In this document: piece after piece, positions 1-63,864 of the stretch | How positions within the stretch are numbered: the stretch's first letter is position 1 | Layout: every line of letters starts with the position of its first letter | The notes under the pieces: generated by a model | What the model saw: the letters and a program-made list of their open reading frames with translations, nothing else | What the model was told of the DNA's origin: nothing | Database searches by the model: none | Made by a program: the position numbers and the translations under genes | From: an uncultured Planctomycetia bacterium | GTDB lineage: Bacteria; Omnitrophota; Gorgyraeia; Duberdicusellales; 4484-171 | Reading direction: 5' to 3' | NCBI GenBank assembly: GCA_964483625.1 | Contig: CAZABB010000007.1 | Span: 1-63,864, forward strand | Length of the DNA: 63,864 nucleotides

Positions 1-864
1 GAAACTCAGGCCAAAAATACCGCACATGATCGCCGCGCGTATACTGGCGACCGCCCCCCCTACCAGGACGACATAGAAAGCCAGCGCGCCCAGGGACAAT
101 ATGATACGCCGCCGGAACGATATCCCCAATATCTTCAACAGATACATCAGAATCCACATGACAAGCCCCATATGAAGACCGCTGATCGCCAAGAGATGAA
201 CAATCCCGGCCGATGAGAAACTGTCTCTCAACCCTCTGTTGAGAAACTCCCTTCTGCCTAAAAACACCGCCGACAGAAACGAACCGGCCGCCTCAGGTAA
301 ATATTTCCGGTACACCCCGATAACGCTCCGCGTAACTTCAGAAACGATATCCCTTACAAAGGAATCCGGCAATGTGCGTTGAGATGAATCCTTCGGTATC
401 CAGAGTTGATAGTACTCATAATCACGGTACCGGCGCAGAGATAATGTGCCTTCGGCCCGATAGCGATAGGGATATTGTTTTGGCAGGGAAGAAAAGTCAC
501 GTACCCGAGCCCGGATACGCACGGGATTTCCGTTTATTTCGTAGATATTGGCACGAAATGACTGCACCCGGTTCCGGGTGCGGACAATCGTCTTCACTCC
601 GAACGTACAGGTGTTCCTCTTTGCGAGGTGCTCATCAGGCGGGAAAGAAACCGAAGGCATTACCCACACCTGGGCTATAAAGGCAAAAAAAATCAGAATG
701 GATACTTCAAAAAGCCGCCAATGCTGCTTCCGGTAAGCCCAGAAGGACCCCAGAAACATCGAAACCGAACCCGATACGGCAAGAAAAAGGTTCCCCTGAA
801 CGATTCCCCATCCGGTCCCGAACAGGACACTTAAAAAACAAAAAAAAGGAAAAAATCCTCCCAT
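1..864 (-). CDS. comEC: DNA internalization competence protein ComEC/Rec2, N-terminal part (3' end lies beyond the left edge)
   Basis: Not in the ORF track because there is no stop in the window. My translation of the minus strand from ATG 864..862 is open for all 288 codons: MGGFFPFFCFLSVLFG..., then several hydrophobic helices. It continues ...RDSFSSAGIVHLLAISGLHMGLVMW...GGAVASIRAAIMCGIFGLSF, the ComEC competence-domain signature. It starts 6 nt after the comEA stop. Confidence 0.75.
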   Translation of the reverse strand, partial: MGGFFPFFCFLSVLFGTGWGIVQGNLFLAVSGSVSMFLGSFWAYRKQHWRLFEVSILIFFAFIAQVWVMPSVSFPPDEHLAKRNTCTFGVKTIVRTRNRVQSFRANIYEINGNPVRIRARVRDFSSLPKQYPYRYRAEGTLSLRRYRDYEYYQLWIPKDSSQRTLPDSFVRDIVSEVTRSVIGVYRKYLPEAAGSFLSAVFLGRREFLNRGLRDSFSSAGIVHLLAISGLHMGLVMWILMYLLKILGISFRRRIILSLGALAFYVVLVGGAVASIRAAIMCGIFGLSF

Positions 865-870
865 GGAAAA

Positions 871-1203
871 TCAGAACGTAATGTAATCGCGGATTGCAGC
901 AAGAGATTTCGGCCCGATACCCCTGATTTTGAGTAGTTCTTCGGCGTGATGAAACGGTCCGGCCTCACTACGATACCGAATAATTCTTTCGGCAATGACC
1001 TGACCAATCCCGGGAATAGACATCAATTCCTCAAGTGAAGCTTGATTCATATCGACCGGCTGCGGAGCATGGCTGACGGCGACGGAATTTTGAGAAAAAT
1101 TCGACGGATACTTCACCGGAAGAAGCCGGAGCAGAGCACCGGCCAAAAGCAGAGCGCCAATGATCAGAAGCAACTTTCTTTCTGAGTCAGTAAAAACCCT
1201 CAT
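871..1203 (-). CDS. comEA: ComEA-like helix-hairpin-helix DNA-binding competence protein
   Basis: N-terminal membrane anchor (LLLIIGALLLAGALL) plus C-terminal tandem HhH (LEELMSIPGIGQVIAERII; ELLKIRGIGPKSLAAI). The ORF-track start at 1329 lies inside leuS. The ATG at 1203 (MRVFTDSERK) overlaps the leuS TGA by 1 nt and is the likelier start. Confidence 0.75.
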   Translation of the reverse strand: MRVFTDSERKLLLIIGALLLAGALLRLLPVKYPSNFSQNSVAVSHAPQPVDMNQASLEELMSIPGIGQVIAERIIRYRSEAGPFHHAEELLKIRGIGPKSLAAIRDYITF

Positions 1204-3659
1204 CAAACGGTTACGATATTGAGGACCTTTCGATTTACATAAATGACATTCTTCGGAGGATGCCCTTTGAGGAAAGCCTGAACACGCTCCTGGGCTAAAG
1301 CGCGCTTTTCTATTTCCGTCTGATCCCAATCCACGTGTATCTTCAGCCGCATTCTTACCTTCCCGTCAACCAGAACCGGTATCTCTATCTCCTCTTCATG
1401 CAGGTATTCTTCTTTCACCTGAGGCCACCGATGATGAAAAATAGAATCGCCATTTCCCAGAAGCCGGTTGGCCTCTTCACTCAGATGAGGCGTAAAGGGA
1501 GCCAGAAGAGAAAAGATCGTCTCCAGGACTTGACCGAATACCGGTTTCCTTATGCTTCCCGTATCGAGAAGTTTATACAGATAATTCACCAATTCCATAA
1601 TTTTGCTGACTGCCGTATTGAACTGAAAATCTCCTTCCAAATCGCAGGTAACATCCCGAATCGTCGCATGGGCTTTTTTGAGCAACATTTTTTCCTGATC
1701 ATTCAGTTCTTTTACCTCAGCTGCTTTATACTCCTGCAATTGTTCAAGAAGCCTTAAAACCCGATTAATAAACCGCCAACACCCCAGAAGCCCTTCGTCC
1801 TGCCATTCCGCATCCCGCTGCGGCGGACCGATAAAAAGTATATACAGCCGCATGGTATCGGCGCCGTACTTATTGATAATATAATCGGGAGATATGACGT
1901 TCCCTTTTGATTTTGACATCTTGGCCCCATCTTTACAGATCATCCCCTGGGTAAACAGCCTTTCAAACGGCTCTTTAAAACCCACGATGTCCTGATCGTA
2001 AAGGAATTTCGTGATGAACCGGGAGTACATAAGATGAAGGATAGCGTGCTCTACTCCTCCGATATACTGATCGACCGGGAGCCAGCGATTCACCGGCGCG
2101 ACATCGAAGGGATTCTCCTCGGCCCGGGGAGAAATATACCGTAAGAAATACCAGCTCGAATCGACAAACGTATCCATAGTATCGGTCTCTCTCCTGGCCT
2201 GCTTGCCGCAGGCCGGACACCGCACCCGCAGGAATTCCTCTACATACGTAAGCGGCGACTGACCCGTGGGAAGAAATTCCACATCCTCCGGCAGGATAAC
2301 CGGCAGATCTCCTTCGGAAACGGCAATCTCACCACACCCGTCACAATACAGCATCGGAATAGGCGCACCCCAGTACCGTTGACGGGAAATAAGCCAATCT
2401 CTCAGGCGGAAATTCACCTGACGCCGTCCCTGGTTATTTTTTTCGAGAAAATCGGCGATTTTTTCCTTACCTTGCGAAGAATCCATGCCGGTATAGTCTC
2501 CCGAATTCACCATGATCCCCTCGCCCGTATACGCAGTTTCGACAGAGGCACTCTCTGAACGGGCAGATGGGTCACGAATCACCTCAACGACAGGCAATTC
2601 ATATTTTTTGGCAAACTCATAGTCACGCTGATCATGAGCCGGCACACACATAATTGCCCCGGTTCCGTATTCGGTAAGGATATAATTGGCAATCCATAAC
2701 GGAATCTTTTTGCCATTGACGGGATTGACAGCATGAGCATGAAGGAAGATCCCTTCCTTTTCGAAATTATCGACCAGCCGGGCTGAAAGAGGCTGATTCT
2801 TTATCTTATCGATAAATCGTTGCACGTTCTCTTTCTCGGGATGAGCCTTCACCAACCGTACCACGAGAGGATGATCCCAGCTTAACGCAATAAAGGTTGC
2901 CCCGAAAAGGGTATCCACCCGCGTGGTAAAACAATGAATCGTCTCCGACGTCTCAGGAATGACAAAATCAATCTCTACCCCTTGCGATTTACCGATCCAG
3001 TTCTGCTGCATAAGTTTTACTTTTTCCGGCCACTGAGCCAGGAGGCTGATATCTTCCAGCAATTTCTGGGCGTATTCGGTGATTTTAAAGAACCACTGAT
3101 TCAACTTCTTCTGTTCGACATCGGACTGGCAACGTTCACACTGGCCGGCAATTACCTGCTCATTGGCCAGTACCGTCTTGCAGGAAGGGCACCAGTTCGC
3201 ATAAGCTTCTTTCCGATACGCGAGCCCTTTTTTATATAACTGTAAAAAGATCCACTGAGTCCACCGGTAATAATCGGGTTTACAGGTCGTGATCTCCCGA
3301 TCCCAGTCATACCCGATGCCCCAACTGGTTAATTGCTGAGTGATCCGTTCGATATTACGAAATGTCCAGGTTTTAGGATGAATACTGTGTTTAATCGCCT
3401 GGTTTTCCGCCGGAAGCCCAAACGCGTCCCATCCCATCGGACTTAAGACGTTAAACCCGCACATAATCTTGTATCGCGCAACCGCATCCCCGATCACATA
3501 ATTACGAGCATGCCCTACGTGCAATTCACTGGAAGGATAGGGAAACATGACCAGACAATAATATTTCTCTTTTTTGGTATCGGAGGTATCAACTTTAAAC
3601 AAACCTATCTTATCCCAGTAAGCCTGCCATTTTTTGTCGGTATCGACAGAATAATTCAT
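1203..3659 (-). CDS. leuS: Leucine--tRNA ligase
   Basis: 818 aa with class I aaRS HIGH-type motif (PYPSSELHVGHARNY) and KMSKS (GAKMSKSKGNV). Typical LeuRS N-terminus (KWQAYWDKIGLFK) and a zinc-knuckle-like CPSC...CERC. The ATG overlaps the nfo stop (ATGA). Confidence 0.95.
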   Translation of the reverse strand: MNYSVDTDKKWQAYWDKIGLFKVDTSDTKKEKYYCLVMFPYPSSELHVGHARNYVIGDAVARYKIMCGFNVLSPMGWDAFGLPAENQAIKHSIHPKTWTFRNIERITQQLTSWGIGYDWDREITTCKPDYYRWTQWIFLQLYKKGLAYRKEAYANWCPSCKTVLANEQVIAGQCERCQSDVEQKKLNQWFFKITEYAQKLLEDISLLAQWPEKVKLMQQNWIGKSQGVEIDFVIPETSETIHCFTTRVDTLFGATFIALSWDHPLVVRLVKAHPEKENVQRFIDKIKNQPLSARLVDNFEKEGIFLHAHAVNPVNGKKIPLWIANYILTEYGTGAIMCVPAHDQRDYEFAKKYELPVVEVIRDPSARSESASVETAYTGEGIMVNSGDYTGMDSSQGKEKIADFLEKNNQGRRQVNFRLRDWLISRQRYWGAPIPMLYCDGCGEIAVSEGDLPVILPEDVEFLPTGQSPLTYVEEFLRVRCPACGKQARRETDTMDTFVDSSWYFLRYISPRAEENPFDVAPVNRWLPVDQYIGGVEHAILHLMYSRFITKFLYDQDIVGFKEPFERLFTQGMICKDGAKMSKSKGNVISPDYIINKYGADTMRLYILFIGPPQRDAEWQDEGLLGCWRFINRVLRLLEQLQEYKAAEVKELNDQEKMLLKKAHATIRDVTCDLEGDFQFNTAVSKIMELVNYLYKLLDTGSIRKPVFGQVLETIFSLLAPFTPHLSEEANRLLGNGDSIFHHRWPQVKEEYLHEEEIEIPVLVDGKVRMRLKIHVDWDQTEIEKRALAQERVQAFLKGHPPKNVIYVNRKVLNIVTV

Positions 3660-4504
3660 GTTCTATACAACCTTCTTACCGTTTCCAGATTCATCATATC
3701 GTCATCATCCTCCTTTTTCGGTGTTTCCAGAATAAACGTCAACTCACGCAACGCAGGATGATTGATCAGCGCCGAGAATCCTTCTTCTTTAATATTTCCT
3801 TCTCCGATATTGACATGACGATCTTTATGCGAACCGCACTCATCGGCAGTATCGTTCAAATGGATGACTTTTACCTTATCCAGCCCCACCGCCGCATCGA
3901 TATCAGCCAGAAGATGTTCCACTCCCTGCGGCTCACTGATTTTATATCCGGCGCTGAAAGCGTGCGCAGTATCCAGACATATACCCAGACGTTGCGGCGC
4001 ACCCAGAGCCTGCCAGATAGACCGGTAATGAGAAAAGGTGTGCCCCAGAGACGTCCCCATCCCGGCGGTATTTTCCAGAAGAATGTTTATCTTAAGATGA
4101 ACGGTCTCTTTAAGAACTTTCTTTAACGCTTTGACAACACGTTTCAAGCCCTTCTCCTCGGTCGTGCCTTTATGGCACCCCACGTGAATCACAAAATAAT
4201 CAGCATTGATTTTCTCGGCCTCGATGAGGTCAGCTATAAACTCTTTCGCTGTAATCCAGTGAAGGAACTTTTTAGGAGTGGCAAGGTTAAGCGTGTATGA
4301 AGCATGAATAATCAGCGGATGGATATCTGATTTAGCCAGTTTCGCGTTAAACAGGCTGATTTCATCCTTTTTCAAAGACCCGCGGCGAAATTTGCGGGGA
4401 TTACGGATGAAGATCTGCATCGTATTACATCTCAGGGCCGCTGCTCGATCAATTGCCTGATCAATTCCTCCCGCAATAGAAATTTGAACACCTAGCTTCA
4501 GCAA
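3656..4504 (-). CDS. nfo: Endonuclease IV (AP endonuclease family 2, TIM-barrel)
   Basis: 282 aa with metal-ligand blocks typical of Nfo: IIHASYTLNL, FVIHVGCH, ILLENTAG, ICLDTAHAF, VIHLND. TTG start at 4504. Confidence 0.85.
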   Translation of the reverse strand: MLKLGVQISIAGGIDQAIDRAAALRCNTMQIFIRNPRKFRRGSLKKDEISLFNAKLAKSDIHPLIIHASYTLNLATPKKFLHWITAKEFIADLIEAEKINADYFVIHVGCHKGTTEEKGLKRVVKALKKVLKETVHLKINILLENTAGMGTSLGHTFSHYRSIWQALGAPQRLGICLDTAHAFSAGYKISEPQGVEHLLADIDAAVGLDKVKVIHLNDTADECGSHKDRHVNIGEGNIKEEGFSALINHPALRELTFILETPKKEDDDDMMNLETVRRLYRT

Positions 4505-4523
4505 AGAGAACCTTTCTACTAAC

Positions 4524-4556
4524 GATTACAGTGGCTTAAACGGGATTACGGTGATT
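4524..4556. repeat. Two GATTAC(A/G)GTG boxes 20 bp apart (gattacagtggct at 4524, gattacggtgatt at 4544) in the nfo 5' region
   Basis: Read directly from the sequence. This is the same box as the 21-bp-phased array at 16160-16247. The second box runs into the 5-1-5 inverted repeat gtgat-t-atcac (4551-4561). Confidence 0.8.
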
Positions 4557-4676
4557 ATCACTTATCTGTGTATTTTCTCCTACCACCAAGTTGTTATCAA
4601 TAATAAAAGATAGATATATCATTCAACATTCCTACAATAAATAGTATTTTATCACGCGATACGCATTACGTCTTCA

Positions 4677-4700
4677 TGGTGCCGAGGGCGGGAATTGAAC
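4677..4700 (-). repeat. Exact 24-nt duplicate of the 3' end of tRNA-Leu(CAA) (T-loop half + acceptor 3' strand + CCA)
   Basis: tggtgccgagggcgggaattgaac occurs at 4677-4700 and at 4848-4871. The copies diverge at the 25th base. The copy at 4677 cannot form a T-stem, so it is a fragment rather than a gene. Confidence 0.9.
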
Positions 4701-4774
4701 TTCACTCCGCCGTAAGGCGGATGGCCGAAGGCCTTTTATGAAGTCCAAGTCTGCCTCCCGACTTTTCAGTCTAT

Positions 4775-4802
4775 AGTATATAGTCTTTAGTATATAGTCT
4801 TT
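4775..4802. repeat. 14-bp tandem repeat x2 (agtatatagtcttt)
   Basis: Read directly: 4775-4788 and 4789-4802 are identical, preceded by a partial unit agtctat. Confidence 0.9.
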
Positions 4803-4823
4803 TTCTCCTTCACGAACGTCTAG

Positions 4824-4844
4824 CGACCAACGACTAACGACTTA
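4824..4844. repeat. Heptanucleotide tandem repeat x3 (cgaccaa cgactaa cgactta)
   Basis: Read directly. It lies immediately 3' (in transcript sense) of tRNA-Leu. Confidence 0.85.
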
Positions 4845-4847
4845 TAA

Positions 4848-4934
4848 TGGTGCCGAGGGCGGGAATTGAACCCGCATGAAGTTGCCTTCACCGGTTTTTG
4901 AGACCGGCGCGTCTGCCAATTCCGCCACCTCGGC
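4848..4934 (-). tRNA. tRNA-Leu (anticodon CAA), class II with long variable arm, CCA encoded
   Basis: The reverse complement is GCCGAGGTGGCGGAATTGGCAGACGCGCCGGTCTCAAAAACCGGTGAAGGCAACTTCATGCGGGTTCAATTCCCGCCCTCGGCACCA. Acceptor GCCGAGG/CCTCGGC. Anticodon stem CCGGT/ACCGG with loop CTCAAAA. Variable arm GAAG-GCAA-CTTC. T arm GCGGG-TTCAATT-CCCGC. Confidence 0.92.
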
Positions 4935-4974
4935 AATAGCAGGTCACACGACACACGTAAAAATATAAAAAACA

Positions 4975-5047
4975 TGGAGCCGAGGGGATTTGAACCCCTG
5001 ACCTCTACGCTGCCAGCGTAGCATTCTCCCAGCTGAACTACGGCCCC
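4975..5047 (-). tRNA. tRNA-Ala (anticodon GGC), CCA not encoded
   Basis: The reverse complement is GGGGCCGTAGTTCAGCTGGGAGAATGCTACGCTGGCAGCGTAGAGGTCAGGGGTTCAAATCCCCTCGGCTCCA (73 nt). It has the G3:U70 Ala identity pair, anticodon stem CTACG/CGTAG with loop CTGGCAG, and T arm AGGGG-TTCAAAT-CCCCT. Confidence 0.92.
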
Positions 5048-5067
5048 AAAACTTTGCTTCGCAAAGT

Positions 5068-5102
5068 AAATCCCAAGCACCAATATCCAAATCCCAAACG
5101 AG
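5068..5102. repeat. Degenerate heptanucleotide tandem repeat x5 (aaatccc aagcacc aatatcc aaatccc aaacgag)
   Basis: Read directly; pattern AANNNCC with 7-bp phasing. It lies in the leader between the putative promoter and tRNA-Ala, next to the perfect hairpin actttgc-ttc-gcaaagt (5051-5067). Confidence 0.75.
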
Positions 5103-5124
5103 GATACCCTCGATAAAAGAAAAT

Positions 5125-5153
5125 ATACTACATTATTAAAGGGAAATTGTCAA
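5125..5153 (-). promoter_or_regulatory. Putative sigma70-type promoter for the tRNA-Ala/tRNA-Leu unit
   Basis: The minus strand reads TTGACA (5153..5148), a 17-nt spacer atttccctttaataatg, then TAGTAT (5130..5125). This is about 75 nt upstream of the tRNA-Ala 5' end. Sequence match only. Confidence 0.35.
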
Positions 5154-5271
5154 TTCGCACGTGTGACTATGTGACCTCCCCGCTCTATAGTGTTTGTATA
5201 CAGCGGGGTCCCGTTTGATATGAAAAATATCGGTACGGGATGTGTCTTTGTGACGATTTATAAACATTTTT

Positions 5272-7659
5272 TTAGAAATTGGCAGGATTTTTCTCAAAGG
5301 CACGCCGGAAAATTTCCACGTATTGAGGGCTAAATTGAGATCCGCTGTTCTTTACGATCTCACCGAGAGCTTCCTGCGGCGGGGTCCCCTTCTTATATCC
5401 CCTTCCGCAGGTAATGGCATCATAGGAATCGGCAATCGCCAGGATCTGCGCTCCTTCGGGTATCTTTTCACCACTTATCCCGTGAGGATATCCGGTCCCA
5501 TCCCAGCGTTCATGATGATAGAGAATCGTCTGAAGAAGATTCTCGAACGGTTTAAACGGCCTTAAAATATCGACCCCGGTTAAAGGATGTCGTTTGATCA
5601 GCGCGTAATCATCATCGGTTAACCGTTCTTTTTTATGGAGAATAAAATCGGGTATGCCGATCTTGCCGATATCATGTAAAAGAGCGGCTTTGTACAATAT
5701 GGCACATTCCTCTTCGCCCGCACCGGATTCTTGGGCGATGGCCACCGAGTAACGGGCAACCCGTTCGGAATGCCCTTCGGTATAGGTATCTTTTTCTTCC
5801 AGCGCCTTAATAAGACAACGAATGACTTCCAGGTACGACTTCTCTACATCTTTCTTCGCCTCGATTACCTCTTCAACCATCTGCTCTAATTCGCGATTTC
5901 GTTCTTTCAAGTCAACTTCGAGAAAATCCATGATATCCTGCCCCGACTCCTGTTGAGCTTCCTCCCAGATACGTTCCTGGACATCAGTAATAACCAGATC
6001 CTCTTCTCCGCCTTTAGGAAACTTCCGGATAAACTTTTCCATGGTGGAGATTACTTCTTTACTTTTCACTTTCTGCCCTTTGAGCTTGGCAATAAAAACC
6101 CCCTGAAGATTCACCTTGTATTTCTCTTTCTCGATTTCAAATTCCACTTGCCTTACCCCGGCAAGAAAATTTCGCGATAGTTCTTCAACGTAATCTTTTT
6201 CGGCACCCACAATCGTTAGGGCGATCACATCCTGAGCCAGACGGAAAAACATCACGTTTTTAAGCTTTTTCTCCCACTGCACACGGAAATAATGAGAGAA
6301 CGTCTGAATTAAAGACTGCAGCCGCTTGAAATGGAGCTCGAAAGAAAGCTTATTGTAATCGGTCAAACGAAACGCGCAGAAGATTACGGTTTTCGATGTG
6401 TCCTTAAAATCCTCATCGACTTTTGCCAGAAAATACCGGTAGGTATAGAATCTGGTAAGGGCATCACTGACCGCCAGATTTTTCAGTTTGTTTCTCATAT
6501 ACATAAGATACGTGTATTTATACACGTTTGAGACCAGATACGCCGAGACACAGAAATAAAACAGACTGAAATAATCAAATTGTATGCTTCTCGCCCGACC
6601 GTATAACGCCGCGAAGAACAGAACCAGCAAAAGAGAAACTGTGACCGCGCTGGCCCGAAGAAATCCCCAATGCTTATTGACAATAAGTATCCCCAACCCC
6701 AGCATAAAAAACGCCGCAACCGCCGGCCACCCGAGGACCGACACAAGAAAACGTTCCGTCAATATCATAACCAGGGCATTGGCGATAATGGTAACACCGG
6801 GATAAATCCCCAGGGGAGTAATATGCTCATCGTGAATGAGCGGATCGGTCGCGCCCACCAGAACAATCTTGTCCCGAAAATCTTCCGCATCAACTGCTCC
6901 TTCCAGGACAAGATAAGCGGGAATCTGCTTGAACTCCAGAGGATGCACCAGGTAATCAAGAGAAGCAATTCCTCCCGGTGAGGGGATAAACAGCTCATCC
7001 CCCAGATAGATGCCGCGGGAGGGCATAATACGAATCTCGTCTTCGGAGACATCCCGATACCGGGAAACTAAAGCGATATCGATGGACACATCGACCGGTC
7101 CGGTTTCCCGCTGGTAGAACGTACGGATATTACGTACCACGTTATATACATCACTGGTATTTTTCAAACCTGATCCCGAAGTGCTTTGCACGGGACGATT
7201 GACAAAACCAAGTCCGGCAACAGAATCACCGAACATATCCAGAGGCAGTTCTGAATTCTCCTGACGTAAAATATACCCCAGTACTACATTCTGGGTCCGG
7301 GCAAAGGTTTCGGCAAGAGCCTGATCGTCGGCAGGTTCAGTCGTCCCCGAAAAAATGATATCCAATCCGATCACGCGAGGCGAAAAGGAAGCGATCGTGT
7401 TGATCAGCTGCGCCGTGACGCTTCTTGGCCACGGCCATCGCTGTTTGAGCCGACGACGCGACTCTTCATCAATCGTAACAATAATGATATCCTGAGCCTG
7501 AGGCGGCTCCTCATTAAATAAGTAAAAAGAATGCGCCGCGAAGAAATCCTGAAGCTTCAGACGAAAAGGGTGAGAGAAATGGACGAAAAAAAGAAGATAC
7601 CAGAGGATTAAGATCAACCAGATAGAAAGAGGGTAGGTAAAATGTCTATCTTTTATCAC
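5272..7659 (-). CDS. CHASE2 sensor / degenerate GGDEF / HD-GYP domain protein (putative c-di-GMP phosphodiesterase)
   Basis: 795 aa. N-terminal TM followed by a periplasmic CHASE2-like region (IIIVTIDEES...WPWPR...VIGLDIIF), then a 3-4 TM block. The GGDEF-like region (DALTRFYTYRYF) lacks the GGDEF signature. The C-terminal HD-GYP has HSERVARY, LLHDIGKIGIPD and HHERWDGTGYPHG. Confidence 0.8.
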   Translation of the reverse strand: MIKDRHFTYPLSIWLILILWYLLFFVHFSHPFRLKLQDFFAAHSFYLFNEEPPQAQDIIIVTIDEESRRRLKQRWPWPRSVTAQLINTIASFSPRVIGLDIIFSGTTEPADDQALAETFARTQNVVLGYILRQENSELPLDMFGDSVAGLGFVNRPVQSTSGSGLKNTSDVYNVVRNIRTFYQRETGPVDVSIDIALVSRYRDVSEDEIRIMPSRGIYLGDELFIPSPGGIASLDYLVHPLEFKQIPAYLVLEGAVDAEDFRDKIVLVGATDPLIHDEHITPLGIYPGVTIIANALVMILTERFLVSVLGWPAVAAFFMLGLGILIVNKHWGFLRASAVTVSLLLVLFFAALYGRARSIQFDYFSLFYFCVSAYLVSNVYKYTYLMYMRNKLKNLAVSDALTRFYTYRYFLAKVDEDFKDTSKTVIFCAFRLTDYNKLSFELHFKRLQSLIQTFSHYFRVQWEKKLKNVMFFRLAQDVIALTIVGAEKDYVEELSRNFLAGVRQVEFEIEKEKYKVNLQGVFIAKLKGQKVKSKEVISTMEKFIRKFPKGGEEDLVITDVQERIWEEAQQESGQDIMDFLEVDLKERNRELEQMVEEVIEAKKDVEKSYLEVIRCLIKALEEKDTYTEGHSERVARYSVAIAQESGAGEEECAILYKAALLHDIGKIGIPDFILHKKERLTDDDYALIKRHPLTGVDILRPFKPFENLLQTILYHHERWDGTGYPHGISGEKIPEGAQILAIADSYDAITCGRGYKKGTPPQEALGEIVKNSGSQFSPQYVEIFRRAFEKNPANF

Positions 7660-7789
7660 TCAATTATGGGGCTGGTCGGATACATGGAATCACGCCCGTC
7701 TACTCATTCATTCTGCTTACGATTACCGCTGTTACCAGAGCCTTCCAAGAATTCCCCTCATTATCCATGTACCCTTCTCAAAATCAGCG

Positions 7790-8533
7790 TCAATCAATGG
7801 TTTGGTGGCTATCGTCATCGTCGTCATCGGGATAATCATAATCATTATCGCCGGGATAATCATAATCATTATCGTCGGGATACTCCGGATAACCATGTCC
7901 ACTATTGATTTTACCATCATCGGAAATATTCGTTTGAGACGTATCATACACGTTCTGTTCGTTTGTACATACGAGCGCAAAACTGTCTTCCAACATAAAC
8001 CCTTTGCGATGGCGTCTCGCAAAGCCGGAACCCGAAAATGTGTGTTGATCGCAATCGCCAACAATAATCATGTCAGGGGGAATATCATCCCATCTTCGGG
8101 GTAACATGGTGTTGATCCCATAGGAAACGCCTCCCGGCGGCGGAGTATGGTCGGAAGGGCAATGGAAAATGTCCGCGCTTACGCCGAACCGTCTGAGATT
8201 TTCCGGGGTCAGAAACTGAGCGTACACTTCACTGGCGGTATCAAATTTTATAAGCGCGTAAGAAGCACGTGTCAGCCAACCACCCTCGTTTATTACCTGA
8301 GCATAGGCACGTTCCAGATGCTCTTGTTTTAATTGTCCCAGCGTCGCCGGGAGAAAATCGTTTTCCAGCGCCCACATTTCGACCGCCGAACTCAGCGCCC
8401 GTAAATTCGTGGTGCATACTCTTTTCCGGGCGTTCTCCAGAACATGCCGGTACCCTCCCAGAGCCAGGGTAGCCAGAACCAGTATAATTACGGCAATAAC
8501 CATCATTTCTAGTAACGTAAAATTTCTTTTCAT
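7790..8533 (-). CDS. Prepilin-type N-terminal cleavage/methylation domain protein with acidic repeat tail
   Basis: The N-terminus MKRNFTLLEMMVIAVIILVLATLAL is the type IV pilin/pseudopilin class III signal. An FHCPSD motif occurs mid-protein. The C-terminus is YPEYPDDNDYDYPGDNDYDYPDDDDDD. An AAGGGGGGAG RBS lies just upstream of the ATG at 8533. Confidence 0.7.
   Translation of the reverse strand: MKRNFTLLEMMVIAVIILVLATLALGGYRHVLENARKRVCTTNLRALSSAVEMWALENDFLPATLGQLKQEHLERAYAQVINEGGWLTRASYALIKFDTASEVYAQFLTPENLRRFGVSADIFHCPSDHTPPPGGVSYGINTMLPRRWDDIPPDMIIVGDCDQHTFSGSGFARRHRKGFMLEDSFALVCTNEQNVYDTSQTNISDDGKINSGHGYPEYPDDNDYDYPGDNDYDYPDDDDDDSHQTID
7829..7894. repeat. 24-bp in-frame tandem repeat x2 plus partial third unit (gggataatcataatcattatcgYc)
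   Basis: 7829-7852 and 7853-7876 differ at one base. They encode the YP(D/G)DNDYD repeats of the prepilin-like protein. Confidence 0.9.
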
Positions 8534-8634
8534 CCACTCCCCCCTTTATTTTCCATCTCTCCACTATACGGATCCTATTATTTTTTTTACCATATTTGCA
8601 TATATTAAGCAAGTGATATATCACAATACATTCC

Positions 8635-8793
8635 TCAGAACAGCGTGTAAATAAAAGGGGCCACCGCAGAACTTTCCGTGAGGACAATCAATACCCCCAA
8701 CAATAAAAGAACGATAACGATCGGAAGAAGCCACCAGCATTTTTGTACCCTCAGGAACTCCCAGAATTCTTTTAAAACAGACAGTTTACTCAT
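8635..8793 (-). CDS. DUF5989-like small membrane protein (carbamoyltransferase-associated)
   Basis: MSKLSVLKEFWEFLRVQKCWWLLPIVIVLLLLGVLIVLTESSAVAPFIYTLF, 52 aa with one TM. This matches my memory of the DUF5989 family that accompanies NodU/CmcH carbamoyltransferases. The ATG at 8793 is preceded by AGGAGGG; the ORF-track start at 8817 is less likely. Confidence 0.6.
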   Translation of the reverse strand: MSKLSVLKEFWEFLRVQKCWWLLPIVIVLLLLGVLIVLTESSAVAPFIYTLF

Positions 8794-8946
8794 ATTCCCT
8801 CCTGACATAATTTTCAATATAAAATAGATCCACCTGAAGACAGCAATTGATTTTCACCATGATTAATAAAACCTTTCATCACTGTAACCCCTTCTTTAAT
8901 CGATGCGATCGAGGCATCCTGCTGCTTTTTCATTGCAGGATGTCTT

Positions 8947-9396
8947 TTAAAATTGCTTTTCATACGACTGGCGAGATGGGTTTCTCAGAGAAGGCAGCCA
9001 ATAAGTTGTATCCCCTGTCCTGAACCGAAGATCAAGGAATTTCCACCTTCTCCATCGCATTCCCCAGGCGATCGGGGTTACTACCAGATAGTATGCAACC
9101 AGCAATATAAACGTCGATACGCCCAGATTCAACAATCGTAAAACTGCTTTTGATATACTATACAAAGGACAGAGCGCATACGGGATAAAAGAACTGCCCA
9201 AAAACAACAACGCCGCGACTGAAAAAAAGTATTGTTCACCGCCTTTTCCTTTTAAAACAAATATATTCCCCCAGATAAGCAGGACGATTCCCAAAGAGAT
9301 GCCGAACCGAAATAACTCCGTCCGGTCACACTCCCCTGCCCACTCCTTCATGAAACGTTTAATCAAGTTCAAGCGCACCCCCTGCTTCATGGTCAA
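8947..9396 (-). CDS. SxtJ-like small integral membrane protein
   Basis: Three hydrophobic helices (ELFRFGISLGIVLLIWGNIF..., FFSVAALLFLGSSFIPYAL..., STFILLVAYYLVVTPIAW). It lies between the carbamoyltransferase and the DUF5989-like gene, as in the known triad. An alternative ATG at 9351 (MKEWAGE) would remove the 38-nt overlap. Confidence 0.45.
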   Translation of the reverse strand: MTMKQGVRLNLIKRFMKEWAGECDRTELFRFGISLGIVLLIWGNIFVLKGKGGEQYFFSVAALLFLGSSFIPYALCPLYSISKAVLRLLNLGVSTFILLVAYYLVVTPIAWGMRWRRWKFLDLRFRTGDTTYWLPSLRNPSRQSYEKQF

Positions 9397-11173
9397 TACA
9401 TCCTTCGGGCTGATTATCTTTTGAAAGAAGAAAATCCCCCATAATCAAATAATCCATATGTGTACGCATAAAGCACCGATACGCATCCTGCGGGGTGCAG
9501 ACGATCGGCTCCCCCCTCACATTAAACGACGTATTGATAATCACAGGACAACCGTACTTTTCGTCAAATTTTTTAAGCACCTTATAGTAACGGGGGTTGA
9601 TATCTTCGCTCACACTCTGAATACGCGCCGAATAATCGACATGCGTTACCGCAGGGATCTCCGAACGTTTGACTTTCAGTTGCTCAAAACCGGCCAATGC
9701 CGTTTGAGAAGAGCTGTCGGCACGTTTTTCCTTTACCACCGGAGCGGCCAAAAGCATATAGGGACTTTCCGCACTGATTTCAAAATAATCGGATACCTTC
9801 TCCTTGAGAACCGACGGCGCAAACGGCCGGAAACTCTCTCTAAACTTAATTTTTAGATTGATTCGCTGCTGCATATCTTGCGCACGAGCATCACCCAGAA
9901 TAGACCGGCTCCCCAAAGCCCGAGGCCCGAATTCCATCCTGCCTTGAAACCATCCGATAACATTCCCGGAAGCGATAAGGTCGGCAATTTTCTCCGGTAT
10001 CTCCGCCTCATCCAATTTATCATAAGGAATATTCTGCCGCTTGAGAAAATGATGGATTTCATCATCGGAATACTCAGGCCCCAGATATGAACCAGACTGA
10101 GCATCACTGATTCCGTCAACAATCCGTTTGTTTTCCAGATATTGATACCAGACAAAGAGCGCCGCGCCTAACGCGCCGCCGGCATCACCGGCGGCCGGCT
10201 GTATCCAGATACGTTCAAACGGCCCTTCCCGTAAAATCCGGCCGTTGGCCACACAGTTAAGCGCAACCCCTCCCGCCAGACAGAGATTTTTTTGATGCGT
10301 TACCTCATACACATGCTGTGCCATACGCATCATAATCTCTTCACACACTTTCTGTATCGATGCGGCAACATCCATGTGCCGCCGGGTTATTTTCGATTCC
10401 GGTCGACGCGGCGGGCCGCCGAAAAGACGGTGGAATTTCCGGCTTATCATCGTCAATCCCACGCAATAGTTGAAATACGCCATATTCATCCGAAAAGAAC
10501 CGTCTTTTTTAAGGTCAATCAATTCCGACAAAATCAAATCTTTATAGCGAGGTTCCCCGTAAGGAGCCAATCCCATCATTTTATATTCGCCGGAATTCAC
10601 CTTGAATCCCAAATAATAGGTGAACGCGGAATAGAGAAGTCCGAGCGAATGAGGAAAATGGATCTCTTTATGCAATTCTACGAGATTATCCTTCCCTTCA
10701 CCGAAACTGCTCGTCGTCCACTCCCCCACGCCGTCAACGGTAAGGATTGCCGCCTCATCAAACGGTGAGGGGAAAAACGCGCTGGCAGCATGAGACTGAT
10801 GATGCTCGGGGAAAATGATCGGACCGCCGTACCGTAACTCCTCCTGAATAAGACTTTTTACCCACAGCTTTTTTTTAATCCAGAGAGGCATCGCTTTCCG
10901 GAAGGACATAATCCCTCTGGGAGCATAAGCAAGATACGCCGAGAGAAGCCGTTCGAATTTCAGAAACGGTTTATCATAAAACGCCACATAATCGATATCT
11001 TTACCCCCGAGGCAGGCTTCTTTCAAACAATACCTGATGGCATGGGAGGGAAAGGCTGAGTCGTGTTTTTTACGGGTGAATCGTTCTTCCTGGGCGGCGG
11101 CGATGACTTTGCCGTCGGCAACCAGAGAGGCGGCACTATCATGATAAAATGCGGAAATCCCTAAAATATTCAT
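9359..11173 (-). CDS. Carbamoyltransferase, NodU/CmcH family
   Basis: 604 aa. The N-terminus MNILGISAFYHDSAASLVADGKVIAAAQEERFTRKKHD is the ASKHA-type NodU/CmcH signature. The C-terminal YrdC/Kae1-like part has VINTSFNVRGEPIVCTPQDA. Confidence 0.88.
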   Translation of the reverse strand: MNILGISAFYHDSAASLVADGKVIAAAQEERFTRKKHDSAFPSHAIRYCLKEACLGGKDIDYVAFYDKPFLKFERLLSAYLAYAPRGIMSFRKAMPLWIKKKLWVKSLIQEELRYGGPIIFPEHHQSHAASAFFPSPFDEAAILTVDGVGEWTTSSFGEGKDNLVELHKEIHFPHSLGLLYSAFTYYLGFKVNSGEYKMMGLAPYGEPRYKDLILSELIDLKKDGSFRMNMAYFNYCVGLTMISRKFHRLFGGPPRRPESKITRRHMDVAASIQKVCEEIMMRMAQHVYEVTHQKNLCLAGGVALNCVANGRILREGPFERIWIQPAAGDAGGALGAALFVWYQYLENKRIVDGISDAQSGSYLGPEYSDDEIHHFLKRQNIPYDKLDEAEIPEKIADLIASGNVIGWFQGRMEFGPRALGSRSILGDARAQDMQQRINLKIKFRESFRPFAPSVLKEKVSDYFEISAESPYMLLAAPVVKEKRADSSSQTALAGFEQLKVKRSEIPAVTHVDYSARIQSVSEDINPRYYKVLKKFDEKYGCPVIINTSFNVRGEPIVCTPQDAYRCFMRTHMDYLIMGDFLLSKDNQPEGCIDHEAGGALELD

Positions 11174-11203
11174 ATGAAAAGGGATGGTTAAGGAATTATT
11201 ATT

Positions 11204-12433
11204 TCATTCCCGGCTGTTTTTTTCTTCCCGGTTATCGATAAGAGCTACCCCCAACAGTCCTATCGTCAACCAGAATAATGTAGCGAGTTTTAAGGAAAAA
11301 AGCTGAGTATCAAAAAAGATGTGAATCATAAAGGCGGATAATCCTAAGAGAATACCAAGAGTTAATATCTCTATATTCTGTATCATTTTTTTATAGGCTC
11401 TACCTACGATGTCAAAAAGGAACCAGAGAAAAGAGAAAAAGCCGATTATTCCCGTTTCGGCCAGAATCTGCAAATAACAATTATGAGTATATTGCGGCAT
11501 CAATGATATCCGGGCATATTGCGGCAGAAGTTCCATAAACAGGCCTAACCCTTTGCCGAAAACCGGCGACTCTTTAAACATCTGCCATGCCACTTTCCAT
11601 ATAACAGACCGGCCGGAAGTATCCTGAAGTAAAAATAAAAATCTTTCTTTTATCATCGGATGCGTAAAAACACCGATAAAGAAAGCCCCTAAAACCACCA
11701 GTAACGTCCCGCGTATGACTTTATCCTGAATGATAAACAGGGAAATAATAGCAGTTAAAAGAAACGCCAGCCAGGCTCCCCGCGAATACGTTAACATTAA
11801 TGCCGTTACAATCAATAATGAGTTGACTGTAAGCAGGGTTTTTACCCATTTTCTTTTTAGAAACCATAAGAAATGGATATTCATAAAAAACATAACGATA
11901 AGAAAACAGGAAAAGTTATTGTAATGCCGGAAGGCCCCGCCGACAGCATTAAAATTATGCACCTTCACAACAGGAAACCCTCTTATAAAATCTACTCCGG
12001 TGATAAACTGATAGATTCCGTCAATGCTCAATAACGCAGCCGAGATACAAAACACAGCTATTATTTTTCTGAGTTGTGTTTTATTGATAAAAATCTGTAC
12101 CAAATAAAAAAGCAGTATCCCTTCCCCCCACTTACACAGCAAAGCATTGAAGCTCAAAAGACGATTATTACTGGTGATTAAAGATAGGCTGATACAAATA
12201 AAAAAAAGAAAAGCTATCCGGTTAAACCGGCGTGAGGCCAGAAAACGAATATCCTGAGCCAACGGCCTTAAGGCTACAAGCCTTATAAGAAAGCAAAGGA
12301 TAATAACTCCGATCAAAGATTCTATAAACGCGTTCGATATCGGCAAAAAATAGGCAAGAGCACAGAAGGATCCAAACGCGACACGATCGATCCATTTAAG
12401 AATATTCAATCTGGCAATACTATTCATAGTCAA
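11204..12433 (-). CDS. O-antigen ligase/polymerase family (Wzy_C) membrane protein
   Basis: 409 aa with about 10-12 TM helices. It has the TYSRGAWLAFLL motif and a later HNCYLQILAETGIIG block, both typical of Wzy_C (WaaL/Wzy/PglL-type). Confidence 0.65.
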   Translation of the reverse strand: MTMNSIARLNILKWIDRVAFGSFCALAYFLPISNAFIESLIGVIILCFLIRLVALRPLAQDIRFLASRRFNRIAFLFFICISLSLITSNNRLLSFNALLCKWGEGILLFYLVQIFINKTQLRKIIAVFCISAALLSIDGIYQFITGVDFIRGFPVVKVHNFNAVGGAFRHYNNFSCFLIVMFFMNIHFLWFLKRKWVKTLLTVNSLLIVTALMLTYSRGAWLAFLLTAIISLFIIQDKVIRGTLLVVLGAFFIGVFTHPMIKERFLFLLQDTSGRSVIWKVAWQMFKESPVFGKGLGLFMELLPQYARISLMPQYTHNCYLQILAETGIIGFFSFLWFLFDIVGRAYKKMIQNIEILTLGILLGLSAFMIHIFFDTQLFSLKLATLFWLTIGLLGVALIDNREEKNSRE

Positions 12434-13293
12434 TGGTTTAAACTCCGGGCTTTATCCGTCTTGACGGAGAATCGCCCTTTTTTATCTATCGAGAAGACAA
12501 TATCACCATGCTGGTCTGTACGGTATATTGCTACGTTAAAATCCTTTAATCTATCTAAAATTTTATCTGAAGGGTAATCACGAAAGTTATCTCGATTAAC
12601 GCTTATCACCGCCGCCTTCGGCGACACGGCTTTTAAAAACTCCTCTAAAGAAGCATCATGATGACCATGATGGCCTACTTTCAACACATCAGCTTTGATA
12701 CTGTCATGCATTTCTAAAAGCTGTTTTTCTACTCCGACCGTAGCGTCGCCGGCAAGAAGACAGCTAAATGAATTATATTCTACCATAATTACCAGAGAAT
12801 TCGCATTAAAATCTCCGCCGGGATGCTCCTCTTGCGGCCACAAGACGGTAAACTGAACATTACCGATATTCCATTGAGCCCCCCTTTGAAGCGGGAAATA
12901 ACGGTTATTCTCTCTTATAAGCTCTACATACCAGCGATACACATCAGAACGACGGACAAATTGTGAAAGGTCATGCCCGTTATCGCATATGTTCTTCACA
13001 GCAAACCGCTGAACGATATTGAATCCCCCGGCGATATGATCGAGATGGGGATGGGTGAATATCATATACTCTAATGCATCGACCTCCTGCTTTTTTAAAT
13101 AATCCTCTACTTTTACCGCAGAGATAAAGTTGCCGGCATCAACCAGAACATTCTTATCATCGGGAGTCTGGATCAAAATCGCCTCTCCTTCGCCGACATC
13201 GATAAAGTGCATCCTTAAAGATTTTGCCGCGGCGTCAAAATAAATGAATACACCGCACAAGAGGAGCATTAAAAAAATAATATTTTTTTTCAT
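12430..13293 (-). CDS. Secreted metallo-beta-lactamase-fold hydrolase, ComEC-C-terminal-like
   Basis: Signal peptide (MKKNIIFLMLLLCGVFIYFDAAA). Also FIDVGEGEAILIQTP...VLVDAGN, the FTHPHLDHIAGG metal motif and VLKVGHHGHHDAS, as in the lactamase_B domain of ComEC/Rec2. Confidence 0.7.
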   Translation of the reverse strand: MKKNIIFLMLLLCGVFIYFDAAAKSLRMHFIDVGEGEAILIQTPDDKNVLVDAGNFISAVKVEDYLKKQEVDALEYMIFTHPHLDHIAGGFNIVQRFAVKNICDNGHDLSQFVRRSDVYRWYVELIRENNRYFPLQRGAQWNIGNVQFTVLWPQEEHPGGDFNANSLVIMVEYNSFSCLLAGDATVGVEKQLLEMHDSIKADVLKVGHHGHHDASLEEFLKAVSPKAAVISVNRDNFRDYPSDKILDRLKDFNVAIYRTDQHGDIVFSIDKKGRFSVKTDKARSLNH

Positions 13294-13295
13294 AA

Positions 13296-13883
13296 CTATC
13301 GCTTATAAAAAAAATAGAGCGCTATACCCTCTAAAGCCCCCAGCACATTCAATACAATATCACGATTATCGTAAAAACGGTAGGGTAAAACCCCTTGAAA
13401 CAATTCATCGATATACCCTGTCACAGCACAAAATATAACCGCGATCAGAAAACCTTTCGTTTTGGGATATTTTCGGGTGGTATCACCCAGGGCCAGCCAT
13501 CCTAAAAACGCGTACTCAAGAATATGGATTTTCTCGACCGCTAATTCCAGCTGCATCATCCCCAGAAAGCCGGCGGCAATAATCGTAAAAATAAGAAACT
13601 TACGAATAAAAGATGTTTTTTTTCTCAATACGCGGATAACAAACAGGACCCCAATTCCGGCGAGCAACGATACAATAAAAACTTCCACTCCCTTACCACC
13701 CAAAATGCTGTTCCGCAGGGAATCCACCACCTGGCGCATAAAGCTTGCCGATATTACGATCAGCAGACCTACGGATAATGTTAAAGGAGAAAGTGAGAAA
13801 GGAAGATTTCCCCGGCGGCTGAAGAAAAGGGTTCCGAGTTGAGAAAAAAGATGTATACTGCGGTAAAAAAAACGTTTAAACAC
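13296..13883 (-). CDS. VanZ-like membrane protein
   Basis: 195 aa with 5-6 TM helices. The C-terminal ...GYIDELFQGVLPYRFYDNRDIVLNVLGALEGIALYF resembles the VanZ family motif (DE..Q.....R..d..D...N..G). Confidence 0.5.
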   Translation of the reverse strand: MFKRFFYRSIHLFSQLGTLFFSRRGNLPFSLSPLTLSVGLLIVISASFMRQVVDSLRNSILGGKGVEVFIVSLLAGIGVLFVIRVLRKKTSFIRKFLIFTIIAAGFLGMMQLELAVEKIHILEYAFLGWLALGDTTRKYPKTKGFLIAVIFCAVTGYIDELFQGVLPYRFYDNRDIVLNVLGALEGIALYFFYKR

Positions 13884-13894
13884 TTATAAAAACT

Positions 13895-15307
13895 TTAATA
13901 GGCACCCTGCCCTTTGAATACGGCAGGGAGAGTCAACCACAAAATACGCAGATCGAGCCCGAACGACCAGTTATTCACATACCACAGGTCCCACTTGACC
14001 CAGCGGCGGAAGGTAAGCATGCTGCGCCCTTTCACCTGGGATAAACCCGTAATGCCGGGACGTACCGAAAGACGGTGCATTTGCAGGTAATTATATTTCT
14101 GGACCTCATCAATCGTCGGCGGTCTCGGGCCGACCAGGCTCATATCTCCCTTTAGCACGTTAAACAATTGAGGCAGTTCATCCAGACTGTACCGGCGCAA
14201 AAACCGGCCGATGCGGGTGATCCGCGGATCTTTTTTCATCTTGAAAATCACCCCGTCCTGTACTTCGTTTTTCTCCAAAAGCTGATCCTTGAATTTATCG
14301 GCATCTTTCACCATCGAGCGGAATTTATACACCTTAAACGGTTTCCCTTTTAACCCCGCCCGTTTCTGCCGGTAAAAAACAGGGCCGGGAGAATCAAGCT
14401 TAATCGCAACCGCAAGAAGACAATAGAGCGGCAAGCCAGCAATCAACAATGCAAAAGAAACAAGGAAATCAAACATCCGCTTCAGGGCAAGTTCGGTAGG
14501 ATGATACTTACGCTCTTTATACGTCAAAAGCGGCATGATCCCGATATAATTAATATCGAGAAGCGGCAGAGGGCCTTCAAAATTTTCCGGGACCACCCTT
14601 ACCCCCAGATGCATAGCTTTTGCTTTCTCGATAATCTGAGAGACAATACGCTTCTCGGAAGGAATCGTAATAATCGCCTCATCGACAAAATATTTTTTGA
14701 CGACCATATCAAAATCGCTGATCTTCCCCAATACCAGGACCCCATTAAAGTCGTCATTTTTTCTATCATCTAAAACCCCGACGACACGAAAACCCCACCA
14801 GGGAACTTTTTTGATCTCATCGAGCACAATCTTCCCTACTCTCCCGGCCCCGATGACCAACACATTGATATTATGAAAACCTTCCGAAACCAGCTTGCGC
14901 AGGATAATTCTTTTAATTGCCCGGAACCCACTCAAAAGAACAAAAAGAGAAAAGCAGTTCTCCAGGAATACCTCCCGGGAGAAAAATCTATATTTGGCGA
15001 AAAAGATAATCGAACTGATAACGATACTTACCGAGAAGACACCGATAAAAGATTTAAACATCTCCTTCGGGATCGTTAGGCCACGGTCGGTCGTATACAG
15101 GCTCCTTCTTTTGAACGATACAAGCAGAAAGATCGCCCAGAGGATGAAAACAAACGTATATTCGTAGAAATTAGGAAGCCGCGGATTGATGAAAATATCG
15201 CCGAATGAGTTATATTTTAAAAGATACGGAACATAGAAGCTGACGGCAATCAGTACGATATCGACAACGACATATACCGGATAAATTTTACGGCCGCCTC
15301 TGATCAT
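13895..15307 (-). CDS. Polyprenyl-phosphate glycosyl-1-phosphate transferase (WbaP/EPS-type initiating sugar transferase)
   Basis: 470 aa: four N-terminal TM helices, a Rossmann-like linker (NVLVIGAGRVGK), and a C-terminal bacterial sugar transferase domain (KRMFDF..., PGPVFYRQKRAGLKGKPFKVYKFRSM, DELPQLFNVLKGDMSLVGPRP). Confidence 0.88.
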   Translation of the reverse strand: MIRGGRKIYPVYVVVDIVLIAVSFYVPYLLKYNSFGDIFINPRLPNFYEYTFVFILWAIFLLVSFKRRSLYTTDRGLTIPKEMFKSFIGVFSVSIVISSIIFFAKYRFFSREVFLENCFSLFVLLSGFRAIKRIILRKLVSEGFHNINVLVIGAGRVGKIVLDEIKKVPWWGFRVVGVLDDRKNDDFNGVLVLGKISDFDMVVKKYFVDEAIITIPSEKRIVSQIIEKAKAMHLGVRVVPENFEGPLPLLDINYIGIMPLLTYKERKYHPTELALKRMFDFLVSFALLIAGLPLYCLLAVAIKLDSPGPVFYRQKRAGLKGKPFKVYKFRSMVKDADKFKDQLLEKNEVQDGVIFKMKKDPRITRIGRFLRRYSLDELPQLFNVLKGDMSLVGPRPPTIDEVQKYNYLQMHRLSVRPGITGLSQVKGRSMLTFRRWVKWDLWYVNNWSFGLDLRILWLTLPAVFKGQGAY

Positions 15308-16077
15308 ATGTAGCGTGTTATTGATCTTTTGCCCAAAACCTTATACCTGAAGACCTCTTTACATAATAATACCAAAAAAGCCGTATTACCAATTAAATAT
15401 CTCCGCCAGAGCCGATGCGGTTCCTGGCAAAAACGAAAAAACCACTCAAGGCCCGCTTTCTGCATCCAGAGCGGCGCCCGTTTTACCTTGGCGGCGACCA
15501 CATCGAAACTCCCTCCCACCCCCATCACAAAAGGCACTCCCATCTCTTTCAGATAACGATTAAGAAACAACTCTTTCTTCGGTGAGCTTATCGCAACAAA
15601 AAGGATATCCGCTCCGGATTGACGGATATTTTCTACCACCCTGCCTTCTTCCAATTGATCCCAGTACCCGTTACGATACCCGGCGATATCGATACCGGGA
15701 TATTTCCGGCGGTAATGCGCAATGACCTTTGCAATAACATCCTCCCTGGCCCCCAAAAAATACAGTCTATACCCTGATTTTTGAGACCGCTCAACCAGTT
15801 TTTCCATAAGATCGATACCGGCAATACGTTCTTTTAACGGCGTCCCCAGAAGGCGGGAAGCCCATACAACCGGCATGCCGTCGGGGTTGATGAGGTCACA
15901 TGCCGAAACAATCCGCAGGAGCTCAGAGTCCCGCCGTATTTTCAGTATCTTATCGACATTAATGACCACATGCTGAGAAGGGACTCTTCCGGCAATGATT
16001 TCATCAATACGCGCATGCGTCTCTTTGAGAGAAAGATTGTCGATGGGACAGCCCAGGACAAAAATACGTTGTGGCAT
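15304..16077 (-). CDS. WecG/TagA/CpsF-family glycosyltransferase (GT26)
   Basis: FVLGCPIDNLSLKET..., INPDGMPVVWASRLLG, YFLGAREDV, FVAISSPKKELF, MGVGGSFD. The ATG at 16077 (MPQRIF) is preceded by GGGGAG 9 nt upstream; the ORF-track TTG at 16101 is less likely. Confidence 0.82.
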   Translation of the reverse strand: MPQRIFVLGCPIDNLSLKETHARIDEIIAGRVPSQHVVINVDKILKIRRDSELLRIVSACDLINPDGMPVVWASRLLGTPLKERIAGIDLMEKLVERSQKSGYRLYFLGAREDVIAKVIAHYRRKYPGIDIAGYRNGYWDQLEEGRVVENIRQSGADILFVAISSPKKELFLNRYLKEMGVPFVMGVGGSFDVVAAKVKRAPLWMQKAGLEWFFRFCQEPHRLWRRYLIGNTAFLVLLCKEVFRYKVLGKRSITRYI

Positions 16078-16159
16078 ATGAATATTCTCCCCTTGAAGCA
16101 ATTAAAGCTATTTTACCGTTTTTAAGATGGTTGACAACGATTTTATGCGCATACGCCCT

Positions 16160-16247
16160 GATTACGGAGATTGTAGCAGAAATTACGGTGATTTTGATAG
16201 GGATTACGGTGATTGGATACGAATGTGATTACAGCGATTACTGTATC
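16160..16247. repeat. Array of 4-5 degenerate direct repeats with ~21-bp phasing, core GATTAC(G/A)G(T/C)GATT
   Basis: The boxes start at 16160 (gattacggagatt), 16181 (aattacggtgatt), 16202 (gattacggtgatt), 16227 (gattacagcgatt) and 16236 (gattactgtatct). They lie in the 299-bp gap upstream of the GT26 gene. Confidence 0.85.
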
Positions 16248-16348
16248 TTATCTTTCCTCCGAGGGACCGAAGGGAACGGTCGTCCCTCGTGAATGACATC
16301 TGTGGTCATCTGTGCCAACCTGAAGGGTAACGTATGCCTTTTAATTCT

Positions 16349-16388
16349 CTCTACGCTCTACGCTAACCGCTCATCGCTATACGCTAAT
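16349..16388. repeat. Degenerate heptanucleotide tandem repeat x5-6 (ctctacg ctctacg ctaaccg ctcatcg ctatacg ctaattt)
   Basis: Read directly; CTNNNCG with 7-bp phasing. It spans the stop codon (16377-16379) of the 400-aa gene. A 10-bp direct repeat catctgtggt/catctgtgcc lies at 16297-16316. Confidence 0.8.
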
Positions 16389-17579
16389 TTTGCCCTCTAC
16401 TCTCCTCACGTAGCAGCTTAAGGCATAGAACATCCAGGCCTGACTCCAGCGGATATACGGAATAGATACGGCACCCAGGGGACGTCTTTGATAGGAAAAA
16501 TATCCTTGCCGGTTCCATAAATTCTTTATGGTCCAATGCAGGACACCTTCAACTACGCTTTTAGATTCTTCAAAATATTCAGTCCGGGAAAGAAATGAAA
16601 TCAGCGTCGCGGCCGAATGGACATCATAAGGATAATCACATTTTAGATAATACCGCGGCGCGCCGTTTTTTTGAAAAAAATTCTGAAGATAGTAACGCAA
16701 TCCTTTGCCGAAATTATCCTCAAAACGCATATCATGAGTGTACTTCTGATAATCATATATAGCCTGCAAATTATACGCGGTATGAAAACTATCGATCCAT
16801 CTCTGATTAGGAGCTTCTCCGTAATACCAGCTTCCGTCGGGATTCTGATTATGAACACAGAATTCAACCGATTGCGCCGCGGCATCTTTCAGGTGCGGTT
16901 CAGCCGTCAATGAATACATCCGGGATAAAAGCTGACTCGCCCAGAGAGAAGCATTGAATATCCGGGAACTATCCAGCGGGGAATACGAAAAACAGAATCC
17001 GCCGCCTCTTTCTGTTGTCCGATTGAGATCCTTGAGGATAAAATCACAGATCGAACGGACCTTTATAATAAAAGCGGTCTTTTTCAAAATATCTTGAGCC
17101 GTAAGCAACGCGTTACCGCAGAAACTCGTGACGATCACGTTCGGCGTGTATTTGGGAATAAAAAACGCCCGCGACTGCCAGTCGAAATTATACCCCCAGC
17201 ATATTCCCTGATATCCCTGACTCTCTAGAGGGAAAAGAGTATCAACCAGATATTCTATTTTCTGTATATACTCCTGTTTTCCCCCGGCCCGATAGAGGTT
17301 CGCGTACCCTAAGATAAACAGGGCCAGAGCCTTAGGGTTGTATTCTTTGGGGACTCCCAGAAGCGGACGGAGATTAACGCGCGATCTCTTAAAAGATTGT
17401 ATCCAGAGGAGCCGGGCTGATCTTAGATGTCTCAGAGGCAATGCGTTAAACAGGCGGGAATTGAGGCCGTCATAAGGGTCCCAGCCTTTAAAATTCTCCC
17501 GGACACAAAACTTCTCTAATTGGGAAAGGACGCTAGGAATAGATTTCACGCAGATCAATAATTTGGGGCCTTTGTTCAC
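16377..17579 (-). CDS. Hypothetical alpha/alpha-toroid-like protein (prenyltransferase/SHC-repeat-like motifs); polysaccharide-modifying role suspected
   Basis: 400 aa, soluble. Motifs are ERGGGFCFSYSP and HNQNPDGSWYYGE. It sits downstream of the bi-domain oxidoreductase/AsnB pair. No catalytic assignment is possible by eye. A possible GTG start at 17549 would reduce the overlap. Confidence 0.35.
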   Translation of the reverse strand: MNKGPKLLICVKSIPSVLSQLEKFCVRENFKGWDPYDGLNSRLFNALPLRHLRSARLLWIQSFKRSRVNLRPLLGVPKEYNPKALALFILGYANLYRAGGKQEYIQKIEYLVDTLFPLESQGYQGICWGYNFDWQSRAFFIPKYTPNVIVTSFCGNALLTAQDILKKTAFIIKVRSICDFILKDLNRTTERGGGFCFSYSPLDSSRIFNASLWASQLLSRMYSLTAEPHLKDAAAQSVEFCVHNQNPDGSWYYGEAPNQRWIDSFHTAYNLQAIYDYQKYTHDMRFEDNFGKGLRYYLQNFFQKNGAPRYYLKCDYPYDVHSAATLISFLSRTEYFEESKSVVEGVLHWTIKNLWNRQGYFSYQRRPLGAVSIPYIRWSQAWMFYALSCYVRRVEGKISV

Positions 17580-19710
17580 TAAGGCTTTCGGCGATCTTAC
17601 AGGTAGTAAGTGTTACCGCAGCAATCTCTTTAAAATCTATAGGAGCCTGCCCGCCTTTACGCAACGCCGACAGCACCGCTTTTACTTCCTCACCATGCCC
17701 TTTGTCCGTCTTCCTTATTATCTTCCTTTTACCGCGGCGGTACAATACTGCCCGGGTAAAATTATCGATCAGATAACAGTTTCCTCCGGAGAAGATCTCC
17801 AACCTTTCTTTCTCCATCGACATATCTCCCATAGCCGTATAGAAAATATTTCCTGCCGATCCATTTTCAAGCTCGATATTTACCGTCACGTTTTCATCCG
17901 CACCCATTCCCTCTTGAGATGCCTTCAAAGCAGAAGCATAGACTTTCCTCGGCAGTGAACCGGAAAAATACACCATCAAATCGACAAAATGACAGATCTC
18001 GGAAATAATCCTCCCCCCTCCGACCTCCGGGTTCTTCACCCAATGTTCGGGCGGCAAGGATCCGGCATTCACGCGGAAATGCATGAGGAGGGGGTTTTGC
18101 GATTTCATCAGTTCTTTTTTAATCGTTTGGCTGAGAGAAGAAAACCTCCGGTTAAACCCTACCATCAGCATAGTCTCCGGCGTATAGGAAGAAACGACAC
18201 CTTTCAGTTCCTCTGTGTTCATTGCCAGAGGTTTCTCGACAAAAACATGCTGTCCTCTCGCCAAAGCCCTCCTGGCAAACGAAGCATGGGTATTATGGTG
18301 AGTAGCAATAAAAACGGTATTAATATCTTCGTTCCCATATACCGCTTCAGGATCGGTAGCAGCGCAGCGAAAGGAAAATTTTTCGGCAACGCTCCGGGCG
18401 GAAACTCCCCGCCGGGTCACAACCGTATCCAGCGAAACATCATTCCCTTTCAGGTTGGGAAGCAGGTAGCTCTGAGCAAAGCTTCCCGCCCCGATGAAAC
18501 CAACATTGATCTTTTTTGTCCCGGTTCGGGAAGAGGTGACCGTAACCCGGGAGATCTCGCCTGAGGAGGCATCATATTTAAGCAATACACCCATGGACGG
18601 CTGGCTGCCTGAGATCACATCATACGCTTTTAACGCGTCGGCAAAATCAAATACATGACTGATCAAGGGATTCAGGTCGATCTTCTTTCTCTCGACCAAT
18701 CCCAGAAAAGCCTCCATATTCCTCTTTTCGGTAAAACGCACATACGGATAAGGATAATCGAACCCGCATTCTTCATATAAAGGGTCGTACCGGCCGGGAC
18801 CGTAGGAAGTAGCGATCTTCAATTCGAGTTCTTTACGGTAGAAATGCGGTTCGCGGGGAACATCCATCTTTATATCACCGACCACGACAACCGTTCCTTT
18901 TTTTCTTACAATCTCGGTCGCAAGGATAAGCGGGTCGTTATCGGCAGCCGACGCAGTAATGATGACTTTATCGAATCCATGCTTCTTTGTGAATCCATCC
19001 AGGCAACGGTATAATTCCGGGTCATTCCTGTTTATCGCAGAATCAATGCCGCACTCCCGGGCTATACGCAGACAAAAATCATCGATATCGATCCCGCAAA
19101 CCCGGCACCCTCCCGCGGAAAGGATCTGCGCGGTGATCTGGCCGAGAAGTCCCAGCCCGATCACACATACATATTCTCCGATCTTGGGATCAGCCTGCCG
19201 CACTCCCTGCAGGGCAATCGCTCCCAATGTAGTAAACGCGGCTTCTTTAAACGAGACCGCATCGGGGATCTTTACCACCAGGTTCTGAGGAACCGATACC
19301 ATATCGGCATGAGAGGCATAATCCTGCCCGGCACAGGCGACCCTGTCGCCGGAAGAGAAACACTGGTCGAAATCACGGGATTCAACGACAATCCCGCAGG
19401 TACTGTACCCCAGAGCTTTCGGGGTATCGAGCTTTGCCTGTACTTTCTGTACCGTTGCCCGGATCCCCTCTTTACGGATATTCTGCAGTGTCTGACGGAC
19501 AAGATCCGGACGTTTCTGTGCTTTACCGATAAGCGAAGCACGGCCGGCACTGATCGTTGCTTTTTCCGTCCCGGCCGAAATCAGAGAAAACCGGTTCTTG
19601 ACCCCGACAAAGCCATCCCCCACCGCCGGGCACGGCACTTCAATCAGTTTAAGTTCCCCTGTCTTAAAATCCTGAATCAACTGTTTCATGCGTCTAAATA
19701 CCTCCGGCAC
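17533..19710 (-). CDS. Bi-domain oxidoreductase (N-terminal MDR/alcohol-dehydrogenase-like + C-terminal Gfo/Idh/MocA)
   Basis: 725 aa. The N-terminal half has the MDR fold with GEYVCVIGLGLLGQITAQIL. The C-terminal half has INVGFIGAGSFAQSYLLPNL and ...VFVEKPLA, the Gfo/Idh/MocA Rossmann and EKP motif. Confidence 0.75.
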   Translation of the reverse strand: MPEVFRRMKQLIQDFKTGELKLIEVPCPAVGDGFVGVKNRFSLISAGTEKATISAGRASLIGKAQKRPDLVRQTLQNIRKEGIRATVQKVQAKLDTPKALGYSTCGIVVESRDFDQCFSSGDRVACAGQDYASHADMVSVPQNLVVKIPDAVSFKEAAFTTLGAIALQGVRQADPKIGEYVCVIGLGLLGQITAQILSAGGCRVCGIDIDDFCLRIARECGIDSAINRNDPELYRCLDGFTKKHGFDKVIITASAADNDPLILATEIVRKKGTVVVVGDIKMDVPREPHFYRKELELKIATSYGPGRYDPLYEECGFDYPYPYVRFTEKRNMEAFLGLVERKKIDLNPLISHVFDFADALKAYDVISGSQPSMGVLLKYDASSGEISRVTVTSSRTGTKKINVGFIGAGSFAQSYLLPNLKGNDVSLDTVVTRRGVSARSVAEKFSFRCAATDPEAVYGNEDINTVFIATHHNTHASFARRALARGQHVFVEKPLAMNTEELKGVVSSYTPETMLMVGFNRRFSSLSQTIKKELMKSQNPLLMHFRVNAGSLPPEHWVKNPEVGGGRIISEICHFVDLMVYFSGSLPRKVYASALKASQEGMGADENVTVNIELENGSAGNIFYTAMGDMSMEKERLEIFSGGNCYLIDNFTRAVLYRRGKRKIIRKTDKGHGEEVKAVLSALRKGGQAPIDFKEIAAVTLTTCKIAESLSEQRPQIIDLREIYS

Positions 19711-21575
19711 CAGTATTCGAATGTCAGAAACTGATAAATCTGGTACGCATAATCGGCATATCCCCGCCGGTCAGACTCGATCATCCCTCTGACGACACCG
19801 GGAGACAAAAAGCCTCTCTTTTTTATGGTATCGAAAGATAGCCTCTCGTCAATTAATTCTTTTAGATCGCCCCAGATCCACGACCGGATCGGCATGCCGA
19901 ATGACGCCTTGGGACGCCAGACGATCTCGGCCGGCAGGAAATCTCCCGCCGCCTTTTTAAGGATATATTTTGTCTGCCGGTTTCGCATCTTGTATCCGCC
20001 GGGGATAGACATAACGAATTCAACCAAATCCCGGTCGATAAAAGGCACCCTGACTTCTACCGAATGGGCCATTGACGCCCGATCGGTATAGGTCAGGTTC
20101 AATCCTTCCATAAACATACCGATATCGGTATGACACATCCGGTTTATTGCATCAAAGCCCTCTCGTTCAAAAAATAATTCTTCATGTTCGTCATACATCC
20201 CGGCAATCTCATCGTCATACCGGTTCCCGCAGAGAGCCTCTAACCGGCGGCGATCGTAATAGGAATAACTGCGCATATACCTTTGGCCTAAGGGTAAGTC
20301 GGCAAAAGAAAAGAACCTCTTGGCCCACCGTAACGGCTTCAGTCCCATGCCTCCGACCCTTACCGGGAGACAGCTTGAGACTCCCCGGCCGATCTTGTTT
20401 ATACCTACAGGCATGCCCCCGGCAAGCAGAGTCGCGTAATGTCGCCGGTATCCGGCAAAGATCTCATCAGCACCCATCCCGGAAAGTAACACTTTCATTC
20501 CTTGTGAATGAGCCAGCTTACAGATAAGATAGGTATTAATCGCCGCCGGATCTCCGATCGGCTCATCAAGAACAGAAACGATTTCCGGCAAGAGACGCAC
20601 AATATCGGGACGTAACGGGATATCATGATGATTGAGACCGTATTTTTGAGCGACTTTACGGGCGTACACATTATCGTCCGGCATTTGTTCAACTTTTCGG
20701 TCCCGTCCCGCCAGAGATATCGTGAATGTCGACATCTCAGGATTGGACTTCTTTGCCAGAACCGAGATCAGCGACGAATCCAACCCGCCGCTTAAGAAAG
20801 CTCCCACCTCCACATCGGCAACCAGGTGCCGCCGGACGCTTTCTTCGATAAGCCCGCCTAAAACCTCAATAGTCTGTTTTTCGGATAGGCCACGGCCGCG
20901 AACATTCAACTCCCAGTATTTTTTTACCTCCTGCCTCATCTGTCCGGAATCAAACCAGAGACGCATATACGCTGCCGGCGGGACTTTCTTTATGTTTTTA
21001 AAAATAGTCCTCTCCTTAGGAATCCAGAGGTAATTCAACGAAGAAACCAGACTTTGCGTATCAATCTCTTTTTGTACCCCCGGCACGAGGAGCAGGCTTT
21101 TCAACTCCGAAGAAAAGGCCAATTTATCATTACCTATCGGGGCATAGAGCAGCGGCTTAATACCGAAATAATCCCGCACCAGGAATATCTCACCTCCCCG
21201 GGTATCATAGATACAGAAGGCAAACATCCCTAAAAGCTTTGCGAAACTCTCCCTGCCATCCCGGCGAAATAACTCAAGAATCACCTCAGTATCGGAATTG
21301 GTGCGGAACCGCACCCCGGTCTTCTCCAATTCTCTTCTTAATTCTTTATAATTGTATATCTCCCCGTTATAGACAATAACCAGGCCGTCTTTGACAAAGG
21401 GTTGGTTCGCATCGGCACTTAGATCAATAATCGAAAGGCGCCGGTGCCCTAACGCAACCCGTTCATCCTGCCAGATGCCTTCAGCATCGGGACCGCGGTG
21501 ACGCAGCGCGTCATTCATGAACTGAATGATACCACGCGCATCAGAGATTCCGATTAGTCCGTTAATTCCACACAT
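19686..21575 (-). CDS. Asparagine synthase (glutamine-hydrolysing) family amidotransferase
   Basis: 629 aa. MCGINGLIG gives an N-terminal nucleophile Cys2, followed by HRGPD and HRRLSIIDL. The synthetase domain has the SGGLDSS PP-loop. Confidence 0.88.
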   Translation of the reverse strand: MCGINGLIGISDARGIIQFMNDALRHRGPDAEGIWQDERVALGHRRLSIIDLSADANQPFVKDGLVIVYNGEIYNYKELRRELEKTGVRFRTNSDTEVILELFRRDGRESFAKLLGMFAFCIYDTRGGEIFLVRDYFGIKPLLYAPIGNDKLAFSSELKSLLLVPGVQKEIDTQSLVSSLNYLWIPKERTIFKNIKKVPPAAYMRLWFDSGQMRQEVKKYWELNVRGRGLSEKQTIEVLGGLIEESVRRHLVADVEVGAFLSGGLDSSLISVLAKKSNPEMSTFTISLAGRDRKVEQMPDDNVYARKVAQKYGLNHHDIPLRPDIVRLLPEIVSVLDEPIGDPAAINTYLICKLAHSQGMKVLLSGMGADEIFAGYRRHYATLLAGGMPVGINKIGRGVSSCLPVRVGGMGLKPLRWAKRFFSFADLPLGQRYMRSYSYYDRRRLEALCGNRYDDEIAGMYDEHEELFFEREGFDAINRMCHTDIGMFMEGLNLTYTDRASMAHSVEVRVPFIDRDLVEFVMSIPGGYKMRNRQTKYILKKAAGDFLPAEIVWRPKASFGMPIRSWIWGDLKELIDERLSFDTIKKRGFLSPGVVRGMIESDRRGYADYAYQIYQFLTFEYWCRRYLDA

Positions 21576-21577
21576 AG

Positions 21578-22705
21578 TTATCGTCGTGCGTCGTTCGTCG
21601 TGCGTCGTTCGTCAGGGAATACTTTGTTAAATATGTCGATTAAGCCCTGTTCAAATTTCTCAAACGTGTATTCACGCAGGAATTTCTCCCGCGCGGCCTC
21701 CCCCATTGCTTTTCTTAATTGAGGCTTTTTGATAAGCTCCTCAGTCTTTTGAGTCAATTGGTCAACCGAATGAGGATCAACGACAAAGCCGGTTTTCCCC
21801 GCCTCGATCATATCGGGGATTGCCCCCTCAGACGTACTCACAACCGGCAATCCGCACTGCATCGCCTCTAAAATCACCGAAGGAAACGCATCATGATACG
21901 TGGGATAGACAAAAATATCCGACTGGCACAGAAGCCGGTATTTGTCATTCTCCCGGACAAATCCCAGAGATACGATCTGGTCCCCGATCCCCATATCTCT
22001 CACCCAGCCATTGAATTCATCTTCGGTGATATCAAACCAATCACCGGCAAAGGCAAAAACAAATTCATACCCTTTATCCTTTAGTCTTTCGGCGACCTCA
22101 AGCGCCGTAAATACCCCTTTGCTCCGTATCATGTTTGATAAAAAAAGCAGATGGATACAATTGTCTTTTTTCGCCTGAAACTGAAAATCGCCGATATCTT
22201 CTTTTTCATGTATGCCGTTAGAGAGCGAAAATATACGGTCTCCTTTCACATAACGAGCGATATCGTCACCCAGGGAAGGGGATAACACAACCACAGAAGC
22301 TCCTTTAAAACAGATCCGATACAATGTTTTAGACAACCTGTTTTTCTGCTGCGCAATCCCCTTGCCATGAAGGTGATACAGCGTTTTGACCCTGAATAAT
22401 TTTAACAACACGACCAGGATAAAATCCTTATAAAAACCCACGCCTGTGGGAGTAAGGGAAAAATAACACCCCCGGTACCGGTGTCTGATCAGCTTAAAAA
22501 GAACAGTACAGAATATCCGAAAAAACAGAAAGACCTTCCCCAAAGAGATCCGTTCAATATGGCTTAAAAACCGGGAGGTATTAATGGCCTGCGGGTCTAA
22601 TGCAAAGGATTGTTTCAATCTACCACGGATAATCCGCTGATTGGACAGGGTCACGCCGTAATCCGGCGGCGGGAGATGCAGAAGGCAGAGTATTTTCGTA
22701 TTCAT
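21578..22705 (-). CDS. Glycosyltransferase family 4 (GT-B)
   Basis: C-terminal VYPTYHDAFPSVILEAMQCGLPVVSTSEGAIPDMIEAGKTGF (EX7E-type GT4 motif). The ATG at 22705 (MNTKILCL) is preceded by AGGAAA; the ORF-track start at 22741 is less likely. Confidence 0.8.
   Translation of the reverse strand: MNTKILCLLHLPPPDYGVTLSNQRIIRGRLKQSFALDPQAINTSRFLSHIERISLGKVFLFFRIFCTVLFKLIRHRYRGCYFSLTPTGVGFYKDFILVVLLKLFRVKTLYHLHGKGIAQQKNRLSKTLYRICFKGASVVVLSPSLGDDIARYVKGDRIFSLSNGIHEKEDIGDFQFQAKKDNCIHLLFLSNMIRSKGVFTALEVAERLKDKGYEFVFAFAGDWFDITEDEFNGWVRDMGIGDQIVSLGFVRENDKYRLLCQSDIFVYPTYHDAFPSVILEAMQCGLPVVSTSEGAIPDMIEAGKTGFVVDPHSVDQLTQKTEELIKKPQLRKAMGEAAREKFLREYTFEKFEQGLIDIFNKVFPDERRTTNDARR
21581..21612. repeat. 14-bp tandem repeat x2.3 (tcgtcgtgcgtcgt)
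   Basis: 21581-21594 and 21595-21608 are identical, followed by a partial third unit. The repeat encodes the C-terminal tail ...ERRTTNDARR of the GT4 and ends 3 nt before the AsnB-family ATG. Confidence 0.9.
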
Positions 22706-22900
22706 ACGGTTTCCTAGCTGGTCAGCAGAAAAACACACCAATAATATCAGAGATTACCCCCCCTGCCAAGCTCTTTATCGGCAACATACTTTCTGCCAAT
22801 CGGTTCTATAAATAATCCATTGTATTTTACAGAGAGAATTGATAAAATTGAACAACTTGATAAAAACCCTGTACGCACGCAAAAACAAGCTCTTAACCCC

Positions 22901-23563
22901 ATGATCACAAAGAGTTTCAGCGAACTGAAGAAAAATCTCAAAAAAGATTTCGGCCCCTGCCTGCCGATAAAAGTCGCTCTCCTGGGCGATACGGCAACAC
23001 AGCTTCTGGTCCAGGCCCTAAAAGGCTACGGATACGAAGCAGGTATTTACTTCGACATCTTTGAGTCTGATTACAACCAGATCGAACGTCAGATACTGGA
23101 CCCTTCTTCCGAACTCTACCGGTTTTCTCCGGAATTCGTTATCATTTTTCACTCCTCGCAAAAACTGCTGAATAAATTCTATGCGCTCTCTAAAGACGAA
23201 AAGATCAAATTTGCCGACACCCATCTTGAACTTATCGAGCATCTGTATGAAACCCTGCAAAGACACCTGTCGGGTAAAATCATCTATTTGAACTTCTCCG
23301 AAATATGCGACAGCGTATTCGGTAATTACTGTAACAAAGTCCAGATATCGTTTACGTATCAGTTACGTAAGATCAATTTTGAACTGATGCATCTGAGTCA
23401 AAAATTTAAAAACCTTTTTATTGTCGATATTTCCCTCCTCCACAACCAGTACGGCCGCAACCCCTTCAAGGAATCGCAGCCCTTTCAATTCTCCCCGGAT
23501 AACGGCATTCTGCATCTTCGCCACATCATCCTCATATACGACCTTTTTTGTAGGCAAATATAG
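22901..23563 (+). pseudogene. Truncated N-terminal fragment of an FkbH-like / HAD-IIIC family protein
   Basis: MITKSFSELKKNLKKDFGPCLPIKVALLGDTATQLLVQALKGYGYEAGIYFDIFESDYNQIERQILDPSSELYRFSPEFVIIFHSS... matches the N-terminal domain of ~550-600-aa FkbH-like proteins as I remember them. No HAD domain follows in any plus frame. The last ~200 nt overlap the convergent SGNH-like ORF. This is the only plus-strand coding sequence in the window. Confidence 0.55.
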
Positions 23564-24376
23564 AAAAATCAAAGGAATCTGGTTTTCACGACTGAATGTT
23601 AGAAATTTTTCTAAATACTCACGTGTTACCGCAATTGAACGCATATGTTGTTCTTCCTTTTCCGAAGAAAGACGTGTCTGGGTACGTATAGGCAATGTCT
23701 TATGAGTATAGATATTTCCTACTTTTAACAAACCGGACGGAATTTCTTCCGGGTTTCTCAGATATTGCGTCGTACCTTTCATTACATACTTTATCAGCCG
23801 GTACGTGCAACTATGGATATGCAGAAAATGTCTAAATTCGCCGAACTTTTTGGGATTATCCATCTGTTTGCGTAACCGATTCAAAAAAGGCTTTTTACCC
23901 GACTCCTGATAAATCTGCTCATGCCGTAAATTTTCGCTCAAGATATCATTTTCGGCAACCCGCAGACATATTGCGTAAACCTTTGCGCCAGAATGAATAA
24001 CATAATACTCAAATAACACCCATTCTTCGACCTGAGAACTTCCGCCGAATCCCATATTAACCATCTCGTAATCTCTATGTTTTTTCTGAAGTAATGCTAC
24101 CCACTCTTTTCCCCGCAGGACTTCCGCGCCGCGGACGAAGGAATCGCCCAAGAAAAAAATTGCCGGTTTTTGATGCCCGACGTTATCTATGTTATTAAGC
24201 ACCCGCTTATAGTCATAATAGTGCGCGGTATAATTCCATTGGGGAAAATCAGGCATCGCGGTGGGAACAAGATGAAAGGTAATCTCAATAAGCAGAATAA
24301 TTAACAATACATTGAAGATAATCAGCTTTAACAGCGAAAATATTTTTTTTACCATAAACAATCCTGTTGTTTTCAA
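23363..24376 (-). CDS. Membrane-anchored SGNH/GDSL-like hydrolase or acyltransferase (possibly 3'-truncated)
   Basis: N-terminal TM (LLKLIIFNVLLIILLIEITF). Block I is FFLGDSF, block II GFGGSS, block III VAENDI. I cannot find a block V DxxH motif. The final ~65 codons are antisense to the FkbH-like remnant. Confidence 0.5.
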   Translation of the reverse strand: MKTTGLFMVKKIFSLLKLIIFNVLLIILLIEITFHLVPTAMPDFPQWNYTAHYYDYKRVLNNIDNVGHQKPAIFFLGDSFVRGAEVLRGKEWVALLQKKHRDYEMVNMGFGGSSQVEEWVLFEYYVIHSGAKVYAICLRVAENDILSENLRHEQIYQESGKKPFLNRLRKQMDNPKKFGEFRHFLHIHSCTYRLIKYVMKGTTQYLRNPEEIPSGLLKVGNIYTHKTLPIRTQTRLSSEKEEQHMRSIAVTREYLEKFLTFSRENQIPLIFLYLPTKKVVYEDDVAKMQNAVIRGELKGLRFLEGVAAVLVVEEGNIDNKKVFKFLTQMHQFKIDLT

Positions 24377-25854
24377 CTATCCCAGCAGTAGCGCAAAACA
24401 GTCCCGTAAATACTCCAGAACGGAATAGCAAAATAAGGTAATTCCAGAATAACTTCAAAATTGGCGACAATAAGCCAGTATAACAAAAGCGTACATAATA
24501 AGATCCCCTTGAGATTACGATGCGCCAAAAATTTCCTCACCATACAAATAAATCCGCCCCAGACCGCCAGGATTAACAGGACTCCAACAATACCGGCACG
24601 ATACAACATATGGAGATAGGAATTATGCGGCTCAAGCCACCCGACCCAATTTCCATCTGCCCAGCGAAGAGTTTCGATCGTCCGGGAACGAAACGGTACG
24701 CCAAAATTAACTCCAAATATGTTTCTGTTCTCTAAGAAGTCTAAAAACATATCCCGCCAGACGAATATACGCCACAATACATTGGCATAGGCAGTATGTA
24801 AAGGCCTTGCTTGAGAAACAGGGCTGATTTTACCGTCTTTATTTTCCTCCTTAGGACTCTTTTTCCCAAACATCAAATGAGGCCGCAGCTCGAGCGGCAA
24901 ATAATATAATCTCGTCCTTCTGCTTCCAGATATAACTCTATCCGTATCTGTTTCGGACTTATCTTGATTATTCTGGTCATATACTTTCACAAAGAAGGGC
25001 TTGCCTTGGAAATCGCTCCTGGTATTGATAAATTCAGAAATTTTCTTATATTCCTTTAGATACGGCTCAATTTTAGTGAATGTTTTTATTACCGTCGGAT
25101 CGACCTGCAACGAGAACAAAATCCCCAATGTGACCAAAAGTGAGGCAATCGCCATCTTAAAACGTAACTTTATGTTGAGAAAGTAGCTAAGCCAAATAAA
25201 AAAGAAAAATAAAAGCGCGGCCGCGGCACTAATCAGAATTCCCCGGGTAGAAATATTCAGATAATACATAGCCATGCCGTACACCGCACCGATAATCCCA
25301 CCATATCGGACAACATCATAACGCACCATGGAAAGGATCAGAAAAATAAAGACCATAAAGTTAAAAGTAAAATACGAACTATTCAGATCAAACAAAATAC
25401 TTACGACAAAAAAGAAAAGGAAAAATACCTTCAGTAATCCGTATTGGTCTATGATCTCTTTTCGGGAGAAAGAATATCCCGCCAGAATAAATAAAGGATA
25501 GTAAAAAAGCGCTGAATGACGGAAAGTTAATGGCCCTAATCCCAGATACGCGTATCCCCACCATGCTTTGATGAGAATAAATGCGATATAGCCGACGAGG
25601 CAGAAATGAAACCAGCGAATACGCCGGGCCGAAGATACCCATTGAGGAAGGTATAGAATACTTAGCAGAAAAAAGCAGAAACCCAAAAGCCACTCTCCTA
25701 CAAATACGGGAAAATCTAAAAAAGGCACGAGAACATGGATTTCGGCAAATTGTGACGCAAAAATTGAGTATAATAAGCAGCAGATACCCAGGATAGCTAA
25801 TCCGATGATAGAAATAAGTTGTTCTCGTCCCTCTTGTTTGCCGTTTACGGACAT
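24373..25854 (-). CDS. O-antigen polymerase/ligase family (Wzy_C) membrane protein with large hydrophilic loop
   Basis: About 12 TM helices. A ~150-aa loop is followed by WLEPHNSYLHMLYRAGIVGVLL (Wzy_C motif). The ATG at 25854 (MSVNGKQ) lies 4 nt after the upstream stop; the ORF-track start at 25971 overlaps the GT2 gene. Confidence 0.65.
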   Translation of the reverse strand: MSVNGKQEGREQLISIIGLAILGICCLLYSIFASQFAEIHVLVPFLDFPVFVGEWLLGFCFFLLSILYLPQWVSSARRIRWFHFCLVGYIAFILIKAWWGYAYLGLGPLTFRHSALFYYPLFILAGYSFSRKEIIDQYGLLKVFFLFFFVVSILFDLNSSYFTFNFMVFIFLILSMVRYDVVRYGGIIGAVYGMAMYYLNISTRGILISAAAALLFFFFIWLSYFLNIKLRFKMAIASLLVTLGILFSLQVDPTVIKTFTKIEPYLKEYKKISEFINTRSDFQGKPFFVKVYDQNNQDKSETDTDRVISGSRRTRLYYLPLELRPHLMFGKKSPKEENKDGKISPVSQARPLHTAYANVLWRIFVWRDMFLDFLENRNIFGVNFGVPFRSRTIETLRWADGNWVGWLEPHNSYLHMLYRAGIVGVLLILAVWGGFICMVRKFLAHRNLKGILLCTLLLYWLIVANFEVILELPYFAIPFWSIYGTVLRYCWDS

Positions 25855-25858
25855 AAAA

Positions 25859-26635
25859 TCACCTTTCTCTTGTGCTTCTTGAAAAATATCTTCTTCGCAC
25901 TTGATTAAAATACATCTTCTGCTTTGTAAGATTGATTTTGGATATACACATTGGGTCCTTAACAGAAACATATAGCACCCGGGATAAATACTTTATCCGA
26001 TAGCTGTTTACCATCAGCCGAACGACAAAATCATAATCCTGAGCATACAATAAGGCATCATCATAACCTTGTAATTGTTTCCATACGTTTTTCTTAAAGC
26101 AATAGGTCCCGTGGATAAAGACATTCTTATATTTCATCAAGGCCGGGTACAGGTGTACCGAAAACCAGCGGGGATGAATTGAACCGTCATGTTTAAACCG
26201 CGTACGGCAACAGCAGAAATCATAGCCTTTCTGTAGAAAAGAAATCTGTTCGGCTAAACGGGACCGAACACTTATATCATCGGCATCCTGTCGGGCGATA
26301 CAGCTCCCCCGCGCAACACCAATGGCGCGATTAAGAGATTTAGTCAGGCCCATATTGCTTTGAGAAATAAGACGGATACGGGAATCTTTCCGGCGATATT
26401 GCTCAAGAATCTCTGACGTCGCGTCAGTCGAACCGTCATCGACAATGATAAATTCGAAATCACGAAAGGTCTGATTGAGAACACTTTCAATGCTTTTGTT
26501 CACATAAGGTTGGCCGTTATACACGCTCATGACAACCGATGCCAAAGGAGAAGACTCGCAATCAGCCTGGGAAATTTCAAATGTGCCATAGCCGTCTTTT
26601 TGCGTCATAGGCTTCATCTCATTCATTGCAAACAC
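25859..26635 (-). CDS. Glycosyltransferase family 2
   Basis: ASVVMSVYNGQPYVNKSIESVLNQTFRDFEFIIVDDGSTDAT... and ARQDADDIS (DXD region), the classic GT2 N-terminal domain. Confidence 0.88.
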   Translation of the reverse strand: MFAMNEMKPMTQKDGYGTFEISQADCESSPLASVVMSVYNGQPYVNKSIESVLNQTFRDFEFIIVDDGSTDATSEILEQYRRKDSRIRLISQSNMGLTKSLNRAIGVARGSCIARQDADDISVRSRLAEQISFLQKGYDFCCCRTRFKHDGSIHPRWFSVHLYPALMKYKNVFIHGTYCFKKNVWKQLQGYDDALLYAQDYDFVVRLMVNSYRIKYLSRVLYVSVKDPMCISKINLTKQKMYFNQVRRRYFSRSTRER

Positions 26636-27753
26636 CCGAAAACCGACTTTTCTATATCGGCAACTTTTTGCAAAGAATATTCTTTTGATATTTTTTCAAC
26701 CGCGCGAACCGGCACATCGCGCGAATCCATTTCCTGCATTTTCTTTAGCACAAAAAGAATATCTTGGCTTGCTATGCCTCGAATAAGATATCCATCTTTG
26801 CCGTCCTCGATAATCTCATTTATCCCTGCAGTATCGGTCGCGATACAGATCAAACCACAGGCCATTCCTTCAAGAAGGGTTTTCGGCATCCCTTCATAGC
26901 ACGACGGTAGAATAAAATGCCTGTATCGTCTTAAAATATCCGGCAACGCATTGTTAGGTATGATTCCTTTAAATGAAACGTCCGCTTTTTTTTCCTCTAC
27001 GTACGTTTTAAGATCGTTTTCCAGCTCTCCCCGGCCGTAGATATCCAGTCCCAAGCCCGATCTACTTATCGCGTCGATGAGATTATAAAGATTTTTCTGA
27101 TAGCTTAATCTGCCGACAAAAATAAGACGATCATGGTATTTTTCTTCGCCTCCCGGATAAAACAGCCCGGTATCGATATAATTAGGAAGAACAGTAATTT
27201 TATCCGCGGGAATACGATGTTTTTTCATGAGATATCCCTTCCCGAAATGTGTGGAAATCTCAAGAGCATCGCAATAACAACAGGCTATTTTTTCGATGAG
27301 ATTATACCATCTGACTTTAAGACGAAACCTTGTCTGTCTCTCGATAAAATAACTCAAGACAAATCCACCGCGCACAATGAGCGGTTTCCCATACAGCCAG
27401 CGAGCCAAGACAGCAGCCCAGCTCCCATTGAACTGATTGGTCTTAAAGCCATTAACTTTTTTTAGAACTTTTCTCTGAATAAGAGGGAGCAGAAAAGAAT
27501 ACAACAATTTTCCTAAGGGAAAATTAAATATCCCGGGCATAGGTATCACGCCAATATTTCGAGGGATTTGTTTTTTTTCTTTCAACATTCTCTCATATCT
27601 GCCGTCATCTACGCCATAGGTAAACCAATACACCTCATCCAGAACCTGACGGCGCAGATGTTCCTGGTAAATAAGCTTCTCTCTCTGAATGAGTCCGCTG
27701 TCACACCACACCTTAAGCGACACGCCATAGGTAAAAAACACAGCAAGCTTCAT
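26623..27753 (-). CDS. Glycosyltransferase family 4
   Basis: FVGRLSYQKN...FILPSCYEGMPKTLLEGMACGLICIATDTAGINEIIEDGKDGYL. The ATG at 27753 (MKLAVFFTYG) overlaps the upstream stop as ATGA. Confidence 0.82.
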   Translation of the reverse strand: MKLAVFFTYGVSLKVWCDSGLIQREKLIYQEHLRRQVLDEVYWFTYGVDDGRYERMLKEKKQIPRNIGVIPMPGIFNFPLGKLLYSFLLPLIQRKVLKKVNGFKTNQFNGSWAAVLARWLYGKPLIVRGGFVLSYFIERQTRFRLKVRWYNLIEKIACCYCDALEISTHFGKGYLMKKHRIPADKITVLPNYIDTGLFYPGGEEKYHDRLIFVGRLSYQKNLYNLIDAISRSGLGLDIYGRGELENDLKTYVEEKKADVSFKGIIPNNALPDILRRYRHFILPSCYEGMPKTLLEGMACGLICIATDTAGINEIIEDGKDGYLIRGIASQDILFVLKKMQEMDSRDVPVRAVEKISKEYSLQKVADIEKSVFGCLQ

Positions 27754-28838
27754 GCCGTTACTTCTTTGAACTCGAAGTTTCTCTCTTCTTTTAGGATTTG
27801 AACTATAAGGGATATTCCCCATAAGAACAGCATCGTACCGTGGATATCCGGCTCATACCGACCTCTGGTAATCTTTACGCCGTAATAGTTACTGTTAGCC
27901 CTATTCAAAAAGAAAGAAAACCCCCCTTCTTCTTCATGGTAATACCGCCGATAGACGGAAAGTTTCTTTAACGCAAATTTCTCGATCTCGCCTTGCCGAT
28001 ACGTACGCCCCAGAAGTTTACTTGCGTAATTTAATACCAACATCGTATTAAACAGGTCACAGGCATGTTCATCCTCTTCGGCCCTAAGAGCATAATCGAC
28101 TAATTTTTCCGGATAATCGAATTGCAGCCGATCTATAGCCAAAAGCGCGGTTATTATCTTCATCGCCCCGTTTAACTTAATGCGCAAGGGAACATCCCCT
28201 TTATACCAACAGCCGTCATCACGATGCTGAAGACGGTTAACCCATTCAATCGCATATTGGATAAGCGCCTCATACCGATCCTGGCTCAAATGATTACTCT
28301 TTCGTTGCTGGAGGTAAAAAAACATCAAGTGGCTGAACTGGCTTCCCGCATGCCAGGGCTGATACCAGTTTAACCGTGACAGATAGCCGTCTAACGCTAT
28401 CGTATCATGCGGGAGAATAAACCGGACACTCGAAACAGGTAGATGATACAAACTTAATGCCGAATAGCTCTGCCGGGTATCGGCTCGCCGATAGGTAATC
28501 TTACGCAGGTTGGAAAAATTCATGTGCCGGAGGCAGGAAAAAAAATGGGGTAAAGAAGCCCGGCGATAAATGAACTCATCATAGATCTCTCCGTTTTTCT
28601 TTCGAAAAGAGAGGATATATTTACCGATATTTTTAATATGTTCATTTTTGGGGACGTTCAACGTATGATAGATTTTAAGCGCGAAGACACTTGAGCCCAG
28701 ATTCCAATGTTTCTCCTCGCTATACAGATCCCCGCTGTAGGAATACCGATAGTATCCTTTTTGAATATCACTGCGCATATGGCCTAAAAATTTTAAGACC
28801 ATCTCCCGCAAAGATCTCAACCAGATTTGTTCTTTCAT
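27750..28838 (-). CDS. Hypothetical protein with alpha/alpha-toroid-like repeat motifs
   Basis: 362 aa, soluble. Motifs are RLQHRDDGCWYKGD and YHEEEGGFSFFLN, the same motif types as the 400-aa protein at 16377-17579. No family recognised. Confidence 0.3.
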   Translation of the reverse strand: MKEQIWLRSLREMVLKFLGHMRSDIQKGYYRYSYSGDLYSEEKHWNLGSSVFALKIYHTLNVPKNEHIKNIGKYILSFRKKNGEIYDEFIYRRASLPHFFSCLRHMNFSNLRKITYRRADTRQSYSALSLYHLPVSSVRFILPHDTIALDGYLSRLNWYQPWHAGSQFSHLMFFYLQQRKSNHLSQDRYEALIQYAIEWVNRLQHRDDGCWYKGDVPLRIKLNGAMKIITALLAIDRLQFDYPEKLVDYALRAEEDEHACDLFNTMLVLNYASKLLGRTYRQGEIEKFALKKLSVYRRYYHEEEGGFSFFLNRANSNYYGVKITRGRYEPDIHGTMLFLWGISLIVQILKEERNFEFKEVTA

Positions 28839-28883
28839 GCTATTTCCCGATTCTACACAGATACGTCTTTTCGTTTGAAAGAT

Positions 28884-29858
28884 TTATATATTCCGCCGGC
28901 AGGCCATTTGATCCTGTGTTACCGGATACCCCAATTCACCAAGATCCATATGCAGTTGCGCCCCTAATCGCCCATTACTCGCCGCATAACGGGTTACTAA
29001 TTCCTGATCCTGCCTCAAGAATTGCATATCTAACGTTTTTGCCTTGCAAAAAAGCCTGTTTAACCATCTTGTACTTACTTTTTTAATGCCGTAAAACGTA
29101 TAGCGCAAACGTTGATAAGGATACTCTTCCTTTGTCTCGATCCCTAACGCTTTTAAACTCAACAATAACCGCGCAAATAAAAAATTAACCGGCCGCCAGA
29201 ATCGTAGGACCGGCAACAATTTTGTGCTTTCATTGACGACCTTGCCGCCAGAAGGAGAAACCGGTACTCTTAAAAAAAGAGAGAGTTTCCTGCAGAACTC
29301 ACCAGTATCCTTTTTAAGCAATTCTAACGGCAACACGCACACCGCATCCTTTCCAAATAAGGAGATATAATAAGAAACCAGCTTATCATATTCCAGCTTC
29401 TCCCATAAGCCCAGAGCACCTTCTTCTTCTAAGAATTGAGCGAAACTTCTCGATTCCTCTCCTTTAATCGCGACCCGATAGGTATATATCGACCGGAGAT
29501 ACGAAAATTGATTTCGTACGACAATCAATATTTTTGCCTGCGGGAAAAGCCGGCGTAAATTATCGGCTACCATCATAGGGTTAACCGTCTTATATCCGCA
29601 AGGCATACCGGATAGTTCTTCGTGCGAAAGGACGGTCGCCGGATAAGGATTATTACCGTATTTTCTTCTTATCTCAGCTTCAATCCAATTCTTCACACCT
29701 CGATCGTCACACGTCTCCGACTGGACCATATCCAATACGTGCCGTTTATACCCGGCTAAAAATACATAGTTAGCCTCAATCACCGGAAACACGAATTTCT
29801 GCAGATATGTACTTGCCGCCTTATGATAACCGACATGGATAAAGACCGATCCATTCAT
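28884..29858 (-). CDS. Sulfotransferase-family protein (putative carbohydrate sulfotransferase)
   Basis: N-terminal FIHVGYHKAASTYLQ resembles the 5'-PSB loop (hxxxxKxGTTxLQ). ILIVVRNQFSYLRSIY resembles the 3'-PB strand-helix (xxRNxxxxxxSxY). The size (324 aa) fits. Confidence 0.5.
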   Translation of the reverse strand: MNGSVFIHVGYHKAASTYLQKFVFPVIEANYVFLAGYKRHVLDMVQSETCDDRGVKNWIEAEIRRKYGNNPYPATVLSHEELSGMPCGYKTVNPMMVADNLRRLFPQAKILIVVRNQFSYLRSIYTYRVAIKGEESRSFAQFLEEEGALGLWEKLEYDKLVSYYISLFGKDAVCVLPLELLKKDTGEFCRKLSLFLRVPVSPSGGKVVNESTKLLPVLRFWRPVNFLFARLLLSLKALGIETKEEYPYQRLRYTFYGIKKVSTRWLNRLFCKAKTLDMQFLRQDQELVTRYAASNGRLGAQLHMDLGELGYPVTQDQMACRRNI

Positions 29859-30835
29859 GAATTAACCATTAAACTATTACAGATATCCAGATATCTTCTT
29901 CCCGCATGTTCTATGGAAAACCCGCGGTTTTTTCCCTCTAAACAGGCATATAAATCGCCATAATTCTCGCGAATCTGATCCAGGCTTGTTTTGATATCCG
30001 ATATATCGATACAGACGCCGCAGTTTCCCACAATTTCGGCATTACTACCGCTGGCGACATATAGTACGGGAAGGCCGCTGGAAAGGGCTTCAATGAGCAC
30101 GTTAGAGCAGGCTTCGTGCAAACAGGGGAAAAGAAAAGCATGCGCCTGCTTAAACATCCCGGCTATTTGCTTATGCCCGGCGATGCCATGTAGTTTTACC
30201 CGATGCCGATTGACCTTTTCCGGCCAGCGGCCGATAAAGCTGACTTCTACCCCTTTTAAGAGAGAAAACTCAGCTATCATCCGATGGCCTTTGGAAGGAT
30301 TGAGAGACCAGGAGCAGGCAATAAGTTTAAAGATATCTTTGCCATTCCAAGGAATCTTTCCGTCCATATTAAATATTTTCTGATCGGCGCCATTATGAAT
30401 GAACGTAAAATTGTTCCGATCATATCCCTGTTGCCTAAAAATCTCATGAGCGAATTTACTCTGAAAGATGATATGATCGGCATAGTCGATACACGCAAGC
30501 TGGATATCATCCATCCGACTGCGTTTTCCAGCATATATCGATCTTAAGCCATCCAGACGATAGATAATCTTTAAACGCCGGCGGTTCGGTCCCCTAAATA
30601 TCTTCATCCAAGATGACGAATATCCGAGACGACGAAGGCTGGAAATCTCTTTTATTTTTAACATCTTCCCCGGCGCCTTATACGCCCCATTCAGCAATAA
30701 TATATCGTAGTGAGAATTCGCATCAAAGGTAACCTCAACTCCTTGCGTAAGAAAAAAATCCTTAAGATTGGCGATAAATGAATTACTCCCTCCCCAGGGT
30801 TTATTGATTGTCCTATAGTAAAGACATACTTTCAT
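29855..30835 (-). CDS. Glycosyltransferase, GT4-like (GT-B)
   Basis: C-terminal FLFPCLHEACSNVLIEALSSGLPVLYVASGSNAEIVGNCG. The N-terminal Rossmann starts MKVCLYY...WGGSNSF. Confidence 0.68.
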   Translation of the reverse strand: MKVCLYYRTINKPWGGSNSFIANLKDFFLTQGVEVTFDANSHYDILLLNGAYKAPGKMLKIKEISSLRRLGYSSSWMKIFRGPNRRRLKIIYRLDGLRSIYAGKRSRMDDIQLACIDYADHIIFQSKFAHEIFRQQGYDRNNFTFIHNGADQKIFNMDGKIPWNGKDIFKLIACSWSLNPSKGHRMIAEFSLLKGVEVSFIGRWPEKVNRHRVKLHGIAGHKQIAGMFKQAHAFLFPCLHEACSNVLIEALSSGLPVLYVASGSNAEIVGNCGVCIDISDIKTSLDQIRENYGDLYACLEGKNRGFSIEHAGRRYLDICNSLMVNS

Positions 30836-30836
30836 A

Positions 30837-31823
30837 TTAGCCGGCTAACTCCTGAAATAAGTTTTCATACTCTTTTAAGATACGGGTTGAGGAAAAATGA
30901 CTACGAGTGAACGTCCTCCCTTCTTTTCCCAGCCGCTGCCGTACATCTTTCTGCTCAATAAGCTCAGAGAGAACCACTTGCCATTGTGAAGGGGCATCAA
31001 CAAGCAATGCCGGTGACCCCTGATAGGACGGAACGGGACTTGCGACGACGGGAAGGCCTAACGCCATAGCGTACCCGATGCGGGTAAAGGAATGCCCTAA
31101 ATTATACGGCCGGGAAAGATCCCGGGGAGATATTTTTATGTCACCACTCAGCAACAACTGAGGGATATGGCGGTGACTGTATTGGAAAAACGTATAAGGA
31201 ATAATATCCAGATGAGGGTCTTTCTCACAGATAAGGATGAGCTTTATTCGGTAACGTTCATACAAAGACCTCAACACACCACCGATAAGGTCTAATTCTT
31301 TAGCTTTAACGGCATAACCGCAAAAAACGAGCGTCACCGGATCCCTATTGTTATGCGTCTTCTCCCATGTAAAAAAACGATCCTCAATAATTTCTCCGAT
31401 AAACCTTACGTCCGGATGGTGCCGCAAATACAATTGCCTCAAATGTTCCGAAGACGTAATCACGACGTCAGCGACCCCCAGCATCTTCTTTATCTCCGAT
31501 TGATGCTGCTTCGTTACAAACATCTCATCAGCATCAATATAGTTAACGTTTATGTCGAAAACAACCTTGCCTCCCCGCTTCTTTATTTTATGAGCTAAAT
31601 CAACGGCCTTAGAATTAAACAGTTTCTGAAATACTACAACATCATACCGGGAAAACGGAGAATAAAACCCGGTCTTTATTCTTTGTTTTTTTAATCCACG
31701 CATCACATCATAAACTCTGAGACGGGTTGATGCCATAACTCGCGCATAAGGCAACCTCTGAGGTATAACCCAGCCTATTTTGAAATTATTCAATTCACAC
31801 TCCAGAGGACACATAAAATACAA
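30837..31823 (-). CDS. Glycosyltransferase, GT-B fold (GT1/GT4-like)
   Basis: C-terminal ...SFTRIGYAMALGLPVVASPVPSYQGSPALLV plus a two-Rossmann layout. The motif is weaker than in its neighbours. Confidence 0.5.
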   Translation of the reverse strand: MYFMCPLECELNNFKIGWVIPQRLPYARVMASTRLRVYDVMRGLKKQRIKTGFYSPFSRYDVVVFQKLFNSKAVDLAHKIKKRGGKVVFDINVNYIDADEMFVTKQHQSEIKKMLGVADVVITSSEHLRQLYLRHHPDVRFIGEIIEDRFFTWEKTHNNRDPVTLVFCGYAVKAKELDLIGGVLRSLYERYRIKLILICEKDPHLDIIPYTFFQYSHRHIPQLLLSGDIKISPRDLSRPYNLGHSFTRIGYAMALGLPVVASPVPSYQGSPALLVDAPSQWQVVLSELIEQKDVRQRLGKEGRTFTRSHFSSTRILKEYENLFQELAG

Positions 31824-31827
31824 CTGA

Positions 31828-32739
31828 TTAACTGAAAAGTCTCTCTTCTAAAAGAGAGAAATAACATTGTATTACCCGTTTAAAATAAAGATCTTCTCTT
31901 TTGGCGCACCGGGAACGAAATTCATGACTTTTACGCAAAAGCACATCAAATTGATCAAGCGGCAAACCGCAATCTTGCACGATTTCTTTTGTTCCGCCTA
32001 ACGGATTATAGCAAACCGGGACTCCGCACATAACCGCTTCAACTACCGTATTGGGGCACGGATCGTTTTCGGAAGGAAAATACAGACATTTCATCTTTCG
32101 ATAATAATCAGCCAGCTCCTGACGCGGAACCGCCTCGATCATGGTTACATTGGAATGACGGTCAAAGCGTATAGGTGATTTATTATGATTGCCGACCAGT
32201 AAAAATTTTTCCTGAGGATACCGTCCAATCGTATCGTCTAAGAGATCAAGACGTTTTTTGTCACCTACCGAATTGGTCACATGCCCGATATAATCCCGAG
32301 GCGCATGACGGTCAAAGAAAATCTCCGGGTCGGCTCCATTAAGGATTACCGCATGTTTTTTCGCGTTAAGATGCGGCAATACGTTATTTTTGACGAATTC
32401 ACTCTGAAATACTGTGATATCCGCAAGTTTATTGATTTTCTTAATACGATTATGTTTTTTTTTCCGTACCTTGGATTCATTTTCCTGGAAATGTTCATCT
32501 AAGCGATGAACGATAAAACACCCCGTACATTTAGCCAGCCACAAAAGGAAAAGATTTACTTTATCGGCTATCACGATTGCTTTCGCCGCGGTTAATAAAT
32601 TCCCCGATCGAGGCATCCCGTACTTTTTCAGATAAGAATTAAAATTCCAGGAAAATGTGTTAGCTCCCCCTCCCTGAGCATAAGAGTGGCCTTTTAACGA
32701 AATATAAATTCCCTGTTTAGGCAGCAACCGCTTTTTCAT
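31828..32739 (-). CDS. Glycosyltransferase, GT4-like
   Basis: LYFPSENDPCPNTVVEAVMCGVPVCYNPLGGTKEIVQDCG. The ATG at 32739 (MKKRLLPK) is preferred over the ORF-track start at 32772. Confidence 0.65.
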   Translation of the reverse strand: MKKRLLPKQGIYISLKGHSYAQGGGANTFSWNFNSYLKKYGMPRSGNLLTAAKAIVIADKVNLFLLWLAKCTGCFIVHRLDEHFQENESKVRKKKHNRIKKINKLADITVFQSEFVKNNVLPHLNAKKHAVILNGADPEIFFDRHAPRDYIGHVTNSVGDKKRLDLLDDTIGRYPQEKFLLVGNHNKSPIRFDRHSNVTMIEAVPRQELADYYRKMKCLYFPSENDPCPNTVVEAVMCGVPVCYNPLGGTKEIVQDCGLPLDQFDVLLRKSHEFRSRCAKREDLYFKRVIQCYFSLLEERLFS

Positions 32740-33721
32740 CTTTAATTGACAGCTGACTTTTTTTATTCCCATATTTTCTTTTCTGGGGCAGACCCCACTT
32801 CAAACAGCTTCGACACAAAAACGGCTCTTCCCCCGGATTCCTGACCGCCTGATCAACGCGGCGCCGAAAATCCATATACCGCGGACTTTCCCAGATTTCA
32901 CGAAGCGTCTTATCGTTCACATTCCCCAGAATCTCTTTGCCGGAAACATCGTAACAGCAGGGAACAACATCTCCGTTCCAGTAAACACAGAACATCCGGT
33001 AAATATCCGTACACGGCTTAAGCTGTAAATTGCGACGATAGCTGGAGTTTCGCGGAGTGAGTTCAGGGATACTCTCGGCAAATGTCTTTACCAGAAAAGA
33101 AACACCGATTTCCTTTGCTTTCTTTCGTGCTTGAGGAATTTCATGCTCATTATTCCGTAACGCGATAAACTGCCAGGTTATATTTATATCGCTCTTTTCT
33201 TCGCGAGCAATCTGTGCCATATCCTTCATATTCTGAAATACTTTTTGAAATGTTCCTCCCACCCGGTTTTTCTGATACGTCTCCTCGGTCAGCCCGTCGA
33301 CGGAAAACCGTATAGAATCCAACCCGGCGCGGATAATATTCCGGGAAAATTGGGCATCTAACAACAAACCGTTGGTAAACACCACCGCTTTCAGCCCGTA
33401 TTTTTTGGCTAAATGGATAATATCGACAAATCTATCATGTAAAAGAGGTTCCCCTTGAAACGTGAGCATCACTTCTTTCATGCCAAAATCCCGTGCGTCA
33501 CGCATGATCTTCTCAGCCAAATTAATATCCATCTGCCCCCATGGCCGGCCTAAATCGGCGTGAGCCACCGACTCCTGCTCATTCTGCATCCCCACCAGGC
33601 AATACGGACAATTTAAATTGCAGCGATTGGTCAACTCGATCACAATACGGGAAGGATAAGAAGATGTTTTTTTAAAAAACTTTTTTAGCCTTTTTTTAAT
33701 AAACGATTTTAGATTTTTCAT
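32717..33721 (-). CDS. Radical SAM enzyme with C-terminal SPASM/twitch-type auxiliary cluster domain
   Basis: IELTNRCNLNCPYCLV (CX3CX2C), FQGEPLL, then the C-terminal Cys-rich CTDIYRMFCVYWNGDVVPCCYDVSGKEILGNVNDKTLREIW...FLCRSC. Confidence 0.8.
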   Translation of the reverse strand: MKNLKSFIKKRLKKFFKKTSSYPSRIVIELTNRCNLNCPYCLVGMQNEQESVAHADLGRPWGQMDINLAEKIMRDARDFGMKEVMLTFQGEPLLHDRFVDIIHLAKKYGLKAVVFTNGLLLDAQFSRNIIRAGLDSIRFSVDGLTEETYQKNRVGGTFQKVFQNMKDMAQIAREEKSDINITWQFIALRNNEHEIPQARKKAKEIGVSFLVKTFAESIPELTPRNSSYRRNLQLKPCTDIYRMFCVYWNGDVVPCCYDVSGKEILGNVNDKTLREIWESPRYMDFRRRVDQAVRNPGEEPFLCRSCLKWGLPQKRKYGNKKSQLSIKDEKAVAA

Positions 33722-33726
33722 TGGTT

Positions 33727-34695
33727 TTAAGTAATCATAAAACGAGTGGATATTTTCTTTGCTTTTTTAAGAAACCTTGATACCAAAGAATTTCTTTGAG
33801 ACAACGAACGCTGAATTTGAACAAGGATTTTCCCGTCATAGCCTTTCTTGATCCAATACCGCGTTCCGCGATCGCGTTCATAAATACCGTCTTTTTTCGG
33901 CGGCATCATTCCATAGAAAAGTTCCAATTGTTCAGCCATCATATCTAAATTCTTATCACGTAACGCATAGGCACTAAACGTATCCGATTTATGAGGCATA
34001 ACTTGCGAGTGCCCCGAATAGTTCTCAATAAGGATCCCACCCGGAGAGAGAGCATCGATCAATCCCTGTATCTGATGTGTAGAATTCGGAAGATGTTCAA
34101 ATACCGCTTGAGCTAAAATCAGATCGACATCCTTTAAACGAGGAACCGACATTACATCTTCAATTAAAATCCCTTGTGCATAAGGATTATACAAACGGTT
34201 ACGCTCCATAGAAAATTCTACGGCAAATCGGCAAACATCAGCAGAAATTGTGGTAGCTGCTTCTTGATAATCCTCAGATATCATCCGGGTAAATAATGAG
34301 GATCCGCACCCATAATCTAACACAACCAACTTCTTTTTATACATTACCAAAGGATTAACGATACAATCTATTATCTGGTTGTATAAATCAATCCGCTGAA
34401 AACTCCTGCGTTCGCCGGTGAGGCAGACAAAGATATATTCCTGCCAGGAACGTGAACGCTGCGCGTCATCGATCTCCTGCGGCTTAGAATGCAAAATCTT
34501 CTCGTAGATATCCTGAGATTCTTGAGACATAAACTTCTCGACAATTTTTCGGCGAGCCTGATGAAACTGCTCGGTTTGCTGACTGGGCTTAAGACGCTGG
34601 GGCGGTACCGCTTTCTCAAGAAGAGCCACGTCTAATCCAAAATAGTCGGATATCTCCTGGTGCCACTTACTTTTTCTGATATTGCGCCTGGTCAT
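33727..34695 (-). CDS. Class I SAM-dependent methyltransferase
   Basis: Motif I VVLDYGCGSSLF, motif post-I ISADV, motif II LILAQAVFEHL, and GGILI. Confidence 0.75.
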   Translation of the reverse strand: MTRRNIRKSKWHQEISDYFGLDVALLEKAVPPQRLKPSQQTEQFHQARRKIVEKFMSQESQDIYEKILHSKPQEIDDAQRSRSWQEYIFVCLTGERRSFQRIDLYNQIIDCIVNPLVMYKKKLVVLDYGCGSSLFTRMISEDYQEAATTISADVCRFAVEFSMERNRLYNPYAQGILIEDVMSVPRLKDVDLILAQAVFEHLPNSTHQIQGLIDALSPGGILIENYSGHSQVMPHKSDTFSAYALRDKNLDMMAEQLELFYGMMPPKKDGIYERDRGTRYWIKKGYDGKILVQIQRSLSQRNSLVSRFLKKAKKISTRFMIT

Positions 34696-35549
34696 ACCTT
34701 ATCTTTTATAGTTCCGGCCGATGCCGGAAAAAATTTATTACAAACGCGTTTCTTCTCATACAACTTTTCCAGCCAATTGATCTGTTTCTCATTCAAGTTC
34801 TCCTGCCACCCCGAAGGAATCCCCTTACGCAACCCTTTGTAGTTTTGACGGATGCCCTGGCTGGGAGTATCAAGGATAGAACGGACCAGATGCAACGAAA
34901 AATCGACATTGAGAAAAGAAAAGATATCCTTCAGTTTCTCCTCCGGATGCCTCATAAAATCCTCAAAAGTCAAATAATACGTGTTACCTCGGGGCAAAAG
35001 CTTCTCCATATCATTTACACATTGCACATATTTTTTGGCGAATTGTTTCATATTCCAATCGGTGATCTTTCGTTTTCCCGGTGTAAAAAAACCAAGCTTG
35101 ACAAACGAATTGACCACCCCTTTAATGTCTCGTTCGATAAAGACGAATTTCACATCATTTCCGTGGAAAGAAATAAGTTTTCTTAAGTACTGATAGCGAA
35201 ATGAGGTCAAATCGCAAACCTCCTTTACTCCCTCGCGGCGCGCTCCTTTACGATTGAACAAGTGATAGCTTCTGCGCAAAAACATATCGGCATCGATATT
35301 CTGCCGCACATATTTTTCTGCCAATTCTGTGAACTCTTCCGGCTTGACGCTATAAAAATCCAAAGCTCCTTTCAGAGAAGGAAAATGAACATTCTGAAGC
35401 ACATCATACTTACCAAAGACAATAAGCTTAGATAACTCCGGCTCATCGACACAGAGAACATCGGGATGACGGTCAAGCAAATGGCATAGTAGCGTGGTTC
35501 CGCTGCGTTGAAATCCCAAAAGATAGAACAACGATTCACTTCCCATCAT
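34692..35549 (-). CDS. Sulfotransferase
   Basis: 5'-PSB loop LLGFQRSGTTLLCHLLDRHPDV and 3'-PB region KFVFIERDIKGVVNS. 285 aa, with 4-nt overlaps at both ends. Confidence 0.72.
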   Translation of the reverse strand: MMGSESLFYLLGFQRSGTTLLCHLLDRHPDVLCVDEPELSKLIVFGKYDVLQNVHFPSLKGALDFYSVKPEEFTELAEKYVRQNIDADMFLRRSYHLFNRKGARREGVKEVCDLTSFRYQYLRKLISFHGNDVKFVFIERDIKGVVNSFVKLGFFTPGKRKITDWNMKQFAKKYVQCVNDMEKLLPRGNTYYLTFEDFMRHPEEKLKDIFSFLNVDFSLHLVRSILDTPSQGIRQNYKGLRKGIPSGWQENLNEKQINWLEKLYEKKRVCNKFFPASAGTIKDKV

Positions 35550-37342
35550 AAAGCCTGTAAATCACACATGCGCCGAAATCGTGACCCGCATTGTTCATAT
35601 AATTGAGCAAATGTTCCCTCTTCGACGATCTTCCCTTTGTCAAACACATACACATAATCACTGTTTTTTACCGTGGAAAGCCGATGGGCAATGATGATAA
35701 TCGTTTTTTTATTTTTCAGTTCACTGATACTCTGCTGTACCGATTGTTCACTTTCACTGTCAAGCGAGCTTGTCGCTTCATCAAAAATGAGGATTTCCGG
35801 CTCTTTAAAGAGTTCCCGGGCAATTGCCAGCCGCTGCCTTTGCCCTACCGAAAGCCGGACACCCCGGTCACCGATATGGGTATCATATGATCGCGGCGTC
35901 TCTAAAACAAACTTCTCACAATGAGCTTTCCGTAACGAAGATTTAACTTTCTCTTCACAACTTCTGTCTTCGGAAACACATTCCCACAAACTTACATTAT
36001 TTTTTATCGTATCGTTAAACATCACGATCTCCTGCGTCACATACCCGACAATTTTCCGCAAACTTTCCAGGTCGATATCGCGATAATCAACTCCATCAAT
36101 GGTTATCGTTCCGGAAAAAGGTTTTAATACCCCCGTGATCAGGTCAACAAGCGTCGATTTACCCGCGCCCGATTCTCCCACCAGAGCAATCGTTTTATTC
36201 TTCTTTATCCGGAGATCGATATCAAACAAAACCTGTCTTGCACCGTAGGCAAAGTTAATTCCGGATAATTGTATCTTTTCGGTAAAATGAGAAAGCTTTT
36301 TCTGTCCCGCAGGTTCCTGCCGGTCTTTAAGTTCTTCCGATGTGCGGGACACAGTCAAAAACCCCCCCACCATATCACATACTCCGTTCCAGGATGTCTG
36401 GAAAAGATTGATCTGTCCCATTGTTTTATAAAAAAACAGAATAAGGACTACGATCGCGCTTAAGCTACGTCCCTGAATCGTAACCTGATAAAAAACAAGC
36501 CCTAAAACCAGCCATATCGCCGCTACCTCAAGCGTACACCGCAATATCCATCGTATCCACCCCTGCTTCATCTGAAGGATAAAAAGATTATCCAAGGTAC
36601 AGGCAAGCTTATCGTAGAGCTTCTTAAAATACCCCGTGGACTTAAGATATTTAAAACTCTGAATGGTCTGGATGAGATTTTCCTGCAGAAGAGAGTTATT
36701 CTGTGACGTCTGATTCGAATATCGTTTGGAAAGACGGAACATATTACGCATGATCACCATAAAAAGAATTCCCGCGGCAATACCGCCGGTGGTAATCTGC
36801 CATGATAAAAGAAAAGAAACAGTAAGGTACACGGTGACATTGATGATATGAGCGATGAGCATGCAGAACTGAGAAAATGCCGATACCGCCCTTTGCATTT
36901 CGGTTACAATCACATTGGAAAAAAATCCCGTACTGGATTTAATGAAATATTGATAATCTACCTTACCGCATAAAGACAGCAGGATCTTCTTCCAATCGCG
37001 TTCTACCGAAGATTTTATATATATTCTCAATACATTCTTAGTTGTCTTTAGCAGTGTGGTGAATAAGAACGCCACACCCATAGCCAATAAAATAGAGTTG
37101 ATTGTAAGAGGAATATGGAAAAAATCGAATATTTTCGCGAGGATTCGGGTAAGAATATTGTTATCCATCTTTGAAATATTCGTCTGACTCAGTAAAGGAA
37201 TCACCAGGCTGATGCCGAAACTTTCACTCACCCCCGAGAGGAAACTTACTCCTACAAACAAAGGAATTTTCCAGCGGGCCACCCGCCAGAAAATAACGCC
37301 ATATTCTAAAAACGATGATATAAAAGGTATCCTGAATTTCAT
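35546..37342 (-). CDS. ABC exporter, fused permease/ATPase half-transporter (MsbA/PglK-like)
   Basis: Six N-terminal TM helices. Walker A is GESGAGKST, signature LSVGQRQRLAIAR, Walker B ILIFDEATSSLD, H-loop IIIAHRLS. The ATG at 37342 (MKFRIPF) is preceded by AAGGA. Confidence 0.88.
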   Translation of the reverse strand: MKFRIPFISSFLEYGVIFWRVARWKIPLFVGVSFLSGVSESFGISLVIPLLSQTNISKMDNNILTRILAKIFDFFHIPLTINSILLAMGVAFLFTTLLKTTKNVLRIYIKSSVERDWKKILLSLCGKVDYQYFIKSSTGFFSNVIVTEMQRAVSAFSQFCMLIAHIINVTVYLTVSFLLSWQITTGGIAAGILFMVIMRNMFRLSKRYSNQTSQNNSLLQENLIQTIQSFKYLKSTGYFKKLYDKLACTLDNLFILQMKQGWIRWILRCTLEVAAIWLVLGLVFYQVTIQGRSLSAIVVLILFFYKTMGQINLFQTSWNGVCDMVGGFLTVSRTSEELKDRQEPAGQKKLSHFTEKIQLSGINFAYGARQVLFDIDLRIKKNKTIALVGESGAGKSTLVDLITGVLKPFSGTITIDGVDYRDIDLESLRKIVGYVTQEIVMFNDTIKNNVSLWECVSEDRSCEEKVKSSLRKAHCEKFVLETPRSYDTHIGDRGVRLSVGQRQRLAIARELFKEPEILIFDEATSSLDSESEQSVQQSISELKNKKTIIIIAHRLSTVKNSDYVYVFDKGKIVEEGTFAQLYEQCGSRFRRMCDLQAL

Positions 37343-37355
37343 CCGTATCCTTTCT

Positions 37356-38192
37356 TCAAATCGATTCCGACAGCCAATGACTGAAATCAATGCCGGTAAG
37401 CTTCATTAATAACCGAATATCGTCATCGTAATATTTTGTCAGCTTTTTCTTCAGCTTGCGGCTCAATGGCGGTGGAGAAAAAGACCGATATAATTTGACT
37501 TTTTTAAGACCGATCTTCCTCAACGCCGTTCTGATAAAGTGTGCCGCTTTTGAGGTATAGAACGCTTCTTTGCGCCAGCGTCCGACATGACCAGGGATAT
37601 TAGTCGCCGCGGTCCAGCGGTGATGAAGAAAAGGAGAAGTAAAGTTATCGTCGACCCCTAAAAACCGGTATGCTTTTTTGATTGCTTGACCGGGATCACT
37701 GGTAATATCTTCAAATTTGATAATAAGCATTTTTTCTAAAGGGAAATAGTTGAGATATTTCTCTAATTGTTTCCCGTAATAGCCCCATGTAACCATGGGG
37801 TGTTCTTCTCTTATGGATTTCATAAAAAAATCCTCAAAACCATACGGGACTTCACTCTGAAAACGATGCTTTAACTGAAAATAAGAGTATGCACGGTCTA
37901 CCGGCTGGCGTAAAGCAAGAATAAGCGGGATATTTCCCAGCGTTTCATGAATCCTCTCAGGTGCCCGGTCATCCCAGAAATAAGAATGTTCCGTTTCTCC
38001 CCGCCATTTTTCATTGGCCGTACCGGCAAAAAACTGTTCATAGAAAGGAATGCCTTTCTCATAGTGCTCGTCAAAAAAATGCACCCCTTTTTTCCCTACC
38101 ATAAAGATTTCGGGATGGTCAGCAAGATTCTTATTCAGCCAGCTTGTACCGCACCGTTTATTAGCAATAACCAGAAAATTAGCTGCTTTCAT
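37356..38192 (-). CDS. Sulfotransferase
   Basis: 5'-PSB FLVIANKRCGTSWLNKNLADHPEIF and 3'-PB ILALRQPVDRAYSYF. The ATG at 38192 (MKAANF) is preferred over the ORF-track start at 38267. Confidence 0.75.
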   Translation of the reverse strand: MKAANFLVIANKRCGTSWLNKNLADHPEIFMVGKKGVHFFDEHYEKGIPFYEQFFAGTANEKWRGETEHSYFWDDRAPERIHETLGNIPLILALRQPVDRAYSYFQLKHRFQSEVPYGFEDFFMKSIREEHPMVTWGYYGKQLEKYLNYFPLEKMLIIKFEDITSDPGQAIKKAYRFLGVDDNFTSPFLHHRWTAATNIPGHVGRWRKEAFYTSKAAHFIRTALRKIGLKKVKLYRSFSPPPLSRKLKKKLTKYYDDDIRLLMKLTGIDFSHWLSESI

Positions 38193-38856
38193 TTTTCCTC
38201 TTTTTATACAGTAATTCACATAATTCAAATTCCAGTTCTGTATCGATATCCAGCGCTTCTTCCTCAAGAATAGGAATAACCGCCGGATCGTTCGCGGTAA
38301 ACGTCCATAAAATCCCTTCGGTACGGAAAAATTCCGGCCTGATAAAGTGAAACGCGTGCGCGGCCTTGGTCCGGGACGGCCCCTGATTGGTCGATACGAT
38401 CCGCGGATCCTTATTGGTCAATGAATTACCTTGAGCATCAAACACCCATTCGGTCGAGGGTACGACTGAGGTAAACGAATTGTAACGGTATTTTCTTACC
38501 GTTTCTACCGCGCTCTTTAACGTTTCAACTTTGATAAATGGATGACAGGGATTAAAAATTAAAACGTAATCGGTATTAATATCCAGATAATGCGCGTATC
38601 TCAAACTTATCGGAACATGTCCCCTCCGGACCGCATCGGGAGACCTCATCTTTACTTTTACCTGCGGATAGTTTTTTGCTTTTTCGACAAACACATCCTC
38701 AGCCACAGCCAGTATCCGCTCTTCCACAAAATCAAACGCGTTCAATTTCTCCAGAGCGAGATCGATGATCGTCGTACCCGCGAAATCACGCAATAATTTC
38801 TGAGGTACGCGCGAAGATTGAGTTCTTGCATTCATTACCGCGGTAATCGTACTCAT
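38179..38856 (-). CDS. Cytidylyltransferase-family protein (CTP_transf_3; acylneuraminate/SpsF-like)
   Basis: N-terminal ITAVMNARTQSSRVPQKLLRDFAGTTIIDLALEKL is the nucleotidyltransferase signature shared by NeuA/SpsF-type enzymes. 225 aa. Confidence 0.6.
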   Translation of the reverse strand: MSTITAVMNARTQSSRVPQKLLRDFAGTTIIDLALEKLNAFDFVEERILAVAEDVFVEKAKNYPQVKVKMRSPDAVRRGHVPISLRYAHYLDINTDYVLIFNPCHPFIKVETLKSAVETVRKYRYNSFTSVVPSTEWVFDAQGNSLTNKDPRIVSTNQGPSRTKAAHAFHFIRPEFFRTEGILWTFTANDPAVIPILEEEALDIDTELEFELCELLYKKRKNESS

Positions 38857-38885
38857 GCCACAAACTCCTTATTAATCTTTTTTAC

Positions 38886-39737
38886 TTACCAACACGACCA
38901 GCCGCCGTCAACGGTAAGATTACTTCCGGTCATATAGCGCGACGCCGGACTGCATAAAAACAATATCGCCCCGTTATAATCAGACCAAACCGCCATCCTT
39001 TCCAACGGCACCCGTCTGACATACTCCTTATGAAATTCCTCCTCCTGCCCGTCATATACTCCGCCGGGCGTTAGAAGATTCACCCGTATATTTTTTTTGG
39101 CTAATAATGTGGCCAGATACCGGCACAGACCGATAAGCCCGGCTTTTGATGCCGAATAGGAAACCGGTGCGTTCAAAGGATACTCATCACCGTAAAGGTT
39201 ACTGCCGGCTTTACAGTTTTCATATATCCTCTGGTCCGGTCCGACAATCCCATAGGTCGAACAGGTTAATACGATTGTCCCTCCTTCCCTCATATACCGG
39301 GAAGCCTCCCGGACCGAAAGAAAACTGGCACTCAAATTACCGGCAAGGACTTTGTTAAACGTCTCAATCGGATATTCATCAAACGGCGCGTAATATCCTT
39401 TTGGTTTAGCCATCGTATTACAAATTACGCCGGTTACCTTTTTAAACTGATCGTCTACTTCGCCAAACAACTTTCGCACATCGTCCTGGCACGAAGCATC
39501 ACATCCTTTTCCGACAACTGTGCCATTAGTCTCTTCGGCAACCTTTGCAGCCAAATCAGCGCATTTTTGCTGATCAATATCGGCCAAGACCACTTTCGCT
39601 CCGGAAGAACTTAAGGTAAGAGCAAACTGTTCTCCCATCTTTCCTGCTCCGCCTACAATCACAAACACGTCATCTTTTACGCAAAACAGATCCTCTTTCC
39701 GGTAGAGAGGTTTAATTTGATCGTACGGTTCTTTCAT
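38886..39737 (-). CDS. Short-chain dehydrogenase/reductase (classical SDR)
   Basis: VIVGGAGKMGEQFA (TGxxxGxG-like), NTMA, and catalytic YSASKAGLIGL (YxxxK). Confidence 0.8.
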   Translation of the reverse strand: MKEPYDQIKPLYRKEDLFCVKDDVFVIVGGAGKMGEQFALTLSSSGAKVVLADIDQQKCADLAAKVAEETNGTVVGKGCDASCQDDVRKLFGEVDDQFKKVTGVICNTMAKPKGYYAPFDEYPIETFNKVLAGNLSASFLSVREASRYMREGGTIVLTCSTYGIVGPDQRIYENCKAGSNLYGDEYPLNAPVSYSASKAGLIGLCRYLATLLAKKNIRVNLLTPGGVYDGQEEEFHKEYVRRVPLERMAVWSDYNGAILFLCSPASRYMTGSNLTVDGGWSCW

Positions 39738-39758
39738 ATCCCTCCTTCTAAGAATCGG

Positions 39759-40922
39759 TCATACCGACTGATAAAACGTCTTCTGAATGGCTACATCTTC
39801 AGCCGCTAATATCCCGGCGATACGACGGCCGGAATGGCCGTCACCATAAATGTGTTCTTGATCATATTTCCCGTGAGCCAACTGGTTCCGCACCGCAGCG
39901 AAAATCTGAGAAGCATTGTAATCAACCTGAGTGACGTTTTTACCGCGATGACGGAAATTCTGCCGGGTACCGATATTAACTACCGGTGTCCCGAAATAAC
40001 AGGATTCGCGGATCCCGGCACTGGAATTACCTACGATACAATCGGCGGTCCGTAACAGATTAAAAAACTGTTCCATAGAGAAATGTTTACGTAAAATGAG
40101 AAAATCGTCGACATCTTGAGAACTCACAAACCGGGTGATCCCCTGAACAATGTAATCCGACCCGGCGTCAAGATTAGGATAGATCATAATTGCCTGCATT
40201 TTTAACTCTTCAACTGCTTTCAATGTTTCGGTAATCTGAAAACAACTTTGTTCATATTCGGTCGTTACCGGGTGCTGAACGATAAGCAAAAACGGCTTCC
40301 GGTGATCAAGCTTCATCTGGTCTTTTTCCTTAAAGCCTTTATCACAGAACAATTCTTTTTTAGAAAGCGCCTCCGCAGATAAAAGCAAGTCGATCGAGGG
40401 GCACCCCACCGTAAATACCCGGTCGGGATGTTCGCCCATACGTAAAATTACTTCTTTTGCTTTTTCGGTTGCGGGAAAATGAATATGAGCAAACTTGGTG
40501 ACAGCGTGACGCACAACCTCATCAATCGAACCGGTAATCTCTCCCCCCTGAATATGCGCCACAGGAATATTGACATACGATGCGGCAATAACGGCGGGGA
40601 GCACATCGTAACGGTCGCCGACGACGACTAAATAATCCGGTTTAATATTATTGAGACAAGTCGTCAACTCCACAATCGCCAATCCGGCCGATTTCCCCAT
40701 GGCCACCGGATTCTCCCCCTCGACCACCGTATAGATCTCTTCATAAATAGGGAACCCATCGGCTTCAATATCTCTTTTGGTCAGGCCGTACCGGAACAAA
40801 AGATGCGATCCGGCCACAACGGTGTACAATTTTAAATCGGGGTGTTCCTGAATCGCCCGCATGACCGATTTAAGGCGCGTATATTCGGAACGGTTACTGC
40901 TGAATACACATATTTTTTTCAT
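39759..40922 (-). CDS. neuC: UDP-N-acetylglucosamine 2-epimerase (hydrolysing), NeuC type
   Basis: MKKICVFSSNRSEYTRLKSVMRAI..., VVVGDRYDVLPAVIAASYVNIPVAHIQGGE, HFPATE, NSSAGIRESCYFGTPVVNIGTRQ. It sits immediately upstream of neuB. Confidence 0.8.
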   Translation of the reverse strand: MKKICVFSSNRSEYTRLKSVMRAIQEHPDLKLYTVVAGSHLLFRYGLTKRDIEADGFPIYEEIYTVVEGENPVAMGKSAGLAIVELTTCLNNIKPDYLVVVGDRYDVLPAVIAASYVNIPVAHIQGGEITGSIDEVVRHAVTKFAHIHFPATEKAKEVILRMGEHPDRVFTVGCPSIDLLLSAEALSKKELFCDKGFKEKDQMKLDHRKPFLLIVQHPVTTEYEQSCFQITETLKAVEELKMQAIMIYPNLDAGSDYIVQGITRFVSSQDVDDFLILRKHFSMEQFFNLLRTADCIVGNSSAGIRESCYFGTPVVNIGTRQNFRHRGKNVTQVDYNASQIFAAVRNQLAHGKYDQEHIYGDGHSGRRIAGILAAEDVAIQKTFYQSV

Positions 40923-40949
40923 TGTTCTCCTTTTAACATTTTGAAAGTT

Positions 40950-41984
40950 TTATTCAATATCTTCCGGCGCAAGCTGAACGTCGGCCGGTAAATCCCGCCG
41001 AGCGGTTTTTCCCACGACATGTTCCCATTCGGTTGCTAAAATTTTTCCTGTCCCGGGACGTTTCACCCATATATTTTGTTCGGATAATTCTTCTCCTTTT
41101 CTCACCGGCCGGATTGTTACCACACTGGCATAGGCAAAATCAATAACCGGTTTCTCTTCTTTCAGGATATCTTTTCTGCCGCCCCGGGCTTTAAATACCG
41201 CATCTGCTCCCTGCACCAAATCTCTCAATTCATGAGGCTCTAAAGAAATAGGATTATCGGGACCGGGCCATTTCCTGCTTATCGTAAAATGTTTCTCTAA
41301 TGCACTTGCCCCTAAAGCCGCCGCAGCGATACAGGTATAAATCCCCAGAGAATGATCACTTAAACCCACCGGAACATTAAAATGCTCTTTTAATTCTCCC
41401 AGAGCTCCCAGCCGTACATTCTCATAAGGAGTGGGATACATCGAAGTACAATGCATCAACATGTATTGACACTGATATTTCTCAAAAATCGCCGCGGAAC
41501 GTTTTATAGAACTCATATCGTTCATGCCGGTAGAAAGAATCACCGGCTTCTTTTTCTTGGCAATATATTCAAGTAACGGCAAATTATTACACTCTCCCGA
41601 ACCGATCTTGTACCCGGACACATCCATCTTTTCCAACCGGTCCACAGCCTCCCGGGAAAAAGGCGTACACAAATAAAGAATACCTTTCTTATCACAATAT
41701 TCTTTTAAAGCGATTTCTTCTTTCTCAGTCAACTGACAGCGTTCGATAATATTCCATAACGGCTCATCCGCGTTTTCCGGCGTAATATCTGTTTTGATCA
41801 TCTCTTTATCCACAATGTGCGACTGAAATTTTACGCAGTCGGCTTTTGCGTCCACCGCAGCATCAACAATCTGTAACGCCTTATTGATATCTCCCTCGTG
41901 ATTGATCCCCACCTCCGCCATAATAAACGGGGGGTGGTCGGACCCGATAAGACGCCCACCGATTTGGAATTCTTTCTCTTTCAT
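40950..41984 (-). CDS. neuB: N-acetylneuraminate (nonulosonate) synthase, NeuB family
   Basis: PFIMAEVGINHEGDINKA, KFQSH, ILSTGM, CTSMYPTP, LSDHSLG, and a C-terminal SAF domain (VVTIRPVRKGEELSEQNIWVKRPG). The ATG at 41984 (MKEKEFQIGG) overlaps the transketolase stop by 1 nt. Confidence 0.85.
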   Translation of the reverse strand: MKEKEFQIGGRLIGSDHPPFIMAEVGINHEGDINKALQIVDAAVDAKADCVKFQSHIVDKEMIKTDITPENADEPLWNIIERCQLTEKEEIALKEYCDKKGILYLCTPFSREAVDRLEKMDVSGYKIGSGECNNLPLLEYIAKKKKPVILSTGMNDMSSIKRSAAIFEKYQCQYMLMHCTSMYPTPYENVRLGALGELKEHFNVPVGLSDHSLGIYTCIAAAALGASALEKHFTISRKWPGPDNPISLEPHELRDLVQGADAVFKARGGRKDILKEEKPVIDFAYASVVTIRPVRKGEELSEQNIWVKRPGTGKILATEWEHVVGKTARRDLPADVQLAPEDIE

Positions 41985-43942
41985 CAGCACCCTTTCCTGC
42001 CGGTCACGCAAATCTTTTGGTAACAATCTATCGTCTGTGCCCTGATTCCTTCGCTATCTAATTGATAATGTCTAAGAATGTCTTTGGTCGCACCGGACTG
42101 GCCGTATTCGGTTATTCCTATTTTTTTATGATAGATACCCGGGAAATGCTCACTTACCAACGATGCGATCTCATCGCCCACCCCGCCCTGTACCATATGA
42201 TTCTCAACCGTAACCAGAAGACGCACCTGACGGCAAATATTTTTCATATAGGAAAGAGAGATATTATTTAACCAGGGAAGATGAACAACCCCCACCGAAA
42301 CACCTTCTTCTTCCATCTTTTGCGCCGCTTCAAGCACCTCTAACGTTAAGACCGGACAGGAAACAGTAACCAGGATATCTTTGCCTTGCCGCAGTGTTAC
42401 CCCTTCACCCAATTTCAACAAGTAATCATCCGGCAGGGTTACTTCTTTTTCCGCCTGAATATTACGCAGGCGTAGATATCCCGGGCCGGTGTGATTGCGA
42501 ACCAAATATTCAAAAGCTAAAGCGGCCTGATGAGCATTGAGCGGTTCAATCATCAACATATTAGGGATATTTTTCAATAAAGCGACATCCCGTATCCCAA
42601 GATGCGATTTACCCGGTTTAGCCGGAAGCAATCCGGCAAAATGGCCGATATAAATAATGTGACTTTTTTCACTGCTGTTATTAAAAATTTGTTCATTTGC
42701 CCGTGAAGTCAAGAACGCGGTATAACTGTTTACGACCGGAATTTTCCCTTCTCTGGCTAAACCTCCGGCGGTTGAAACCATATCCTGCTCGGCAATACCA
42801 ATTTGAAAGAAACGACCGGGATAGGCACGGTGAAATTCATCCAAGAGGCAATCACGTTCTAAATCAGCATCTAAAACAACCATATCCTCTATCTGGCCAC
42901 CTAATTCTAAAAGTTTCTCGGCAAACCCTGTCGTCACCCGGGCAGCTAAAGAAGCATTCTTGTTTTCCGTATGAAACAGAGAAGGCGTATCAATAACAGG
43001 AATTCTTTCGATATTCAATTCGGCCGTATAACGGTCAATTCGTGTATAAATTTCTTTTAAAGCCTCCCTAAGTTCTTTTTCATTAGGACAACGGCCGTGC
43101 CAATGATAAGGATGTTTCTCGCTCCAGGTATCAAGTTTTCCTTCCATAAACGAAACACCTTTACCTTTGGTCGTATGTAAAATGACCGCAACCGGTTTAT
43201 CTCTTTTTCTTATTTCTTCAAACGCAAAACATAACTGTTTAAAATCATGCCCATCGATGACAATACTATCCCAGCCAAAACAACGCAACTTTTCTTCAAT
43301 CTTGCCCATATCCATAATCTCCGATACCGGGCTGTCGGTCTGAAACTGATTGCGGTCGATAATCGGCACCAACTCTTTCAAGCCGTAGGCGGCCGCGTTT
43401 TGTAAAGCTTCCCAGTTTTGCCCTTCCGCCAATTCACCGTCACCCAGAACGACATATACAGAAGAAGGTATATTATCGATCCTATTGGCAAAAACCATCC
43501 CCTTGCCTTTAGAGAGCCCCATCCCTAACGAACCGGTGTTAGCATCAATGCCGGTATTGGTAATATCCGGATGCCCCTGGAGCCCTTTGAATGACCGGAA
43601 ATCAGCCAAACGTTCGATTGGGAAATAACCTTGAGCGGCAAGTAACGCGTATTGAGCCACAACCGCGTGCCCTTTAGAGAGGATCAAGCGGTCACGGTCT
43701 TTTTTCAATGGATTGCGAGGATCATGGTTCATCCAGTGATAATATAATGCCGTGAGAAAATCAAGGATGGAAAATGACGCTCCGATATGCCCGGAAGAAG
43801 CATGAACAATCATTGTCAATACATTCACCCGGCACATGTCGGCTAAAAGTGCAAGCACCGTATCCTTCTTCCCCCCATTATTCTTAAGAAGATCCGAAGC
43901 GCGTTTGAATGCATCCTGTGGTATCATATAAGGAATATCCAT
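41984..43942 (-). CDS. Transketolase-family ThDP enzyme, N- and C-terminal halves fused
   Basis: 652 aa. SGHIGASFSILDFLTALYY and VLGDGELAEGQNWEA form the ThDP/Mg site (GDG...E). The pyrimidine-binding half has FQIGIAEQDMVSTAGGLA, followed by the C-terminal domain. Confidence 0.8.
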   Translation of the reverse strand: MDIPYMIPQDAFKRASDLLKNNGGKKDTVLALLADMCRVNVLTMIVHASSGHIGASFSILDFLTALYYHWMNHDPRNPLKKDRDRLILSKGHAVVAQYALLAAQGYFPIERLADFRSFKGLQGHPDITNTGIDANTGSLGMGLSKGKGMVFANRIDNIPSSVYVVLGDGELAEGQNWEALQNAAAYGLKELVPIIDRNQFQTDSPVSEIMDMGKIEEKLRCFGWDSIVIDGHDFKQLCFAFEEIRKRDKPVAVILHTTKGKGVSFMEGKLDTWSEKHPYHWHGRCPNEKELREALKEIYTRIDRYTAELNIERIPVIDTPSLFHTENKNASLAARVTTGFAEKLLELGGQIEDMVVLDADLERDCLLDEFHRAYPGRFFQIGIAEQDMVSTAGGLAREGKIPVVNSYTAFLTSRANEQIFNNSSEKSHIIYIGHFAGLLPAKPGKSHLGIRDVALLKNIPNMLMIEPLNAHQAALAFEYLVRNHTGPGYLRLRNIQAEKEVTLPDDYLLKLGEGVTLRQGKDILVTVSCPVLTLEVLEAAQKMEEEGVSVGVVHLPWLNNISLSYMKNICRQVRLLVTVENHMVQGGVGDEIASLVSEHFPGIYHKKIGITEYGQSGATKDILRHYQLDSEGIRAQTIDCYQKICVTGRKGC

Positions 43943-43959
43943 ATGTTTTCCCTCTTTTT

Positions 43960-45408
43960 TCAGTAATTAATATACAATGTTTTCCATTCCGAATAGGCAT
44001 CTAAAGAAGCCTTGCCGGCTTCACGGAATCCAGTTCCTGAATCTTTGATCCCGCCGAAGGGAAGCTGAATTTCGGCGCCGGAAGTCGGCCCGTTAATATA
44101 TGCCACACCGCTTTCAGTACGGGATAAAAATTCACAGCCCAACGATATATCTTGAGTAAAGATGGAATTGCTTAATCCATAATGAGAATCATTGGCCATC
44201 TTTAACGCTTCGTTCAGAGTAGAAAACGTAAACAATACCGTTACCGGCCCAAATACCTCTTCCTGAGCGATCCCTGAATGTAACGAAACGTTTTCAATGA
44301 TCGTCGGCTGATAATAATATCCGTCTTTACATGTTCCTTTTATTTCCGGCGCACCACCAGTAAGAATGCATCCCCCCTCTTCTTGCGCGTCTAATACGAA
44401 TTGATGGATACGCTTCAATTGCTTCTCATTAATAACCGGGCCAATTTGAGAACGGGAATCGAATCCCTCGCCTAACTGTATTTTCTTGGTCTTAGCGATA
44501 AACAACTTCTTAAATTTATCCGCAATTTTTTTGTGCAAAAGGATCCGGCCGCTGTTAGCGCATTTCTGCCCCGCATTACTGAACGCCCCCAACACCGCGG
44601 CATCGACCGCCTTCTCTATGATCGCATCATCCATCACCACAAGATTATTTTTCCCGCCGCATTCAAGGCACGTTTTCTTTAGATTCTTTCCGCATACCGA
44701 AGCGATTTCTCTTCCCGTCTCGGTTGATCCGGTAAACGAGATCATATCGATACCGGGATGCACAACCAGAACCCTTCCGGTAACCTCCCCTGTCCCATGA
44801 ATAAAATTTAACACTCCTGCCGGCAACCCGGCCATTTGAGCAATCTTTACACATTCAGCGGCAACGACAGGTGTATCTTCAGCCGGTTTCAACACCACCG
44901 TGTTCCCGCAGATAAGTGCGGGAAACACTTTCCAGGAAAATGCTGCCAATGGATTATTCCAGGAAGTAATTAATCCCACCACACCCACCGGCACACGTAC
45001 CGAAAACGCCATCTTCCTGGAGCTGCCGGAAGGAACTGTCTGACCACTCAAGCGATGGCCTTCGGCCGCGTAATACCGCGCCATCGCTACTGCCCCATCA
45101 ACCTCACCCAATGCGGCTTTATAAGATTTACCGTTTTCTTTCACAATCAACCGGGCAAGTTCTTCTTTTTTTTCTTTCAATAACTCGGCTATCCGAAAAA
45201 GAATATTGCCACGCTCGGAAGCCGACATCATGCCCCACTGATCAAACGATTTCTGCGCCGCATTGACGGCACTATTCACATCTTTCTTATTAGATACCGG
45301 ATATATACCCAGCGTTTCTTCTCTGTTTGCCGGATTTAATTTCTTAAAATACTTACCGGAATTGGCGGCGACCCATTTCCCATTAATATAATTTTTCTGC
45401 TTAATCAT
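43960..45408 (-). CDS. NAD(P)+-dependent aldehyde dehydrogenase
   Basis: 482 aa with WNNPL, FTGSTETGREI, catalytic LECGGKN, and EEVFGPV. Confidence 0.88.
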   Translation of the reverse strand: MIKQKNYINGKWVAANSGKYFKKLNPANREETLGIYPVSNKKDVNSAVNAAQKSFDQWGMMSASERGNILFRIAELLKEKKEELARLIVKENGKSYKAALGEVDGAVAMARYYAAEGHRLSGQTVPSGSSRKMAFSVRVPVGVVGLITSWNNPLAAFSWKVFPALICGNTVVLKPAEDTPVVAAECVKIAQMAGLPAGVLNFIHGTGEVTGRVLVVHPGIDMISFTGSTETGREIASVCGKNLKKTCLECGGKNNLVVMDDAIIEKAVDAAVLGAFSNAGQKCANSGRILLHKKIADKFKKLFIAKTKKIQLGEGFDSRSQIGPVINEKQLKRIHQFVLDAQEEGGCILTGGAPEIKGTCKDGYYYQPTIIENVSLHSGIAQEEVFGPVTVLFTFSTLNEALKMANDSHYGLSNSIFTQDISLGCEFLSRTESGVAYINGPTSGAEIQLPFGGIKDSGTGFREAGKASLDAYSEWKTLYINY

Positions 45409-46591
45409 ACTCTGTTTTCCCTCCCCTTACACATTTATCTTTCTCAAGTTTTTCTGTCAAATATTCAATAAGATCAATACTGTCATCCTGTTTTACTTTA
45501 TCAAAATTCTTTTCGTCAAAAGATAATTTACCGCAACAGGAAGGCACACCAAAATAATCGTAGTTCTGCCGTAAATGGGAAAAATTCCCATATTGTTCTT
45601 TACCACTGTTATCATCACAATTATAGACCGGGATTCTTGCCTTAAGAGCACCCCAGACAGCATTTGATCTACCAGTAATAATTCCCTTACGAATATTGGA
45701 ATAAAACAACTCTACCGGGAAATTATGATAAGGCGTCGTATCGGAAAAATTCACACAGCGTCGTTTCATGAAAATATATTCAAGGACAAGCACTATTTCT
45801 TTGCATAAGAATACTTTATCCAAATACGTATTGGAAATAATGCGATAAAACATTCTTAAAAGAAAAGAAGACAACATATTCAAAATCTTTTCTAACTTGA
45901 TATGCACAAAAGCGGCTCCTCCGTCTCGTAAAGAGTGAAGCTTATAAGCTACTCTGCTTTCTCGAGGGATCTGAGCAAGCAATTGATTGATATTTCGCAT
46001 AAACATTATTTTCTGAGAAATATCGGCAGAATCCATAGGATCCCTCTTAAATCCCAAATGGGTGGGAAATATAATCAGATAATCTAAATAGAAATTTTCC
46101 GAAAAGACAGAACAATTGGTATAGACAAATTGTATGGGTTTCACCTTTACCTCAGACAGCAAAGCCTCTTTCCCTCTGTTTTTTAAACATATCTGTAATA
46201 ATCGTATGTCTTCAGCAAAGATCAGTTGTATCGGCAATTGCTGACGTAATACCTCAAGATGTTCGGGGATTAACGAGAATCGGGCATATCCCACTACCTG
46301 TTCGAAAGAAACCATTAACCGGACTTTCTTAAAACATTCGGGAGAATAGTGATAGATTGCAGCAAAAAGAATACAGCATTCACAAGGACTAACAACAAGT
46401 TCAGCTCCATGTGAGATAAGTTCATTAAGATACGATTGATCGGTACCCTTCTGTTTACGCTGAGATTTTGTTTTTACCGGATCAACAAAGATACCCACTT
46501 TATAATTTTTCACCAACGCTTTAACCAAATTAAGGTAATATCCGTGTTTGCGATTAAATCCATAAAGAAATACGATATCATATTTATTCAT
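45401..46591 (-). CDS. Hypothetical protein (no family recognised; possibly a GT-B-like transferase)
   Basis: A 396-aa ORF from the ATG at 46591 (MNKYDIVFLYGFNRKHGYY), 8-nt overlap with the upstream stop. It is AT-rich and Cys-rich and is tightly embedded in the operon. The ORF-track start at 46720 lies inside the upstream gene. Confidence 0.5.
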   Translation of the reverse strand: MNKYDIVFLYGFNRKHGYYLNLVKALVKNYKVGIFVDPVKTKSQRKQKGTDQSYLNELISHGAELVVSPCECCILFAAIYHYSPECFKKVRLMVSFEQVVGYARFSLIPEHLEVLRQQLPIQLIFAEDIRLLQICLKNRGKEALLSEVKVKPIQFVYTNCSVFSENFYLDYLIIFPTHLGFKRDPMDSADISQKIMFMRNINQLLAQIPRESRVAYKLHSLRDGGAAFVHIKLEKILNMLSSFLLRMFYRIISNTYLDKVFLCKEIVLVLEYIFMKRRCVNFSDTTPYHNFPVELFYSNIRKGIITGRSNAVWGALKARIPVYNCDDNSGKEQYGNFSHLRQNYDYFGVPSCCGKLSFDEKNFDKVKQDDSIDLIEYLTEKLEKDKCVRGGKTEYD

Positions 46592-47456
46592 GAATACATT
46601 CCCCCCGGAGATGCTTTTGCCATTTCTGGTAATCGAAAATGCCGCTGTCGTTACACTGTTTACAAATCTCCTGGTAGGGACGGGTATACACCAAGGAATC
46701 GAAATCGTACTTGATAACATGGCACTTAATTTTCAGCGAAGGATCTATTTCATGTTGAGACAGCATATATCGTAACACCGCAACACGATGCCTTCCCGAA
46801 ATAACGTTATATCGGCCGGTCACCGTAGAATAGCCAAGTATGATAGCAGAAAGTGAAGAATGTTTATTATCGAACCCTTCCTGTTTAATCTTCCTATAAA
46901 GAGCAAGGATTTTACTATCACATATATGCTGGTGTGATGAACGGACATGCACAAATCCATCCTCTCTTCTCTCTAAATACGGCGATATGGAATCGATATC
47001 CCATTTTGCTTTATATTCTTTACGTTCACTTAAGAAAACTTTCCTGGCAGAATCGTCAAAGGACATGTGAGGGTCAACCCACCCAATACATTTATTATTC
47101 TGGGCCAACCTAAACCAACAAGTGTCTTCATTGGGTATATTTTGCTGCAGACGCTGAAAGAGATACTGCTCGAGACAGCGGTCATAATAACCGGTTATGA
47201 TATCCTTGAGCTTTATTTCTGTTGTTGGCCTAATCCATTTCAAGCTTTTCACCAGACTACGACGCGCCCATATTTTTTCATTCCAGGTTAAATCTTTGCG
47301 ATAAACAAAAAACACGCTGTTCTCTTTATCAAATATTACATTAGGCTCTTTCTCGAGAAAATTTTTCAGCATCCGGCGGTGAAAAGTCCATCGCCATAAA
47401 TATTGCACATACAAATTCTTCTTCACGGCAGAAAAAGTTTTTTTTATTAAATCCAT
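46584..47456 (-). CDS. Hypothetical protein with ParB/Srx-like C-terminal motif
   Basis: 290 aa. KILALYRKIKQEGFDNKHSSLSAIILGYSTVTGRYNVISGRHRVAVLRYM follows the ParB N-terminal-domain pattern (L..SI...G......g.Y.vi.G.HR..A). The function call is weak; the coding call is firm. Confidence 0.5.
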   Translation of the reverse strand: MDLIKKTFSAVKKNLYVQYLWRWTFHRRMLKNFLEKEPNVIFDKENSVFFVYRKDLTWNEKIWARRSLVKSLKWIRPTTEIKLKDIITGYYDRCLEQYLFQRLQQNIPNEDTCWFRLAQNNKCIGWVDPHMSFDDSARKVFLSERKEYKAKWDIDSISPYLERREDGFVHVRSSHQHICDSKILALYRKIKQEGFDNKHSSLSAIILGYSTVTGRYNVISGRHRVAVLRYMLSQHEIDPSLKIKCHVIKYDFDSLVYTRPYQEICKQCNDSGIFDYQKWQKHLRGECIHE

Positions 47457-47475
47457 TTCTTCTATTTAATAAGAA

Positions 47476-48369
47476 TCAACTGGTTATTAGAAATCCCTTT
47501 ATCTCATACGCATGGGAAAATTGCCGTTTTTCAAAAAAGCGGATTGCCGGACGATTATGTTGAGAGACTCCCACTCCGATACGGTCAATATTGTACTTGC
47601 CGGCGAACCCTTTAGCTTCATTGAGCAAAACATCCGCCACTCCTCTTCCTCGATATTGCTGATCTATCCCTATTTGATAAATATACCCAAATGTATCACT
47701 AGGATCCCCCCAAGGATTTTTTTCAATTGCGAGGAAACCGACCATTTCGCCATTCGCTTCGGCGATAAAGTAACCTTCTGGGTTAAAGGATGGCCGCAAG
47801 ATAACATTATTCATAAATTGCCTGTCGATACGAGTCCCCAGATAACCGAGCACCTTATTGTAAAACCGCACATACCTCATTTCGTCATAATTTAAAACAA
47901 AATTACGGATGGAAACACTCTTTGTATCTCCTACTGATTTACAATGTATATTATCTACATAAGCCAATAGTTTTTGCTGGCTATAATTCACATCCTTCGT
48001 CTGTAACTTTTCGAGTAATCTCAATGCCGTTTCGTTGTAATCCTCTACCAGGATAAGAAGGTCGCTACCGAAAGACCGGAAATGATCCTGTAAATCATTT
48101 ATATCCTCTGAGGTTAAATCCTCTAAAATAAAAATATTGTAAATAACGACAACTTCCCATTTCGCCCACGCTCTTTTTTTTGTGTACGTAAAGAAAACTT
48201 TTGACATCCGGAACGACGGAAAGAAACAGTTCATCTCTGATGTCTCTTTTAAATGAGCGATTGCGTAGTGAGACGGAAAATGCCGCTTACTCAGATGTCG
48301 TTGATGAAACATAACAATCGTTTCAAAATATTTTTCTCTTCTATCGTGTGCGCCTGACTTCATATTCAT
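47476..48369 (-). CDS. GNAT-family N-acetyltransferase with ~150-aa N-terminal extension
   Basis: C-terminal FGYIYQIGIDQQYRGRGVADVLLNEAKGFAGKYNIDRIGVGV (acetyl-CoA binding Q/RxxGxG/A). Confidence 0.75.
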   Translation of the reverse strand: MNMKSGAHDRREKYFETIVMFHQRHLSKRHFPSHYAIAHLKETSEMNCFFPSFRMSKVFFTYTKKRAWAKWEVVVIYNIFILEDLTSEDINDLQDHFRSFGSDLLILVEDYNETALRLLEKLQTKDVNYSQQKLLAYVDNIHCKSVGDTKSVSIRNFVLNYDEMRYVRFYNKVLGYLGTRIDRQFMNNVILRPSFNPEGYFIAEANGEMVGFLAIEKNPWGDPSDTFGYIYQIGIDQQYRGRGVADVLLNEAKGFAGKYNIDRIGVGVSQHNRPAIRFFEKRQFSHAYEIKGFLITS

Positions 48370-49639
48370 TTTTTAAACGGTCCATATTATCCCATACCTT
48401 ACCGAATGCCTCGTCAATCTCATCCGTATCCCGAAAAGTCAAAGGCGGATGGATGACTTCCGTCGAAAGGCTCCATTCCAATGCACCCTGAATATGAGGA
48501 AATTGATGAGGCGAATAATCAGGATTTCCTTTATACCAGGGACACTTAAACGGACACCCCTTATCGCCAAAGCCTGTCTTTTGCTGATAGAGCGGGAATG
48601 TATGTACGGGAAAATATCCGGGATAGAAATCCATCCCTTCGGCGTTCAGTGCTTCGACAATACGCGGCGCACCGACCGAAATTTTCTTCGGATCAAGACG
48701 CAGGGCATAGCGGTAGAAACTATGTTCGCAACCCTTGCGAATGGCCGGTAACATTAATCCGTCGTATTTTTTAAGTTTCTCGTTAAGATAATCCACTAAT
48801 TCCCGGCGCTGGCTAAGAAGGCTTTTAAGTTTTTTGAGCTGTTCACGGCCGATTGCCGCCTCAATCTCATTCATCCGGTAGTTAAACCCAAGCATGTTAC
48901 ATAACGTATCGGTTTCCATTCCTGTCGCGATAACCGCTTCGGCATGATTACGGATAAGACGCAGCTTCTGTGCATACGTATCGTTATCGGTGGTTATAAT
49001 CCCTCCTTCACCGGTCTGGATAATTTTATTCGCGTTTAAGCTATGAATTCCCATCTCCCCAATCGTTCCGGTCAGTTTTTGATGATAATGCACAAGCGGC
49101 GATTGCGCGGCGTCTTCGACAACGACCAGAGAATGTTTACGGGCTAACTCCATAATCGGCTCCATATCCGCCGGATGTCCGTAAATATGAACAGGAATGA
49201 TTGCTTTTGTACGCGACGTGATCTTTTTTTCTATATCGGAAGGGGAAATACAGAACGTATCCGGTTCGATATCACAGAAAATCGGTACGGCATTATAGAT
49301 GAGAATTGCCGTTGCTGTTGCCGTCATCGTCCAGGGTGTCGTAATAACCTCATCGCCCGGGCCGATACCTGAGGCACCGATTGCCGCCATAAGGCCTGAG
49401 GTAGCGGAATTTACGGCAATAGCGTGTTTAACTTTGAAATGTTGCGCCCATTCTTTTTCAAACGCCTGAACCTCAGGCCCGCCTAAGAAAAATTCATTAT
49501 TTGAACCTTCGAATTCCGATAACCTTCCCCGGTCCATAACCCGCAAAACCGCTTCTTTTTCTTCATCACCGGTTGTTACATGCGGCGGATAAGGCTTGGT
49601 TCGTACCGGACTACCACCCAAGAGAGCGAGCATATTCAC
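48341..49639 (-). CDS. DegT/DnrJ/EryC1/StrS-family PLP-dependent sugar aminotransferase
   Basis: 432 aa with FEKEWAQHFKVKHAIAVNSATSGL, DEVITTPWT, and HSLNANKIIQTGEGG (the PLP Lys region). Confidence 0.85.
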   Translation of the reverse strand: MNMLALLGGSPVRTKPYPPHVTTGDEEKEAVLRVMDRGRLSEFEGSNNEFFLGGPEVQAFEKEWAQHFKVKHAIAVNSATSGLMAAIGASGIGPGDEVITTPWTMTATATAILIYNAVPIFCDIEPDTFCISPSDIEKKITSRTKAIIPVHIYGHPADMEPIMELARKHSLVVVEDAAQSPLVHYHQKLTGTIGEMGIHSLNANKIIQTGEGGIITTDNDTYAQKLRLIRNHAEAVIATGMETDTLCNMLGFNYRMNEIEAAIGREQLKKLKSLLSQRRELVDYLNEKLKKYDGLMLPAIRKGCEHSFYRYALRLDPKKISVGAPRIVEALNAEGMDFYPGYFPVHTFPLYQQKTGFGDKGCPFKCPWYKGNPDYSPHQFPHIQGALEWSLSTEVIHPPLTFRDTDEIDEAFGKVWDNMDRLKNEYEVRRTR

Positions 49640-50780
49640 CTCCTAATACTGAACGTAAAAAATTCATACAATGTAAAACTGCGTTTTCCGGAACTTGCCA
49701 CTTCTTTTGTGTCTGTCTGTATTCCTCTTGAACCTTTTCATCCAACAATATCTCCTGTAATACTTTCTCTGCCACCGGTTCGGTATGGATAAAAGGGATC
49801 GCGCCGGTATAGGTAGCGACAAGTTGAGAAGGAACTTGAGAATTCAACTGTAACGATATTACGATCTTTTCCATAAGTAACGCTTCCAACAACATTACCG
49901 ATGCCATTCCCGCGACGACATCGGAAATTCCGATCATCTCCCAGGAAGCATATTCATTATCGACAATATGTTTCTTAAGATGAGGCCATTGGGAATCAAC
50001 CCATAAGAAATCATCCTTTTTATTCTGGGGATGAAGTTTAACGATCAAATCCACACTTAAGTTGCTGTTTCCGGCTATTGCATTTAACGTATTCCCAAGA
50101 AACTGTAAGACCAACTGTTCATCATATCCCAAACAATCCTGGAAATCTTTCTTTAACGCTTCGGCGGCAAACGTAATGACTTTTCTTTGGGAAGAAATCC
50201 CCAATTGGTCTTTTACAGTATCAAACCGTATCTTTTGCGTAACGTATTTCTCCCGTATAACATCAAACGCCGGTTGGCCGGCAACAACGATCTTTTCGCA
50301 AGAGATTCCCTCTTCTACCATCCGGGACCGGGCAAAGTCATCCATAGCAAAGATATAATCAGGTAAAAACGCAAGATGTTCTCCCTCTTTTGTACCGCTA
50401 AAACGTAAAGCATAGTTTTGCCATTGATCCAGCATCCCGATAGAAGGAATATTCTGTTCTTTCGCCCACTGCCATAAATATTTTTCCGTCATGTCCACCT
50501 GCGGCAAACTGGTCGCCGAGGTAAGAATAAGATCGGGAAGTTCCTCCCAACGGCTTTTGATCACCGCCGTAACATTCTCTGGCGTAAACTCAAGGAACTC
50601 AACATGTGCTAACTGATAACGATCGAATACGGCTTTGGCGTAATCTTTACTCAAAATCAGCAATTTCCATCCTTCCTCGATCATCGCTGTACACAAAGGA
50701 GCAAGCGCCGCCGCGCCGCCGGCTTCACGGGAAAAAACAAGAATTCTTTTTGGCTTTTTTGAATTAGACAATGATACCAT
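49611..50780 (-). CDS. Hypothetical GT-B-like protein with EEG ... HP motif pair (candidate nonulosonate/Kdo-type or TagF-like transferase)
   Basis: 389 aa. N-terminal Rossmann KRILVFSREAGGAAALAPL, then MVEEGISCEKIVVAGQPAF, later DLIVKLHPQNKKDD. Motif-level resemblance only. Confidence 0.35.
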   Translation of the reverse strand: MVSLSNSKKPKRILVFSREAGGAAALAPLCTAMIEEGWKLLILSKDYAKAVFDRYQLAHVEFLEFTPENVTAVIKSRWEELPDLILTSATSLPQVDMTEKYLWQWAKEQNIPSIGMLDQWQNYALRFSGTKEGEHLAFLPDYIFAMDDFARSRMVEEGISCEKIVVAGQPAFDVIREKYVTQKIRFDTVKDQLGISSQRKVITFAAEALKKDFQDCLGYDEQLVLQFLGNTLNAIAGNSNLSVDLIVKLHPQNKKDDFLWVDSQWPHLKKHIVDNEYASWEMIGISDVVAGMASVMLLEALLMEKIVISLQLNSQVPSQLVATYTGAIPFIHTEPVAEKVLQEILLDEKVQEEYRQTQKKWQVPENAVLHCMNFLRSVLGGEYARSLGW

Positions 50781-51795
50781 TTTTGTCCTCTGCCGATTCC
50801 TTTACCGCACATTTTATCCCGCCGTTTGCGGCAGATTCTTTTAACCATTCGATAACCCGCAGATCTTTAAGCCCTTCCTGAGCAAAAAAGGTTGACCGTC
50901 GATCCTCTAATACATCATCCCGAAGGGTTCCCAGACAATATTTTACGGCCCATTTAAGTTCCGTAACTCTCTCCTCGCAAAAAACCAACTCTTTAAATCC
51001 GGGATAATGACTGTACTCTTTCAATTTATAGATACGAATCATATCTCCGCTGTCTTCGATTTTAATCCTCCCTTCGGTACCGATAATATCGATCTCAAAA
51101 ATACTATAGGTATAGGCATCCCGGTCACAGCCGACGATATTTGCCGTTATCCCATTACCGAATCCTAAAACCCCGCGTAATGATTTATCCTGTCCGTAAC
51201 TCCCCTGTTCAAACGGCGGGTACGCCATCACCCATTCCACCTCACCGCATAATAATCGCAAGGTATCGACCACCGTACAGCCAATATGCGTGATACCTTT
51301 TACGTAATATCCGTTCACATGAATAATATTACCGATTGCGTTCTCCTCAATAAGGCTTTTTATCTTTAGATGACAAGGTTCCCAGCGGCGTTGGTTATTC
51401 AGCCATAAGCCCACTTTTTTCTCTTTCGCCTTATCGATAATCTGCTGGGCCGAATCAAAAGAAACAGTAAACGGCTTCTCCGCCCAGATATATTTTGTAC
51501 AATTCCGCTTTAAGATAGCATCCATAACTTCGGCATGAGTCATATCCGGAGTACATACGCTTACAATATCATAGGAACCATTCAATAATTCTTCCAACGT
51601 TGCGCAGGGTTTCTCCACTTTCCAATATTGACAAAAACTTTTGAGACGTTCTTTCTTGGTATCAAACGCCGCAACAATCTGAATATCAGGGAATTCACGA
51701 TACGCGCCGGCATGAGTAAATACTCCGTCACTCTGTTTTACTTCATCATATCCACCGGCAATGTCGCCGCATCCAATGATCGCTGTTTTTATCAT
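50764..51795 (-). CDS. Gfo/Idh/MocA-family oxidoreductase
   Basis: MIKTAIIGCGDIAGGY Rossmann and IWAEKPFT (EKP motif). 343 aa. Confidence 0.82.
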   Translation of the reverse strand: MIKTAIIGCGDIAGGYDEVKQSDGVFTHAGAYREFPDIQIVAAFDTKKERLKSFCQYWKVEKPCATLEELLNGSYDIVSVCTPDMTHAEVMDAILKRNCTKYIWAEKPFTVSFDSAQQIIDKAKEKKVGLWLNNQRRWEPCHLKIKSLIEENAIGNIIHVNGYYVKGITHIGCTVVDTLRLLCGEVEWVMAYPPFEQGSYGQDKSLRGVLGFGNGITANIVGCDRDAYTYSIFEIDIIGTEGRIKIEDSGDMIRIYKLKEYSHYPGFKELVFCEERVTELKWAVKYCLGTLRDDVLEDRRSTFFAQEGLKDLRVIEWLKESAANGGIKCAVKESAEDKNGIIV

Positions 51796-52541
51796 TTTAT
51801 ATATGCTCCTGATTTCTGTTCACAATTTCTGTTTATTTTTCTCAATTCCGGATGCTGATCCAAAAACGCGATAAGCTGTCTTGTAGAAAACTGCGGCATA
51901 TTTTTATACAACCCTTCATATATCTTGCGGGTAAGCTCCAGGTCCTCGCGATAATCCACGGTCAGCCTGATTTCAGGGCGGTTATAAAAACTCCCCGGCA
52001 GAGCCTCAAGATTAAAAATAGAAAATCTTTCGGGATGATTCCAGATAAATCGCGGCGTATCGTCCCGTTCGCGGGGATCTTTGGCTTCTTTCGCTGCCTC
52101 CTCTAACGCGTCAAACCTGATAACATGAGCGTCAACACCTTCGGAAAACGTCAGCCTCATATCATTCGCGACATAAGAATAACCACCCCAGGCTAAAATA
52201 TACGTCAGCATATCGATTAACTGCGCGTCATAAAAAGGACAATCCGCGCCGCACTGTACAATAATATCGGCCCGGTATTCTTTAGCGGCATCATACACCC
52301 TGCCCAACACATCCCTCTCACTGCCCCGAAAACATGCTATGGCGTTACGACGGCAAAGCTCAGCAATCGCGTTATCTTGCGTGCTGACCGATGTGGCAAC
52401 AATTACATCATCCACCGATTTTGCCGGCCGGATACGTTCGATAACCCGCTCAAGCAGAGTCTTACCGGCTATATCGGCCAATGTTTTTTGCGGCAAACGG
52501 CTCGATCCCATCCGCGCTTCAATTATGGCAATAATTTTCAT
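51792..52541 (-). CDS. Cytidylyltransferase-family protein, SpsF-like (CTP_transf_3)
   Basis: MKIIAIIEARMGSSRLPQKTLADIAGKTLLERVIERI. The ATG at 52541 lies 7 nt after the GNAT stop. The ORF-track start at 52589 would overlap by 41 nt. Confidence 0.7.
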   Translation of the reverse strand: MKIIAIIEARMGSSRLPQKTLADIAGKTLLERVIERIRPAKSVDDVIVATSVSTQDNAIAELCRRNAIACFRGSERDVLGRVYDAAKEYRADIIVQCGADCPFYDAQLIDMLTYILAWGGYSYVANDMRLTFSEGVDAHVIRFDALEEAAKEAKDPRERDDTPRFIWNHPERFSIFNLEALPGSFYNRPEIRLTVDYREDLELTRKIYEGLYKNMPQFSTRQLIAFLDQHPELRKINRNCEQKSGAYIK

Positions 52542-52548
52542 CTGCTCT

Positions 52549-53133
52549 TTATCTTTTGCCAGCCTCTCTCTCAGACTCATATTCATCAATTAAGGAAAAT
52601 TCACCTCTCAATAACGACATGTACACAAGATGATGGTACCCCCCCTGAGACCAGATTCTTTCCTTTAATGTCCCCTCTTTCTTCCAGCCCAATTTCTCTA
52701 CGCAACGAATAAAAGCAGGATTGATCGAACCCGCATATACCTTATTAAGATTCATGTTCATAAACGCGTGTTTTGTTATGTGGTATATTGCTTCCGCGGC
52801 ATACTCTTTTCCCCAATATTCTTTCCTGCCGATAAGAACACTAATCTCGGCACACCGATTTACCTCTTCAATATTCACTAAAGCGACATTGCCTATATGC
52901 ATCTCATCTTTTCTGACTATGACAGCTAGAATAACACCTTCCTGTGGATGATCACAATAATATTTAATGTACTGTGTCATCTGAGAGCAATTTGTGGGTT
53001 TTCTCCGGCGCTGGGAGTAACGGTTTACTTCAGGATCGTTTAACCAGGATAAATACTCATAAGTAAACTCTTTATCGGACAACGGACGCAGGTAAATACG
53101 TTTTCCGGATAAAAACACAATTTTCTTTTTCAT
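52549..53133 (-). CDS. GNAT-family N-acetyltransferase (RimJ/RimL-like; PseH-type candidate)
   Basis: 194 aa with IYLRPLSDKEFTYEYLSWLNDPEVNRY and IGRKEYWGKEYAAEAIYHITKHAF. Confidence 0.75.
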   Translation of the reverse strand: MKKKIVFLSGKRIYLRPLSDKEFTYEYLSWLNDPEVNRYSQRRRKPTNCSQMTQYIKYYCDHPQEGVILAVIVRKDEMHIGNVALVNIEEVNRCAEISVLIGRKEYWGKEYAAEAIYHITKHAFMNMNLNKVYAGSINPAFIRCVEKLGWKKEGTLKERIWSQGGYHHLVYMSLLRGEFSLIDEYESEREAGKR

Positions 53134-53151
53134 TTTCCCTCCCTTTCAACT

Positions 53152-53967
53152 TTACGGTATATAATTCAACGGACGATATTCCACCTCATTAGGCGTAAAT
53201 GTCTCATTCTCCCTTTTAGGATCCAAACAAAGATACGCTGGTGTAGATGTCCCTGTCTTTCTTTTAGCTGTAAGAACTGTCCGATGCTTTCTCATTTTCT
53301 TAGAATACATATCATCGTGTACACGTACGTCACTAAATCCGACCATCTCCAACCATGACTGCAGTGCTGACCGTGAAGGAATATGATTGCCTAATGTTTT
53401 CCTTTCCCATCGATTCGGCCAGTATATTTTCACGATATTATCCTGGGAAGGAATAACATAGCTTCCCAGGACAAGCATTCCCTCATCATCTAAAAAATCA
53501 AATAGGATCTTACATAAACGTAACTGTTGTGCAACATGATATATAACTCCGGTACAATATATAAGATCAAACCTGCCAATTCTTTGAGTTTGTTCGGGTG
53601 TAAGAAAGCTTATATTGGTGTATATGACGCGGTAAGGCACTCTCAATTCCGGCAGCCACAAATCCAAGGTAGCTTTCTGTTCAGGCAACTCAATAAAAAC
53701 AATTTCTTTTATATTGATACGTCGATTAAGATCACGCGCGGCGCATCCCCAGAGCGGCCCGACTTCTAAAACACGCACAGATCGTCCGAAGGACAACAAT
53801 CCTTTTTGTTCTAAAGCGCGCGGGATTAAAGGAGTTGTTTTTAAATCGAAAAACCGCAATGGATCTGTTTTGCGATAATACGGCTCAGTGAGATGCCAGA
53901 AGATTTTTTTCCATAAGATCCGAATCTTTTTCAATAATGAAGCATCAAACATGTTCTTAACCCGCAT
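53152..53967 (-). CDS. Class I SAM-dependent methyltransferase-like protein
   Basis: VRVLEVGPLWGCAARDL (motif I variant), FDLIYCTGVIYHV, and DEGMLVLGS. Confidence 0.6.
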   Translation of the reverse strand: MRVKNMFDASLLKKIRILWKKIFWHLTEPYYRKTDPLRFFDLKTTPLIPRALEQKGLLSFGRSVRVLEVGPLWGCAARDLNRRINIKEIVFIELPEQKATLDLWLPELRVPYRVIYTNISFLTPEQTQRIGRFDLIYCTGVIYHVAQQLRLCKILFDFLDDEGMLVLGSYVIPSQDNIVKIYWPNRWERKTLGNHIPSRSALQSWLEMVGFSDVRVHDDMYSKKMRKHRTVLTAKRKTGTSTPAYLCLDPKRENETFTPNEVEYRPLNYIP

Positions 53968-55990
53968 TTTCCTTCCCTGAAGGAATAATTGTTTTTACAA
54001 TTGAATTATATTCGCATCCCCGAGAGAGGAGACTTAACGGAATCCTTGCTAATATTCTTCCCCTCCCACTCGCATCATTTCCATATAATCTGACATAATC
54101 AGCAATGATCTGTTTCAACTCATCTGTCATTTTAAAAACTATTGTGGTCGTACCGAGGAATTGTTTTATACCCTTACGGAATCCGTTTTTCTCCCAGGAC
54201 AGAATATCAAAAGAGAATTCCTCACAGACCTCATCTTCTTTAGAGGTATCAAATATATTCCCGCGTCGCGAAACACAATATCGGCCCAAATCATCTAAAA
54301 TACGCCTGTCGGCTTGATGAGGGCACCTTCGCACCGTCACCCTGAGGGCTAAATCTACGAATGAGGGTAAATTATCTAGACAAATCGCATGATATTTCAA
54401 TAAGAGGTTATCCCCCTGTTCTCCCGCAAGAAGCTTCTGAAAATGCACATCGTCATCGTAGCAACTCAGCAGTTGACCCTCATCCTCCCATGCTTCCGTT
54501 TTTGCCTCCCGGCAAAAACATTGATAAATCTCTCCTGCTCTCCCTTTATCAATTCGTATCGTCTCGTAAATATCCGTCAACCAATCAAAAAGTGGGATGC
54601 CGATCTCTTTTAGATAACGTACTAATTCTTTTATCGCCTGAAAATTGTAAAACGAAGACAACACAAAATGGAATCCCCTTAAATAGAGATAATCTTCCCA
54701 AGATATCGTATCGGTTGAAACACATACCGTTTCCGATTCTACTATCTTACTCCCCTGATATACGCCAAAATTGCGAGGGATTACCCGGTATCTTTTTAAC
54801 ATCTGAAACCGATCATAATAGGCGTCCTCTTTTAATGGCGTATTCTCTAAAAGCATCAAGGTATAGGGATTTACAAAATCCATCCCGGCCTCTATAGCTT
54901 TTTTTATACCGGCAAGATGAGTTTCTTTCGACTCTCGGGGCATGGGGATGATAAGTTCACAATTGGAAAACATGGTCTCCTCTTCGCGTAGTTCGTCCAT
55001 GATGCTTTTATAACGCTCAAAAGGCAAATTTTCCCTTTTTATTTCTTTCAAAGTAGCCTCGTTAAAACTCTGCACAGAGGCAGAGAAATAAATCGATTTG
55101 CCAAGTTTTCCGATACAACGAGCAACCCTCTCTTTATTGCTTTTTGCCGTTGCCGCGTTTACCATAAGCGGCCAGCCGTTTGTTTCTTTTGTTTCGCGTA
55201 ATTTCTGTGCGATCCGACAATCGCGCTCAAAGATACCGAAGTTACTGTCGGTAACATGTAATGACCGGGATTTTACCCGAGGGGCGATATAATCTACTTC
55301 CGCCAAAACTCGGGAAAGATCAAACTCATATATCTTATTATAATATTGATCACTACAAACACAGTACGCACAGGAAAAAGGACAGCCGCGGTTAGTCTGC
55401 AAGATCGGGACAAATCCATCAAAAAGAAACTCATCTAATAAACCAGTTAAATAAGGAGAGGGGATACTGTCAAGAGAATCGACCCGTTTAGGTTCCCCGG
55501 GACCGACAAATCTCTCTTCACTCATAAAACAACATCCTTCAAGAGGCCCCTGTTTGATCTTATCTACATCCAATCCCGCCGCAAGTAATCTTTGTACAAG
55601 CTCTAAAAAGGCGATCTCACCTTCCCGATAGACATAAAAATCTACCTGTCCATGGTGACGAAGAAACTCTTCTTGCCTGTTTTTGCTTTTAGGAAAATGT
55701 GGCCCGCCCATAACAGTAACCAGATCCGGTTTCTGTTTTTTGGCCAGAGAGAGATAGAAATAATTGAGCCGAGAATTCCATATATAATTACTTGCCCCCA
55801 GGATATCCGGCATCTTCTTCTTTAAAGCCTGCTCGAATTTATCCGGGTGATTAAAAATACGTATAACGCATTCCTCAGGAAGGTATTGCTTTAGATATGC
55901 GGCAAGATATCCCAGATTAAGCGGGATAGCTTCCTGAGAAGGCCTGCCGTCGCGAATATGGGTTAGATTAAGTAAGTATATGGCCGCCAT
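53957..55990 (-). CDS. B12-binding-domain radical SAM enzyme (class B; candidate C-methyltransferase)
   Basis: 677 aa. The N-terminal B12-binding-like Rossmann has LNLGYLAAYLK...PDILGASNYIW...VTVMGGPHF. The radical SAM core is ILQTNRGCPFSCAYCV, followed by a long C-terminal domain. Confidence 0.75.
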   Translation of the reverse strand: MAAIYLLNLTHIRDGRPSQEAIPLNLGYLAAYLKQYLPEECVIRIFNHPDKFEQALKKKMPDILGASNYIWNSRLNYFYLSLAKKQKPDLVTVMGGPHFPKSKNRQEEFLRHHGQVDFYVYREGEIAFLELVQRLLAAGLDVDKIKQGPLEGCCFMSEERFVGPGEPKRVDSLDSIPSPYLTGLLDEFLFDGFVPILQTNRGCPFSCAYCVCSDQYYNKIYEFDLSRVLAEVDYIAPRVKSRSLHVTDSNFGIFERDCRIAQKLRETKETNGWPLMVNAATAKSNKERVARCIGKLGKSIYFSASVQSFNEATLKEIKRENLPFERYKSIMDELREEETMFSNCELIIPMPRESKETHLAGIKKAIEAGMDFVNPYTLMLLENTPLKEDAYYDRFQMLKRYRVIPRNFGVYQGSKIVESETVCVSTDTISWEDYLYLRGFHFVLSSFYNFQAIKELVRYLKEIGIPLFDWLTDIYETIRIDKGRAGEIYQCFCREAKTEAWEDEGQLLSCYDDDVHFQKLLAGEQGDNLLLKYHAICLDNLPSFVDLALRVTVRRCPHQADRRILDDLGRYCVSRRGNIFDTSKEDEVCEEFSFDILSWEKNGFRKGIKQFLGTTTIVFKMTDELKQIIADYVRLYGNDASGRGRILARIPLSLLSRGCEYNSIVKTIIPSGKENAG

Positions 55991-56897
55991 ATTTATTTTC
56001 CTTAAGAGCCATCACATCAATATAAGGCACCCGGGGATATAATACGCTTTCTTTACGGGCAACATGCAATTCAATACCGGCCGGTTTTAAGACAAAATCA
56101 TTGAACGCATGAACGGTTACATCAAATGGATGTTTATTTTTCGTAGGGTACATCCCTCCGTACAGTTGTTTTCTTCTTTTTTCTTTAGGAGCGTGTTTGA
56201 TTTCGTTTACGGCCCACTGAGCCTCTTCGTAATCTTCATAAAACGCCACACCATGATTCATCTCGCAACCCAACAGGATGATTCTCTTATATCTCATTTC
56301 GAATGCTACATAAAGCATCTCGTTGAGAGTGCCACGGTACATATAACGCCCTTTAAAGTCGTCGGCACGAAAACAACGCGTTGCCGGACAATTTACGAAT
56401 TTCGGGTATTTGTAACGACAGACAGTCGAATCTGGCGAAAACCACTCCGGAATAAGGCAGGGTCGCATCCCTCTCTTCCAGGCCCGATCAGAAACCATTT
56501 GGACCGTATTCCGATAGTCCCACCTTCTCTTTTTAAACAATTCGGTCTGTCTCCTTCCTACGGAAGGATCACGGTTATATTCAAAATGGAAATAGGTCGG
56601 GACAAACTGATGGTACAAAAAATAGTTAAACGCCAGGCTGTCAAAACTACGTACAACGTCCCATTCTGCTTCTGTGACTTTTTTAATCAAACTGCCGCAG
56701 CCAAGAATAAAAAGCGTATCACTTTTCTTTTTGATTCTTTCTTCTTCAATATTTATCACCTTGACCATTTTGCGGCAATTCTTACAATAAAGGAAAGGCC
56801 ATTTATACAGATTGACATACGTAATCGGGATAAATACTCGATATATCCAGACAAACAATTTTTTTATTTTAATACCGACGGCTTTTATTAATTTCAT
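55968..56897 (-). CDS. Hypothetical; GT42 (CstII-like)/DUF115-like candidate nonulosonate transferase
   Basis: 309 aa. TLFILGCGSLIKKV...FDSLAFNYFLY parallels the GNGPSL...FRCNQFYF start of CstII/Maf-type proteins. The later LNEMLYVAFEMRYKRIILLGCEM parallels ITSGVYMCAVAIALGYKEIYLSGIDF. It sits directly upstream of the neuA-like gene. Confidence 0.4.
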   Translation of the reverse strand: MKLIKAVGIKIKKLFVWIYRVFIPITYVNLYKWPFLYCKNCRKMVKVINIEEERIKKKSDTLFILGCGSLIKKVTEAEWDVVRSFDSLAFNYFLYHQFVPTYFHFEYNRDPSVGRRQTELFKKRRWDYRNTVQMVSDRAWKRGMRPCLIPEWFSPDSTVCRYKYPKFVNCPATRCFRADDFKGRYMYRGTLNEMLYVAFEMRYKRIILLGCEMNHGVAFYEDYEEAQWAVNEIKHAPKEKRRKQLYGGMYPTKNKHPFDVTVHAFNDFVLKPAGIELHVARKESVLYPRVPYIDVMALKENKYGGHILT

Positions 56898-57535
56898 TCT
56901 CCACCTGTACTCTTTAATATTTCTTCCGCAAGCCAGAAATCAAATTCTTCATCGATTTCAATATTGTATTTCCTATCAAGCAAAACCTGCTCTATCCTCT
57001 TTCCATACCGGTCGCCTTTTCGTATTACATCAGCTTTTATAACATATACGTTGCCGTCATCGTAAAAAAAACCTTGCATGTCCTGCCGCCGCTTGTTATT
57101 ACTGGCATACGGAGCATATTTACACATAAAACCCGTAGCCAACGAATCGGCTCCTGTCTCGATAAACTTTTTTATACATTCATCTATGAGGCCGGCATAG
57201 CGCATAGGAGATGTCGCCTGCAGTAATACGACGATATCGGCGCTGATATGTTCAAGCACATGCTGTAATACAGCCAATGTCGATGTTTCATCCTGTGCCA
57301 GCTCATAAGGCCGTGCAAGGACCTTAGCTGAATACTTTTCAGCCACTGCGGCAATCTCTGAATCTTCGGTCGAAATAATATATTCATCCAGCAATTTTGA
57401 ATTCCGGGCGGATTCAATAGTCCAGGCAATCAACGGTTTTCCCGCTAATTCCTTAATATTCTTACGCGGAATACCTTTACTGCCTCCCCTCACCGGGGTT
57501 ACTCCTAAAATTTTCCCCTCTATACCATATCCCAT
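56894..57535 (-). CDS. Acylneuraminate (nonulosonate) cytidylyltransferase, NeuA/PseF/LegF type
   Basis: ILGVTPVRGGSKGIPRKNIKELAGKPLIAWTIESA is the canonical CMP-NulO synthetase N-terminus. 213 aa. Confidence 0.82.
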   Translation of the reverse strand: MGYGIEGKILGVTPVRGGSKGIPRKNIKELAGKPLIAWTIESARNSKLLDEYIISTEDSEIAAVAEKYSAKVLARPYELAQDETSTLAVLQHVLEHISADIVVLLQATSPMRYAGLIDECIKKFIETGADSLATGFMCKYAPYASNNKRRQDMQGFFYDDGNVYVIKADVIRKGDRYGKRIEQVLLDRKYNIEIDEEFDFWLAEEILKSTGGE

Positions 57536-58584
57536 GTTAAGACCTCATCTTCTTTAATATCACGTTTTGCTTTCTTACCGACAATCTCCTCTAAACACCG
57601 CGGCGCAATACCCGTTGCCGGACGTTTCACTATAATCATTTCTTTGGTAATCATCGTTTCTTTGCCGATATCTTTTTTAGCAACAAGGCTCCTTCTTGCC
57701 CACCGCCGCGCTTTTTCCTCACAGGCTAAAGGAACTTTCGCACTCGATCCCAATACCCGACCGACAGTATCAAATCCCTTCATCAGACGATTGAGATCGT
57801 CATAATCGGCGGAAATCGCATGATCATACCCCGGCCGCGTTTTATCGAACGTGAAATGTTTTTCAATAACTTTCGCCCCCAGCGCGACAGCCGCAATAAG
57901 TACACTGTTTGAAACAGAATCAAGCGTATGATCGGAATATCCCACCGGGTACTGCGGGAATGTTTCCATCAGGTGCTTCATCATATTCAGATTCACATCT
58001 TGCACCTGAGTGGGGTAATTTGTCACACAATGAAGAATCGCAATCTGTCCGTTTCCTTGTGATTCAAGGATACCGACCGCCTCCTTAATCTCTTCCATTG
58101 ACGCAGCACCGGTAGAAATAATCACCGGCTTGTTTTTCGCCGCCACATGCCGCAAAAGAGGCAGATGGGTAATATCCATGGAACTTATTTTATAAAGAGG
58201 CACATCAAGTTTCTCAAGCATATCGGCTGAATCCTCATCGGAAGGAGTGGAAAAAAAGATAATCCCCTCATCATCGGCAATTTTCTTCAAATACCGGTAT
58301 TCATCGAATTTTAAAAGCGGGGTCTGGCTAAACTCCTCATACTGCGTCTGACCGGGACATCCCTCGATATCCCAGAATTTAGGTGCCGTGCGAGTAACGA
58401 TTTTTTCAGGAACAAATGTCTGGAATTTGACCGCGTCCGCCCCCTCCTTTGCCGCGATACGAATCATCTCCTCAGCTCGCGACACGTCTCCCTCAAAATT
58501 GCACCCGATCTCTAAAATAAAAAACGGCTTCCCCTTTCCTCCAATTACTTTCCTGCCGATTTCTATCTGTTTAAACGTATTCAT
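57520..58584 (-). CDS. Nonulosonate synthase, NeuB/PseI/LegI family (second copy)
   Basis: PFFILEIGCNFEGD, KFQTF, IISTGA, CVTNYPT, YSDHTLD, and a C-terminal SAF domain (MIIVKRPATG). Confidence 0.85.
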   Translation of the reverse strand: MNTFKQIEIGRKVIGGKGKPFFILEIGCNFEGDVSRAEEMIRIAAKEGADAVKFQTFVPEKIVTRTAPKFWDIEGCPGQTQYEEFSQTPLLKFDEYRYLKKIADDEGIIFFSTPSDEDSADMLEKLDVPLYKISSMDITHLPLLRHVAAKNKPVIISTGAASMEEIKEAVGILESQGNGQIAILHCVTNYPTQVQDVNLNMMKHLMETFPQYPVGYSDHTLDSVSNSVLIAAVALGAKVIEKHFTFDKTRPGYDHAISADYDDLNRLMKGFDTVGRVLGSSAKVPLACEEKARRWARRSLVAKKDIGKETMITKEMIIVKRPATGIAPRCLEEIVGKKAKRDIKEDEVLTWDMV

Positions 58585-58589
58585 CTCTT

Positions 58590-59315
58590 TTATACTTTCT
58601 TCAAAGCAATACCCTCTTGAGAAGGTAAATTTTGCCCTTCGGTAATAATCCTCAAACTCTCCTGTCCGTGATTAAACAGCACATCAAGCACCGACATCGC
58701 CGGAACAAAGTCACCATGAAGCTGGGAATGCTGAGGATATCGGTAATCGTGAAAGGTAACGTTAATTTTTTTTCCTTTCCACGTTTTCAAATCAAGATAA
58801 TCCCTGCCGGCCGGGCCGGAAAGATACTCATCCGCTTTAACATCTGTACAGATATTTACTAACAATTCTTCTTTTTTCCCTGCTGCCTTTAACTCCGACG
58901 CCTTTTTTACGGGCGTATCAACTTTGATGCTCTCAAGAAGGTAACATAACGATGCTTCAATAAGATCCACCAGGTACGTCCATTCTGTCTGATACATCTT
59001 TTCAAAAAACCCGGCATAATCGGAAAAATAAGGCGCTTTTTTGTACGCATGATAAATACTCTGCCAGTGATCGTTTCTCCAATTGATGGCGTTATTAATA
59101 TGTACATCTTTGATCAACTGACCAAAATTACCTTTCATAAGCACAGGAACGGTAAGCCAAATCCAACCTCCCGCCGTCTTGATTTTATTACGGTTAATAA
59201 GATAATTTTTTGAATACGCCACGTTATCCAGTAAGACAAACTGATCACACCGGGAAATCCGGTCGAACAACCCGGCCCACGGTAAATACATCGGCTGATG
59301 AATCCCTATCCGCAT
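58590..59315 (-). CDS. WbqC-family protein
   Basis: MRIGIHQPMYLPWAGLFDRISRCDQFVLLDNVAY... matches my memory of the WbqC-like family N-terminus (HQP.ylPw.G.f.ki). The family has no established function. Confidence 0.6.
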   Translation of the reverse strand: MRIGIHQPMYLPWAGLFDRISRCDQFVLLDNVAYSKNYLINRNKIKTAGGWIWLTVPVLMKGNFGQLIKDVHINNAINWRNDHWQSIYHAYKKAPYFSDYAGFFEKMYQTEWTYLVDLIEASLCYLLESIKVDTPVKKASELKAAGKKEELLVNICTDVKADEYLSGPAGRDYLDLKTWKGKKINVTFHDYRYPQHSQLHGDFVPAMSVLDVLFNHGQESLRIITEGQNLPSQEGIALKKV

Positions 59316-60415
59316 AACACCTCTTTCAAACTGTTTACGACATATTCGGCATCTTCATCGGTAATGAACGGATGAATCGGCAAAGTGATTTGCTGTTTTA
59401 ACACCTTTTCGGCAACCGGGAAATCGCCTTCACGATGCCCGAATAAATCCCGGTATACCGGTTGTAAATGGCAAACCGGCCAATATACGCTTTCAAGCTC
59501 AATGTTATGTGTATTTCTAAACTCATTTTTAAACCGGCCGGCATCGATTGTACTATCCAGCTGGACAGGAAATTTATAATAACTGGGAACGGAACCGGTA
59601 GAAACCGGTAACACTCTAATTTCCTTGACGGCTTTTAACAATTCGCAATATTTATGTGCGATATGTTTACGCGTATCGAGCATAGATTCAAGATCCCGCA
59701 ATTGATACAATCCCACTGCAGCCCGAATCTCATCCATAAACCAGTCATTCCCTATATGAATAATTTCAGACATCGCCCGGCCCCGGCCATGGCATCTCAC
59801 GCTCTGGGCAAATTCATAAAGGTCATCGGAATCGGTCGTAATCATCCCGCCGGTACCCGTCGTCATTATTTTGGTAGGATAGAAAGAAAAACATCCCGCA
59901 TATCCCCATTTTCCGGCTTTGGTATCTTTAAAACTGGCGCCAACCGCGTGAGCGCAATCTTCAATAAGAACAATTCCCTTTTGCGTACAGAGCTTTTTCA
60001 AATACTCGATATCATCTGAGATTATCCCGGCGATATGAGTAATAATGACTGCCTTTGTTTTAGGGGTTATCTTTTTTTCGACTTCGGTAACATCAAGATT
60101 ATACGTACCTCCCTTGATATCAGACAATACCGGACGGCCGCCGGCAAACAGGACCGCGTTTCCGGTCGCGATAAACGTATTGGTAGAGATGATGACTTCT
60201 CTGTCTTTTACATCTAAAAACCGCAATACGATCTCTAAAGCCGTCGTACAGGAATTTACCGATAGAGCGTATTTTGTACCGGTATAAGCGGAAAATTCTT
60301 TCTCAAAATTTTCGGTCATCTCCCCGCCCATAAGCCTGCCTGAATCTAATATCTCGGCAAGTTTTCCCAGAATTTCGCTTTTATTTCGGAAAAACGGCCG
60401 TGCTACTTGAATCAT
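59306..60415 (-). CDS. DegT/DnrJ/EryC1-family aminotransferase (PseC/LegC-like)
   Basis: 369 aa with FEKEFSAYTGTKYALSVNSCTTAL, REVIISTNTF, and FSFYPTKIMTTGTGG (PLP Lys). Confidence 0.85.
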   Translation of the reverse strand: MIQVARPFFRNKSEILGKLAEILDSGRLMGGEMTENFEKEFSAYTGTKYALSVNSCTTALEIVLRFLDVKDREVIISTNTFIATGNAVLFAGGRPVLSDIKGGTYNLDVTEVEKKITPKTKAVIITHIAGIISDDIEYLKKLCTQKGIVLIEDCAHAVGASFKDTKAGKWGYAGCFSFYPTKIMTTGTGGMITTDSDDLYEFAQSVRCHGRGRAMSEIIHIGNDWFMDEIRAAVGLYQLRDLESMLDTRKHIAHKYCELLKAVKEIRVLPVSTGSVPSYYKFPVQLDSTIDAGRFKNEFRNTHNIELESVYWPVCHLQPVYRDLFGHREGDFPVAEKVLKQQITLPIHPFITDEDAEYVVNSLKEVLCG

Positions 60416-61337
60416 ACATTTTCTCCTGAACTTCTTTTATGTATTTTGTCAATGCCTCATCGAAAGGATACAGGCGCAAATCCCCTATTTTTTCTTTAAG
60501 TTTATCCACCGCAAGCCATCGATCGACAGGCTTACTGTTTCCTGAAGTATCTACGATTTCAACTTCCCGGCCATATACCCGTTGAAAAACATCCCGCACA
60601 TTACAGGCTAAAGAACGAATACTTTGCGGCCGGCCGCTTCCTATATTCAAAATATTATTTTCTCTATTCTGCCGCCGCAGAAGCTCTAACATAATCCGGC
60701 ATACATCATCGATAAAAATAAAATCGAGCTTCTGTTCTCCTCCACCCTGCAATATGAGAGGTTTACCTTCAAACGCAGATTTTATAAAATGGAAAATGAC
60801 TTCCTCCGGGTTTATCCCGCTTCCGAAACCAAAAATGTTGGCGAAACGTAAAATCGTATAATTCATATCGCAGGAGATGATCTCCTGCTCCGAAAGTGCC
60901 TTCGACCAGCCATATATCTCCTGCGGCGCAAGCACCATATCTTCATGAAACGACAACCGGCCTTCTGTCTGACCGTACGCCCAATAGGTCGAGGCAAACA
61001 GAATTTCTTTAACCGAATGGCGCTTGGCATATTCAAGCAAAAGATGGGTCCCCCATACATTTGTCGCGATGACATCTCTTACTTTATCGGCACACTGCCC
61101 GGCTCCTTTGATCGCGGCAAGATGGATAATCGTATCTACTCCTTCCAAGGATTCCTCAAGCACCTTGCTATCAGTCATGTCCCCTTCGATAAACGTTACC
61201 CCAGGCCAATCCTGCCGGAGAAAATTTTCGGGACAAGAAGGATAGACCAGCGCGTTTATCTGAAAATCATTTTGAAGATACTTAAGTAGAGTACTGCCCA
61301 GATATCCGTTGGCGCCGGTAAGAAAAATTCTCTTCAT
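60381..61337 (-). CDS. NAD-dependent epimerase/dehydratase (extended SDR)
   Basis: MKRIFLTGANGYLGSTL (GxxGxxG) and catalytic YGWSKALSE (YxxxK). 318 aa. Confidence 0.82.
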   Translation of the reverse strand: MKRIFLTGANGYLGSTLLKYLQNDFQINALVYPSCPENFLRQDWPGVTFIEGDMTDSKVLEESLEGVDTIIHLAAIKGAGQCADKVRDVIATNVWGTHLLLEYAKRHSVKEILFASTYWAYGQTEGRLSFHEDMVLAPQEIYGWSKALSEQEIISCDMNYTILRFANIFGFGSGINPEEVIFHFIKSAFEGKPLILQGGGEQKLDFIFIDDVCRIMLELLRRQNRENNILNIGSGRPQSIRSLACNVRDVFQRVYGREVEIVDTSGNSKPVDRWLAVDKLKEKIGDLRLYPFDEALTKYIKEVQEKMYDSSSTAVFPK

Positions 61338-62464
61338 GAAACTGATACCTTTTGTGCTTTCTTTTTTACCAATATATCCATAATACGCCCGGCAACTCTT
61401 TCTGTTCCCAGCCCGTCAACGAGCTTCTTCCCATGAATACTCAACTCAGACCGTGTGCTGTCTGAAAGAAGAACTTCACCTGTTTTTCCCGCGATATATT
61501 CACAGGAGACATCCGTTCCTATCCCCAGATTCACTGCCGCCTGGTTCTGGACGAACTGCCGGGCAACAAGATCATGATCTTTATGGTGACACAGGATAAG
61601 CGAAGGAACTCCGAAACAGGCAAGTTCATAGAGGGTATTGCCCGCGGCGGTAATAGCAAGATCACTCTTTGCCATCAATTGATACATCTTATTTTTTGAA
61701 ACATTCCATTGAAACTGATAGTCACCTTTTAAAGACGGTATTATCTCTTGCAACTCTTTTTTGTGCGCTTGCAAGAAACCTCCTCCTACCACGACAATAA
61801 CTTTTTGGTCAAGGTTTAACGTTTCCAGAGCCTGAATCGTTTTCATTGTCAATTTATACGGATCGGTACCCCCTTGTGTTACCAGTATCTGAGCACATTG
61901 AGGAGGAATTTTTTTTACCTGTTTCCACACCCCATGTAACTGAGCGTCAAGAAGTGCGTATTTCGGGCCGATCACGTATCTCTCTTTTTGCGAAAACTTA
62001 TCATAAAACTTCTTATCCTGGCCAATGTGAAAATTAACGGCAAGATCAGCCGGGATTTCCGAATGTATCGTATCGTCAAATAAAACAACATAGGCAAATT
62101 TTCGATTTTGCCATTGCCTCATATATGAATCATCGATGACAATCGCTCCGTTATCGACACGATTTAGCCGCAACAGATCAACGATGAAAACATCTGGATT
62201 AAAATCGGCGATAGCGGTCTCGGTAAAAAGAATTTCATCATGCATACTATTTGTTCCCGAGACAAACTGAACGTTATATCCGGCACCACGAATACATTTG
62301 ACCCCGGGATGATAATCCCTTGTTAAAAACAGAATCTCCACATCAACCTTTTCTTGAAGACTATCCAGCAAAGAAAGACACTCACCGACATGCCCCATGC
62401 CGATACGGTTGCCTGAATCAACGCGTACTAAAATCTTGCATTTCTTCTCTTTGTTCATTGCCAT
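61334..62464 (-). CDS. PseG-like UDP-sugar hydrolase / GT28-C-terminal-domain protein
   Basis: KILVRVDSGNRIGMGHVGECLSLLDSL resembles the PseG N-terminus (R.D....G.GH..RC..LA). The C-terminal half has AITAAGNTLYELACFGVPSL. Confidence 0.55.
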   Translation of the reverse strand: MAMNKEKKCKILVRVDSGNRIGMGHVGECLSLLDSLQEKVDVEILFLTRDYHPGVKCIRGAGYNVQFVSGTNSMHDEILFTETAIADFNPDVFIVDLLRLNRVDNGAIVIDDSYMRQWQNRKFAYVVLFDDTIHSEIPADLAVNFHIGQDKKFYDKFSQKERYVIGPKYALLDAQLHGVWKQVKKIPPQCAQILVTQGGTDPYKLTMKTIQALETLNLDQKVIVVVGGGFLQAHKKELQEIIPSLKGDYQFQWNVSKNKMYQLMAKSDLAITAAGNTLYELACFGVPSLILCHHKDHDLVARQFVQNQAAVNLGIGTDVSCEYIAGKTGEVLLSDSTRSELSIHGKKLVDGLGTERVAGRIMDILVKKKAQKVSVS

Positions 62465-63120
62465 TTCTCTCTCATCGTCATAAATGCTTCCGCCACTTTA
62501 AGCCCGATTTCTGTGCCCCGTTTTTCTGAAAGCGCGATGATCGCTTTTTCCGAACGGGGATGGGGAAATGTCTTAAACTCATCCTCATAACACCGCATTG
62601 CTTCGATTTTCTGTTTCAGGTACGGTTCGATATCGACATAAAAATTCGGCAAAAACGCAAGTTCCCTAAACGGTGGTATTTGATCGGTGGACGAAAGCAC
62701 CTCATAACTCATCACTTTCTTAAGCGCAGGATTGGCAAAGGTGCGACAGGCGATGATGCCTGCGTTAAACGCCGCTTTATGATCCTGGTTGGTATCACCG
62801 GCATGGTTTAAATAGACGACTTCAGGTACGACTTTTTTAAATACCTCTTCTAACGGCACCAGTATATCTATAGTACGGGCATCTAGTTGTTCATCTTTGA
62901 GGTTAAGAAATATTGCCTCTTGATATCCTAAAATATCTTTTGCACCGAGCGCGCCGTTTTTTTGACGTTGAATACGTTTTTCATCATAGGTATGGTTATA
63001 AGCGCGGTTAGCCAGCATACATACCGTTACCGCATCGTTTTGACGGACGTGCTTAACGATAGTACCGCCCATACCCAATACTTCATCATCCATGTGTGCC
63101 GAAATAACCAATACCCTCAT
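62455..63120 (-). CDS. PIG-L/LmbE-family N-deacetylase
   Basis: MRVLVISAHMDDEVLGMGGTI (AHxDDE zinc motif) and later NQDHKA. 221 aa. Confidence 0.78.
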   Translation of the reverse strand: MRVLVISAHMDDEVLGMGGTIVKHVRQNDAVTVCMLANRAYNHTYDEKRIQRQKNGALGAKDILGYQEAIFLNLKDEQLDARTIDILVPLEEVFKKVVPEVVYLNHAGDTNQDHKAAFNAGIIACRTFANPALKKVMSYEVLSSTDQIPPFRELAFLPNFYVDIEPYLKQKIEAMRCYEDEFKTFPHPRSEKAIIALSEKRGTEIGLKVAEAFMTMREKWQ

Positions 63121-63864
63121 GCCTTCACTCCCGGCCGGGCATCCATATGTTCGACATCCAGCTTTTGATCGGCATAAACGTTCATATGAATTTTTTTATC
63201 TTTCACCTGTACGACTTCCTCCCTGGTAATTCCGCCGTCACAACATATCTGACAGGGTTTAAGATAAAGCCTTTGTTTGTTCTTCATCAGACGGCGCAAG
63301 CGCACAAAAGCCTCACCCCTCCATATCTGCCGCAAAGAATTCTCATTTACGTCACCCAGGATGTTCCCTTCGAGATAATCGCTGTGACACTGGGAAACTC
63401 TACCATCCCACATAACACACATTCTCTGCCAGGGTGATTGGCAGATATAAGAAGGATCGTGTTTGAAATCTCTTTGCTGATCGGATCGTATTTGATCGGC
63501 GATAAACGAAATTTTATCGGCGATGGGTTTAAAAAAATCAAGATACTCACCGGGATTATCTTTTATTGCCGACCATATCGATTGGACACGAATGAGTGGC
63601 TTCGATAATCCCTGTCGGTTACGAGAATCACGAATATATTTTATGTTTTCTATCACCTTTTCAAACCTTGCCGGATAACGGATACGTTCGTAAATCTCTC
63701 CTAACCCGTCAAACGAAATACTGATCCAGTCAAGGCCGGCATTGATCAATTGATCAATCAACTCAAAATTCAACCGTTCACCGTTCGTCAAAAAAGCCAC
63801 ATCCTTAATCCCCTTTTCTTTGGCATAACGCACCATATCCACAATGCGCGGATTAAGAAGCGGC
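63117..63864 (-). CDS. Radical SAM/SPASM-type enzyme, C-terminal part (5' end beyond the right edge)
   Basis: The frame stays open upstream of the listed GTG: ...PLLNPRIVDMVRYAKEKG, which is the GEPLL region of a radical SAM core. The C-terminal Cys-rich domain is CQSPWQRMCVMWDGRVSQCHSDYLEGNILGDVNENSLRQIW...CQICC. The CX3CX2C motif must lie outside the window. Confidence 0.7.
   Translation of the reverse strand, partial: PLLNPRIVDMVRYAKEKGIKDVAFLTNGERLNFELIDQLINAGLDWISISFDGLGEIYERIRYPARFEKVIENIKYIRDSRNRQGLSKPLIRVQSIWSAIKDNPGEYLDFFKPIADKISFIADQIRSDQQRDFKHDPSYICQSPWQRMCVMWDGRVSQCHSDYLEGNILGDVNENSLRQIWRGEAFVRLRRLMKNKQRLYLKPCQICCDGGITREEVVQVKDKKIHMNVYADQKLDVEHMDARPGVKA

Follow-up and report, generated by a model that had tools for sequence, protein, structure and literature searches.

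The window analysed here is an entire contig of 63.9 kb from an uncultivated bacterium, in which 58 ORFs were scanned (Table 1). Between 23363 and 63842 lie 38 complete minus-strand ORFs together with one that is 5'-truncated, the rightmost ORF being open at the contig end, and the coding fraction from 23363 to that end is 99.5%. This agrees with the sequence-only reading, which had reported an uninterrupted minus-strand run with gaps of no more than 45 bp and ten ATGA-type junctions: with the longest ORFs the largest gap (28838/28884) is 45 nt, and a 4-nt start/stop overlap is possible at in-frame ATGA at 10 of the 38 junctions and at TTGA at one more. The co-orientation of the block is not special: the minus strand carries every one of the contig's 57 genes, the housekeeping genes among them, GC skew stays negative from end to end, and plus-strand coding is limited to one remnant. 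Its GC3 is 0.44 compared with 0.51 for the housekeeping genes, which fits a mobile glycan island.

Table 1. Features of the contig, listed from its right end (family scores in bits)
Position	Strand	Feature	Evidence
63117..63842	-	Radical SAM/SPASM enzyme, 5'-truncated by contig end	Pfam: SPASM 47; Radical_SAM 44 over profile positions 68-139 only
62455..63120	-	PIG-L family N-deacetylase	PF02585 68.4 (cutoff 28.2); BshB1-like 70, under cutoff
61334..62464	-	PseG-like nucleotide-sugar hydrolase (GT28-like)	TIGR03590 142.5 (equivalog cutoff 153.6); weak LpxB and Glyco_tran_28_C matches
60381..61337	-	NAD-dependent SDR epimerase/dehydratase, candidate 4,6-dehydratase	PF01370 145; dTDP-glucose 4,6-dehydratase 103, LegB 78, PseB 43, all far under cutoffs
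59306..60415	-	DegT aminotransferase (PseC/LegC-like)	PF01041 344; PseC 236, LegC 196, both under cutoffs
58590..59315	-	WbqC-like protein	PF08889 252
57520..58584	-	NeuB-family NulO synthase 1	NeuB 274 + SAF; NeuB_NnaB 351 > PseI 280, both under cutoffs
56894..57535	-	CMP-NulO synthetase-like cytidylyltransferase (PseF-like)	CTP_transf_3 90; PseF 128 (cutoff 206)
55968..56897	-	Orphan 309-aa protein, candidate NulO transferase	Rare family, fold matches
53957..55990	-	B12-binding radical SAM enzyme, KedN5-like C-methyltransferase	B12-binding 44, Radical_SAM 47; NF033712 186, under cutoff; CPFSCAYC at residue 203
53152..53967	-	SAM methyltransferase (Methyltransf_9/23, CmoB-like)	Pfam/NCBIfam
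52549..53133	-	GNAT N-acyltransferase	Acetyltransf_3 73
51792..52589	-	Third cytidylyltransferase (KdsB-like)	CTP_transf_3 98; KdsB subfamilies about 74, under cutoffs
50764..51795	-	GFO/IDH/MocA sugar oxidoreductase	UDP-GlcNAc 3-dehydrogenase-like 70
49611..50780	-	Candidate NulO transferase, distant BFO_1060-family GT	NF046086 35, E 6.7e-9, under cutoff 200
48341..49639	-	Second DegT aminotransferase	320; PseC 249, LegC 228, both under cutoffs
47476..48369	-	GNAT acyltransferase with 190-aa N-terminal extension	Acetyltransf_1 66, residues 195-282
46584..47456	-	Orphan 290-aa protein, conserved-cassette member	Homologues in L084, L089
45401..46591	-	Orphan GT-B-fold protein, candidate NulO transferase	AF2 fold, gene context
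43960..45408	-	Aldehyde dehydrogenase (ALDH)	PF00171 550; KGSADH-like 524, under cutoff
41984..43942	-	Single-chain transketolase-family ThDP enzyme	N, pyr and C domains in one protein; NF004559 445 (cutoff 488); GDG..N ThDP motif at residue 167
40950..42026 (probable start 41984)	-	NeuB-family NulO synthase 2	NeuB 270 + SAF; NeuB_NnaB 377 (cutoff 400); PseI 250
39759..40922	-	NeuC/LegG-type hydrolysing UDP-sugar 2-epimerase	TIGR03568 398 (cutoff 236); Pfam Epimerase_2 246
38886..39737	-	SDR oxidoreductase (PRK09186/PtmA-like)	adh_short_C2 151; PtmA 104, under cutoff
38179..38856	-	Divergent CTP_transf_3 cytidylyltransferase	43 (cutoff 22.6)
37356..38267	-	Sulfotransferase 1	Sulfotransfer_1 71; KRCGTSWL and RQPVDRAYS motifs
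35546..37342	-	ABC half-transporter, HepA/MsbA/PglK type, candidate lipid-linked-glycan flippase	ABC_tran 110; HepA family 327, MsbA 290, PglK 253, all under cutoffs; start set from L084 alignment
34692..35549	-	Sulfotransferase 2	Sulfotransfer_3 66, Sulfotransfer_1 48; QRSGTTLL motif
33727..34695	-	SAM methyltransferase	Methyltransf_31/11/25
32717..33721	-	Radical SAM/SPASM enzyme	Radical_SAM 73, SPASM 55; CNLNCPYC at residue 34
31828-32772	-	GT4	Glycosyltransferase block
30837-31823	-	Weak GT4-like	Glycosyltransferase block
29855-30835	-	GT4	Glycosyltransferase block
28884-29858	-	Sulfotransferase-like (third, borderline)	Under threshold in three sulfotransferase families (25.6/27, 22.2/22.8, 20.4/22); HKAASTYL and VRNQ..S motifs
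27750-28838	-	Orphan	Glycosyltransferase block
26623-27753	-	GT4	Glycosyltransferase block
25859-26626	-	GT2	Glycosyltransferase block
24373..about 25854-25971	-	Polytopic Wzy_C-family protein (polymerase or ligase-like)	Wzy_C 31.4 (cutoff 31.7), E 2e-7
23363..24376	-	Membrane-anchored SGNH/GDSL-like protein, probably 3'-truncated	Lipase_GDSL_3 23.7 (cutoff 27), profile positions 3-79 of 178 only; block I FFLGDSF
22820..23563	+	Truncated FkbH_N gene fragment	PF21211 222, profile positions 1-165 of 192 only
22741..22769	-	Sigma-70-like promoter match	TTGGCA-17-TATTAT with TG extension, 10/12
21578-22705	-	GT4	Downstream glycan gene
19686-21575	-	AsnB-type amidotransferase	asn_synth_AEB 479 (cutoff 267)
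17533-19689	-	Zn-ADH+GFO fusion	
16377-17579	-	Orphan	Downstream glycan gene
15304-16077	-	WecG/TagA GT	TIGR00696 172 (cutoff 69)
13895-15307	-	Polyprenyl glycosylphosphotransferase (initiating)	TIGR03025 430 (cutoff 296)
13296-13883	-	VanZ	
12430-13293	-	ComEC-type MBL	
11204-12433	-	O-antigen-ligase/O-oligosaccharyltransferase-like protein	
9359-11173	-	Carbamoyltransferase	

Nearly all of the enzymes that had been named from the sequence alone were recovered by profile searches. The two NeuB synthases (37% identical to each other), two DegT aminotransferases, two GNATs, PIG-L, WbqC and two SAM methyltransferases pass Pfam gathering scores, the three radical SAM enzymes (two SPASM, one B12-type) pass in Pfam and carry CxxxCxxC, and the NeuC, the three CTP_transf_3 proteins, the fused transketolase and the aldehyde dehydrogenase likewise pass there. 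Four further calls stood in part: the PseG-like hydrolase resembles PseG and scores below its equivalog cutoff, two of the three sulfotransferases are firm with the third just under threshold, the Wzy-like polymerase falls just short of the Wzy_C cutoff, and the MsbA/PglK-like exporter passes for ABC_tran and not for ABC_membrane (23.7 vs 28). Among the glycosyltransferases of the block, one GT2 and three GT4 pass gathering scores. The BFO_1060-like enzyme is a distant, sub-cutoff match to its family; BFO_1060 was aligned as the FDC 92A2 homologue of Tanf_01245, the Pse/Leg-derivative transferase of Tannerella forsythia (PMC5420450). No close relative of the B12-binding radical SAM enzyme was found in JGI metagenomes, and a protein identical to NeuB-1 is encoded by Logan contig L001.

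Three orphan proteins are almost confined to nonulosonate (NulO) loci, and for two of them the predicted fold is like that of glycosyl- or sialyltransferases. The 309-aa orphan, with no family match in Pfam or NCBIfam, has three homologues among 5.8e9 proteins, the two with context read (L082, L083) sitting in NeuB/CTP_transf_3/ABC loci; its AF2 model (pLDDT 73.5, from a 4-sequence alignment) has as best folds the MptE-like HPPK 8sd5, the Maf glycosyltransferase 5mu5 and the sialyltransferases 6apl and 5bo7, at low TM-scores of 0.3-0.5, making it a candidate Maf/sialyltransferase-like NulO transferase. The GT-B orphan (15 homologues among 5.8e9 proteins; pLDDT 87.6; matches to GT-B folds at E about 1e-5) adjoins CTP_transf_3 in nearly all of its 16 longer related loci, which usually also hold NeuB/NeuC and an ABC exporter, and the cytidylyltransferase adjoining it in most of them is of the type encoded at 38179. 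The 290-aa orphan gave no family match up to E <= 5 and counts 57 representatives among 1.84e9 proteins; its homologues in L084 (51%) and L089 (48%) adjoin the other orphans.

At the left end of the block, the FkbH_N fragment runs into unrelated sequence before its ORF ends and is overlapped over the final 200 nt of the SGNH/GDSL-like gene, in whose protein no DxxH block was seen; position 23363 is a rearrangement scar. The locus had been taken to end there, which does not hold, ten further glycan genes including the initiating phosphoglycosyl transferase being present at 9359-22741. A pseudopilin-like gene lies at 7790-8533. The contig probably carries an island for surface-glycan biosynthesis that spans 54 kb or more, from 9359 to beyond 63864, and of which the block is the largest unit.

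On the minus strand between 3000 and 22999, the three best sigma-70-like matches (10/12; 5153-5125, 16137-16110 and 22769-22741) each fall in one of three large intergenic gaps, the last in a 622-nt gap upstream of a GT4 gene, and since these gaps make up roughly 10% of the stretch, the sigma-70 consensus seems to be in use here. Within the block, promoter-like matches number no more than shuffling predicts (34 vs 41±6; 27 vs 45±8), and terminator-like hairpins occur about as often as expected by chance. Two 10/12 matches on the minus strand lie within coding sequence (60127-60098 and 54400-54371), so internal promoters may exist. On the simplest reading the block would be one long operon with its promoter beyond the contig end, and a single transcript is plausible.

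As regards biosynthesis, we infer the following scheme, its substrates, step order, product and acceptor included. Three sub-modules would each yield one CMP-activated ulosonic sugar, each with a candidate transferase of its own. Module 1 (63842-55968) would comprise PIG-L, the PseG-like hydrolase, SDR, DegT, WbqC, NeuB-1, the PseF-like cytidylyltransferase and the Maf/sialyltransferase-like orphan; module 2 (55990-47476) the B12 radical-SAM C-methyltransferase, SAM methyltransferase, GNAT, KdsB-like cytidylyltransferase, GFO oxidoreductase, BFO_1060-like GT, DegT and second GNAT; and module 3 (47456-37356) the 290-aa and GT-B orphans, ALDH, transketolase, NeuB-2, NeuC, PtmA-like SDR, cytidylyltransferase and sulfotransferase. 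Two separate NeuB-type routes, each with its own sugar-nucleotide hydrolase and cytidylyltransferase, are supported. In the least certain step, the most likely role of the transketolase and ALDH would be to provide or modify a short hydroxy-carbonyl unit, which could be an acyl donor of the glycolyl/glyceroyl type or else an unusual aldose used by NeuB-2; neither an acyl-activating enzyme nor a carrier protein lies beside them, which leaves the acyl-donor idea without a complete pathway. The repeat unit or oligosaccharide would be assembled on polyprenyl phosphate, started by the phosphoglycosyl transferase, extended by WecG, GT4 and GT2 enzymes and the NulO transferases, and tailored in the cytoplasm by three PAPS-type sulfotransferases, methyltransferases, the carbamoyltransferase and N-deacetylation/re-acylation. 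The ABC half-transporter would flip it, whereupon the two Wzy_C-family proteins would either polymerise it or attach it to an acceptor, which could be a lipid, a protein or something else. The absence of Wzx, Wzz/Wzc, Wza and PAPS-synthesis domains, already reported, was confirmed across all 58 ORFs scanned; the export logic, described as unresolved in the sequence-only reading, appears largely resolved, the initiating transferase, flippase and Wzy_C proteins forming a predicted complete lipid-linked route without Wzx, Wza or Wzc. The product is probably a cell-surface sugar polymer with sialic-acid-like sugars, probably sulfated and methylated.

Module 3 is conserved elsewhere. In L084, a Logan contig of GC 0.38, 11 genes are collinear with it and the ABC exporter (44-76% amino-acid identity; orphan-orphan-ALDH-TK-NeuB-NeuC-SDR-CMP-transferase-sulfotransferase-ABC, the sulfotransferase 63% identical), this being the one other contig with the complete cassette including a sulfotransferase. 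The JGI contig L085 carries ALDH-TK-NeuB behind two GT4 genes matching 31828 and 29855. ALDH counterparts (73% in L084, 58% in L085) always adjoin a transketolase, and the two closest transketolase homologues (66%, 54%) share the ALDH-TK-NeuB context. Since the pairing with NeuB is kept in two other contigs, ALDH and transketolase are real members of the locus. In L089 the three orphan families occur together in a stretch of 8 kb, and a transketolase-like fragment follows after about another 4 kb.

Other contigs (L082, L083, L086, L087, L089-L094) carry the modules separately or in other combinations, so the island may serve more than one glycan. Adjacent, independently used systems sharing only their orientation, each NulO module having a different target (for example O-glycosylation of a pilin, flagellin or S-layer protein beside an EPS or O-antigen locus), would also account for three cytidylyltransferases, three candidate NulO transferases and two Wzy_C proteins; shared orientation tells little on an all-minus contig, the Maf-like fold and the BFO_1060-like GT hint at glycosylation of protein, and the pseudopilin-like gene would also fit. 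Such a mosaic is nevertheless unlikely, as the modules have no intergenic space between them (gaps of at most 45 nt, many overlapping junctions), the block holds a single ABC exporter and the contig a single initiating transferase, and no flagellin, Maf (PF01973) or PglB/PglL-equivalog match was found. An ordinary legionaminic/pseudaminic-acid O-antigen cluster with transketolase and ALDH as chance central-metabolism genes and the orphans as non-functional filler is very improbable: the transketolase is indeed one of a large family of single-chain proteins of about 640 aa, many at ~45% identity and named simply "transketolase", and the best-scoring families for the ALDH are generic semialdehyde dehydrogenases, but the transketolase has four homologues at 54-66% that are set off from the remaining ones (<= 48%), both contigs read keep the ALDH-TK-NeuB order, L086 and L089 have other ThDP enzymes beside the GT-B orphan, and the orphans, one with a confident GT-B model, are kept at 28-51% identity in NulO loci.

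Compared with known pathways, NeuC is the sole NulO enzyme to reach its NCBIfam equivalog cutoff, which does not allow the sugars to be identified. Pse/Leg/Neu assignments clash, a PseG-like hydrolase standing alongside a NeuB/LegI-like synthase, and NCBIfam gave no PseB or PseH equivalog. Full-text literature searches on NulO with sulfotransferase or NulO/Leg/Pse with transketolase loci gave nothing relevant, and no plasmid DNA matched. The combination had been proposed as undescribed, and indeed no characterised counterpart was found; it is not unique to this contig, the core cassette recurring in L084. Taken together, the island is a familiar kind of surface-glycan locus in an unusual form and not a new type of system.

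In the block of minus-strand genes at 23363-63864, 38 complete ORFs were listed between 23363 and 63842, with one more running off the right contig end. With the longest ORFs used, intergenic gaps measure at most 45 nt, 4-nt overlaps are possible at 11 junctions (in-frame ATGA at ten, TTGA at one) and the coding fraction reaches 99.5%. The ORF listing and these figures therefore show that the sequence-only reading described the layout, with its dense packing and ten ATGA overlaps, accurately. The minus strand is nevertheless shared by every substantial gene of the contig and not just by those above 23363. The window is one complete metagenomic contig of 63,864 bp, with all 57 genes and both tRNAs on the same strand. 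Its GC skew stays below zero in each 2-kb interval, and the contig is either all leading-strand or marked by a strong coding-strand purine bias.

Profile searches placed nearly all motif calls of the same reading above the Pfam threshold (see table), while the third sulfotransferase (28884-29858), sub-threshold in three sulfotransferase families, and the Wzy_C protein encoded in the block fell just under. In all three sulfotransferases, PAPS-binding-type 5'-PSB and 3'-PB motifs can be discerned by eye, and by domain and motifs the two above threshold would belong to the PAPS-dependent enzymes. The radical SAM enzymes carry the CxxxCxxC cluster motif together with a SPASM or B12 accessory domain, the CxxxCxxC of the truncated gene falling beyond the contig end; for the B12 enzyme no close relative was found in the JGI metagenome set. 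The transketolase (TK) carries a thiamine diphosphate (ThDP) motif.

Features of the block, of the downstream glycan genes and of the best sigma-70-like matches
Feature	Position	Strand	Number	Profile evidence or context
NeuB + SAF synthases	block	-	2	Pfam NeuB, 270 and 274 bits
Epimerase_2 (NeuC type)	block	-	1	above Pfam threshold
CTP_transf_3 cytidylyltransferases	block	-	3	43, 98 and 90 bits, all over Pfam cutoff
DegT; GNAT; PIG-L; WbqC	block	-	2; 2; 1; 1	Pfam, above threshold
Radical_SAM + SPASM	block	-	2 (one truncated by contig end)	Pfam
B12-binding + Radical_SAM	block	-	1	Pfam
Methyltransferases	block	-	2	Pfam
Sulfotransferases, Sulfotransfer_1/3	block	-	2	71 and 66 bits
Transketolase, single chain with N, pyr and C domains	41984-43942	-	1	Pfam
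Aldehyde dehydrogenase	43960-45408	-	1	Pfam
ABC exporter	35546-37342	-	1	Pfam
GT2; GT4	block	-	1; 3	Pfam
Wzy_C protein	24373-25971	-		31.4 bits against cutoff 31.7
GT4; AsnB-type amidotransferase; Zn-ADH + GFO fusion; orphan	9359-22741	-
WecG/TagA GT	9359-22741	-		passes NCBIfam cutoff
Polyprenyl glycosylphosphotransferase	9359-22741	-		TIGR03025, 430 > 296 bits
VanZ; ComEC-type MBL protein	9359-22741	-
O-antigen-ligase/O-oligosaccharyltransferase-like Wzy_C protein	9359-22741	-		Wzy_C, 78 bits against 31.7
NodU-like carbamoyltransferase	9359-22741	-
Sigma-70-like match	5153-5125	-		before tRNAs
Sigma-70-like match	16137-16110	-		before WecG
Sigma-70-like match	22769-22741	-		before GT4 gene

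Position 23363 had been taken as the end of the locus, but ten more glycan genes follow at 9359-22741. Beyond these, at lower coordinates, lie genes for a CHASE2-HD protein, two tRNAs, an AP endonuclease, LeuRS, ComEA and ComEC; the best LeuRS match among the matches listed (56% identity) comes from an Omnitrophota MAG with the same AP-endonuclease-LeuRS order. GC3 is 0.51 in the housekeeping genes, 0.49 in 9359-22741 and 0.44 in the block, a drop in keeping with horizontal exchange of the glycan island. The 622-nt gap at 22741-23363 contains a plus-strand ORF (22820-23563) matching FkbH_N with 222 bits over profile positions 1-165 of 192 only, after which the ORF ends. This fragment shares 200 nt with the 3' end of an SGNH-like gene on the minus strand (23363-24376); in that gene, only the first half of the family profile is matched and the DxxH block was not seen. 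The stretch 22820-24376 looks like a deletion/recombination scar truncating two convergent genes at the low-GC block edge.

Several other features were observed in this part of the contig, all on the minus strand. A stand-alone MBL-fold protein (12430-13293), between the VanZ and the O-antigen-ligase-like genes of the glycan locus, corresponds to the ComEC C-terminal domain (146 bits, TIGR00361 positions 422-663), and the N-terminal part of a ComEC protein is encoded separately at the left edge of the contig (1-864). tRNA-Leu(CAA) and tRNA-Ala(GGC), at 4848-4934 and 4974-5048, occupy a 768-nt gap flanked by the CHASE2-HD gene and the AP-endonuclease/LeuRS genes, with a 10/12 sigma-70-like match just upstream. 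The CHASE2 sensor (5272-7659), fused to an HD_5/HD-GYP-type domain and encoded downstream of the glycan locus, about 1.3 kb past its last ORF (8947-9396), could be a regulator of surface-glycan production. A pseudopilin-like protein (7790-8533), for which no Pfam match was found, combines a prepilin-type N-terminus (FTLLEMMV...) with a highly acidic repetitive tail, DDNDYDYPGDNDYDYPDDDDDD, and might be a target of glycosylation or hint at a PVC/Omnitrophota affiliation; ORF 8241-8687, which overlaps it by 293 nt and has no matches, was taken as spurious.

As regards transcription, the three best sigma-70-like matches (10/12) on the minus strand of 3000-22999 all fall in the three large intergenic gaps of that region. 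This placement suggests that a sigma-70-like consensus is used here and that at least two further transcription units make up the downstream glycan genes. Within the block, promoter-like matches do not exceed the number expected from shuffled sequence (34 against an expected 41±6 and 27 against 45±8), and terminator-like hairpins are as frequent as expected by chance. The simplest reading of the block would be a single long operon of 39 genes, in which internal promoters may occur, because two 10/12 matches lie inside coding sequence. A 13-bp hairpin at 37294-37266, considered as a terminator after sulfotransferase 1 (37356-38267), was rejected as coding sequence for the conserved IFWRVARW segment of the ABC protein; the start of the ABC gene was set at 37342 by alignment with L084, a related contig of the Logan collection.

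The block contains the elements of a nonulosonate (NulO) locus, namely NeuB-family synthases with SAF, CTP_transf_3 proteins and a hexosamine-releasing enzyme of the NeuC/LegG or PseG type. The proposal of two routes holds as well, NeuB-1 (57520-58584) and NeuB-2 (40950-42026) being 37% identical and each having a hydrolase and a cytidylyltransferase of its own; a protein identical to NeuB-1 was retrieved on a 3.9-kb Logan contig by exact-protein look-up, which gave no identical protein for LeuRS or the transketolase. NeuC is the only NulO-pathway enzyme to reach its NCBIfam equivalog cutoff (398 against 236 bits), the PseG-like hydrolase lies just under (142.5 against 153.6), and both synthases score higher with NeuB_NnaB than with PseI and pass neither cutoff. 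The complete canonical Pse pathway (PseB, C, H, G, I, F) was not found at equivalog level, the scores against cutoffs being 43/408 for PseB, 236-249/424 for PseC, 250-280/340 for PseI and 128/206 for PseF, with no PseH match among the block proteins. For the Leg type, they were 377/400 and 351/400 for NeuB_NnaB, 78/475 for LegB, 196-228/420 for LegC and 104/350 for PtmA, while the NeuC/LegG type passes. No PseB, PseH, LegB or LegC equivalog was found in the NCBIfam search, and neither route can be named as Pse, Leg or Neu on these profile scores.

The closest TK homologues, at 66% and 54% identity, share the same gene context. Across 11 genes, L084 (10.7 kb, GC 0.38) is collinear with 35546-47456, the encoded proteins being 44-76% identical, in the order orphan, orphan, aldehyde dehydrogenase (ALDH), TK, NeuB, NeuC, SDR, cytidylyltransferase, sulfotransferase and ABC exporter, and L085, a JGI contig, carries two GT4 genes matching 31828 and 29855 followed by ALDH, TK and NeuB. 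The presence of TK, ALDH and at least one sulfotransferase in a NulO cassette is thus conserved rather than a chance adjacency. Two further contigs, L086 and L089, have the GT-B orphan, ThDP enzyme and cytidylyltransferase genes in common with the block, L086 also NeuB, and ThDP chemistry seems recurrent in NulO loci with the GT-B orphan. All four are short uncharacterised contigs, none of which spans modules 1 and 2 (63842-55968 and 55990-47476). In L086 (GCA_002753255.1, PDZZ01000112.1), a split E1-type ThDP enzyme (1698-3734; E1_dh + Transket_pyr/C) replaces the fused transketolase, and its NulO locus with the GT-B orphan also encodes a Zn-ADH and an HldE-like kinase/cytidylyltransferase.

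The earlier statement that no characterised locus is known to combine such genes still stands: none was found among NCBIfam equivalogs, where all NulO models except NeuC fail, in the literature or in plasmid DNA. The 8-kb core gave no match as a plasmid query, and literature searches on NulO and sulfotransferase clusters, Leg/Pse and transketolase, and Omnitrophota and NulO returned nothing relevant.

Among 5.8 billion proteins, the family of the GT-B orphan (45401-46591) has 15 members. The predicted model of this orphan is confident (pLDDT 87.6) and shows a GT-B fold. In the 16 longer related loci, CTP_transf_3 genes almost always adjoin the family member, and in most cases NeuB/NeuC and an ABC exporter are encoded there as well. 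For the 309-aa orphan (55968-56897), three homologues were found, both of those whose context was read being in NulO loci, and its moderate-confidence model resembles MptE-like HPPK, a Maf flagellin glycosyltransferase and animal sialyltransferases; a by-eye assignment to CstII (GT42) found no support in sequence searches, and the fold search alone points to a Maf-/sialyltransferase-like protein. The protein 49611-50780 is distantly related to the BFO_1060 family (35 bits against a family cutoff of 200), which includes a Tannerella forsythia transferase of Pse/Leg derivatives, and is a candidate NulO transferase. With 45401, 49611 and 55968 counted as candidate NulO transferases, every one of the three sub-modules thus comprises one such candidate and one cytidylyltransferase. 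The 290-aa orphan (46584-47456) has 57 representatives among 1.84 billion proteins, and in both L084 and L089 it is accompanied by the other two; a ParB/Srx-like 'GRHR' motif was read in it by eye. PDB sequence searches with four orphans gave chance matches only, and Pfam at E <= 5 added nothing for ten unexplained ORFs. Two minus-strand orphans without family assignment, 27750-28838 (362 aa) and 16377-17579 (400 aa), may be glycan-modifying lyases or epimerases; the 400-aa protein has weak GH88/pectate-lyase-like matches suggesting an (alpha/alpha)6-type fold.

No Wzx or Wzz/Wzc domains, as used in a Wzx/Wzy-dependent pathway, were found in the 58 ORFs scanned. An ABC-flippase pathway is matched by the glycosylphosphotransferase passing TIGR03025 and an ABC half-transporter with fused TMD and NBD. 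The latter scores 327 bits with HepA, 290 with MsbA and 253 with PglK, all under equivalog cutoffs, and is a candidate HepA/MsbA/PglK-type flippase of a lipid-linked glycan. A phosphoglycosyl transferase would start the glycan on polyprenyl phosphate, and the sugars of the three modules would be added by three NulO-type transferases together with the GTs. Still in the cytoplasm, the glycan would be sulfated, methylated and carbamoylated and its N-acyl groups edited, before flipping by the ABC half-transporter and polymerisation or ligation by the two Wzy_C proteins. The export gap noted earlier would largely be closed by the presence of the initiating transferase, half-transporter and two Wzy_C proteins, since a lipid-linked ABC-flippase route would no longer need Wzx, Wza or Wzc. 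In the weakest step of this pathway, TK and ALDH would supply a hydroxy-acyl donor, an idea made attractive by the bacterial NulOs with N-glycolyl or N-glyceroyl groups described in passages of PMC5420450; no acyl-activating enzyme or carrier protein for this route is present. Alternatively, NeuB-2 might be supplied by them with an unusual aldose as its substrate.

Large surface-glycan islands are as such ordinary in uncultivated bacteria, where idiosyncratic ones are common, and the parts of this one belong to known enzyme superfamilies. Of particular interest are the conserved TK/ALDH-NeuB-sulfotransferase-ABC cassette, with its unexplained link between TK/ALDH and the synthase, and three tiny orphan families, almost restricted to NulO loci, which may be new NulO transferases. 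We regard it as rather unlikely that the cassette, from the two orphans to the ABC exporter in the order of L084, makes and exports an undescribed NulO derivative installed by new unnamed transferase families (45401, GT-B; 55968, Maf-like) with 46584 as a third new component; candidate products would be a sulfated NulO or one with a ThDP-derived hydroxy-acyl or extended carbon unit. If true, this would provide a genetic handle on the reported, genetically unexplained co-occurrence of sialylation and sulfation in environmental biofilm matrices (PMC10483923). In environmental granular sludges, sialic-acid-like sugars and sulfate are both reported as frequent in the extracellular matrix; the study found few sulfotransferase genes among organisms related to the dominant ones and calls the routes by which bacteria make sulfated glycoconjugates poorly known (PMC10483923), as NulO transferases are in passages of PMC5420450. 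The contig and the collinear L084 cassette place a sulfotransferase directly in a conserved, putative NulO operon and offer concrete candidates for expression.

Among known systems, the block resembles the Campylobacter jejuni flagellin glycosylation locus in having two NeuB-family synthases, a NeuC/LegG-type epimerase, PseG-like hydrolase, DegT, GNAT, PtmA-like SDR and CMP-transferases, and a Maf-like predicted fold for one orphan. The C. jejuni gene set comprises the Pse and Leg pathways, ptm genes and Maf transferases. The block, in contrast, has no equivalog score for PseB, PseH, PseI, LegB or LegC, and neither a PF01973 Maf match nor flagellin was found in the contig ORFs. It adds sulfotransferases, radical-SAM, TK/ALDH, an ABC flippase, Wzy_C and many GTs, so the product would be an oligo- or polysaccharide linked to lipid rather than individual sugars attached directly to flagellin.

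General protein O-glycosylation in T. forsythia, as described in passages of PMC5420450, uses a terminal Pse5Am7Gra or Leg derivative on a complex methylated oligosaccharide, with the NulO transferase Tanf_01245 (homologue BFO_1060 in strain FDC 92A2) encoded in the locus; those passages report no sulfation, ThDP or radical-SAM enzymes. The likeness would lie in a NulO with an unusual hydroxy-acyl N-substituent on such an oligosaccharide and in a locus-encoded NulO transferase, whereas the taxon differs and the match of 49611-50780 stays far below the family cutoff.

Synechan export is of the Wzx/Wzy type with Wzc/Wza, and to our knowledge its xss cluster lacks NulO genes; here, in contrast, export would be by ABC flippase and NulO pathways dominate. 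The likeness is that of a glycan cluster encoding its own sulfotransferases, as the passages on the Synechocystis xss cluster for this sulfated exopolysaccharide describe (PMC8205485). Finally, the en-bloc pgl pathway of Campylobacter (PglC, PglK) also pairs a phosphoglycosyl transferase with an MsbA/PglK-like ABC half-transporter replacing Wzx, but there is no PglB here, the PglK score of 253 bits compares with a cutoff of 1000, and the best ABC match is cyanobacterial HepA.

Follow-up and report, generated by a model that had tools for sequence, protein, structure and literature searches.

The 63,864-nt stretch of DNA analyzed here (the window) carries on its minus strand a run of genes related to nonulosonic acid (NulO) metabolism. 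In the direction of transcription, the run opens with a 432-aa DegT-type, PseC/LegC-like PLP aminotransferase (48341..49639; Pfam DegT_DnrJ_EryC1, 320 bits), a two-domain GNAT of 297 aa (47476..48369; Acetyltransf_1, 66 bits, residues 195-282), a 290-aa protein of a NulO-locus-associated family (46584..47456; no Pfam match), a 396-aa protein with a GT-B fold according to its AF2 model and Foldseek (45401..46591; no Pfam model), a 482-aa NAD(P)-dependent aldehyde dehydrogenase (ALDH; 43960..45408; Aldedh, 550 bits), and a 652-aa fused transketolase-like (Tkt-like) ThDP enzyme (41984..43942). These six ORFs, which the original prediction had placed at 41984-49639, are all present, intact, and tightly packed at those coordinates. 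Downstream lie NeuB of the Neu5Ac-synthase type (40950..41984; 344 aa from ATG 41984, NeuB and SAF domains), the hydrolysing UDP-GlcNAc 2-epimerase NeuC (39759..40922; TIGR03568, 398 bits against a cut-off of 236), an ElaC-family short-chain dehydrogenase (SDR) of 283 aa (38886..39737; adh_short_C2, 151 bits), a 225-aa CMP-nonulosonate synthetase of the CTP_transf_3 family (CMP-transferase; 38179..38856; PF02348, 43 bits), and a sulfotransferase (37356..38192; Sulfotransfer_1, 71 bits). Because the gene junctions are short (-29 to +29 nt) and most have Shine-Dalgarno-like purine runs, the translational coupling predicted for all ORFs is plausible. NeuB probably starts at ATG 41984, overlapping the Tkt-like stop codon by one base, with TTG 42026 being less likely. 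The open frame of the 396-aa protein extends to 46720, and ATG 46591 matches its homologues. For the sulfotransferase, an ATG near 38192 is likelier than the listed TTG 38267, because the TTG version overlaps the CMP-transferase gene by 89 nt.

The upstream block had been described as wedged between two NulO modules, which is wrong, as the Tkt-like and ALDH genes belong to the downstream NeuB/NeuC/SDR/CMP-transferase module. The functional unit, at approximately 37356-47456, consists of the Tkt-like enzyme, ALDH, NeuC, NeuB, the ElaC-like SDR, and the CMP-transferase, with the GT-B transferase and the 290-aa accessory protein before it and the sulfotransferase after it. The closest syntenic contig (L003) has the order 278aa-394aa-ALDH-Tkt-NeuB-NeuC-SDR-CMPt-sulfoT. 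The sulfotransferase is the last gene of the block conserved with this contig, with a 63% identical counterpart at the same position; the counterparts of the CMP-transferase and the 290-aa protein are 73% and 51% identical, respectively. DegT and GNAT lie outside the conserved unit.

The Tkt-like enzyme is a full-length, fused transketolase-family protein, as predicted, with matches to three Tkt Pfam domains (Transketolase_N, Transket_pyr, and Transketolase_C). Its best PDB matches, which are transketolases, reach 253 bits, and its score lies under all Tkt/DXS equivalog cut-offs of NCBIfam (445 vs 488). The enzyme retains GDGE...N at 167-198, IAEQ at 383, and His52, His92, His124, and His282, and the family as a whole has conserved the residues for ThDP and Mg as well as the catalytic His and Glu. 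At position 440, it has PAKPGKSH where the canonical enzyme has GEDGxxH, and at position 358, DADLERDC where the canonical enzyme has DADLSGST. Across the family, the GEDG Asp, which reads the C2-OH group of the acceptor, gives way to P-[AG]-x-P-G, Asp stands in for the phosphate-binding Ser, and two phosphate-binding Arg residues are missing or displaced. The window enzyme forms its own clade with L003, P0002, and L004 (SH-aLRT 99), in which Arg335 and Arg493 lie close to the canonical phosphate-binding positions, so that a phosphorylated or other anionic co-substrate is conceivable. We propose that the enzyme, with its remodelled substrate site, would cleave a ketol on an 8-keto sugar.

A sole-copy, housekeeping transketolase was one alternative named in the original prediction. 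Another contig (C69) of the same genome encodes a canonical split Tkt that has the GEDG loop, leaving the Tkt-like gene as a glycan-dedicated copy. The Tkt-like gene is also accompanied by a second transketolase-family gene, scoring higher on PF00456, in the 8 other genomes tested; the second gene and the Tkt-like gene score 463-541 and 87-132 bits, respectively, in four of them, the gap is smaller in two (141/132 and 167/110), and one has broken pieces only.

The genomic context was examined for the 71 Tkt-like loci whose flanking sequence reached 4 kb or more, with neighbours sought within 9 kb. NeuB or a CMP-transferase was found in 59 of these loci, an SDR in 53, and an ALDH in 47, whereas neither NeuB nor a CMP-transferase occurs at any of 22 canonical Tkt loci. 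Of the neuB/degT co-occurrence suggested earlier as a check, the NeuB part is seen in this way, with a DegT homologue in just 8/71. Judged by record titles, the loci span more than 10 phyla. About 9 of the 71 have no NulO genes nearby, suggesting that the family may serve another role too. Among the closest relatives, the gene order of the window is also kept in the shorter arrangements ALDH-Tkt-NeuB (L005) and GT-GT-ALDH-Tkt (L004). The majority of the cassettes follow a HAD/phosphate precursor route, and in the window NeuC fills the slot held by the HAD phosphatase in most of them. NeuC is combined with the Tkt-like enzyme in the window and at least two other lineages, and the SDR and ALDH are also kept in the window clade and L059. 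Since the trio of SDR, Tkt-like enzyme, and ALDH is seen with both precursor routes, its action most likely follows that of NeuB and targets the part common to both sugars. We agree with the earlier view that the chemistry is unusual for a glycan locus; the gene set is not described in the searchable literature.

The catalytic site of the ALDH is intact, as first noted, with LECGGKN (Cys) at 248, WNNP (Asn) at 149, and FTGSTETG at 225. The protein falls below every NCBIfam equivalog cut-off (best GucD, 524 vs 770), and its identity across relatives parallels that of its Tkt-like partner (73/66, 58/54, and 45/46%). A catabolic ALDH with other neighbours had been considered; instead, it co-evolves with the Tkt-like gene, and there is no second ALDH in the assembly. 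In three loci (L024, L028, and L048), a class-III (omega-type) aminotransferase takes the ALDH position, and in marine loci with a split Tkt, such as L119 and L138, a second SDR does so. An aldehyde is ordinarily turned into an acid, an amine, or an alcohol. These swaps point to an aldehyde intermediate, fitting an aldehyde on the sugar itself, and the ALDH is proposed to oxidise a C7 aldehyde remaining from side-chain cleavage.

NeuB and NeuC of the window are classified by sequence as Neu5Ac type, not diamino-sugar type. The best PDB match of NeuB is N. meningitidis NeuB (364 bits, vs 185 for SpsE and 160 for PseI), and that of NeuC is the epimerase domain of human GNE (266 bits, vs 211 for LegG). 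The SDR carries GGAGKMG at 29 and YSASK at 194, with an inserted loop including PDQRIY at 167. Its best PDB match is 6UH2 (108 bits), to which the SDR of a core cassette (L007) is matched with 156 bits, the runner-up reaching 92. 6UH2 was the search model for solving ElaC, a CMP-8-keto-nonulosonate reductase (PMC13656337), the two being linked by this use in molecular replacement alone. In the Ela system, the enzymes operate at the CMP-sugar level, and ElaC has a C8 keto group on a CMP-nonulosonate as its target (PMC13656337). We propose that the window SDR is likewise a C8 oxidoreductase on a CMP-sugar.

The two proteins that could not be placed at first now differ in standing. The AF2 model of the 396-aa protein (pLDDT 87.6, pTM 0.87) matches UDP-GlcNAc 2-epimerases, GT1 enzymes, TagF, and WaaA in the PDB by Foldseek (E 1e-5 to 3e-3), so it is no longer an orphan. 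Its family comprises 15 homologues, none with a Pfam match, and has invariant residues K217-x-H219 and G303-x-I-x-GRSN310. The relatives adjoin NeuB/NeuC/CTP_transf_3 in every neighbourhood examined (three relatives and a 100-aa fragment in L005), even without Tkt and ALDH. We regard the protein, on its modelled fold, as a probable CMP-nonulosonate glycosyltransferase. The 290-aa protein stays an orphan: its AF2 model (pLDDT 80.8) gave just non-significant local Foldseek matches to ParB/Noc/sulfiredoxin (E 0.2-0.9). Most of its 29 homologues are fused to PF13489/PF08003, the domain usually being the N-terminal half of approximately 490-aa fusions with a class I SAM methyltransferase. Cys94, Cys113, Cys245, Cys265, and Cys268 are conserved, Cys123 is nearly invariant, and GRHR lies at 221-224. 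A Brocadiaceae homologue sits in a NeuB/NeuC locus.

The N-terminal extension of about 150 aa predicted for the GNAT protein is real and conserved, the GNAT domain occupying only residues ~190-285. The 28 cluster representatives matching the protein at E<=1e-30 include full-length members of 285-298 aa, aligned from about residue 11-18 to 295. The protein also matches the C-terminal GNAT of the MshD model, which spans 294 positions. No full-length homologue was found among 300 further genomes of the phylum, one of which has a 113-aa GNAT-domain fragment. The DegT protein has a Cys-containing C-terminal tail of about 70 aa and scores under the cut-off for both PseC (249 bits) and the LegC family (228 bits).

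What we observed directly is which genes are present, that their association is conserved, that the active site is altered, and to which families the SDR, NeuB, and NeuC are related; we infer the substrate, the sequence of reactions, the bond that is cleaved, and what becomes of the two-carbon unit. NeuC would convert UDP-GlcNAc to ManNAc, NeuB would condense ManNAc with PEP to Neu5Ac, and the cytidylyltransferase would give CMP-Neu5Ac. The SDR would then oxidise the C8-OH group to a ketone, creating a terminal HOCH2-CO-CHOH ketol, the donor motif of transketolase. The remodelled ThDP enzyme would split C7-C8, taking C8-C9 off as a glycolaldehyde unit and leaving an aldehyde at C7, which the ALDH would oxidise to a carboxylate. 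The predicted product is CMP-5-acetamido-3,5-dideoxy-hept-2-ulosaric acid (free acid C9H13NO8, calculated 263.2 Da), from which the GT-B protein would transfer the modified sugar onto a glycan. Searches of the accessible literature turned up no glycan with such a C7 dicarboxylic sugar. We give this route to a C7 dicarboxylic sialic acid an even chance of being right. A point against it is that ElaC is described as a reductase, with oxidation in the Ela system carried out by a Gfo/Idh/MocA enzyme (PMC13656337), so the window SDR would need to work in the oxidative direction.

The trio could instead tailor the nonulosonic acid by other chemistry, such as cleavage of a different bond, lengthening of an oxidised terminus by two carbons, or a scheme in which oxidation at C9 and C8 yields a distal alpha-keto acid that is decarboxylated with ThDP to a C8 di-acid. 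The locus associations would serve such schemes equally well, a ThDP enzyme whose substrate site is altered could perform several kinds of C-C reaction, and the replacements of the ALDH demand merely that some aldehyde is formed. However, a two-carbon extension would leave nothing for the ALDH to oxidise, the C8 di-acid needs more oxidations than three conserved enzymes supply, and the nearest solved relative of the SDR points to a C8 keto group, which with the free C9-OH is the exact transketolase donor motif. We consider this family of schemes unlikely. Action before NeuB, making or remodelling the aldose to be condensed with PEP, is quite improbable: sugar phosphate interconversion is the normal work of transketolase, and the HAD-phosphatase route makes a dedicated sugar-phosphate supply conceivable, but the lineages with NeuC keep the Tkt-like enzyme even though their precursor is UDP-GlcNAc, the Ser and Arg residues that bind phosphate have been lost in the family, and the aldehyde required by NeuB would be removed if an ALDH or aminotransferase acted on the aldose.

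The original prediction suggested a glycolyl or hydroxyacyl donor; on this model, Tkt and ALDH would make glycolate, glycerate, or another hydroxy-acid, which the GNAT would attach to an amino-nonulosonate made with DegT. N-glycolyl and N-glyceroyl nonulosonic acids do occur in Tannerella forsythia, and DegT and GNAT are the genes just upstream in this closely spaced operon. However, dozens of loci across many phyla carry the Tkt-like/ALDH pair, with no GNAT homologue within 9 kb of any of the 71 Tkt-like genes and DegT rarely nearby, the syntenic L003 contig has a hexapeptide-repeat fragment in place of the GNAT, full-length matches are lacking in the related genomes, and NeuB and NeuC are not of the diamino-sugar type. 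The exchange of ALDH for an aminotransferase or SDR would also go unexplained, and we find this acyl-donor role unsupported and very doubtful. Finally, a pentose-phosphate Tkt and a general ALDH merely located inside a glycan locus, as the Pfam/NCBIfam names "transketolase" and "aldehyde dehydrogenase" would read, is already largely refuted by the canonical Tkt elsewhere in the genome, the non-canonical active site, the context conserved across phyla, and scores under every equivalog cut-off, and has next to no probability.

The proposed route to a C7 dicarboxylic sugar can be compared with several known systems. Canonical transketolase (EC 2.2.1.1; human TKT, 4KXU/3MOS; Carboxydothermus split Tkt, 6YAK/6YAJ) shares with the Tkt-like enzyme the three-domain fold, the length class, the ThDP/Mg motif, the cofactor-activating Glu, and the four active-site His residues; the Tkt-like enzyme differs in lacking the GEDG Asp, in the Ser-to-Asp change, in the absent or displaced Arg pair, and in being an extra copy embedded in NulO operons. 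ElaABC, known from Acinetobacter baumannii KL49 and Vibrio vulnificus, epimerises CMP-legionaminic acid at C8; the loop before the catalytic Tyr is longer in ElaC and was interpreted as the CMP site (PMC13656337). Both systems have a 6UH2/ElaC-type SDR beside a CMP-transferase, the Ela SDR handling the C8 keto group of a CMP-nonulosonate, and the window SDR has, like 6UH2, an insert before the catalytic Tyr that is unalignable to classical SDRs. In contrast, the hydride is given back in Ela, yielding the 8-epimer, and the oxidase there is a Gfo/Idh/MocA enzyme, whereas the keto sugar of the window is proposed to be consumed by the ThDP enzyme and ALDH, and the core cassette is without a Gfo-type oxidase. 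The window resembles Neisseria meningitidis NeuC/NeuB/NeuA (SiaA/SiaC/SiaB) in its NeuB, NeuC, and CTP_transf_3 cytidylyltransferase. The Bacteroides thetaiotaomicron route runs through Kdn-9-P synthase, a phosphatase, and CMP-Kdn, and most other cassettes likewise use the HAD/phosphate variant; the SDR, Tkt-like enzyme, and ALDH are three extra conserved enzymes without a counterpart in the Neu5Ac and Kdn pathways. Shewanella KdnB/KdnA convert Kdo to 8-amino-Kdo via a terminal aldehyde, resembling the aminotransferase-containing cassettes in that an ulosonic acid is modified by way of a terminal aldehyde, which then undergoes transamination. The KdnB/KdnA aldehyde arises by oxidation of a primary alcohol with no carbon loss and no ThDP enzyme, whereas the cassette is proposed to lose carbon through its ThDP enzyme. 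YerE and the E1-type ThDP enzymes, which are acetolactate-synthase-like or PDH-E1-like and put two-carbon branches on keto-sugar nucleotides, have in common with the proposed role of the window enzyme ThDP chemistry on an activated keto-sugar in a glycan locus; they add a C2 branch, whereas the window enzyme has a transketolase fold and is proposed to take a C2 unit off.

The region 41984-49639 contains six intact open reading frames, all on the minus strand, as the original prediction had read it. In order of coordinate, these encode a transketolase-fold ThDP enzyme of 652 aa with all three transketolase domains (Tkt-like, 41984-43942), an aldehyde dehydrogenase of 482 aa (ALDH, 43960-45408; PF00171, 550 bits), two proteins of 396 aa (45401-46591) and 290 aa (46584-47456) without a Pfam or NCBIfam family, a GNAT protein of 297 aa (47476-48369) whose acetyltransferase domain is limited to residues ~190-285, and a DegT aminotransferase of 432 aa (48341-49639). 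Neighbouring genes are spaced by -29 to +29 nt, and a purine-rich stretch lies upstream of most of them. For the adjoining NeuB gene, the ATG at 41984 is the most likely start, overlapping the stop codon of the Tkt-like gene by one base.

Using human TKT and the canonical transketolase of the same genome as references, we mapped the active site of Tkt-like. The ThDP/Mg2+ motif GDG(x)~27N and the activating glutamate are kept (GDGELAEGQNW at 167, IDRNQ at 195 and IAEQ at 383, which align to human D155, N185 and E366), and so are the active-site residues His52, His92, His124 and His282 (human H37, H77, H110 and H258) in all family members aligned. The GEDGxxH loop has lost its Asp (yeast D477, E. 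coli D469, human D424); Tkt-like reads LLPAKPGKSH at residues 438-447, so the residue that reads the acceptor C2-OH is gone, and this remodelled loop is common to all 120 best homologues. The set of sugar-phosphate residues (E. coli R358, S385, H461 and R520) is not preserved either: S385 corresponds to Asp364 (DADLERDC), and the R358 and R520 positions are non-Arg across the family. In the clade formed by the window enzyme and its closest relatives, the H461 equivalent is retained and Arg residues are found shifted by two and one positions. From their placement in the alignment, these two Arg residues could bind an anionic group outside the scheme proposed below.

Tkt-like falls under every curated transketolase/DXS equivalog cut-off (best NF004559, 445 bits vs 488; TIGR00232, 206 vs 682), and among solved structures its closest match, human TKT, reaches only 253 bits. 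That the gene is simply the housekeeping transketolase is ruled out by a canonical split transketolase elsewhere in the 2.0-Mb assembly (contig C69, motifs DADLSGST and VGEDGASHQ) and by eight other genomes with a Tkt-like gene, each of which also has a second gene of the transketolase family with a higher PF00456 score. The scores of the second gene and Tkt-like were 463-541 vs 87-132 bits in four of the eight; the margin was slim in two (141 vs 132 and 167 vs 110), and in one genome the higher-scoring pieces were interrupted by stops. Tkt-like is a second copy, and this outcome favours the glycan-dedicated role over the housekeeping gene that the original prediction had weighed against it.

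ALDH carries the features of its superfamily, with L-E-C-GGKN at residue 248 for the catalytic Cys and general-base Glu (the catalytic site reported earlier as intact, which we confirmed), the oxyanion Asn in WNNP at 149 and the NAD(P) motif FTGSTETG at 225. It lies below every specific equivalog cut-off. A catabolic-family ALDH had been the other alternative to a glycan role; the enzyme turned out to be the sole ALDH of the assembly, with neighbours conserved in glycan loci only, which again favours the glycan role. Among relatives, ALDH identity follows Tkt-like identity (73/66, 58/54 and 45/46%, respectively).

Close relatives of Tkt-like are few. Among 5.8 billion clustered proteins, only four exceeded 48% identity, at 54-66%, while nothing above 47% was found in the metagenome scan or above 41% in the scan of species-representative genomes, and the search of 300 genomes of the same phylum found a fused Tkt-like protein in only three others, all at 40-42%. 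The close relatives have the same arrangement as the window, as in the loci L003 (278aa-394aa-ALDH-Tkt-NeuB-NeuC-SDR-CMP-transferase-sulfotransferase), L005 (ALDH-Tkt-NeuB) and L004 (GT-GT-ALDH-Tkt). The block shared with L003 spans about 37356-47456. A sulfotransferase 63% identical to that of the window also follows the cassette in L003, and sulfation may therefore be linked to the cassette sugar. The window sulfotransferase as listed (37356-38267, with a TTG start at 38267) shares 89 nt with the cytidylyltransferase gene, which makes an internal ATG near 38192 the likelier start.

More distant loci were taken from the species-representative and metagenome scans, and their open reading frames were called and probed with the proteins of the window, a probe set that included no acyl-activating enzyme. 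At 71 Tkt-like loci with at least 4 kb of flank, NeuB or a CMP-transferase was present within 9 kb at 59, an ElaC-like SDR at 53, ALDH at 47, an HAD phosphatase at 21 and NeuC at 8, as compared with 0, 2, 1, 0 and 0, respectively, at 22 canonical transketolase loci. The co-occurrence of this transketolase clade with neuB, raised in the original prediction, is borne out by these counts. We refer to SDR, Tkt-like and ALDH as the trio, and to the trio with NeuB, CMP-transferase and either NeuC or HAD phosphatase as the cassette. Record labels place Tkt-like genes in Deltaproteobacteria, Gammaproteobacteria, Elusimicrobia, Melainabacteria, Chloroflexi, Acidobacteria, Gemmatimonadetes, Bacteroidota, Actinomycetota, Verrucomicrobiota, Planctomycetes and others. 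The window clade forms a group of its own in a tree built from 61 family members (SH-aLRT 99), and both clades branching beside it carry the cassette. Approximately 9 of the 71 Tkt-like loci stand alone, so the family may also serve a further function; in the tree such members branch from within groups that carry the cassette. Solitary genes with the same remodelled loop and no nonulosonic acid (NulO) genes within 9 kb were seen in Ignavibacteria/Melioribacter and Gaiellaceae; the solitary loci are L009-L012, L021, L025, L026, L027, L029, L031, L032, L046 and L076. The conserved context means that Tkt-like and ALDH, earlier described as wedged between two NulO modules, belong to the downstream NeuB/NeuC/SDR/CMP-transferase module.

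The sugar handled by this module can be narrowed down from NeuB and NeuC. NeuB (NeuB domain 270 bits, SAF 44 bits) scores 364 bits against the N. meningitidis enzyme vs 160 against PseI, and 377 bits against TIGR03569, slightly under the cut-off of 400. NeuC scores 398 bits against TIGR03568 (cut-off 236) and is closer to the human GNE epimerase (266 bits) than to LegG (211 bits). With NeuB nearest to a Neu5Ac synthase and NeuC nearest to the GNE epimerase, the sugar is of Neu5Ac type, and the window is a rare NeuC-type, Neu5Ac-based version of the cassette in a sulfotransferase-rich locus. On the same grounds, and because its 9-deoxy side chain would provide no ketol, a Leg-type substrate was set aside. 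A third NeuB homologue, 36% identical, with DegT and NeuC homologues nearby, is found on contig C38 of the same assembly (3156-10198), so the genome encodes at least three nonulosonate synthases.

The SDR of the window has the classical motifs GGAGKMG at 29 and YSASK at 194, together with an insert at ~154-191 that carries PDQRIY before the catalytic Tyr and cannot be aligned to classical SDRs. Its top PDB match is 6UH2 (108 bits), which is also the top match of the core-cassette SDR of locus L007 (156 bits, next structure 92). 6UH2 was the search model with which the structure of ElaC was solved in 2026 (PMC13656337), and the likeness of the window SDR to ElaC rests on this connection. ElaC is an SDR that handles CMP-8-keto-legionaminic acid, and its lengthened loop before the catalytic Tyr was proposed to bind CMP; it is described as a reductase, the oxidase of the Ela system being of Gfo type (PMC13656337), which weighs against the oxidising role proposed below for the window SDR. 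Elsewhere in the window, at 50764-52589, a Gfo/Idh/MocA oxidoreductase (343 aa) directly follows a CTP_transf_3 cytidylyltransferase (265 aa). ElaA/ElaB of the C8-epimerase system are the same pair of enzymes, and this oxidoreductase may carry out C8 oxidation of one CMP-nonulosonate of the window.

The trio is found with both precursor routes, the phosphate route (NeuB with HAD phosphatase) and the NeuC route, so it most likely acts after NeuB, on the common glycerol side chain. We infer the following mechanism. UDP-GlcNAc would be converted through ManNAc and Neu5Ac to CMP-Neu5Ac, of which the SDR would oxidise C8. Such an oxidation would leave a terminal HOCH2-CO-CHOH ketol, precisely what a transketolase uses as donor; Tkt-like would then split the C7-C8 bond and ALDH would convert the C7 aldehyde to the acid, giving CMP-5-acetamido-3,5-dideoxy-hept-2-ulosaric acid (free acid C9H13NO8, 263.2 Da). 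Plant Dha as the product was ruled out by stereochemical reasoning, because the truncated Neu5Ac/Kdn skeleton is L-arabino, not D-lyxo.

An aldehyde ordinarily ends up as an acid, an amine or an alcohol. At three loci from two lineages, a class-III aminotransferase takes the place of ALDH, adjoining the Tkt-like gene or within about 3 kb of it. In a marine metagenome variant (CMPt-SDR-SDR-TktN-TktC-NeuB-NeuC, where CMPt is the CMP-transferase), a second classical SDR takes that place, which suggests the alcohol as a third fate of the proposed aldehyde. The variant was seen at L119, L126, L133, L137 and L138 (also L120, L123 and L134); its Tkt-like gene is divided into an N and a C half, which keep the non-canonical loop, with NeuB-NeuC downstream. 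We tentatively propose a modular "enzymatic periodate", a reading that we consider possible and only a little short of probable, in which an ElaC-like SDR and a transketolase-derived ThDP C-C lyase acting on CMP-8-keto-sialic acid would yield a C7 aldehyde that ALDH, a class-III aminotransferase or a second SDR would turn into an acid, an amine or an alcohol, respectively. The products would form a so far undescribed class of C7 sialic-acid analogues on bacterial surfaces, and the one encoded by the window would be the di-acid derived from Neu5Ac, as part of a sulfated glycan.

The original prediction had instead suggested that the transketolase-ALDH pair could supply the GNAT with a glycolyl or hydroxyacyl donor. 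At none of the 71 loci was a GNAT homologue seen near the Tkt-like gene, and the replacement of ALDH by other enzymes contradicts an acyl-donor role, so this model is not supported. Its observation of an N-terminal extension holds, as the extension is a conserved domain and relatives 285-298 aa long can be aligned along almost their whole length. No full-length GNAT homologue turned up in the remaining 300 genomes of the phylum, one of which had a 113-aa GNAT-domain fragment. DegT was found near Tkt-like at 8 of the 71 loci; both DegT and GNAT are outside the conserved cassette. Past its Pfam domain, DegT continues for ~70 aa in a C-terminal tail that contains the Cys-rich stretch GCPFKCPWYKG.

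Of the two proteins that could not be placed before, structure prediction and Foldseek assigned a fold to the 396-aa protein and left the 290-aa protein without a significant structural neighbour. The AF2 model of the 396-aa protein is confident (pLDDT 87.6) and shows two Rossmann-like domains in a GT-B fold, matching UDP-GlcNAc 2-epimerases, GT1 enzymes, TagF and WaaA with near-certain Foldseek probability at TM scores of just 0.38-0.45. None of 14 family members matched a Pfam GT family, so that the fold alone is assignable. Among its 15 relatives, all three with a full neighbourhood read, as well as a 100-aa fragment in L005, adjoin NeuB/NeuC/CTP_transf_3, even where Tkt and ALDH are absent. 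Taken with the model, the protein is most likely a transferase for the CMP-sugar. One NulO locus with a GT-B gene of this family (L093, 1698-6440) also contains NeuB, PDH-E1 alpha and beta, a Zn-ADH and an HldE-like kinase/nucleotidyltransferase; PDH-E1 is a different ThDP enzyme type within a nonulosonate locus. The 290-aa protein was left unplaced by Pfam, NCBIfam, AF2 with Foldseek and member-wise Pfam. Its matches to ParB/Noc/sulfiredoxin are local (68-81 columns), non-significant (E 0.24-0.9) and at best of middling Foldseek probability. It contains a GRHR motif, and no ParBc Pfam match was found in 25 family members. Most of its 29 relatives are fused to a C-terminal class I methyltransferase, and one is in a Brocadiaceae NeuB/NeuC locus (L096). 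There, the fusion (10001-11461) has NeuC, NeuB, an SDR, an ABC exporter and four SPASM radical-SAM genes as neighbours; a similar group of enzymes occurs elsewhere in the window.

If the proposal is true, sialic-acid analogues that are shortened and either doubly charged or aminated are produced by bacteria of many phyla, and current glycan surveys and annotation pipelines would miss them; in such annotation, the key enzyme is labelled plain "transketolase". Ketol cleavage of a nucleotide-activated sugar acid would be a new reaction type in the transketolase family. The acid would offer a biosynthetic precedent for ulosaric acids, for which the literature searched gave no described biosynthetic route and returned only plant RG-II Dha, and the C7 aldehyde would correspond, as an enzymatic product, to the periodate-trimmed sialic acids that are made chemically. 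In practice, genome-scale models of uncultured bacteria should not assign a "transketolase" beside neuB to pentose-phosphate metabolism.

The literature searched gave no description of the cassette, which appears to add a ThDP-dependent tailoring step, so far undescribed, to known nonulosonic-acid biosynthesis. Its core is the same as that of the NeuABC and Kdn pathways, both of which lack the tailoring trio. ElaABC C8 epimerisation resembles it in SDR type and in acting at the CMP-sugar level but differs in outcome. KdnA/KdnB of Shewanella form an aldehyde and then an amine, a logic like that of the aminotransferase variants, but with no carbon loss. Canonical transketolase has the same fold and cofactor site as Tkt-like, whereas the substrate site differs.

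Follow-up and report, generated by a model that had tools for sequence, protein, structure and literature searches.

In the pseudaminic acid (Pse) pathway of Campylobacter and Helicobacter, the enzymes are PseB, C, H, G, I and F; in the legionaminic acid (Leg) pathway they are LegB, C, H, G, I and F in C. jejuni and the Sps proteins in B. subtilis. B. subtilis SpsG is a precedent for a PseG-like protein in a Leg route. A cluster of Ca. Kuenenia stuttgartiensis is tied, in the SugarBase preprint, to CMP-nonulosonates in which one amine is free and the other formylated; the reported evidence is mass-spectrometric, and the amine is already free at the level of the CMP-sugar (10.64898/2026.04.20.719630). 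WbqC is not mentioned in the abstract or the CMP-NulO results section of that preprint. A further parallel comes from bacillithiol and mycothiol synthesis, in which a PIG-L/LmbE deacetylase frees a sugar amine and a class-I-aaRS-type Rossmann-fold enzyme follows. The substrates of BshB and MshB are glycosides, not nucleotide sugars, and the BshC reaction has never been reconstituted (PMC5790435).

Here we describe seven genes at positions 56894-63120 of the window, the whole stretch of 63,864 nucleotides analysed, which comes from an uncultured bacterium of the Omnitrophota. They are a real operon stretch for a sialic-acid-like nine-carbon surface sugar. We propose, with a probability of about 0.7, that this block forms the central part of a Kuenenia-type, Leg/Pse-like route to a CMP-activated diamino nonulosonic acid, the amines of which are edited before use.

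Operon layout and flanking genes

All seven open reading frames lie on the minus strand, and ORF and Pfam checks agree with the coordinates, order and families of the Pse/Leg-like nonulosonate module that had been set out in a preliminary description. The first operon gene visible in the window encodes the final 248 aa of a SPASM radical SAM enzyme (63117..63863, minus strand; Pfam Radical_SAM and SPASM), which is cut by the contig end. It is followed, on the same strand, by genes for a PIG-L/LmbE-family zinc de-N-acetylase (62455..63120; PF02585, 68.4 bits, 1.1e-18), a PseG-like GT-B protein that is probably a nucleotide-sugar hydrolase (61334..62464; weak Pfam matches to LpxB and GT28_C), an extended SDR (60381..61337; PF01370, 145 bits, 2.3e-42), a DegT-family PLP sugar aminotransferase (59306..60415; PF01041, 343.8 bits, 1.7e-102), a 241-aa WbqC-family protein (58590..59315; PF08889, 252 bits, 7.2e-75), a NeuB-family nonulosonate synthase with a SAF domain (57520..58584; PF03102, 274.1 bits, 1.2e-81; SAF 53.9) and a CMP-nonulosonate synthetase of the CTP_transf_3 family (56894..57535; PF02348, 90 bits, 2.1e-25). 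Six junctions, including that between the radical SAM and PIG-L genes at the head, overlap by 4, 10, 4, 35, 10 and 16 nt, the second overlap of 10 nt being that of the DegT and WbqC genes; WbqC and NeuB are separated by a gap of 5 nt, with no overlap. Given these overlaps of 4-35 nt at six junctions, the block is a single translationally coupled operon. Its structure and the family assignments of its products are thus established here.

The operon probably continues upstream on another contig of the same assembly, C16. The N-terminal 170 aa of the radical SAM enzyme are encoded there (C16:3-512, minus strand), the two contigs share an identical overlap of 54 nt, and the ortholog in the closest locus found, L001, spans both halves. 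Farther along C16, at 2488-3231, lies a weak formyltransferase-like gene (Formyl_trans_N, 25 bits, under the cut-off of 26.1), of which the other WbqC loci contain no homolog. No acyltransferase lies inside the block, where the preliminary description had missed an acetyltransferase, and the GNAT genes that it noted at 52549-53133 and 47476-48369 are real. The extended GNAT (47476..48369, minus strand; GNAT domain at residues 195-285), about 10 kb downstream, is a candidate partner acetyltransferase only; its identity of 29-31% to the GNAT domains of two WbqC-GNAT fusion proteins is a weak, generic similarity.

Synthase, dehydratase and the sugar backbone

None of the seven block proteins reaches an NCBIfam equivalog cut-off. 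The PseG-like protein just misses that of TIGR03590 (142.5 bits over the full model length; cut-off 153.55). The aminotransferase falls short of both PseC (236 bits; 423.5) and LegC (196 bits; 420) and is assignable as a DegT-family member only, and the CMP-transferase, which belongs to the CTP_transf_3 Pfam family, scores 127.6 bits against PseF (TIGR03584; 205.7). Like the Pse pathway, the block has its aminotransferase, PseG-type GT-B protein, NeuB-family synthase and CMP-transferase; for three of its genes, NCBIfam gives PseC, PseG and PseF as the top name or close to it.

The synthase belongs to the NeuB superfamily (PF03102 plus SAF), but misses the PseI model TIGR03586 with 280 bits (cut-off 340.25). 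Among 151 Omnitrophota genomes, 29 of the 31 matches over this cut-off, true PseI proteins, score 437-497 bits; the other two, with 365 and 349 bits, come from a truncated match of 248 positions and from a frame of 558 aa. Against the NeuB/LegI model TIGR03569, the synthase scores higher, at 351 bits (cut-off 399.65 missed); it matches NeuB of N. meningitidis and SpsE of B. subtilis equally well. This preference is its likeness to the Leg pathway. In the tree, it pairs with the L001 synthase (support 100), outside a PseI clade that itself has a support of 100, and sits loosely on the NeuB/LegI side, near the equivalog group, with a support of only 60%. An identity as PseI is ruled out by the score and by this placement. 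The firm grouping with PseI or LegI that the preliminary description had held would speak against its view is therefore not what we find.

The block also departs from the canonical pathways in its SDR. The window SDR scores 103 bits against RmlB (cut-off 365), 78 against LegB (475) and 43 against PseB (407.75). At the position of STDEVYG in the dehydratase 2hun, and of SSS or SAA in epimerases, its sequence is STYWAYG: the T-D-E position of RmlB is T-Y-W, with the catalytic Thr and the YxxxK motif kept. The acid/base pair of 4,6-dehydratases (T-D-E or T-S-E) is absent, as is the Thr-Asp-Lys motif of PseB. The protein is thus a generic SDR and no canonical PseB, as had been claimed; as the module's dehydratase, the other part assigned to it, it is unlikely to serve. 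From its sequence, it is more likely an epimerase, an oxidoreductase or a reductase. No PseB/CapD-type dehydratase occurs in the block, and across the entire assembly, which is 94% complete, PF02719 scores at most 77 bits, on RmlB-like SDRs. PseH and LegH are both absent from the block, as is a NeuC-type LegG. The SDR directly upstream on C16 reads STVWVYS and the L001 ortholog STIWVYS, both lacking an Asp/Glu or Asp/Lys pair; elsewhere, the SDRs of WbqC loci have STD or S(T/S)SEVYG. With no canonical 4,6-dehydratase either inside the block or immediately ahead of it, the sugar made here may differ from the 9-deoxy Leg/Pse type.

How, then, would the backbone be made? The cassettes of L001, L004 and a Kuenenia-like locus also contain orthologs of the radical SAM enzyme, and in four loci the enzyme is kept beside PIG-L, WbqC and NeuB. 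There are known radical SAM enzymes that act as sugar dehydrogenases or dehydratases, for instance BtrN and AprD4. One could imagine a backbone formed without an SDR-made 4-keto-6-deoxy intermediate, with the SPASM enzyme oxidising or deoxygenating the sugar and the SDRs, dyad-less in the window, on C16 and in L001, epimerising or reducing it; the product would then differ from Leg and Pse in its deoxygenation pattern or configuration. The lack of a PseB/CapD-type enzyme in the genome favours this idea. Nevertheless, RmlB/Gmd-like SDRs are present elsewhere in the genome and could serve in trans, and dehydratase-type SDRs stand beside the radical SAM gene in the Kuenenia-like cluster and in L004, so that we regard it as doubtful. 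It bears on the backbone alone and can be combined with any reading of amine editing discussed below.

The PIG-L/WbqC pair across genomes

We counted neighbours at 49 WbqC loci from many phyla, each with at least 4 kb of flank on both sides. Within 4 kb of WbqC, PIG-L was found at 30 of the 49, DegT at 23, one or the other at 36 and NeuB at 20. PIG-L and WbqC are a conserved, widespread pair across many phyla, often adjoining NeuB genes, and the cassette has at least 577 matching stretches in a collection with one genome per species; its conservation is established by these counts. The WbqC family itself numbers 13,600 clusters at 50% identity (E<=1e-10). At L001, identities to the window proteins are 71% for the CMP-transferase, 59% for NeuB, 58% for WbqC, 52% for the radical SAM enzyme and 42% for PIG-L. 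The pair also occurs in cultured bacteria, as on a plasmid of Mariluticola halotolerans in the order pseB-pseC-pseF-PIG-L-pseG-synthase-x-WbqC. The preliminary description had called the two genes inserted. They do not fit that word, as they form a conserved pair in many phyla; they are integral to the module, and they have proved to be the standard members in relatives that it had thought would argue against its view. In the tree, 20 WbqC-linked NeuB proteins form a clade of their own (support 99), which suggests a long co-inheritance with nonulosonate synthesis.

The window could be read as an ordinary di-N-acetyl pseudaminic or legionaminic acid operon with PIG-L and WbqC as unrelated passengers, given the similar logic of aminotransferase, PseG-like protein, synthase and CMP-transferase. 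However, the equivalog cut-offs are all missed, the synthase lies outside the PseI clade, PseB, LegB and PseH are lacking, and the supposed passengers recur as a conserved pair in different phyla and are part of the coupled operon here. We consider this reading very improbable.

The Kuenenia-type route that we prefer finds its nearest counterpart in a Brocadiales genome (a single contig of 4,406,153 bp) that carries the same gene set. From its order-level kinship and gene order, this is presumably Ca. Kuenenia; the gene order agrees with the cluster as given in the SugarBase preprint (10.64898/2026.04.20.719630). Seven co-located families are common to the two loci: DegT, PIG-L, WbqC, NeuB, the CMP-transferase, the PseG-like protein and the SPASM radical SAM enzyme. 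A sulfotransferase is also nearby in both, and both synthases fall under the PseI and NeuB cut-offs and in the same weakly resolved region of the tree. On the other hand, the gene order is permuted and the proteins are no more than 24-39% identical. A clear formyltransferase is present in the Kuenenia-like cluster, whereas the window has only the weak formyltransferase-like gene on the adjoining contig. The Kuenenia-like cluster also has an SDR of the T-S-E type and an RmlA-like nucleotidyltransferase, while the SDRs of the window are dyad-less. Because the sugar reported for Ca. Kuenenia, the one product linked to these genes by chemistry, has a free amine, an operon that deacetylates and leaves the amine free has experimental backing, as far as that source goes, a backing that a subsequent reacylation does not share.

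The WbqC fold and the proposed editing of sugar amines

The substrates, the step order, what WbqC does and the configuration of the product are inferred. In the proposed route, a nucleotide-HexNAc would be oxidised, with the conserved SPASM radical SAM enzyme as a candidate for this step and both nearby SDRs dyad-less. DegT would add an amino group, PIG-L would remove the HexNAc-derived N-acetyl group, and the PseG-like protein would remove the nucleotide. The NeuB-family synthase would condense the sugar with PEP, and the CTP_transf_3 enzyme would form the CMP-sugar. PIG-L, a PF02585 member, has the metal/base motifs AHMDDE and NQDH in its translation. Its closest named relatives are BshB1 (TIGR04001; 69.8 bits, under the cut-off of 182.5) and PDB entries 2ixd and 6p2t.

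What, then, would be the role of WbqC? All 19 invariant columns of a 29-member PF08889 alignment are present in the protein, and its AF2 model has a pLDDT of 92. The best fold match of this model is BshC (4wbd), ranked first of 48,161 chains by VIA-align (Z 14.2, 221 of 241 residues, rmsd 3.4) and also the top match of Foldseek (E 0.023, probability 0.85); class I LysRS follows (Z 11.5), and there is a match to MshC too (Z 6.8). The model thus predicts a BshC-like, class-I-aaRS-type Rossmann fold, and the fold similarity is established at that level. Sequence comparison yields no link to BshC (PF10079): the WbqC profile did not match 4wbd among PDB entries at E<=10, and hhalign against four BshC sequences gave a probability of 0.02%. 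WbqC also differs from BshC in lacking the coiled coil, and in the window it stands among genes for surface-glycan sugars and not in a low-molecular-weight thiol pathway. Yet the parallel with bacillithiol extends to both partners, PIG-L matching BshB best and WbqC matching BshC best in fold, and to the GT4 genes that stand beside WbqC/PIG-L in many loci. Given its fixed partnership with PIG-L, and its predicted fold of BshC, which follows BshB, WbqC most likely acts on a free sugar amine.

It is tempting to go further, as the preliminary description did with its deacetylation followed by reacylation, and to propose that PIG-L and WbqC work like BshB/BshC or MshB/MshC. WbqC would N-acylate the unmasked or the DegT-made amine with an amino acid or other carboxylate, from an aminoacyl-tRNA or adenylate donor; a GNAT may then acetylate the amino group so introduced, which would yield an N-(acetyl)aminoacyl nonulosonate. 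This is a refinement of the Kuenenia-type route rather than a competitor. Besides the fold of WbqC and the resemblance of PIG-L to BshB, rare WbqC-GNAT and GNAT-WbqC fusions echo MshC followed by MshD, the block has no acyltransferase, and the DegT and WbqC genes overlap. WbqC also occurs with SDR and DegT genes and without PIG-L, which suits any free sugar amine as acceptor. FemA/FemB-family enzymes use aminoacyl-tRNA, and such a gene lies directly upstream of WbqC-PIG-L on Bacillus mycoides pBWB401, where, however, the Fem-like enzyme could be the aminoacyl transferase instead of WbqC. In actinomycetes, WbqC and LmbE share an operon with a dedicated ProRS, a tRNA-Pro variant, GT4 and murG (PMC10404621). 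Against acylation, WbqC has no HIGH or KMSKS motifs and no invariant Lys or His, 59 out of 60 loci have no tRNA gene near WbqC, the reaction of BshC has itself never been reconstituted, and the Kuenenia-like cluster has WbqC while the sugar reported in the preprint carries a free amine and a formyl group, with no aminoacyl group. We therefore put acylation forward tentatively, and just as tentatively its extension to the family, in which WbqC proteins would be BshC-like amide-forming enzymes on PIG-L-unmasked or DegT-made sugar amines, possibly with an aminoacyl-tRNA donor.

About half of the WbqC/PIG-L loci are without NeuB and read GT4 - membrane protein - WbqC - PIG-L - DegT - WecA-like. 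Since the pair is found in such NeuB-less loci, it may act on another sugar. In the window, too, it could edit another HexNAc-derived sugar of the same glycan, such as an acceptor-bound GlcNAc, rather than the nonulosonate precursor; the GT4 loci copy the logic of BshA (GT4), BshB and BshC, and BshB and MshB act on glycosides. But here both genes lie among the PseG-like, DegT and NeuB genes and share translational coupling with them, the WbqC-linked NeuB proteins form their own clade, and the amine reported by the preprint is already free on the CMP-sugar. We think this alternative unlikely.

New here are the WbqC-BshC fold match together with the PIG-L-BshB match, the rare WbqC-GNAT fusions, the SDR without the acid/base pair of 4,6-dehydratases and the probable upstream continuation on C16. 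Nonulosonic acids cap bacterial surfaces and affect surface charge, phage binding and immune recognition, and the mechanisms by which their N-substituents vary are mostly unexplained. WbqC, one of the two core enzymes of the cassette, is a large, widespread family without a described function, for which the two matches provide a concrete, testable hypothesis; cultured carriers of the pair are at hand in the Mariluticola halotolerans plasmid and Bacillus mycoides pBWB401. The WbqC-BshC match bears on an open problem because the BshC reaction still awaits reconstitution (PMC5790435). If WbqC does form an amide, the sugar of the window would carry an N-aminoacyl or N-acetyl-aminoacyl group, and solving WbqC would also expose the missing chemistry of BshC.

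The seven-gene block and its probable continuation upstream

The seven minus-strand genes at 56894-63120 have exactly the families and order that the preliminary description had assigned to them, as is fully confirmed by ORF coordinates and by the Pfam and TIGR03590 matches. In transcription order, they encode a PIG-L deacetylase (62455-63120), a PseG-like GT-B protein (61334-62464), an extended SDR (60381-61337), a DegT aminotransferase (59306-60415), WbqC (58590-59315), a NeuB-family synthase with a SAF domain (57520-58584), and a CTP_transf_3 cytidylyltransferase (56894-57535). The PseG-like protein was assigned with TIGR03590 (NCBIfam) and the other six with Pfam, at E-values of 1e-18 to 1e-102. 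Since adjacent genes share 4 to 35 nt or else are separated by a gap of 5 nt, the block forms one translationally coupled unit. Starting at 63864 and reaching 23363 or beyond, the minus strand carries all sizeable ORFs.

Directly after the CMP-transferase gene lies a 309-aa ORF (55968-56897) without a Pfam or NCBIfam match, followed by genes for a B12 radical SAM methylase, a methyltransferase, a GNAT protein, and a second cytidylyltransferase and, further 3′, for a Gfo/Idh/MocA oxidoreductase, a second DegT, and a second GNAT protein. A relative of the 309-aa ORF, 26% identical, occurs in the Acidobacteria locus L073, where PseG and NeuB stand on either side of it.

Before the PIG-L gene stands a SPASM radical SAM gene that is truncated by the contig end. 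The window ends inside this gene, and its final 54 nt (63811-63864) recur without mismatch at positions 55-108 of C16, another contig of the assembly; C16:3-512, on the minus strand, encodes the N-terminal 170 aa that the window lacks. The ortholog from L001, the locus closest to the window, aligns through residues 16-140 on C16 and through residues 121-364 in the window. Given the 54 shared nucleotides, the operon very probably continues upstream on C16 (locus L119, C16:1-16000), where the minus strand encodes an SDR lacking the acid/base dyad of 4,6-dehydratases, a third DegT-like protein, a weakly matching formyltransferase-like protein, and an unassigned ORF. No homologs of the formyltransferase-like protein and orf202 of C16 were found in the other WbqC loci.

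Four adjacent minus-strand genes at 3833-8212 of C16 look like the Campylobacter set Cj1415-Cj1418, which makes the capsule phosphoramidate donor, CDP-phosphoramidate 3′-phosphate (PMC11800397). They encode an APS-kinase-like protein, an NTP_transf_3 cytidylyltransferase-like protein, a class I GATase (89.7 bits with the gamma-glutamyl-CDP-amidate hydrolase model), and an 807-aa PEP-utilising protein (PRK05849, 888 bits). The set suggests that an Omnitrophota bacterium may carry a phosphoramidate-modified glycan.

Distance from canonical Pse and Leg enzymes

In the NCBIfam comparison, all block genes score under their equivalog cut-offs. The PseG model gives 142.5 bits (cut-off 153.55), PseC 236 (423.5), LegC 196 (420), PseF 128 (205.7), NeuB/LegI 351 (399.65), and PseI 280 (340.25). 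Neither a canonical Pse nor a canonical Leg assignment was retained, since no gene reaches its cut-off and the motif of a dehydratase is lacking.

The earlier remark that the dehydratase is not an obvious PseB of the CapD/FlaA1 type is borne out. The best models for the window SDR are RmlB (103 bits), LegB (78), and PseB (43), all far under their cut-offs. When solved enzymes are aligned pairwise with it, the dehydratase 2hun has Asp-Glu after the catalytic Thr (STDEVYG), four epimerases have SSS, STG, or SAA at the same position, and the window SDR itself has STYWAYG. Across the surveyed WbqC loci, the SDRs of the Pse-like loci carry STD, as in PseB/CapD, and those of the Kuenenia-like cluster and of a third locus type carry S(T/S)SEVYG, as in Gmd/UXS; the acid/base residue is missing only in the window SDR, in the C16 SDR directly upstream (STVWVYS), and in the L001 ortholog (STIWVYS). 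Thus, judged by its motif, the window SDR is probably not the dehydratase. The genome of this organism, which is 94% complete, contains no PseB/CapD-type enzyme; RmlB/Gmd-like SDRs are present on other contigs. With no dyad in the nearby SDRs and no PseB/CapD-type enzyme in the genome, the conserved SPASM radical SAM enzyme would be a candidate for making the keto sugar used by DegT.

The synthase is likewise set apart from PseI. Across 151 Omnitrophota genomes, scores with the PseI model are bimodal: matches over the cut-off reach 437-497 bits, excepting two of 365 bits (a truncated, 248-position match) and 349 bits (a 558-aa frame), and the remainder, including the window synthase at 280, score 340 bits or less. 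With the NeuB/LegI model, its 351 bits also place it in the sub-threshold group. Among solved structures, N. meningitidis NeuB (194 bits) is about as close to it as B. subtilis SpsE (192.5), with C. jejuni PseI (172) slightly more distant. A tree of 60 sequences was built from 14 PseI-equivalog and 14 NeuB-equivalog Omnitrophota proteins, 28 NeuB proteins from WbqC loci, the Kuenenia-like protein, and the three paralogs of the window genome itself, its clades being labelled by NCBIfam cut-offs. The PseI clade (support 100) leaves out the window synthase, which therefore does not cluster firmly with PseI. It forms a pair with its L001 counterpart (support 100), located with NeuB/LegI-type proteins and the Kuenenia-like synthase in a region with 60% support, and it may belong on the LegI/NeuB side. 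Twenty WbqC-linked synthases from many phyla group in a clade of their own (support 99).

In the region C38:3234-6853, the genome has a third NeuB-family gene, the sole one above the NeuB/LegI cut-off (428 bits). An RmlB/Gmd-like SDR gene lies 1.7 kb downstream, and the two point to a third nonulosonate module.

Contexts of the PIG-L/WbqC pair

The closest described system is that of Ca. Kuenenia stuttgartiensis. According to the SugarBase preprint, the CMP-nonulosonates of this bacterium carry one free and one formylated amine and are attributed to a Leg-like cluster, where genes for a deacetylase and a formyltransferase separate legC from neuB; WbqC is not mentioned in its abstract and its section of CMP-NulO results (10.64898/2026.04.20.719630). 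Genome G067, which belongs to the taxonomic order of the Scalindua locus L075 and is a single contig of 4,406,153 bp, presumably Ca. Kuenenia stuttgartiensis, has a WbqC region with the gene set of the window but in a different order: SDR, nucleotidyltransferase, DegT, PIG-L, WbqC, formyltransferase, NeuB, CMP-transferase, PseG-like, SPASM radical SAM, an orf, and sulfotransferase. In the G067 region (L090, G067:C1:2132000-2151999), the SDR gene heading the cluster (6640-9565) is interrupted by an oppositely oriented DDE transposase gene (7028-8764), which leaves an N-terminal part at 6640-7032 and a C-terminal part at 8969-9565.

The preliminary description calls PIG-L and WbqC inserted; a local insertion is not borne out. 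Close WbqC homologs are plentiful in metagenomes (622 matches), at least 577 stretches encoding WbqC came from a pattern scan that covered a single genome for each species, and an exhaustive profile search yielded 13,600 clusters at 50% identity (E ≤ 1e-10). Gene calling and clustering of 80 loci from more than 25 phyla gave three recurring contexts. Type A has a Pse-like core (SDR, DegT, CMP-transferase, PseG, NeuB) and a tail of methyltransferases, an FAD oxidoreductase, a formyl- or hexapeptide-acyltransferase, and a second DegT, with WbqC-PIG-L last; type B, without NeuB, has GT4, a membrane protein, WbqC, PIG-L, DegT, and a WecA-like transferase; and type C, without PIG-L, has radical SAM, AsnB-like, GNAT, radical SAM, WbqC, SDR, and DegT. 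Counted over the 49 loci that have 4 kb or more to either side, PIG-L lies within 4 kb of WbqC in 30, DegT in 23, one or both of these in 36, and NeuB in 20. What the contexts have in common is an enzyme that would make a free sugar amine.

The pair is also present in cultured bacteria. A plasmid of Mariluticola halotolerans LMO-2 (NZ_CP090961) carries pseB-pseC-pseF-PIG-L-pseG-synthase-x-WbqC, without pseH. On Bacillus mycoides KBAB4 plasmid pBWB401 (locus L120, NC_010180.1 317573-319831), the order is sugar dehydrogenase, DegT, SDR, PLP enzyme, FemA/FemB-family protein, WbqC, and PIG-L; there are 28 Bacillus plasmid records with WbqC matches, and the neighbourhood given here is that of pBWB401. 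In Rhizobium and Azospirillum plasmids, WbqC adjoins methyltransferases, an acetyltransferase, and a 4-aminotransferase.

In L001, a xylose-isomerase-like TIM-barrel protein with a weak AP_endonuc_2 match (3502-4461) lies between PIG-L and WbqC, and neither a DegT nor a PseG-like gene is present. Its MAG is labelled Micrarchaeota, yet its CMP-transferase shares 71% identity with the Omnitrophota protein, so that either mis-binning or a transfer may have occurred.

The predicted fold of WbqC and its possible role

No characterisation of WbqC was found in the literature, no sequence match in the PDB, and no usable neighbour in the ESM Atlas. An AlphaFold2 model built from 29 homologs (pLDDT 92) has B. 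subtilis BshC as its top Foldseek match and by far its best structural match (Z 14.2, 221/241 residues aligned, rmsd 3.4), followed by class I LysRS (Z 11.5), GluRS, TyrRS, ArgRS, and CysRS (Z 7-9), MshC (6.8), and PanC (5.9). In bacillithiol synthesis, the PIG-L-type deacetylase BshB yields GlcN-malate, to which BshC then adds cysteine; the BshC reaction was never reconstituted, and its activated donor is unknown (PMC5790435). A search of 41 genomes of one Bacillota-type phylum turned up no BshC. The best match of the window PIG-L is BshB1, so that the pair as a whole points to BshB and BshC, which act one after the other in this pathway.

It is tempting to propose from the model that WbqC, like BshC, forms an amide on a free sugar amine; this is rather doubtful, and we would give it about three chances in ten. 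Three further observations, on GNAT fusions, a Fem-like neighbour, and an actinomycete operon, would favour it. The exhaustive search of representatives found rare GNAT fusions in two independent architectures, WbqC-GNAT and GNAT-WbqC (P0250, P0263), which recall MshC followed by the acetyltransferase MshD, as well as tandem WbqC-WbqC proteins (P0124, P0214); a word-index search found no longer, fused WbqC proteins. The FemA/FemB family, a member of which is encoded directly upstream of WbqC in pBWB401, uses aminoacyl-tRNA as a donor; no homolog of this Fem-like protein of Bacillus turned up in the window, in C16, or among the 90 loci searched. In actinomycetes, WbqC and LmbE share an operon with an odd tRNA-Pro, a dedicated isoform of ProRS, GT4, and murG (PMC10404621).

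Against amide formation, however, WbqC has no sequence-level similarity to BshC, either with the WbqC HMM against PDB sequences or with hhalign against four BshC proteins from loci L085-L088. The WbqC alignment, in which HQPxYLPW and YLSGxxGR are conserved loops, has no HIGH or KMSKS motif and no invariant Lys or His, and tRNA genes are absent near WbqC in 59 of 60 loci, as they are near the block in the window. The one exception, a tRNA-Pro (CGG) 6 kb downstream in locus L056 (8025-8101), probably marks the locus boundary and is mentioned in view of the published WbqC/LmbE operon with its tRNA-Pro variant.

The name WbqC presumably derives from the E. coli O121 cluster. The O antigen of E. 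coli O121 contains amide-linked N-acetylglycine (PMC7685785).

The free amine reported for the Kuenenia product argues against WbqC simply re-acylating that amine, and deacetylation to a free amine is the sole outcome with an experimental anchor for this gene set (10.64898/2026.04.20.719630). The deacetylase step is already covered by one 2026 preprint, and it is WbqC that the literature leaves uncharacterised. The block itself is a real part of a nonulosonate operon, non-canonical and of the Kuenenia type, in which PIG-L and WbqC, from their recurrence across loci, are a conserved and probably amine-editing cassette.
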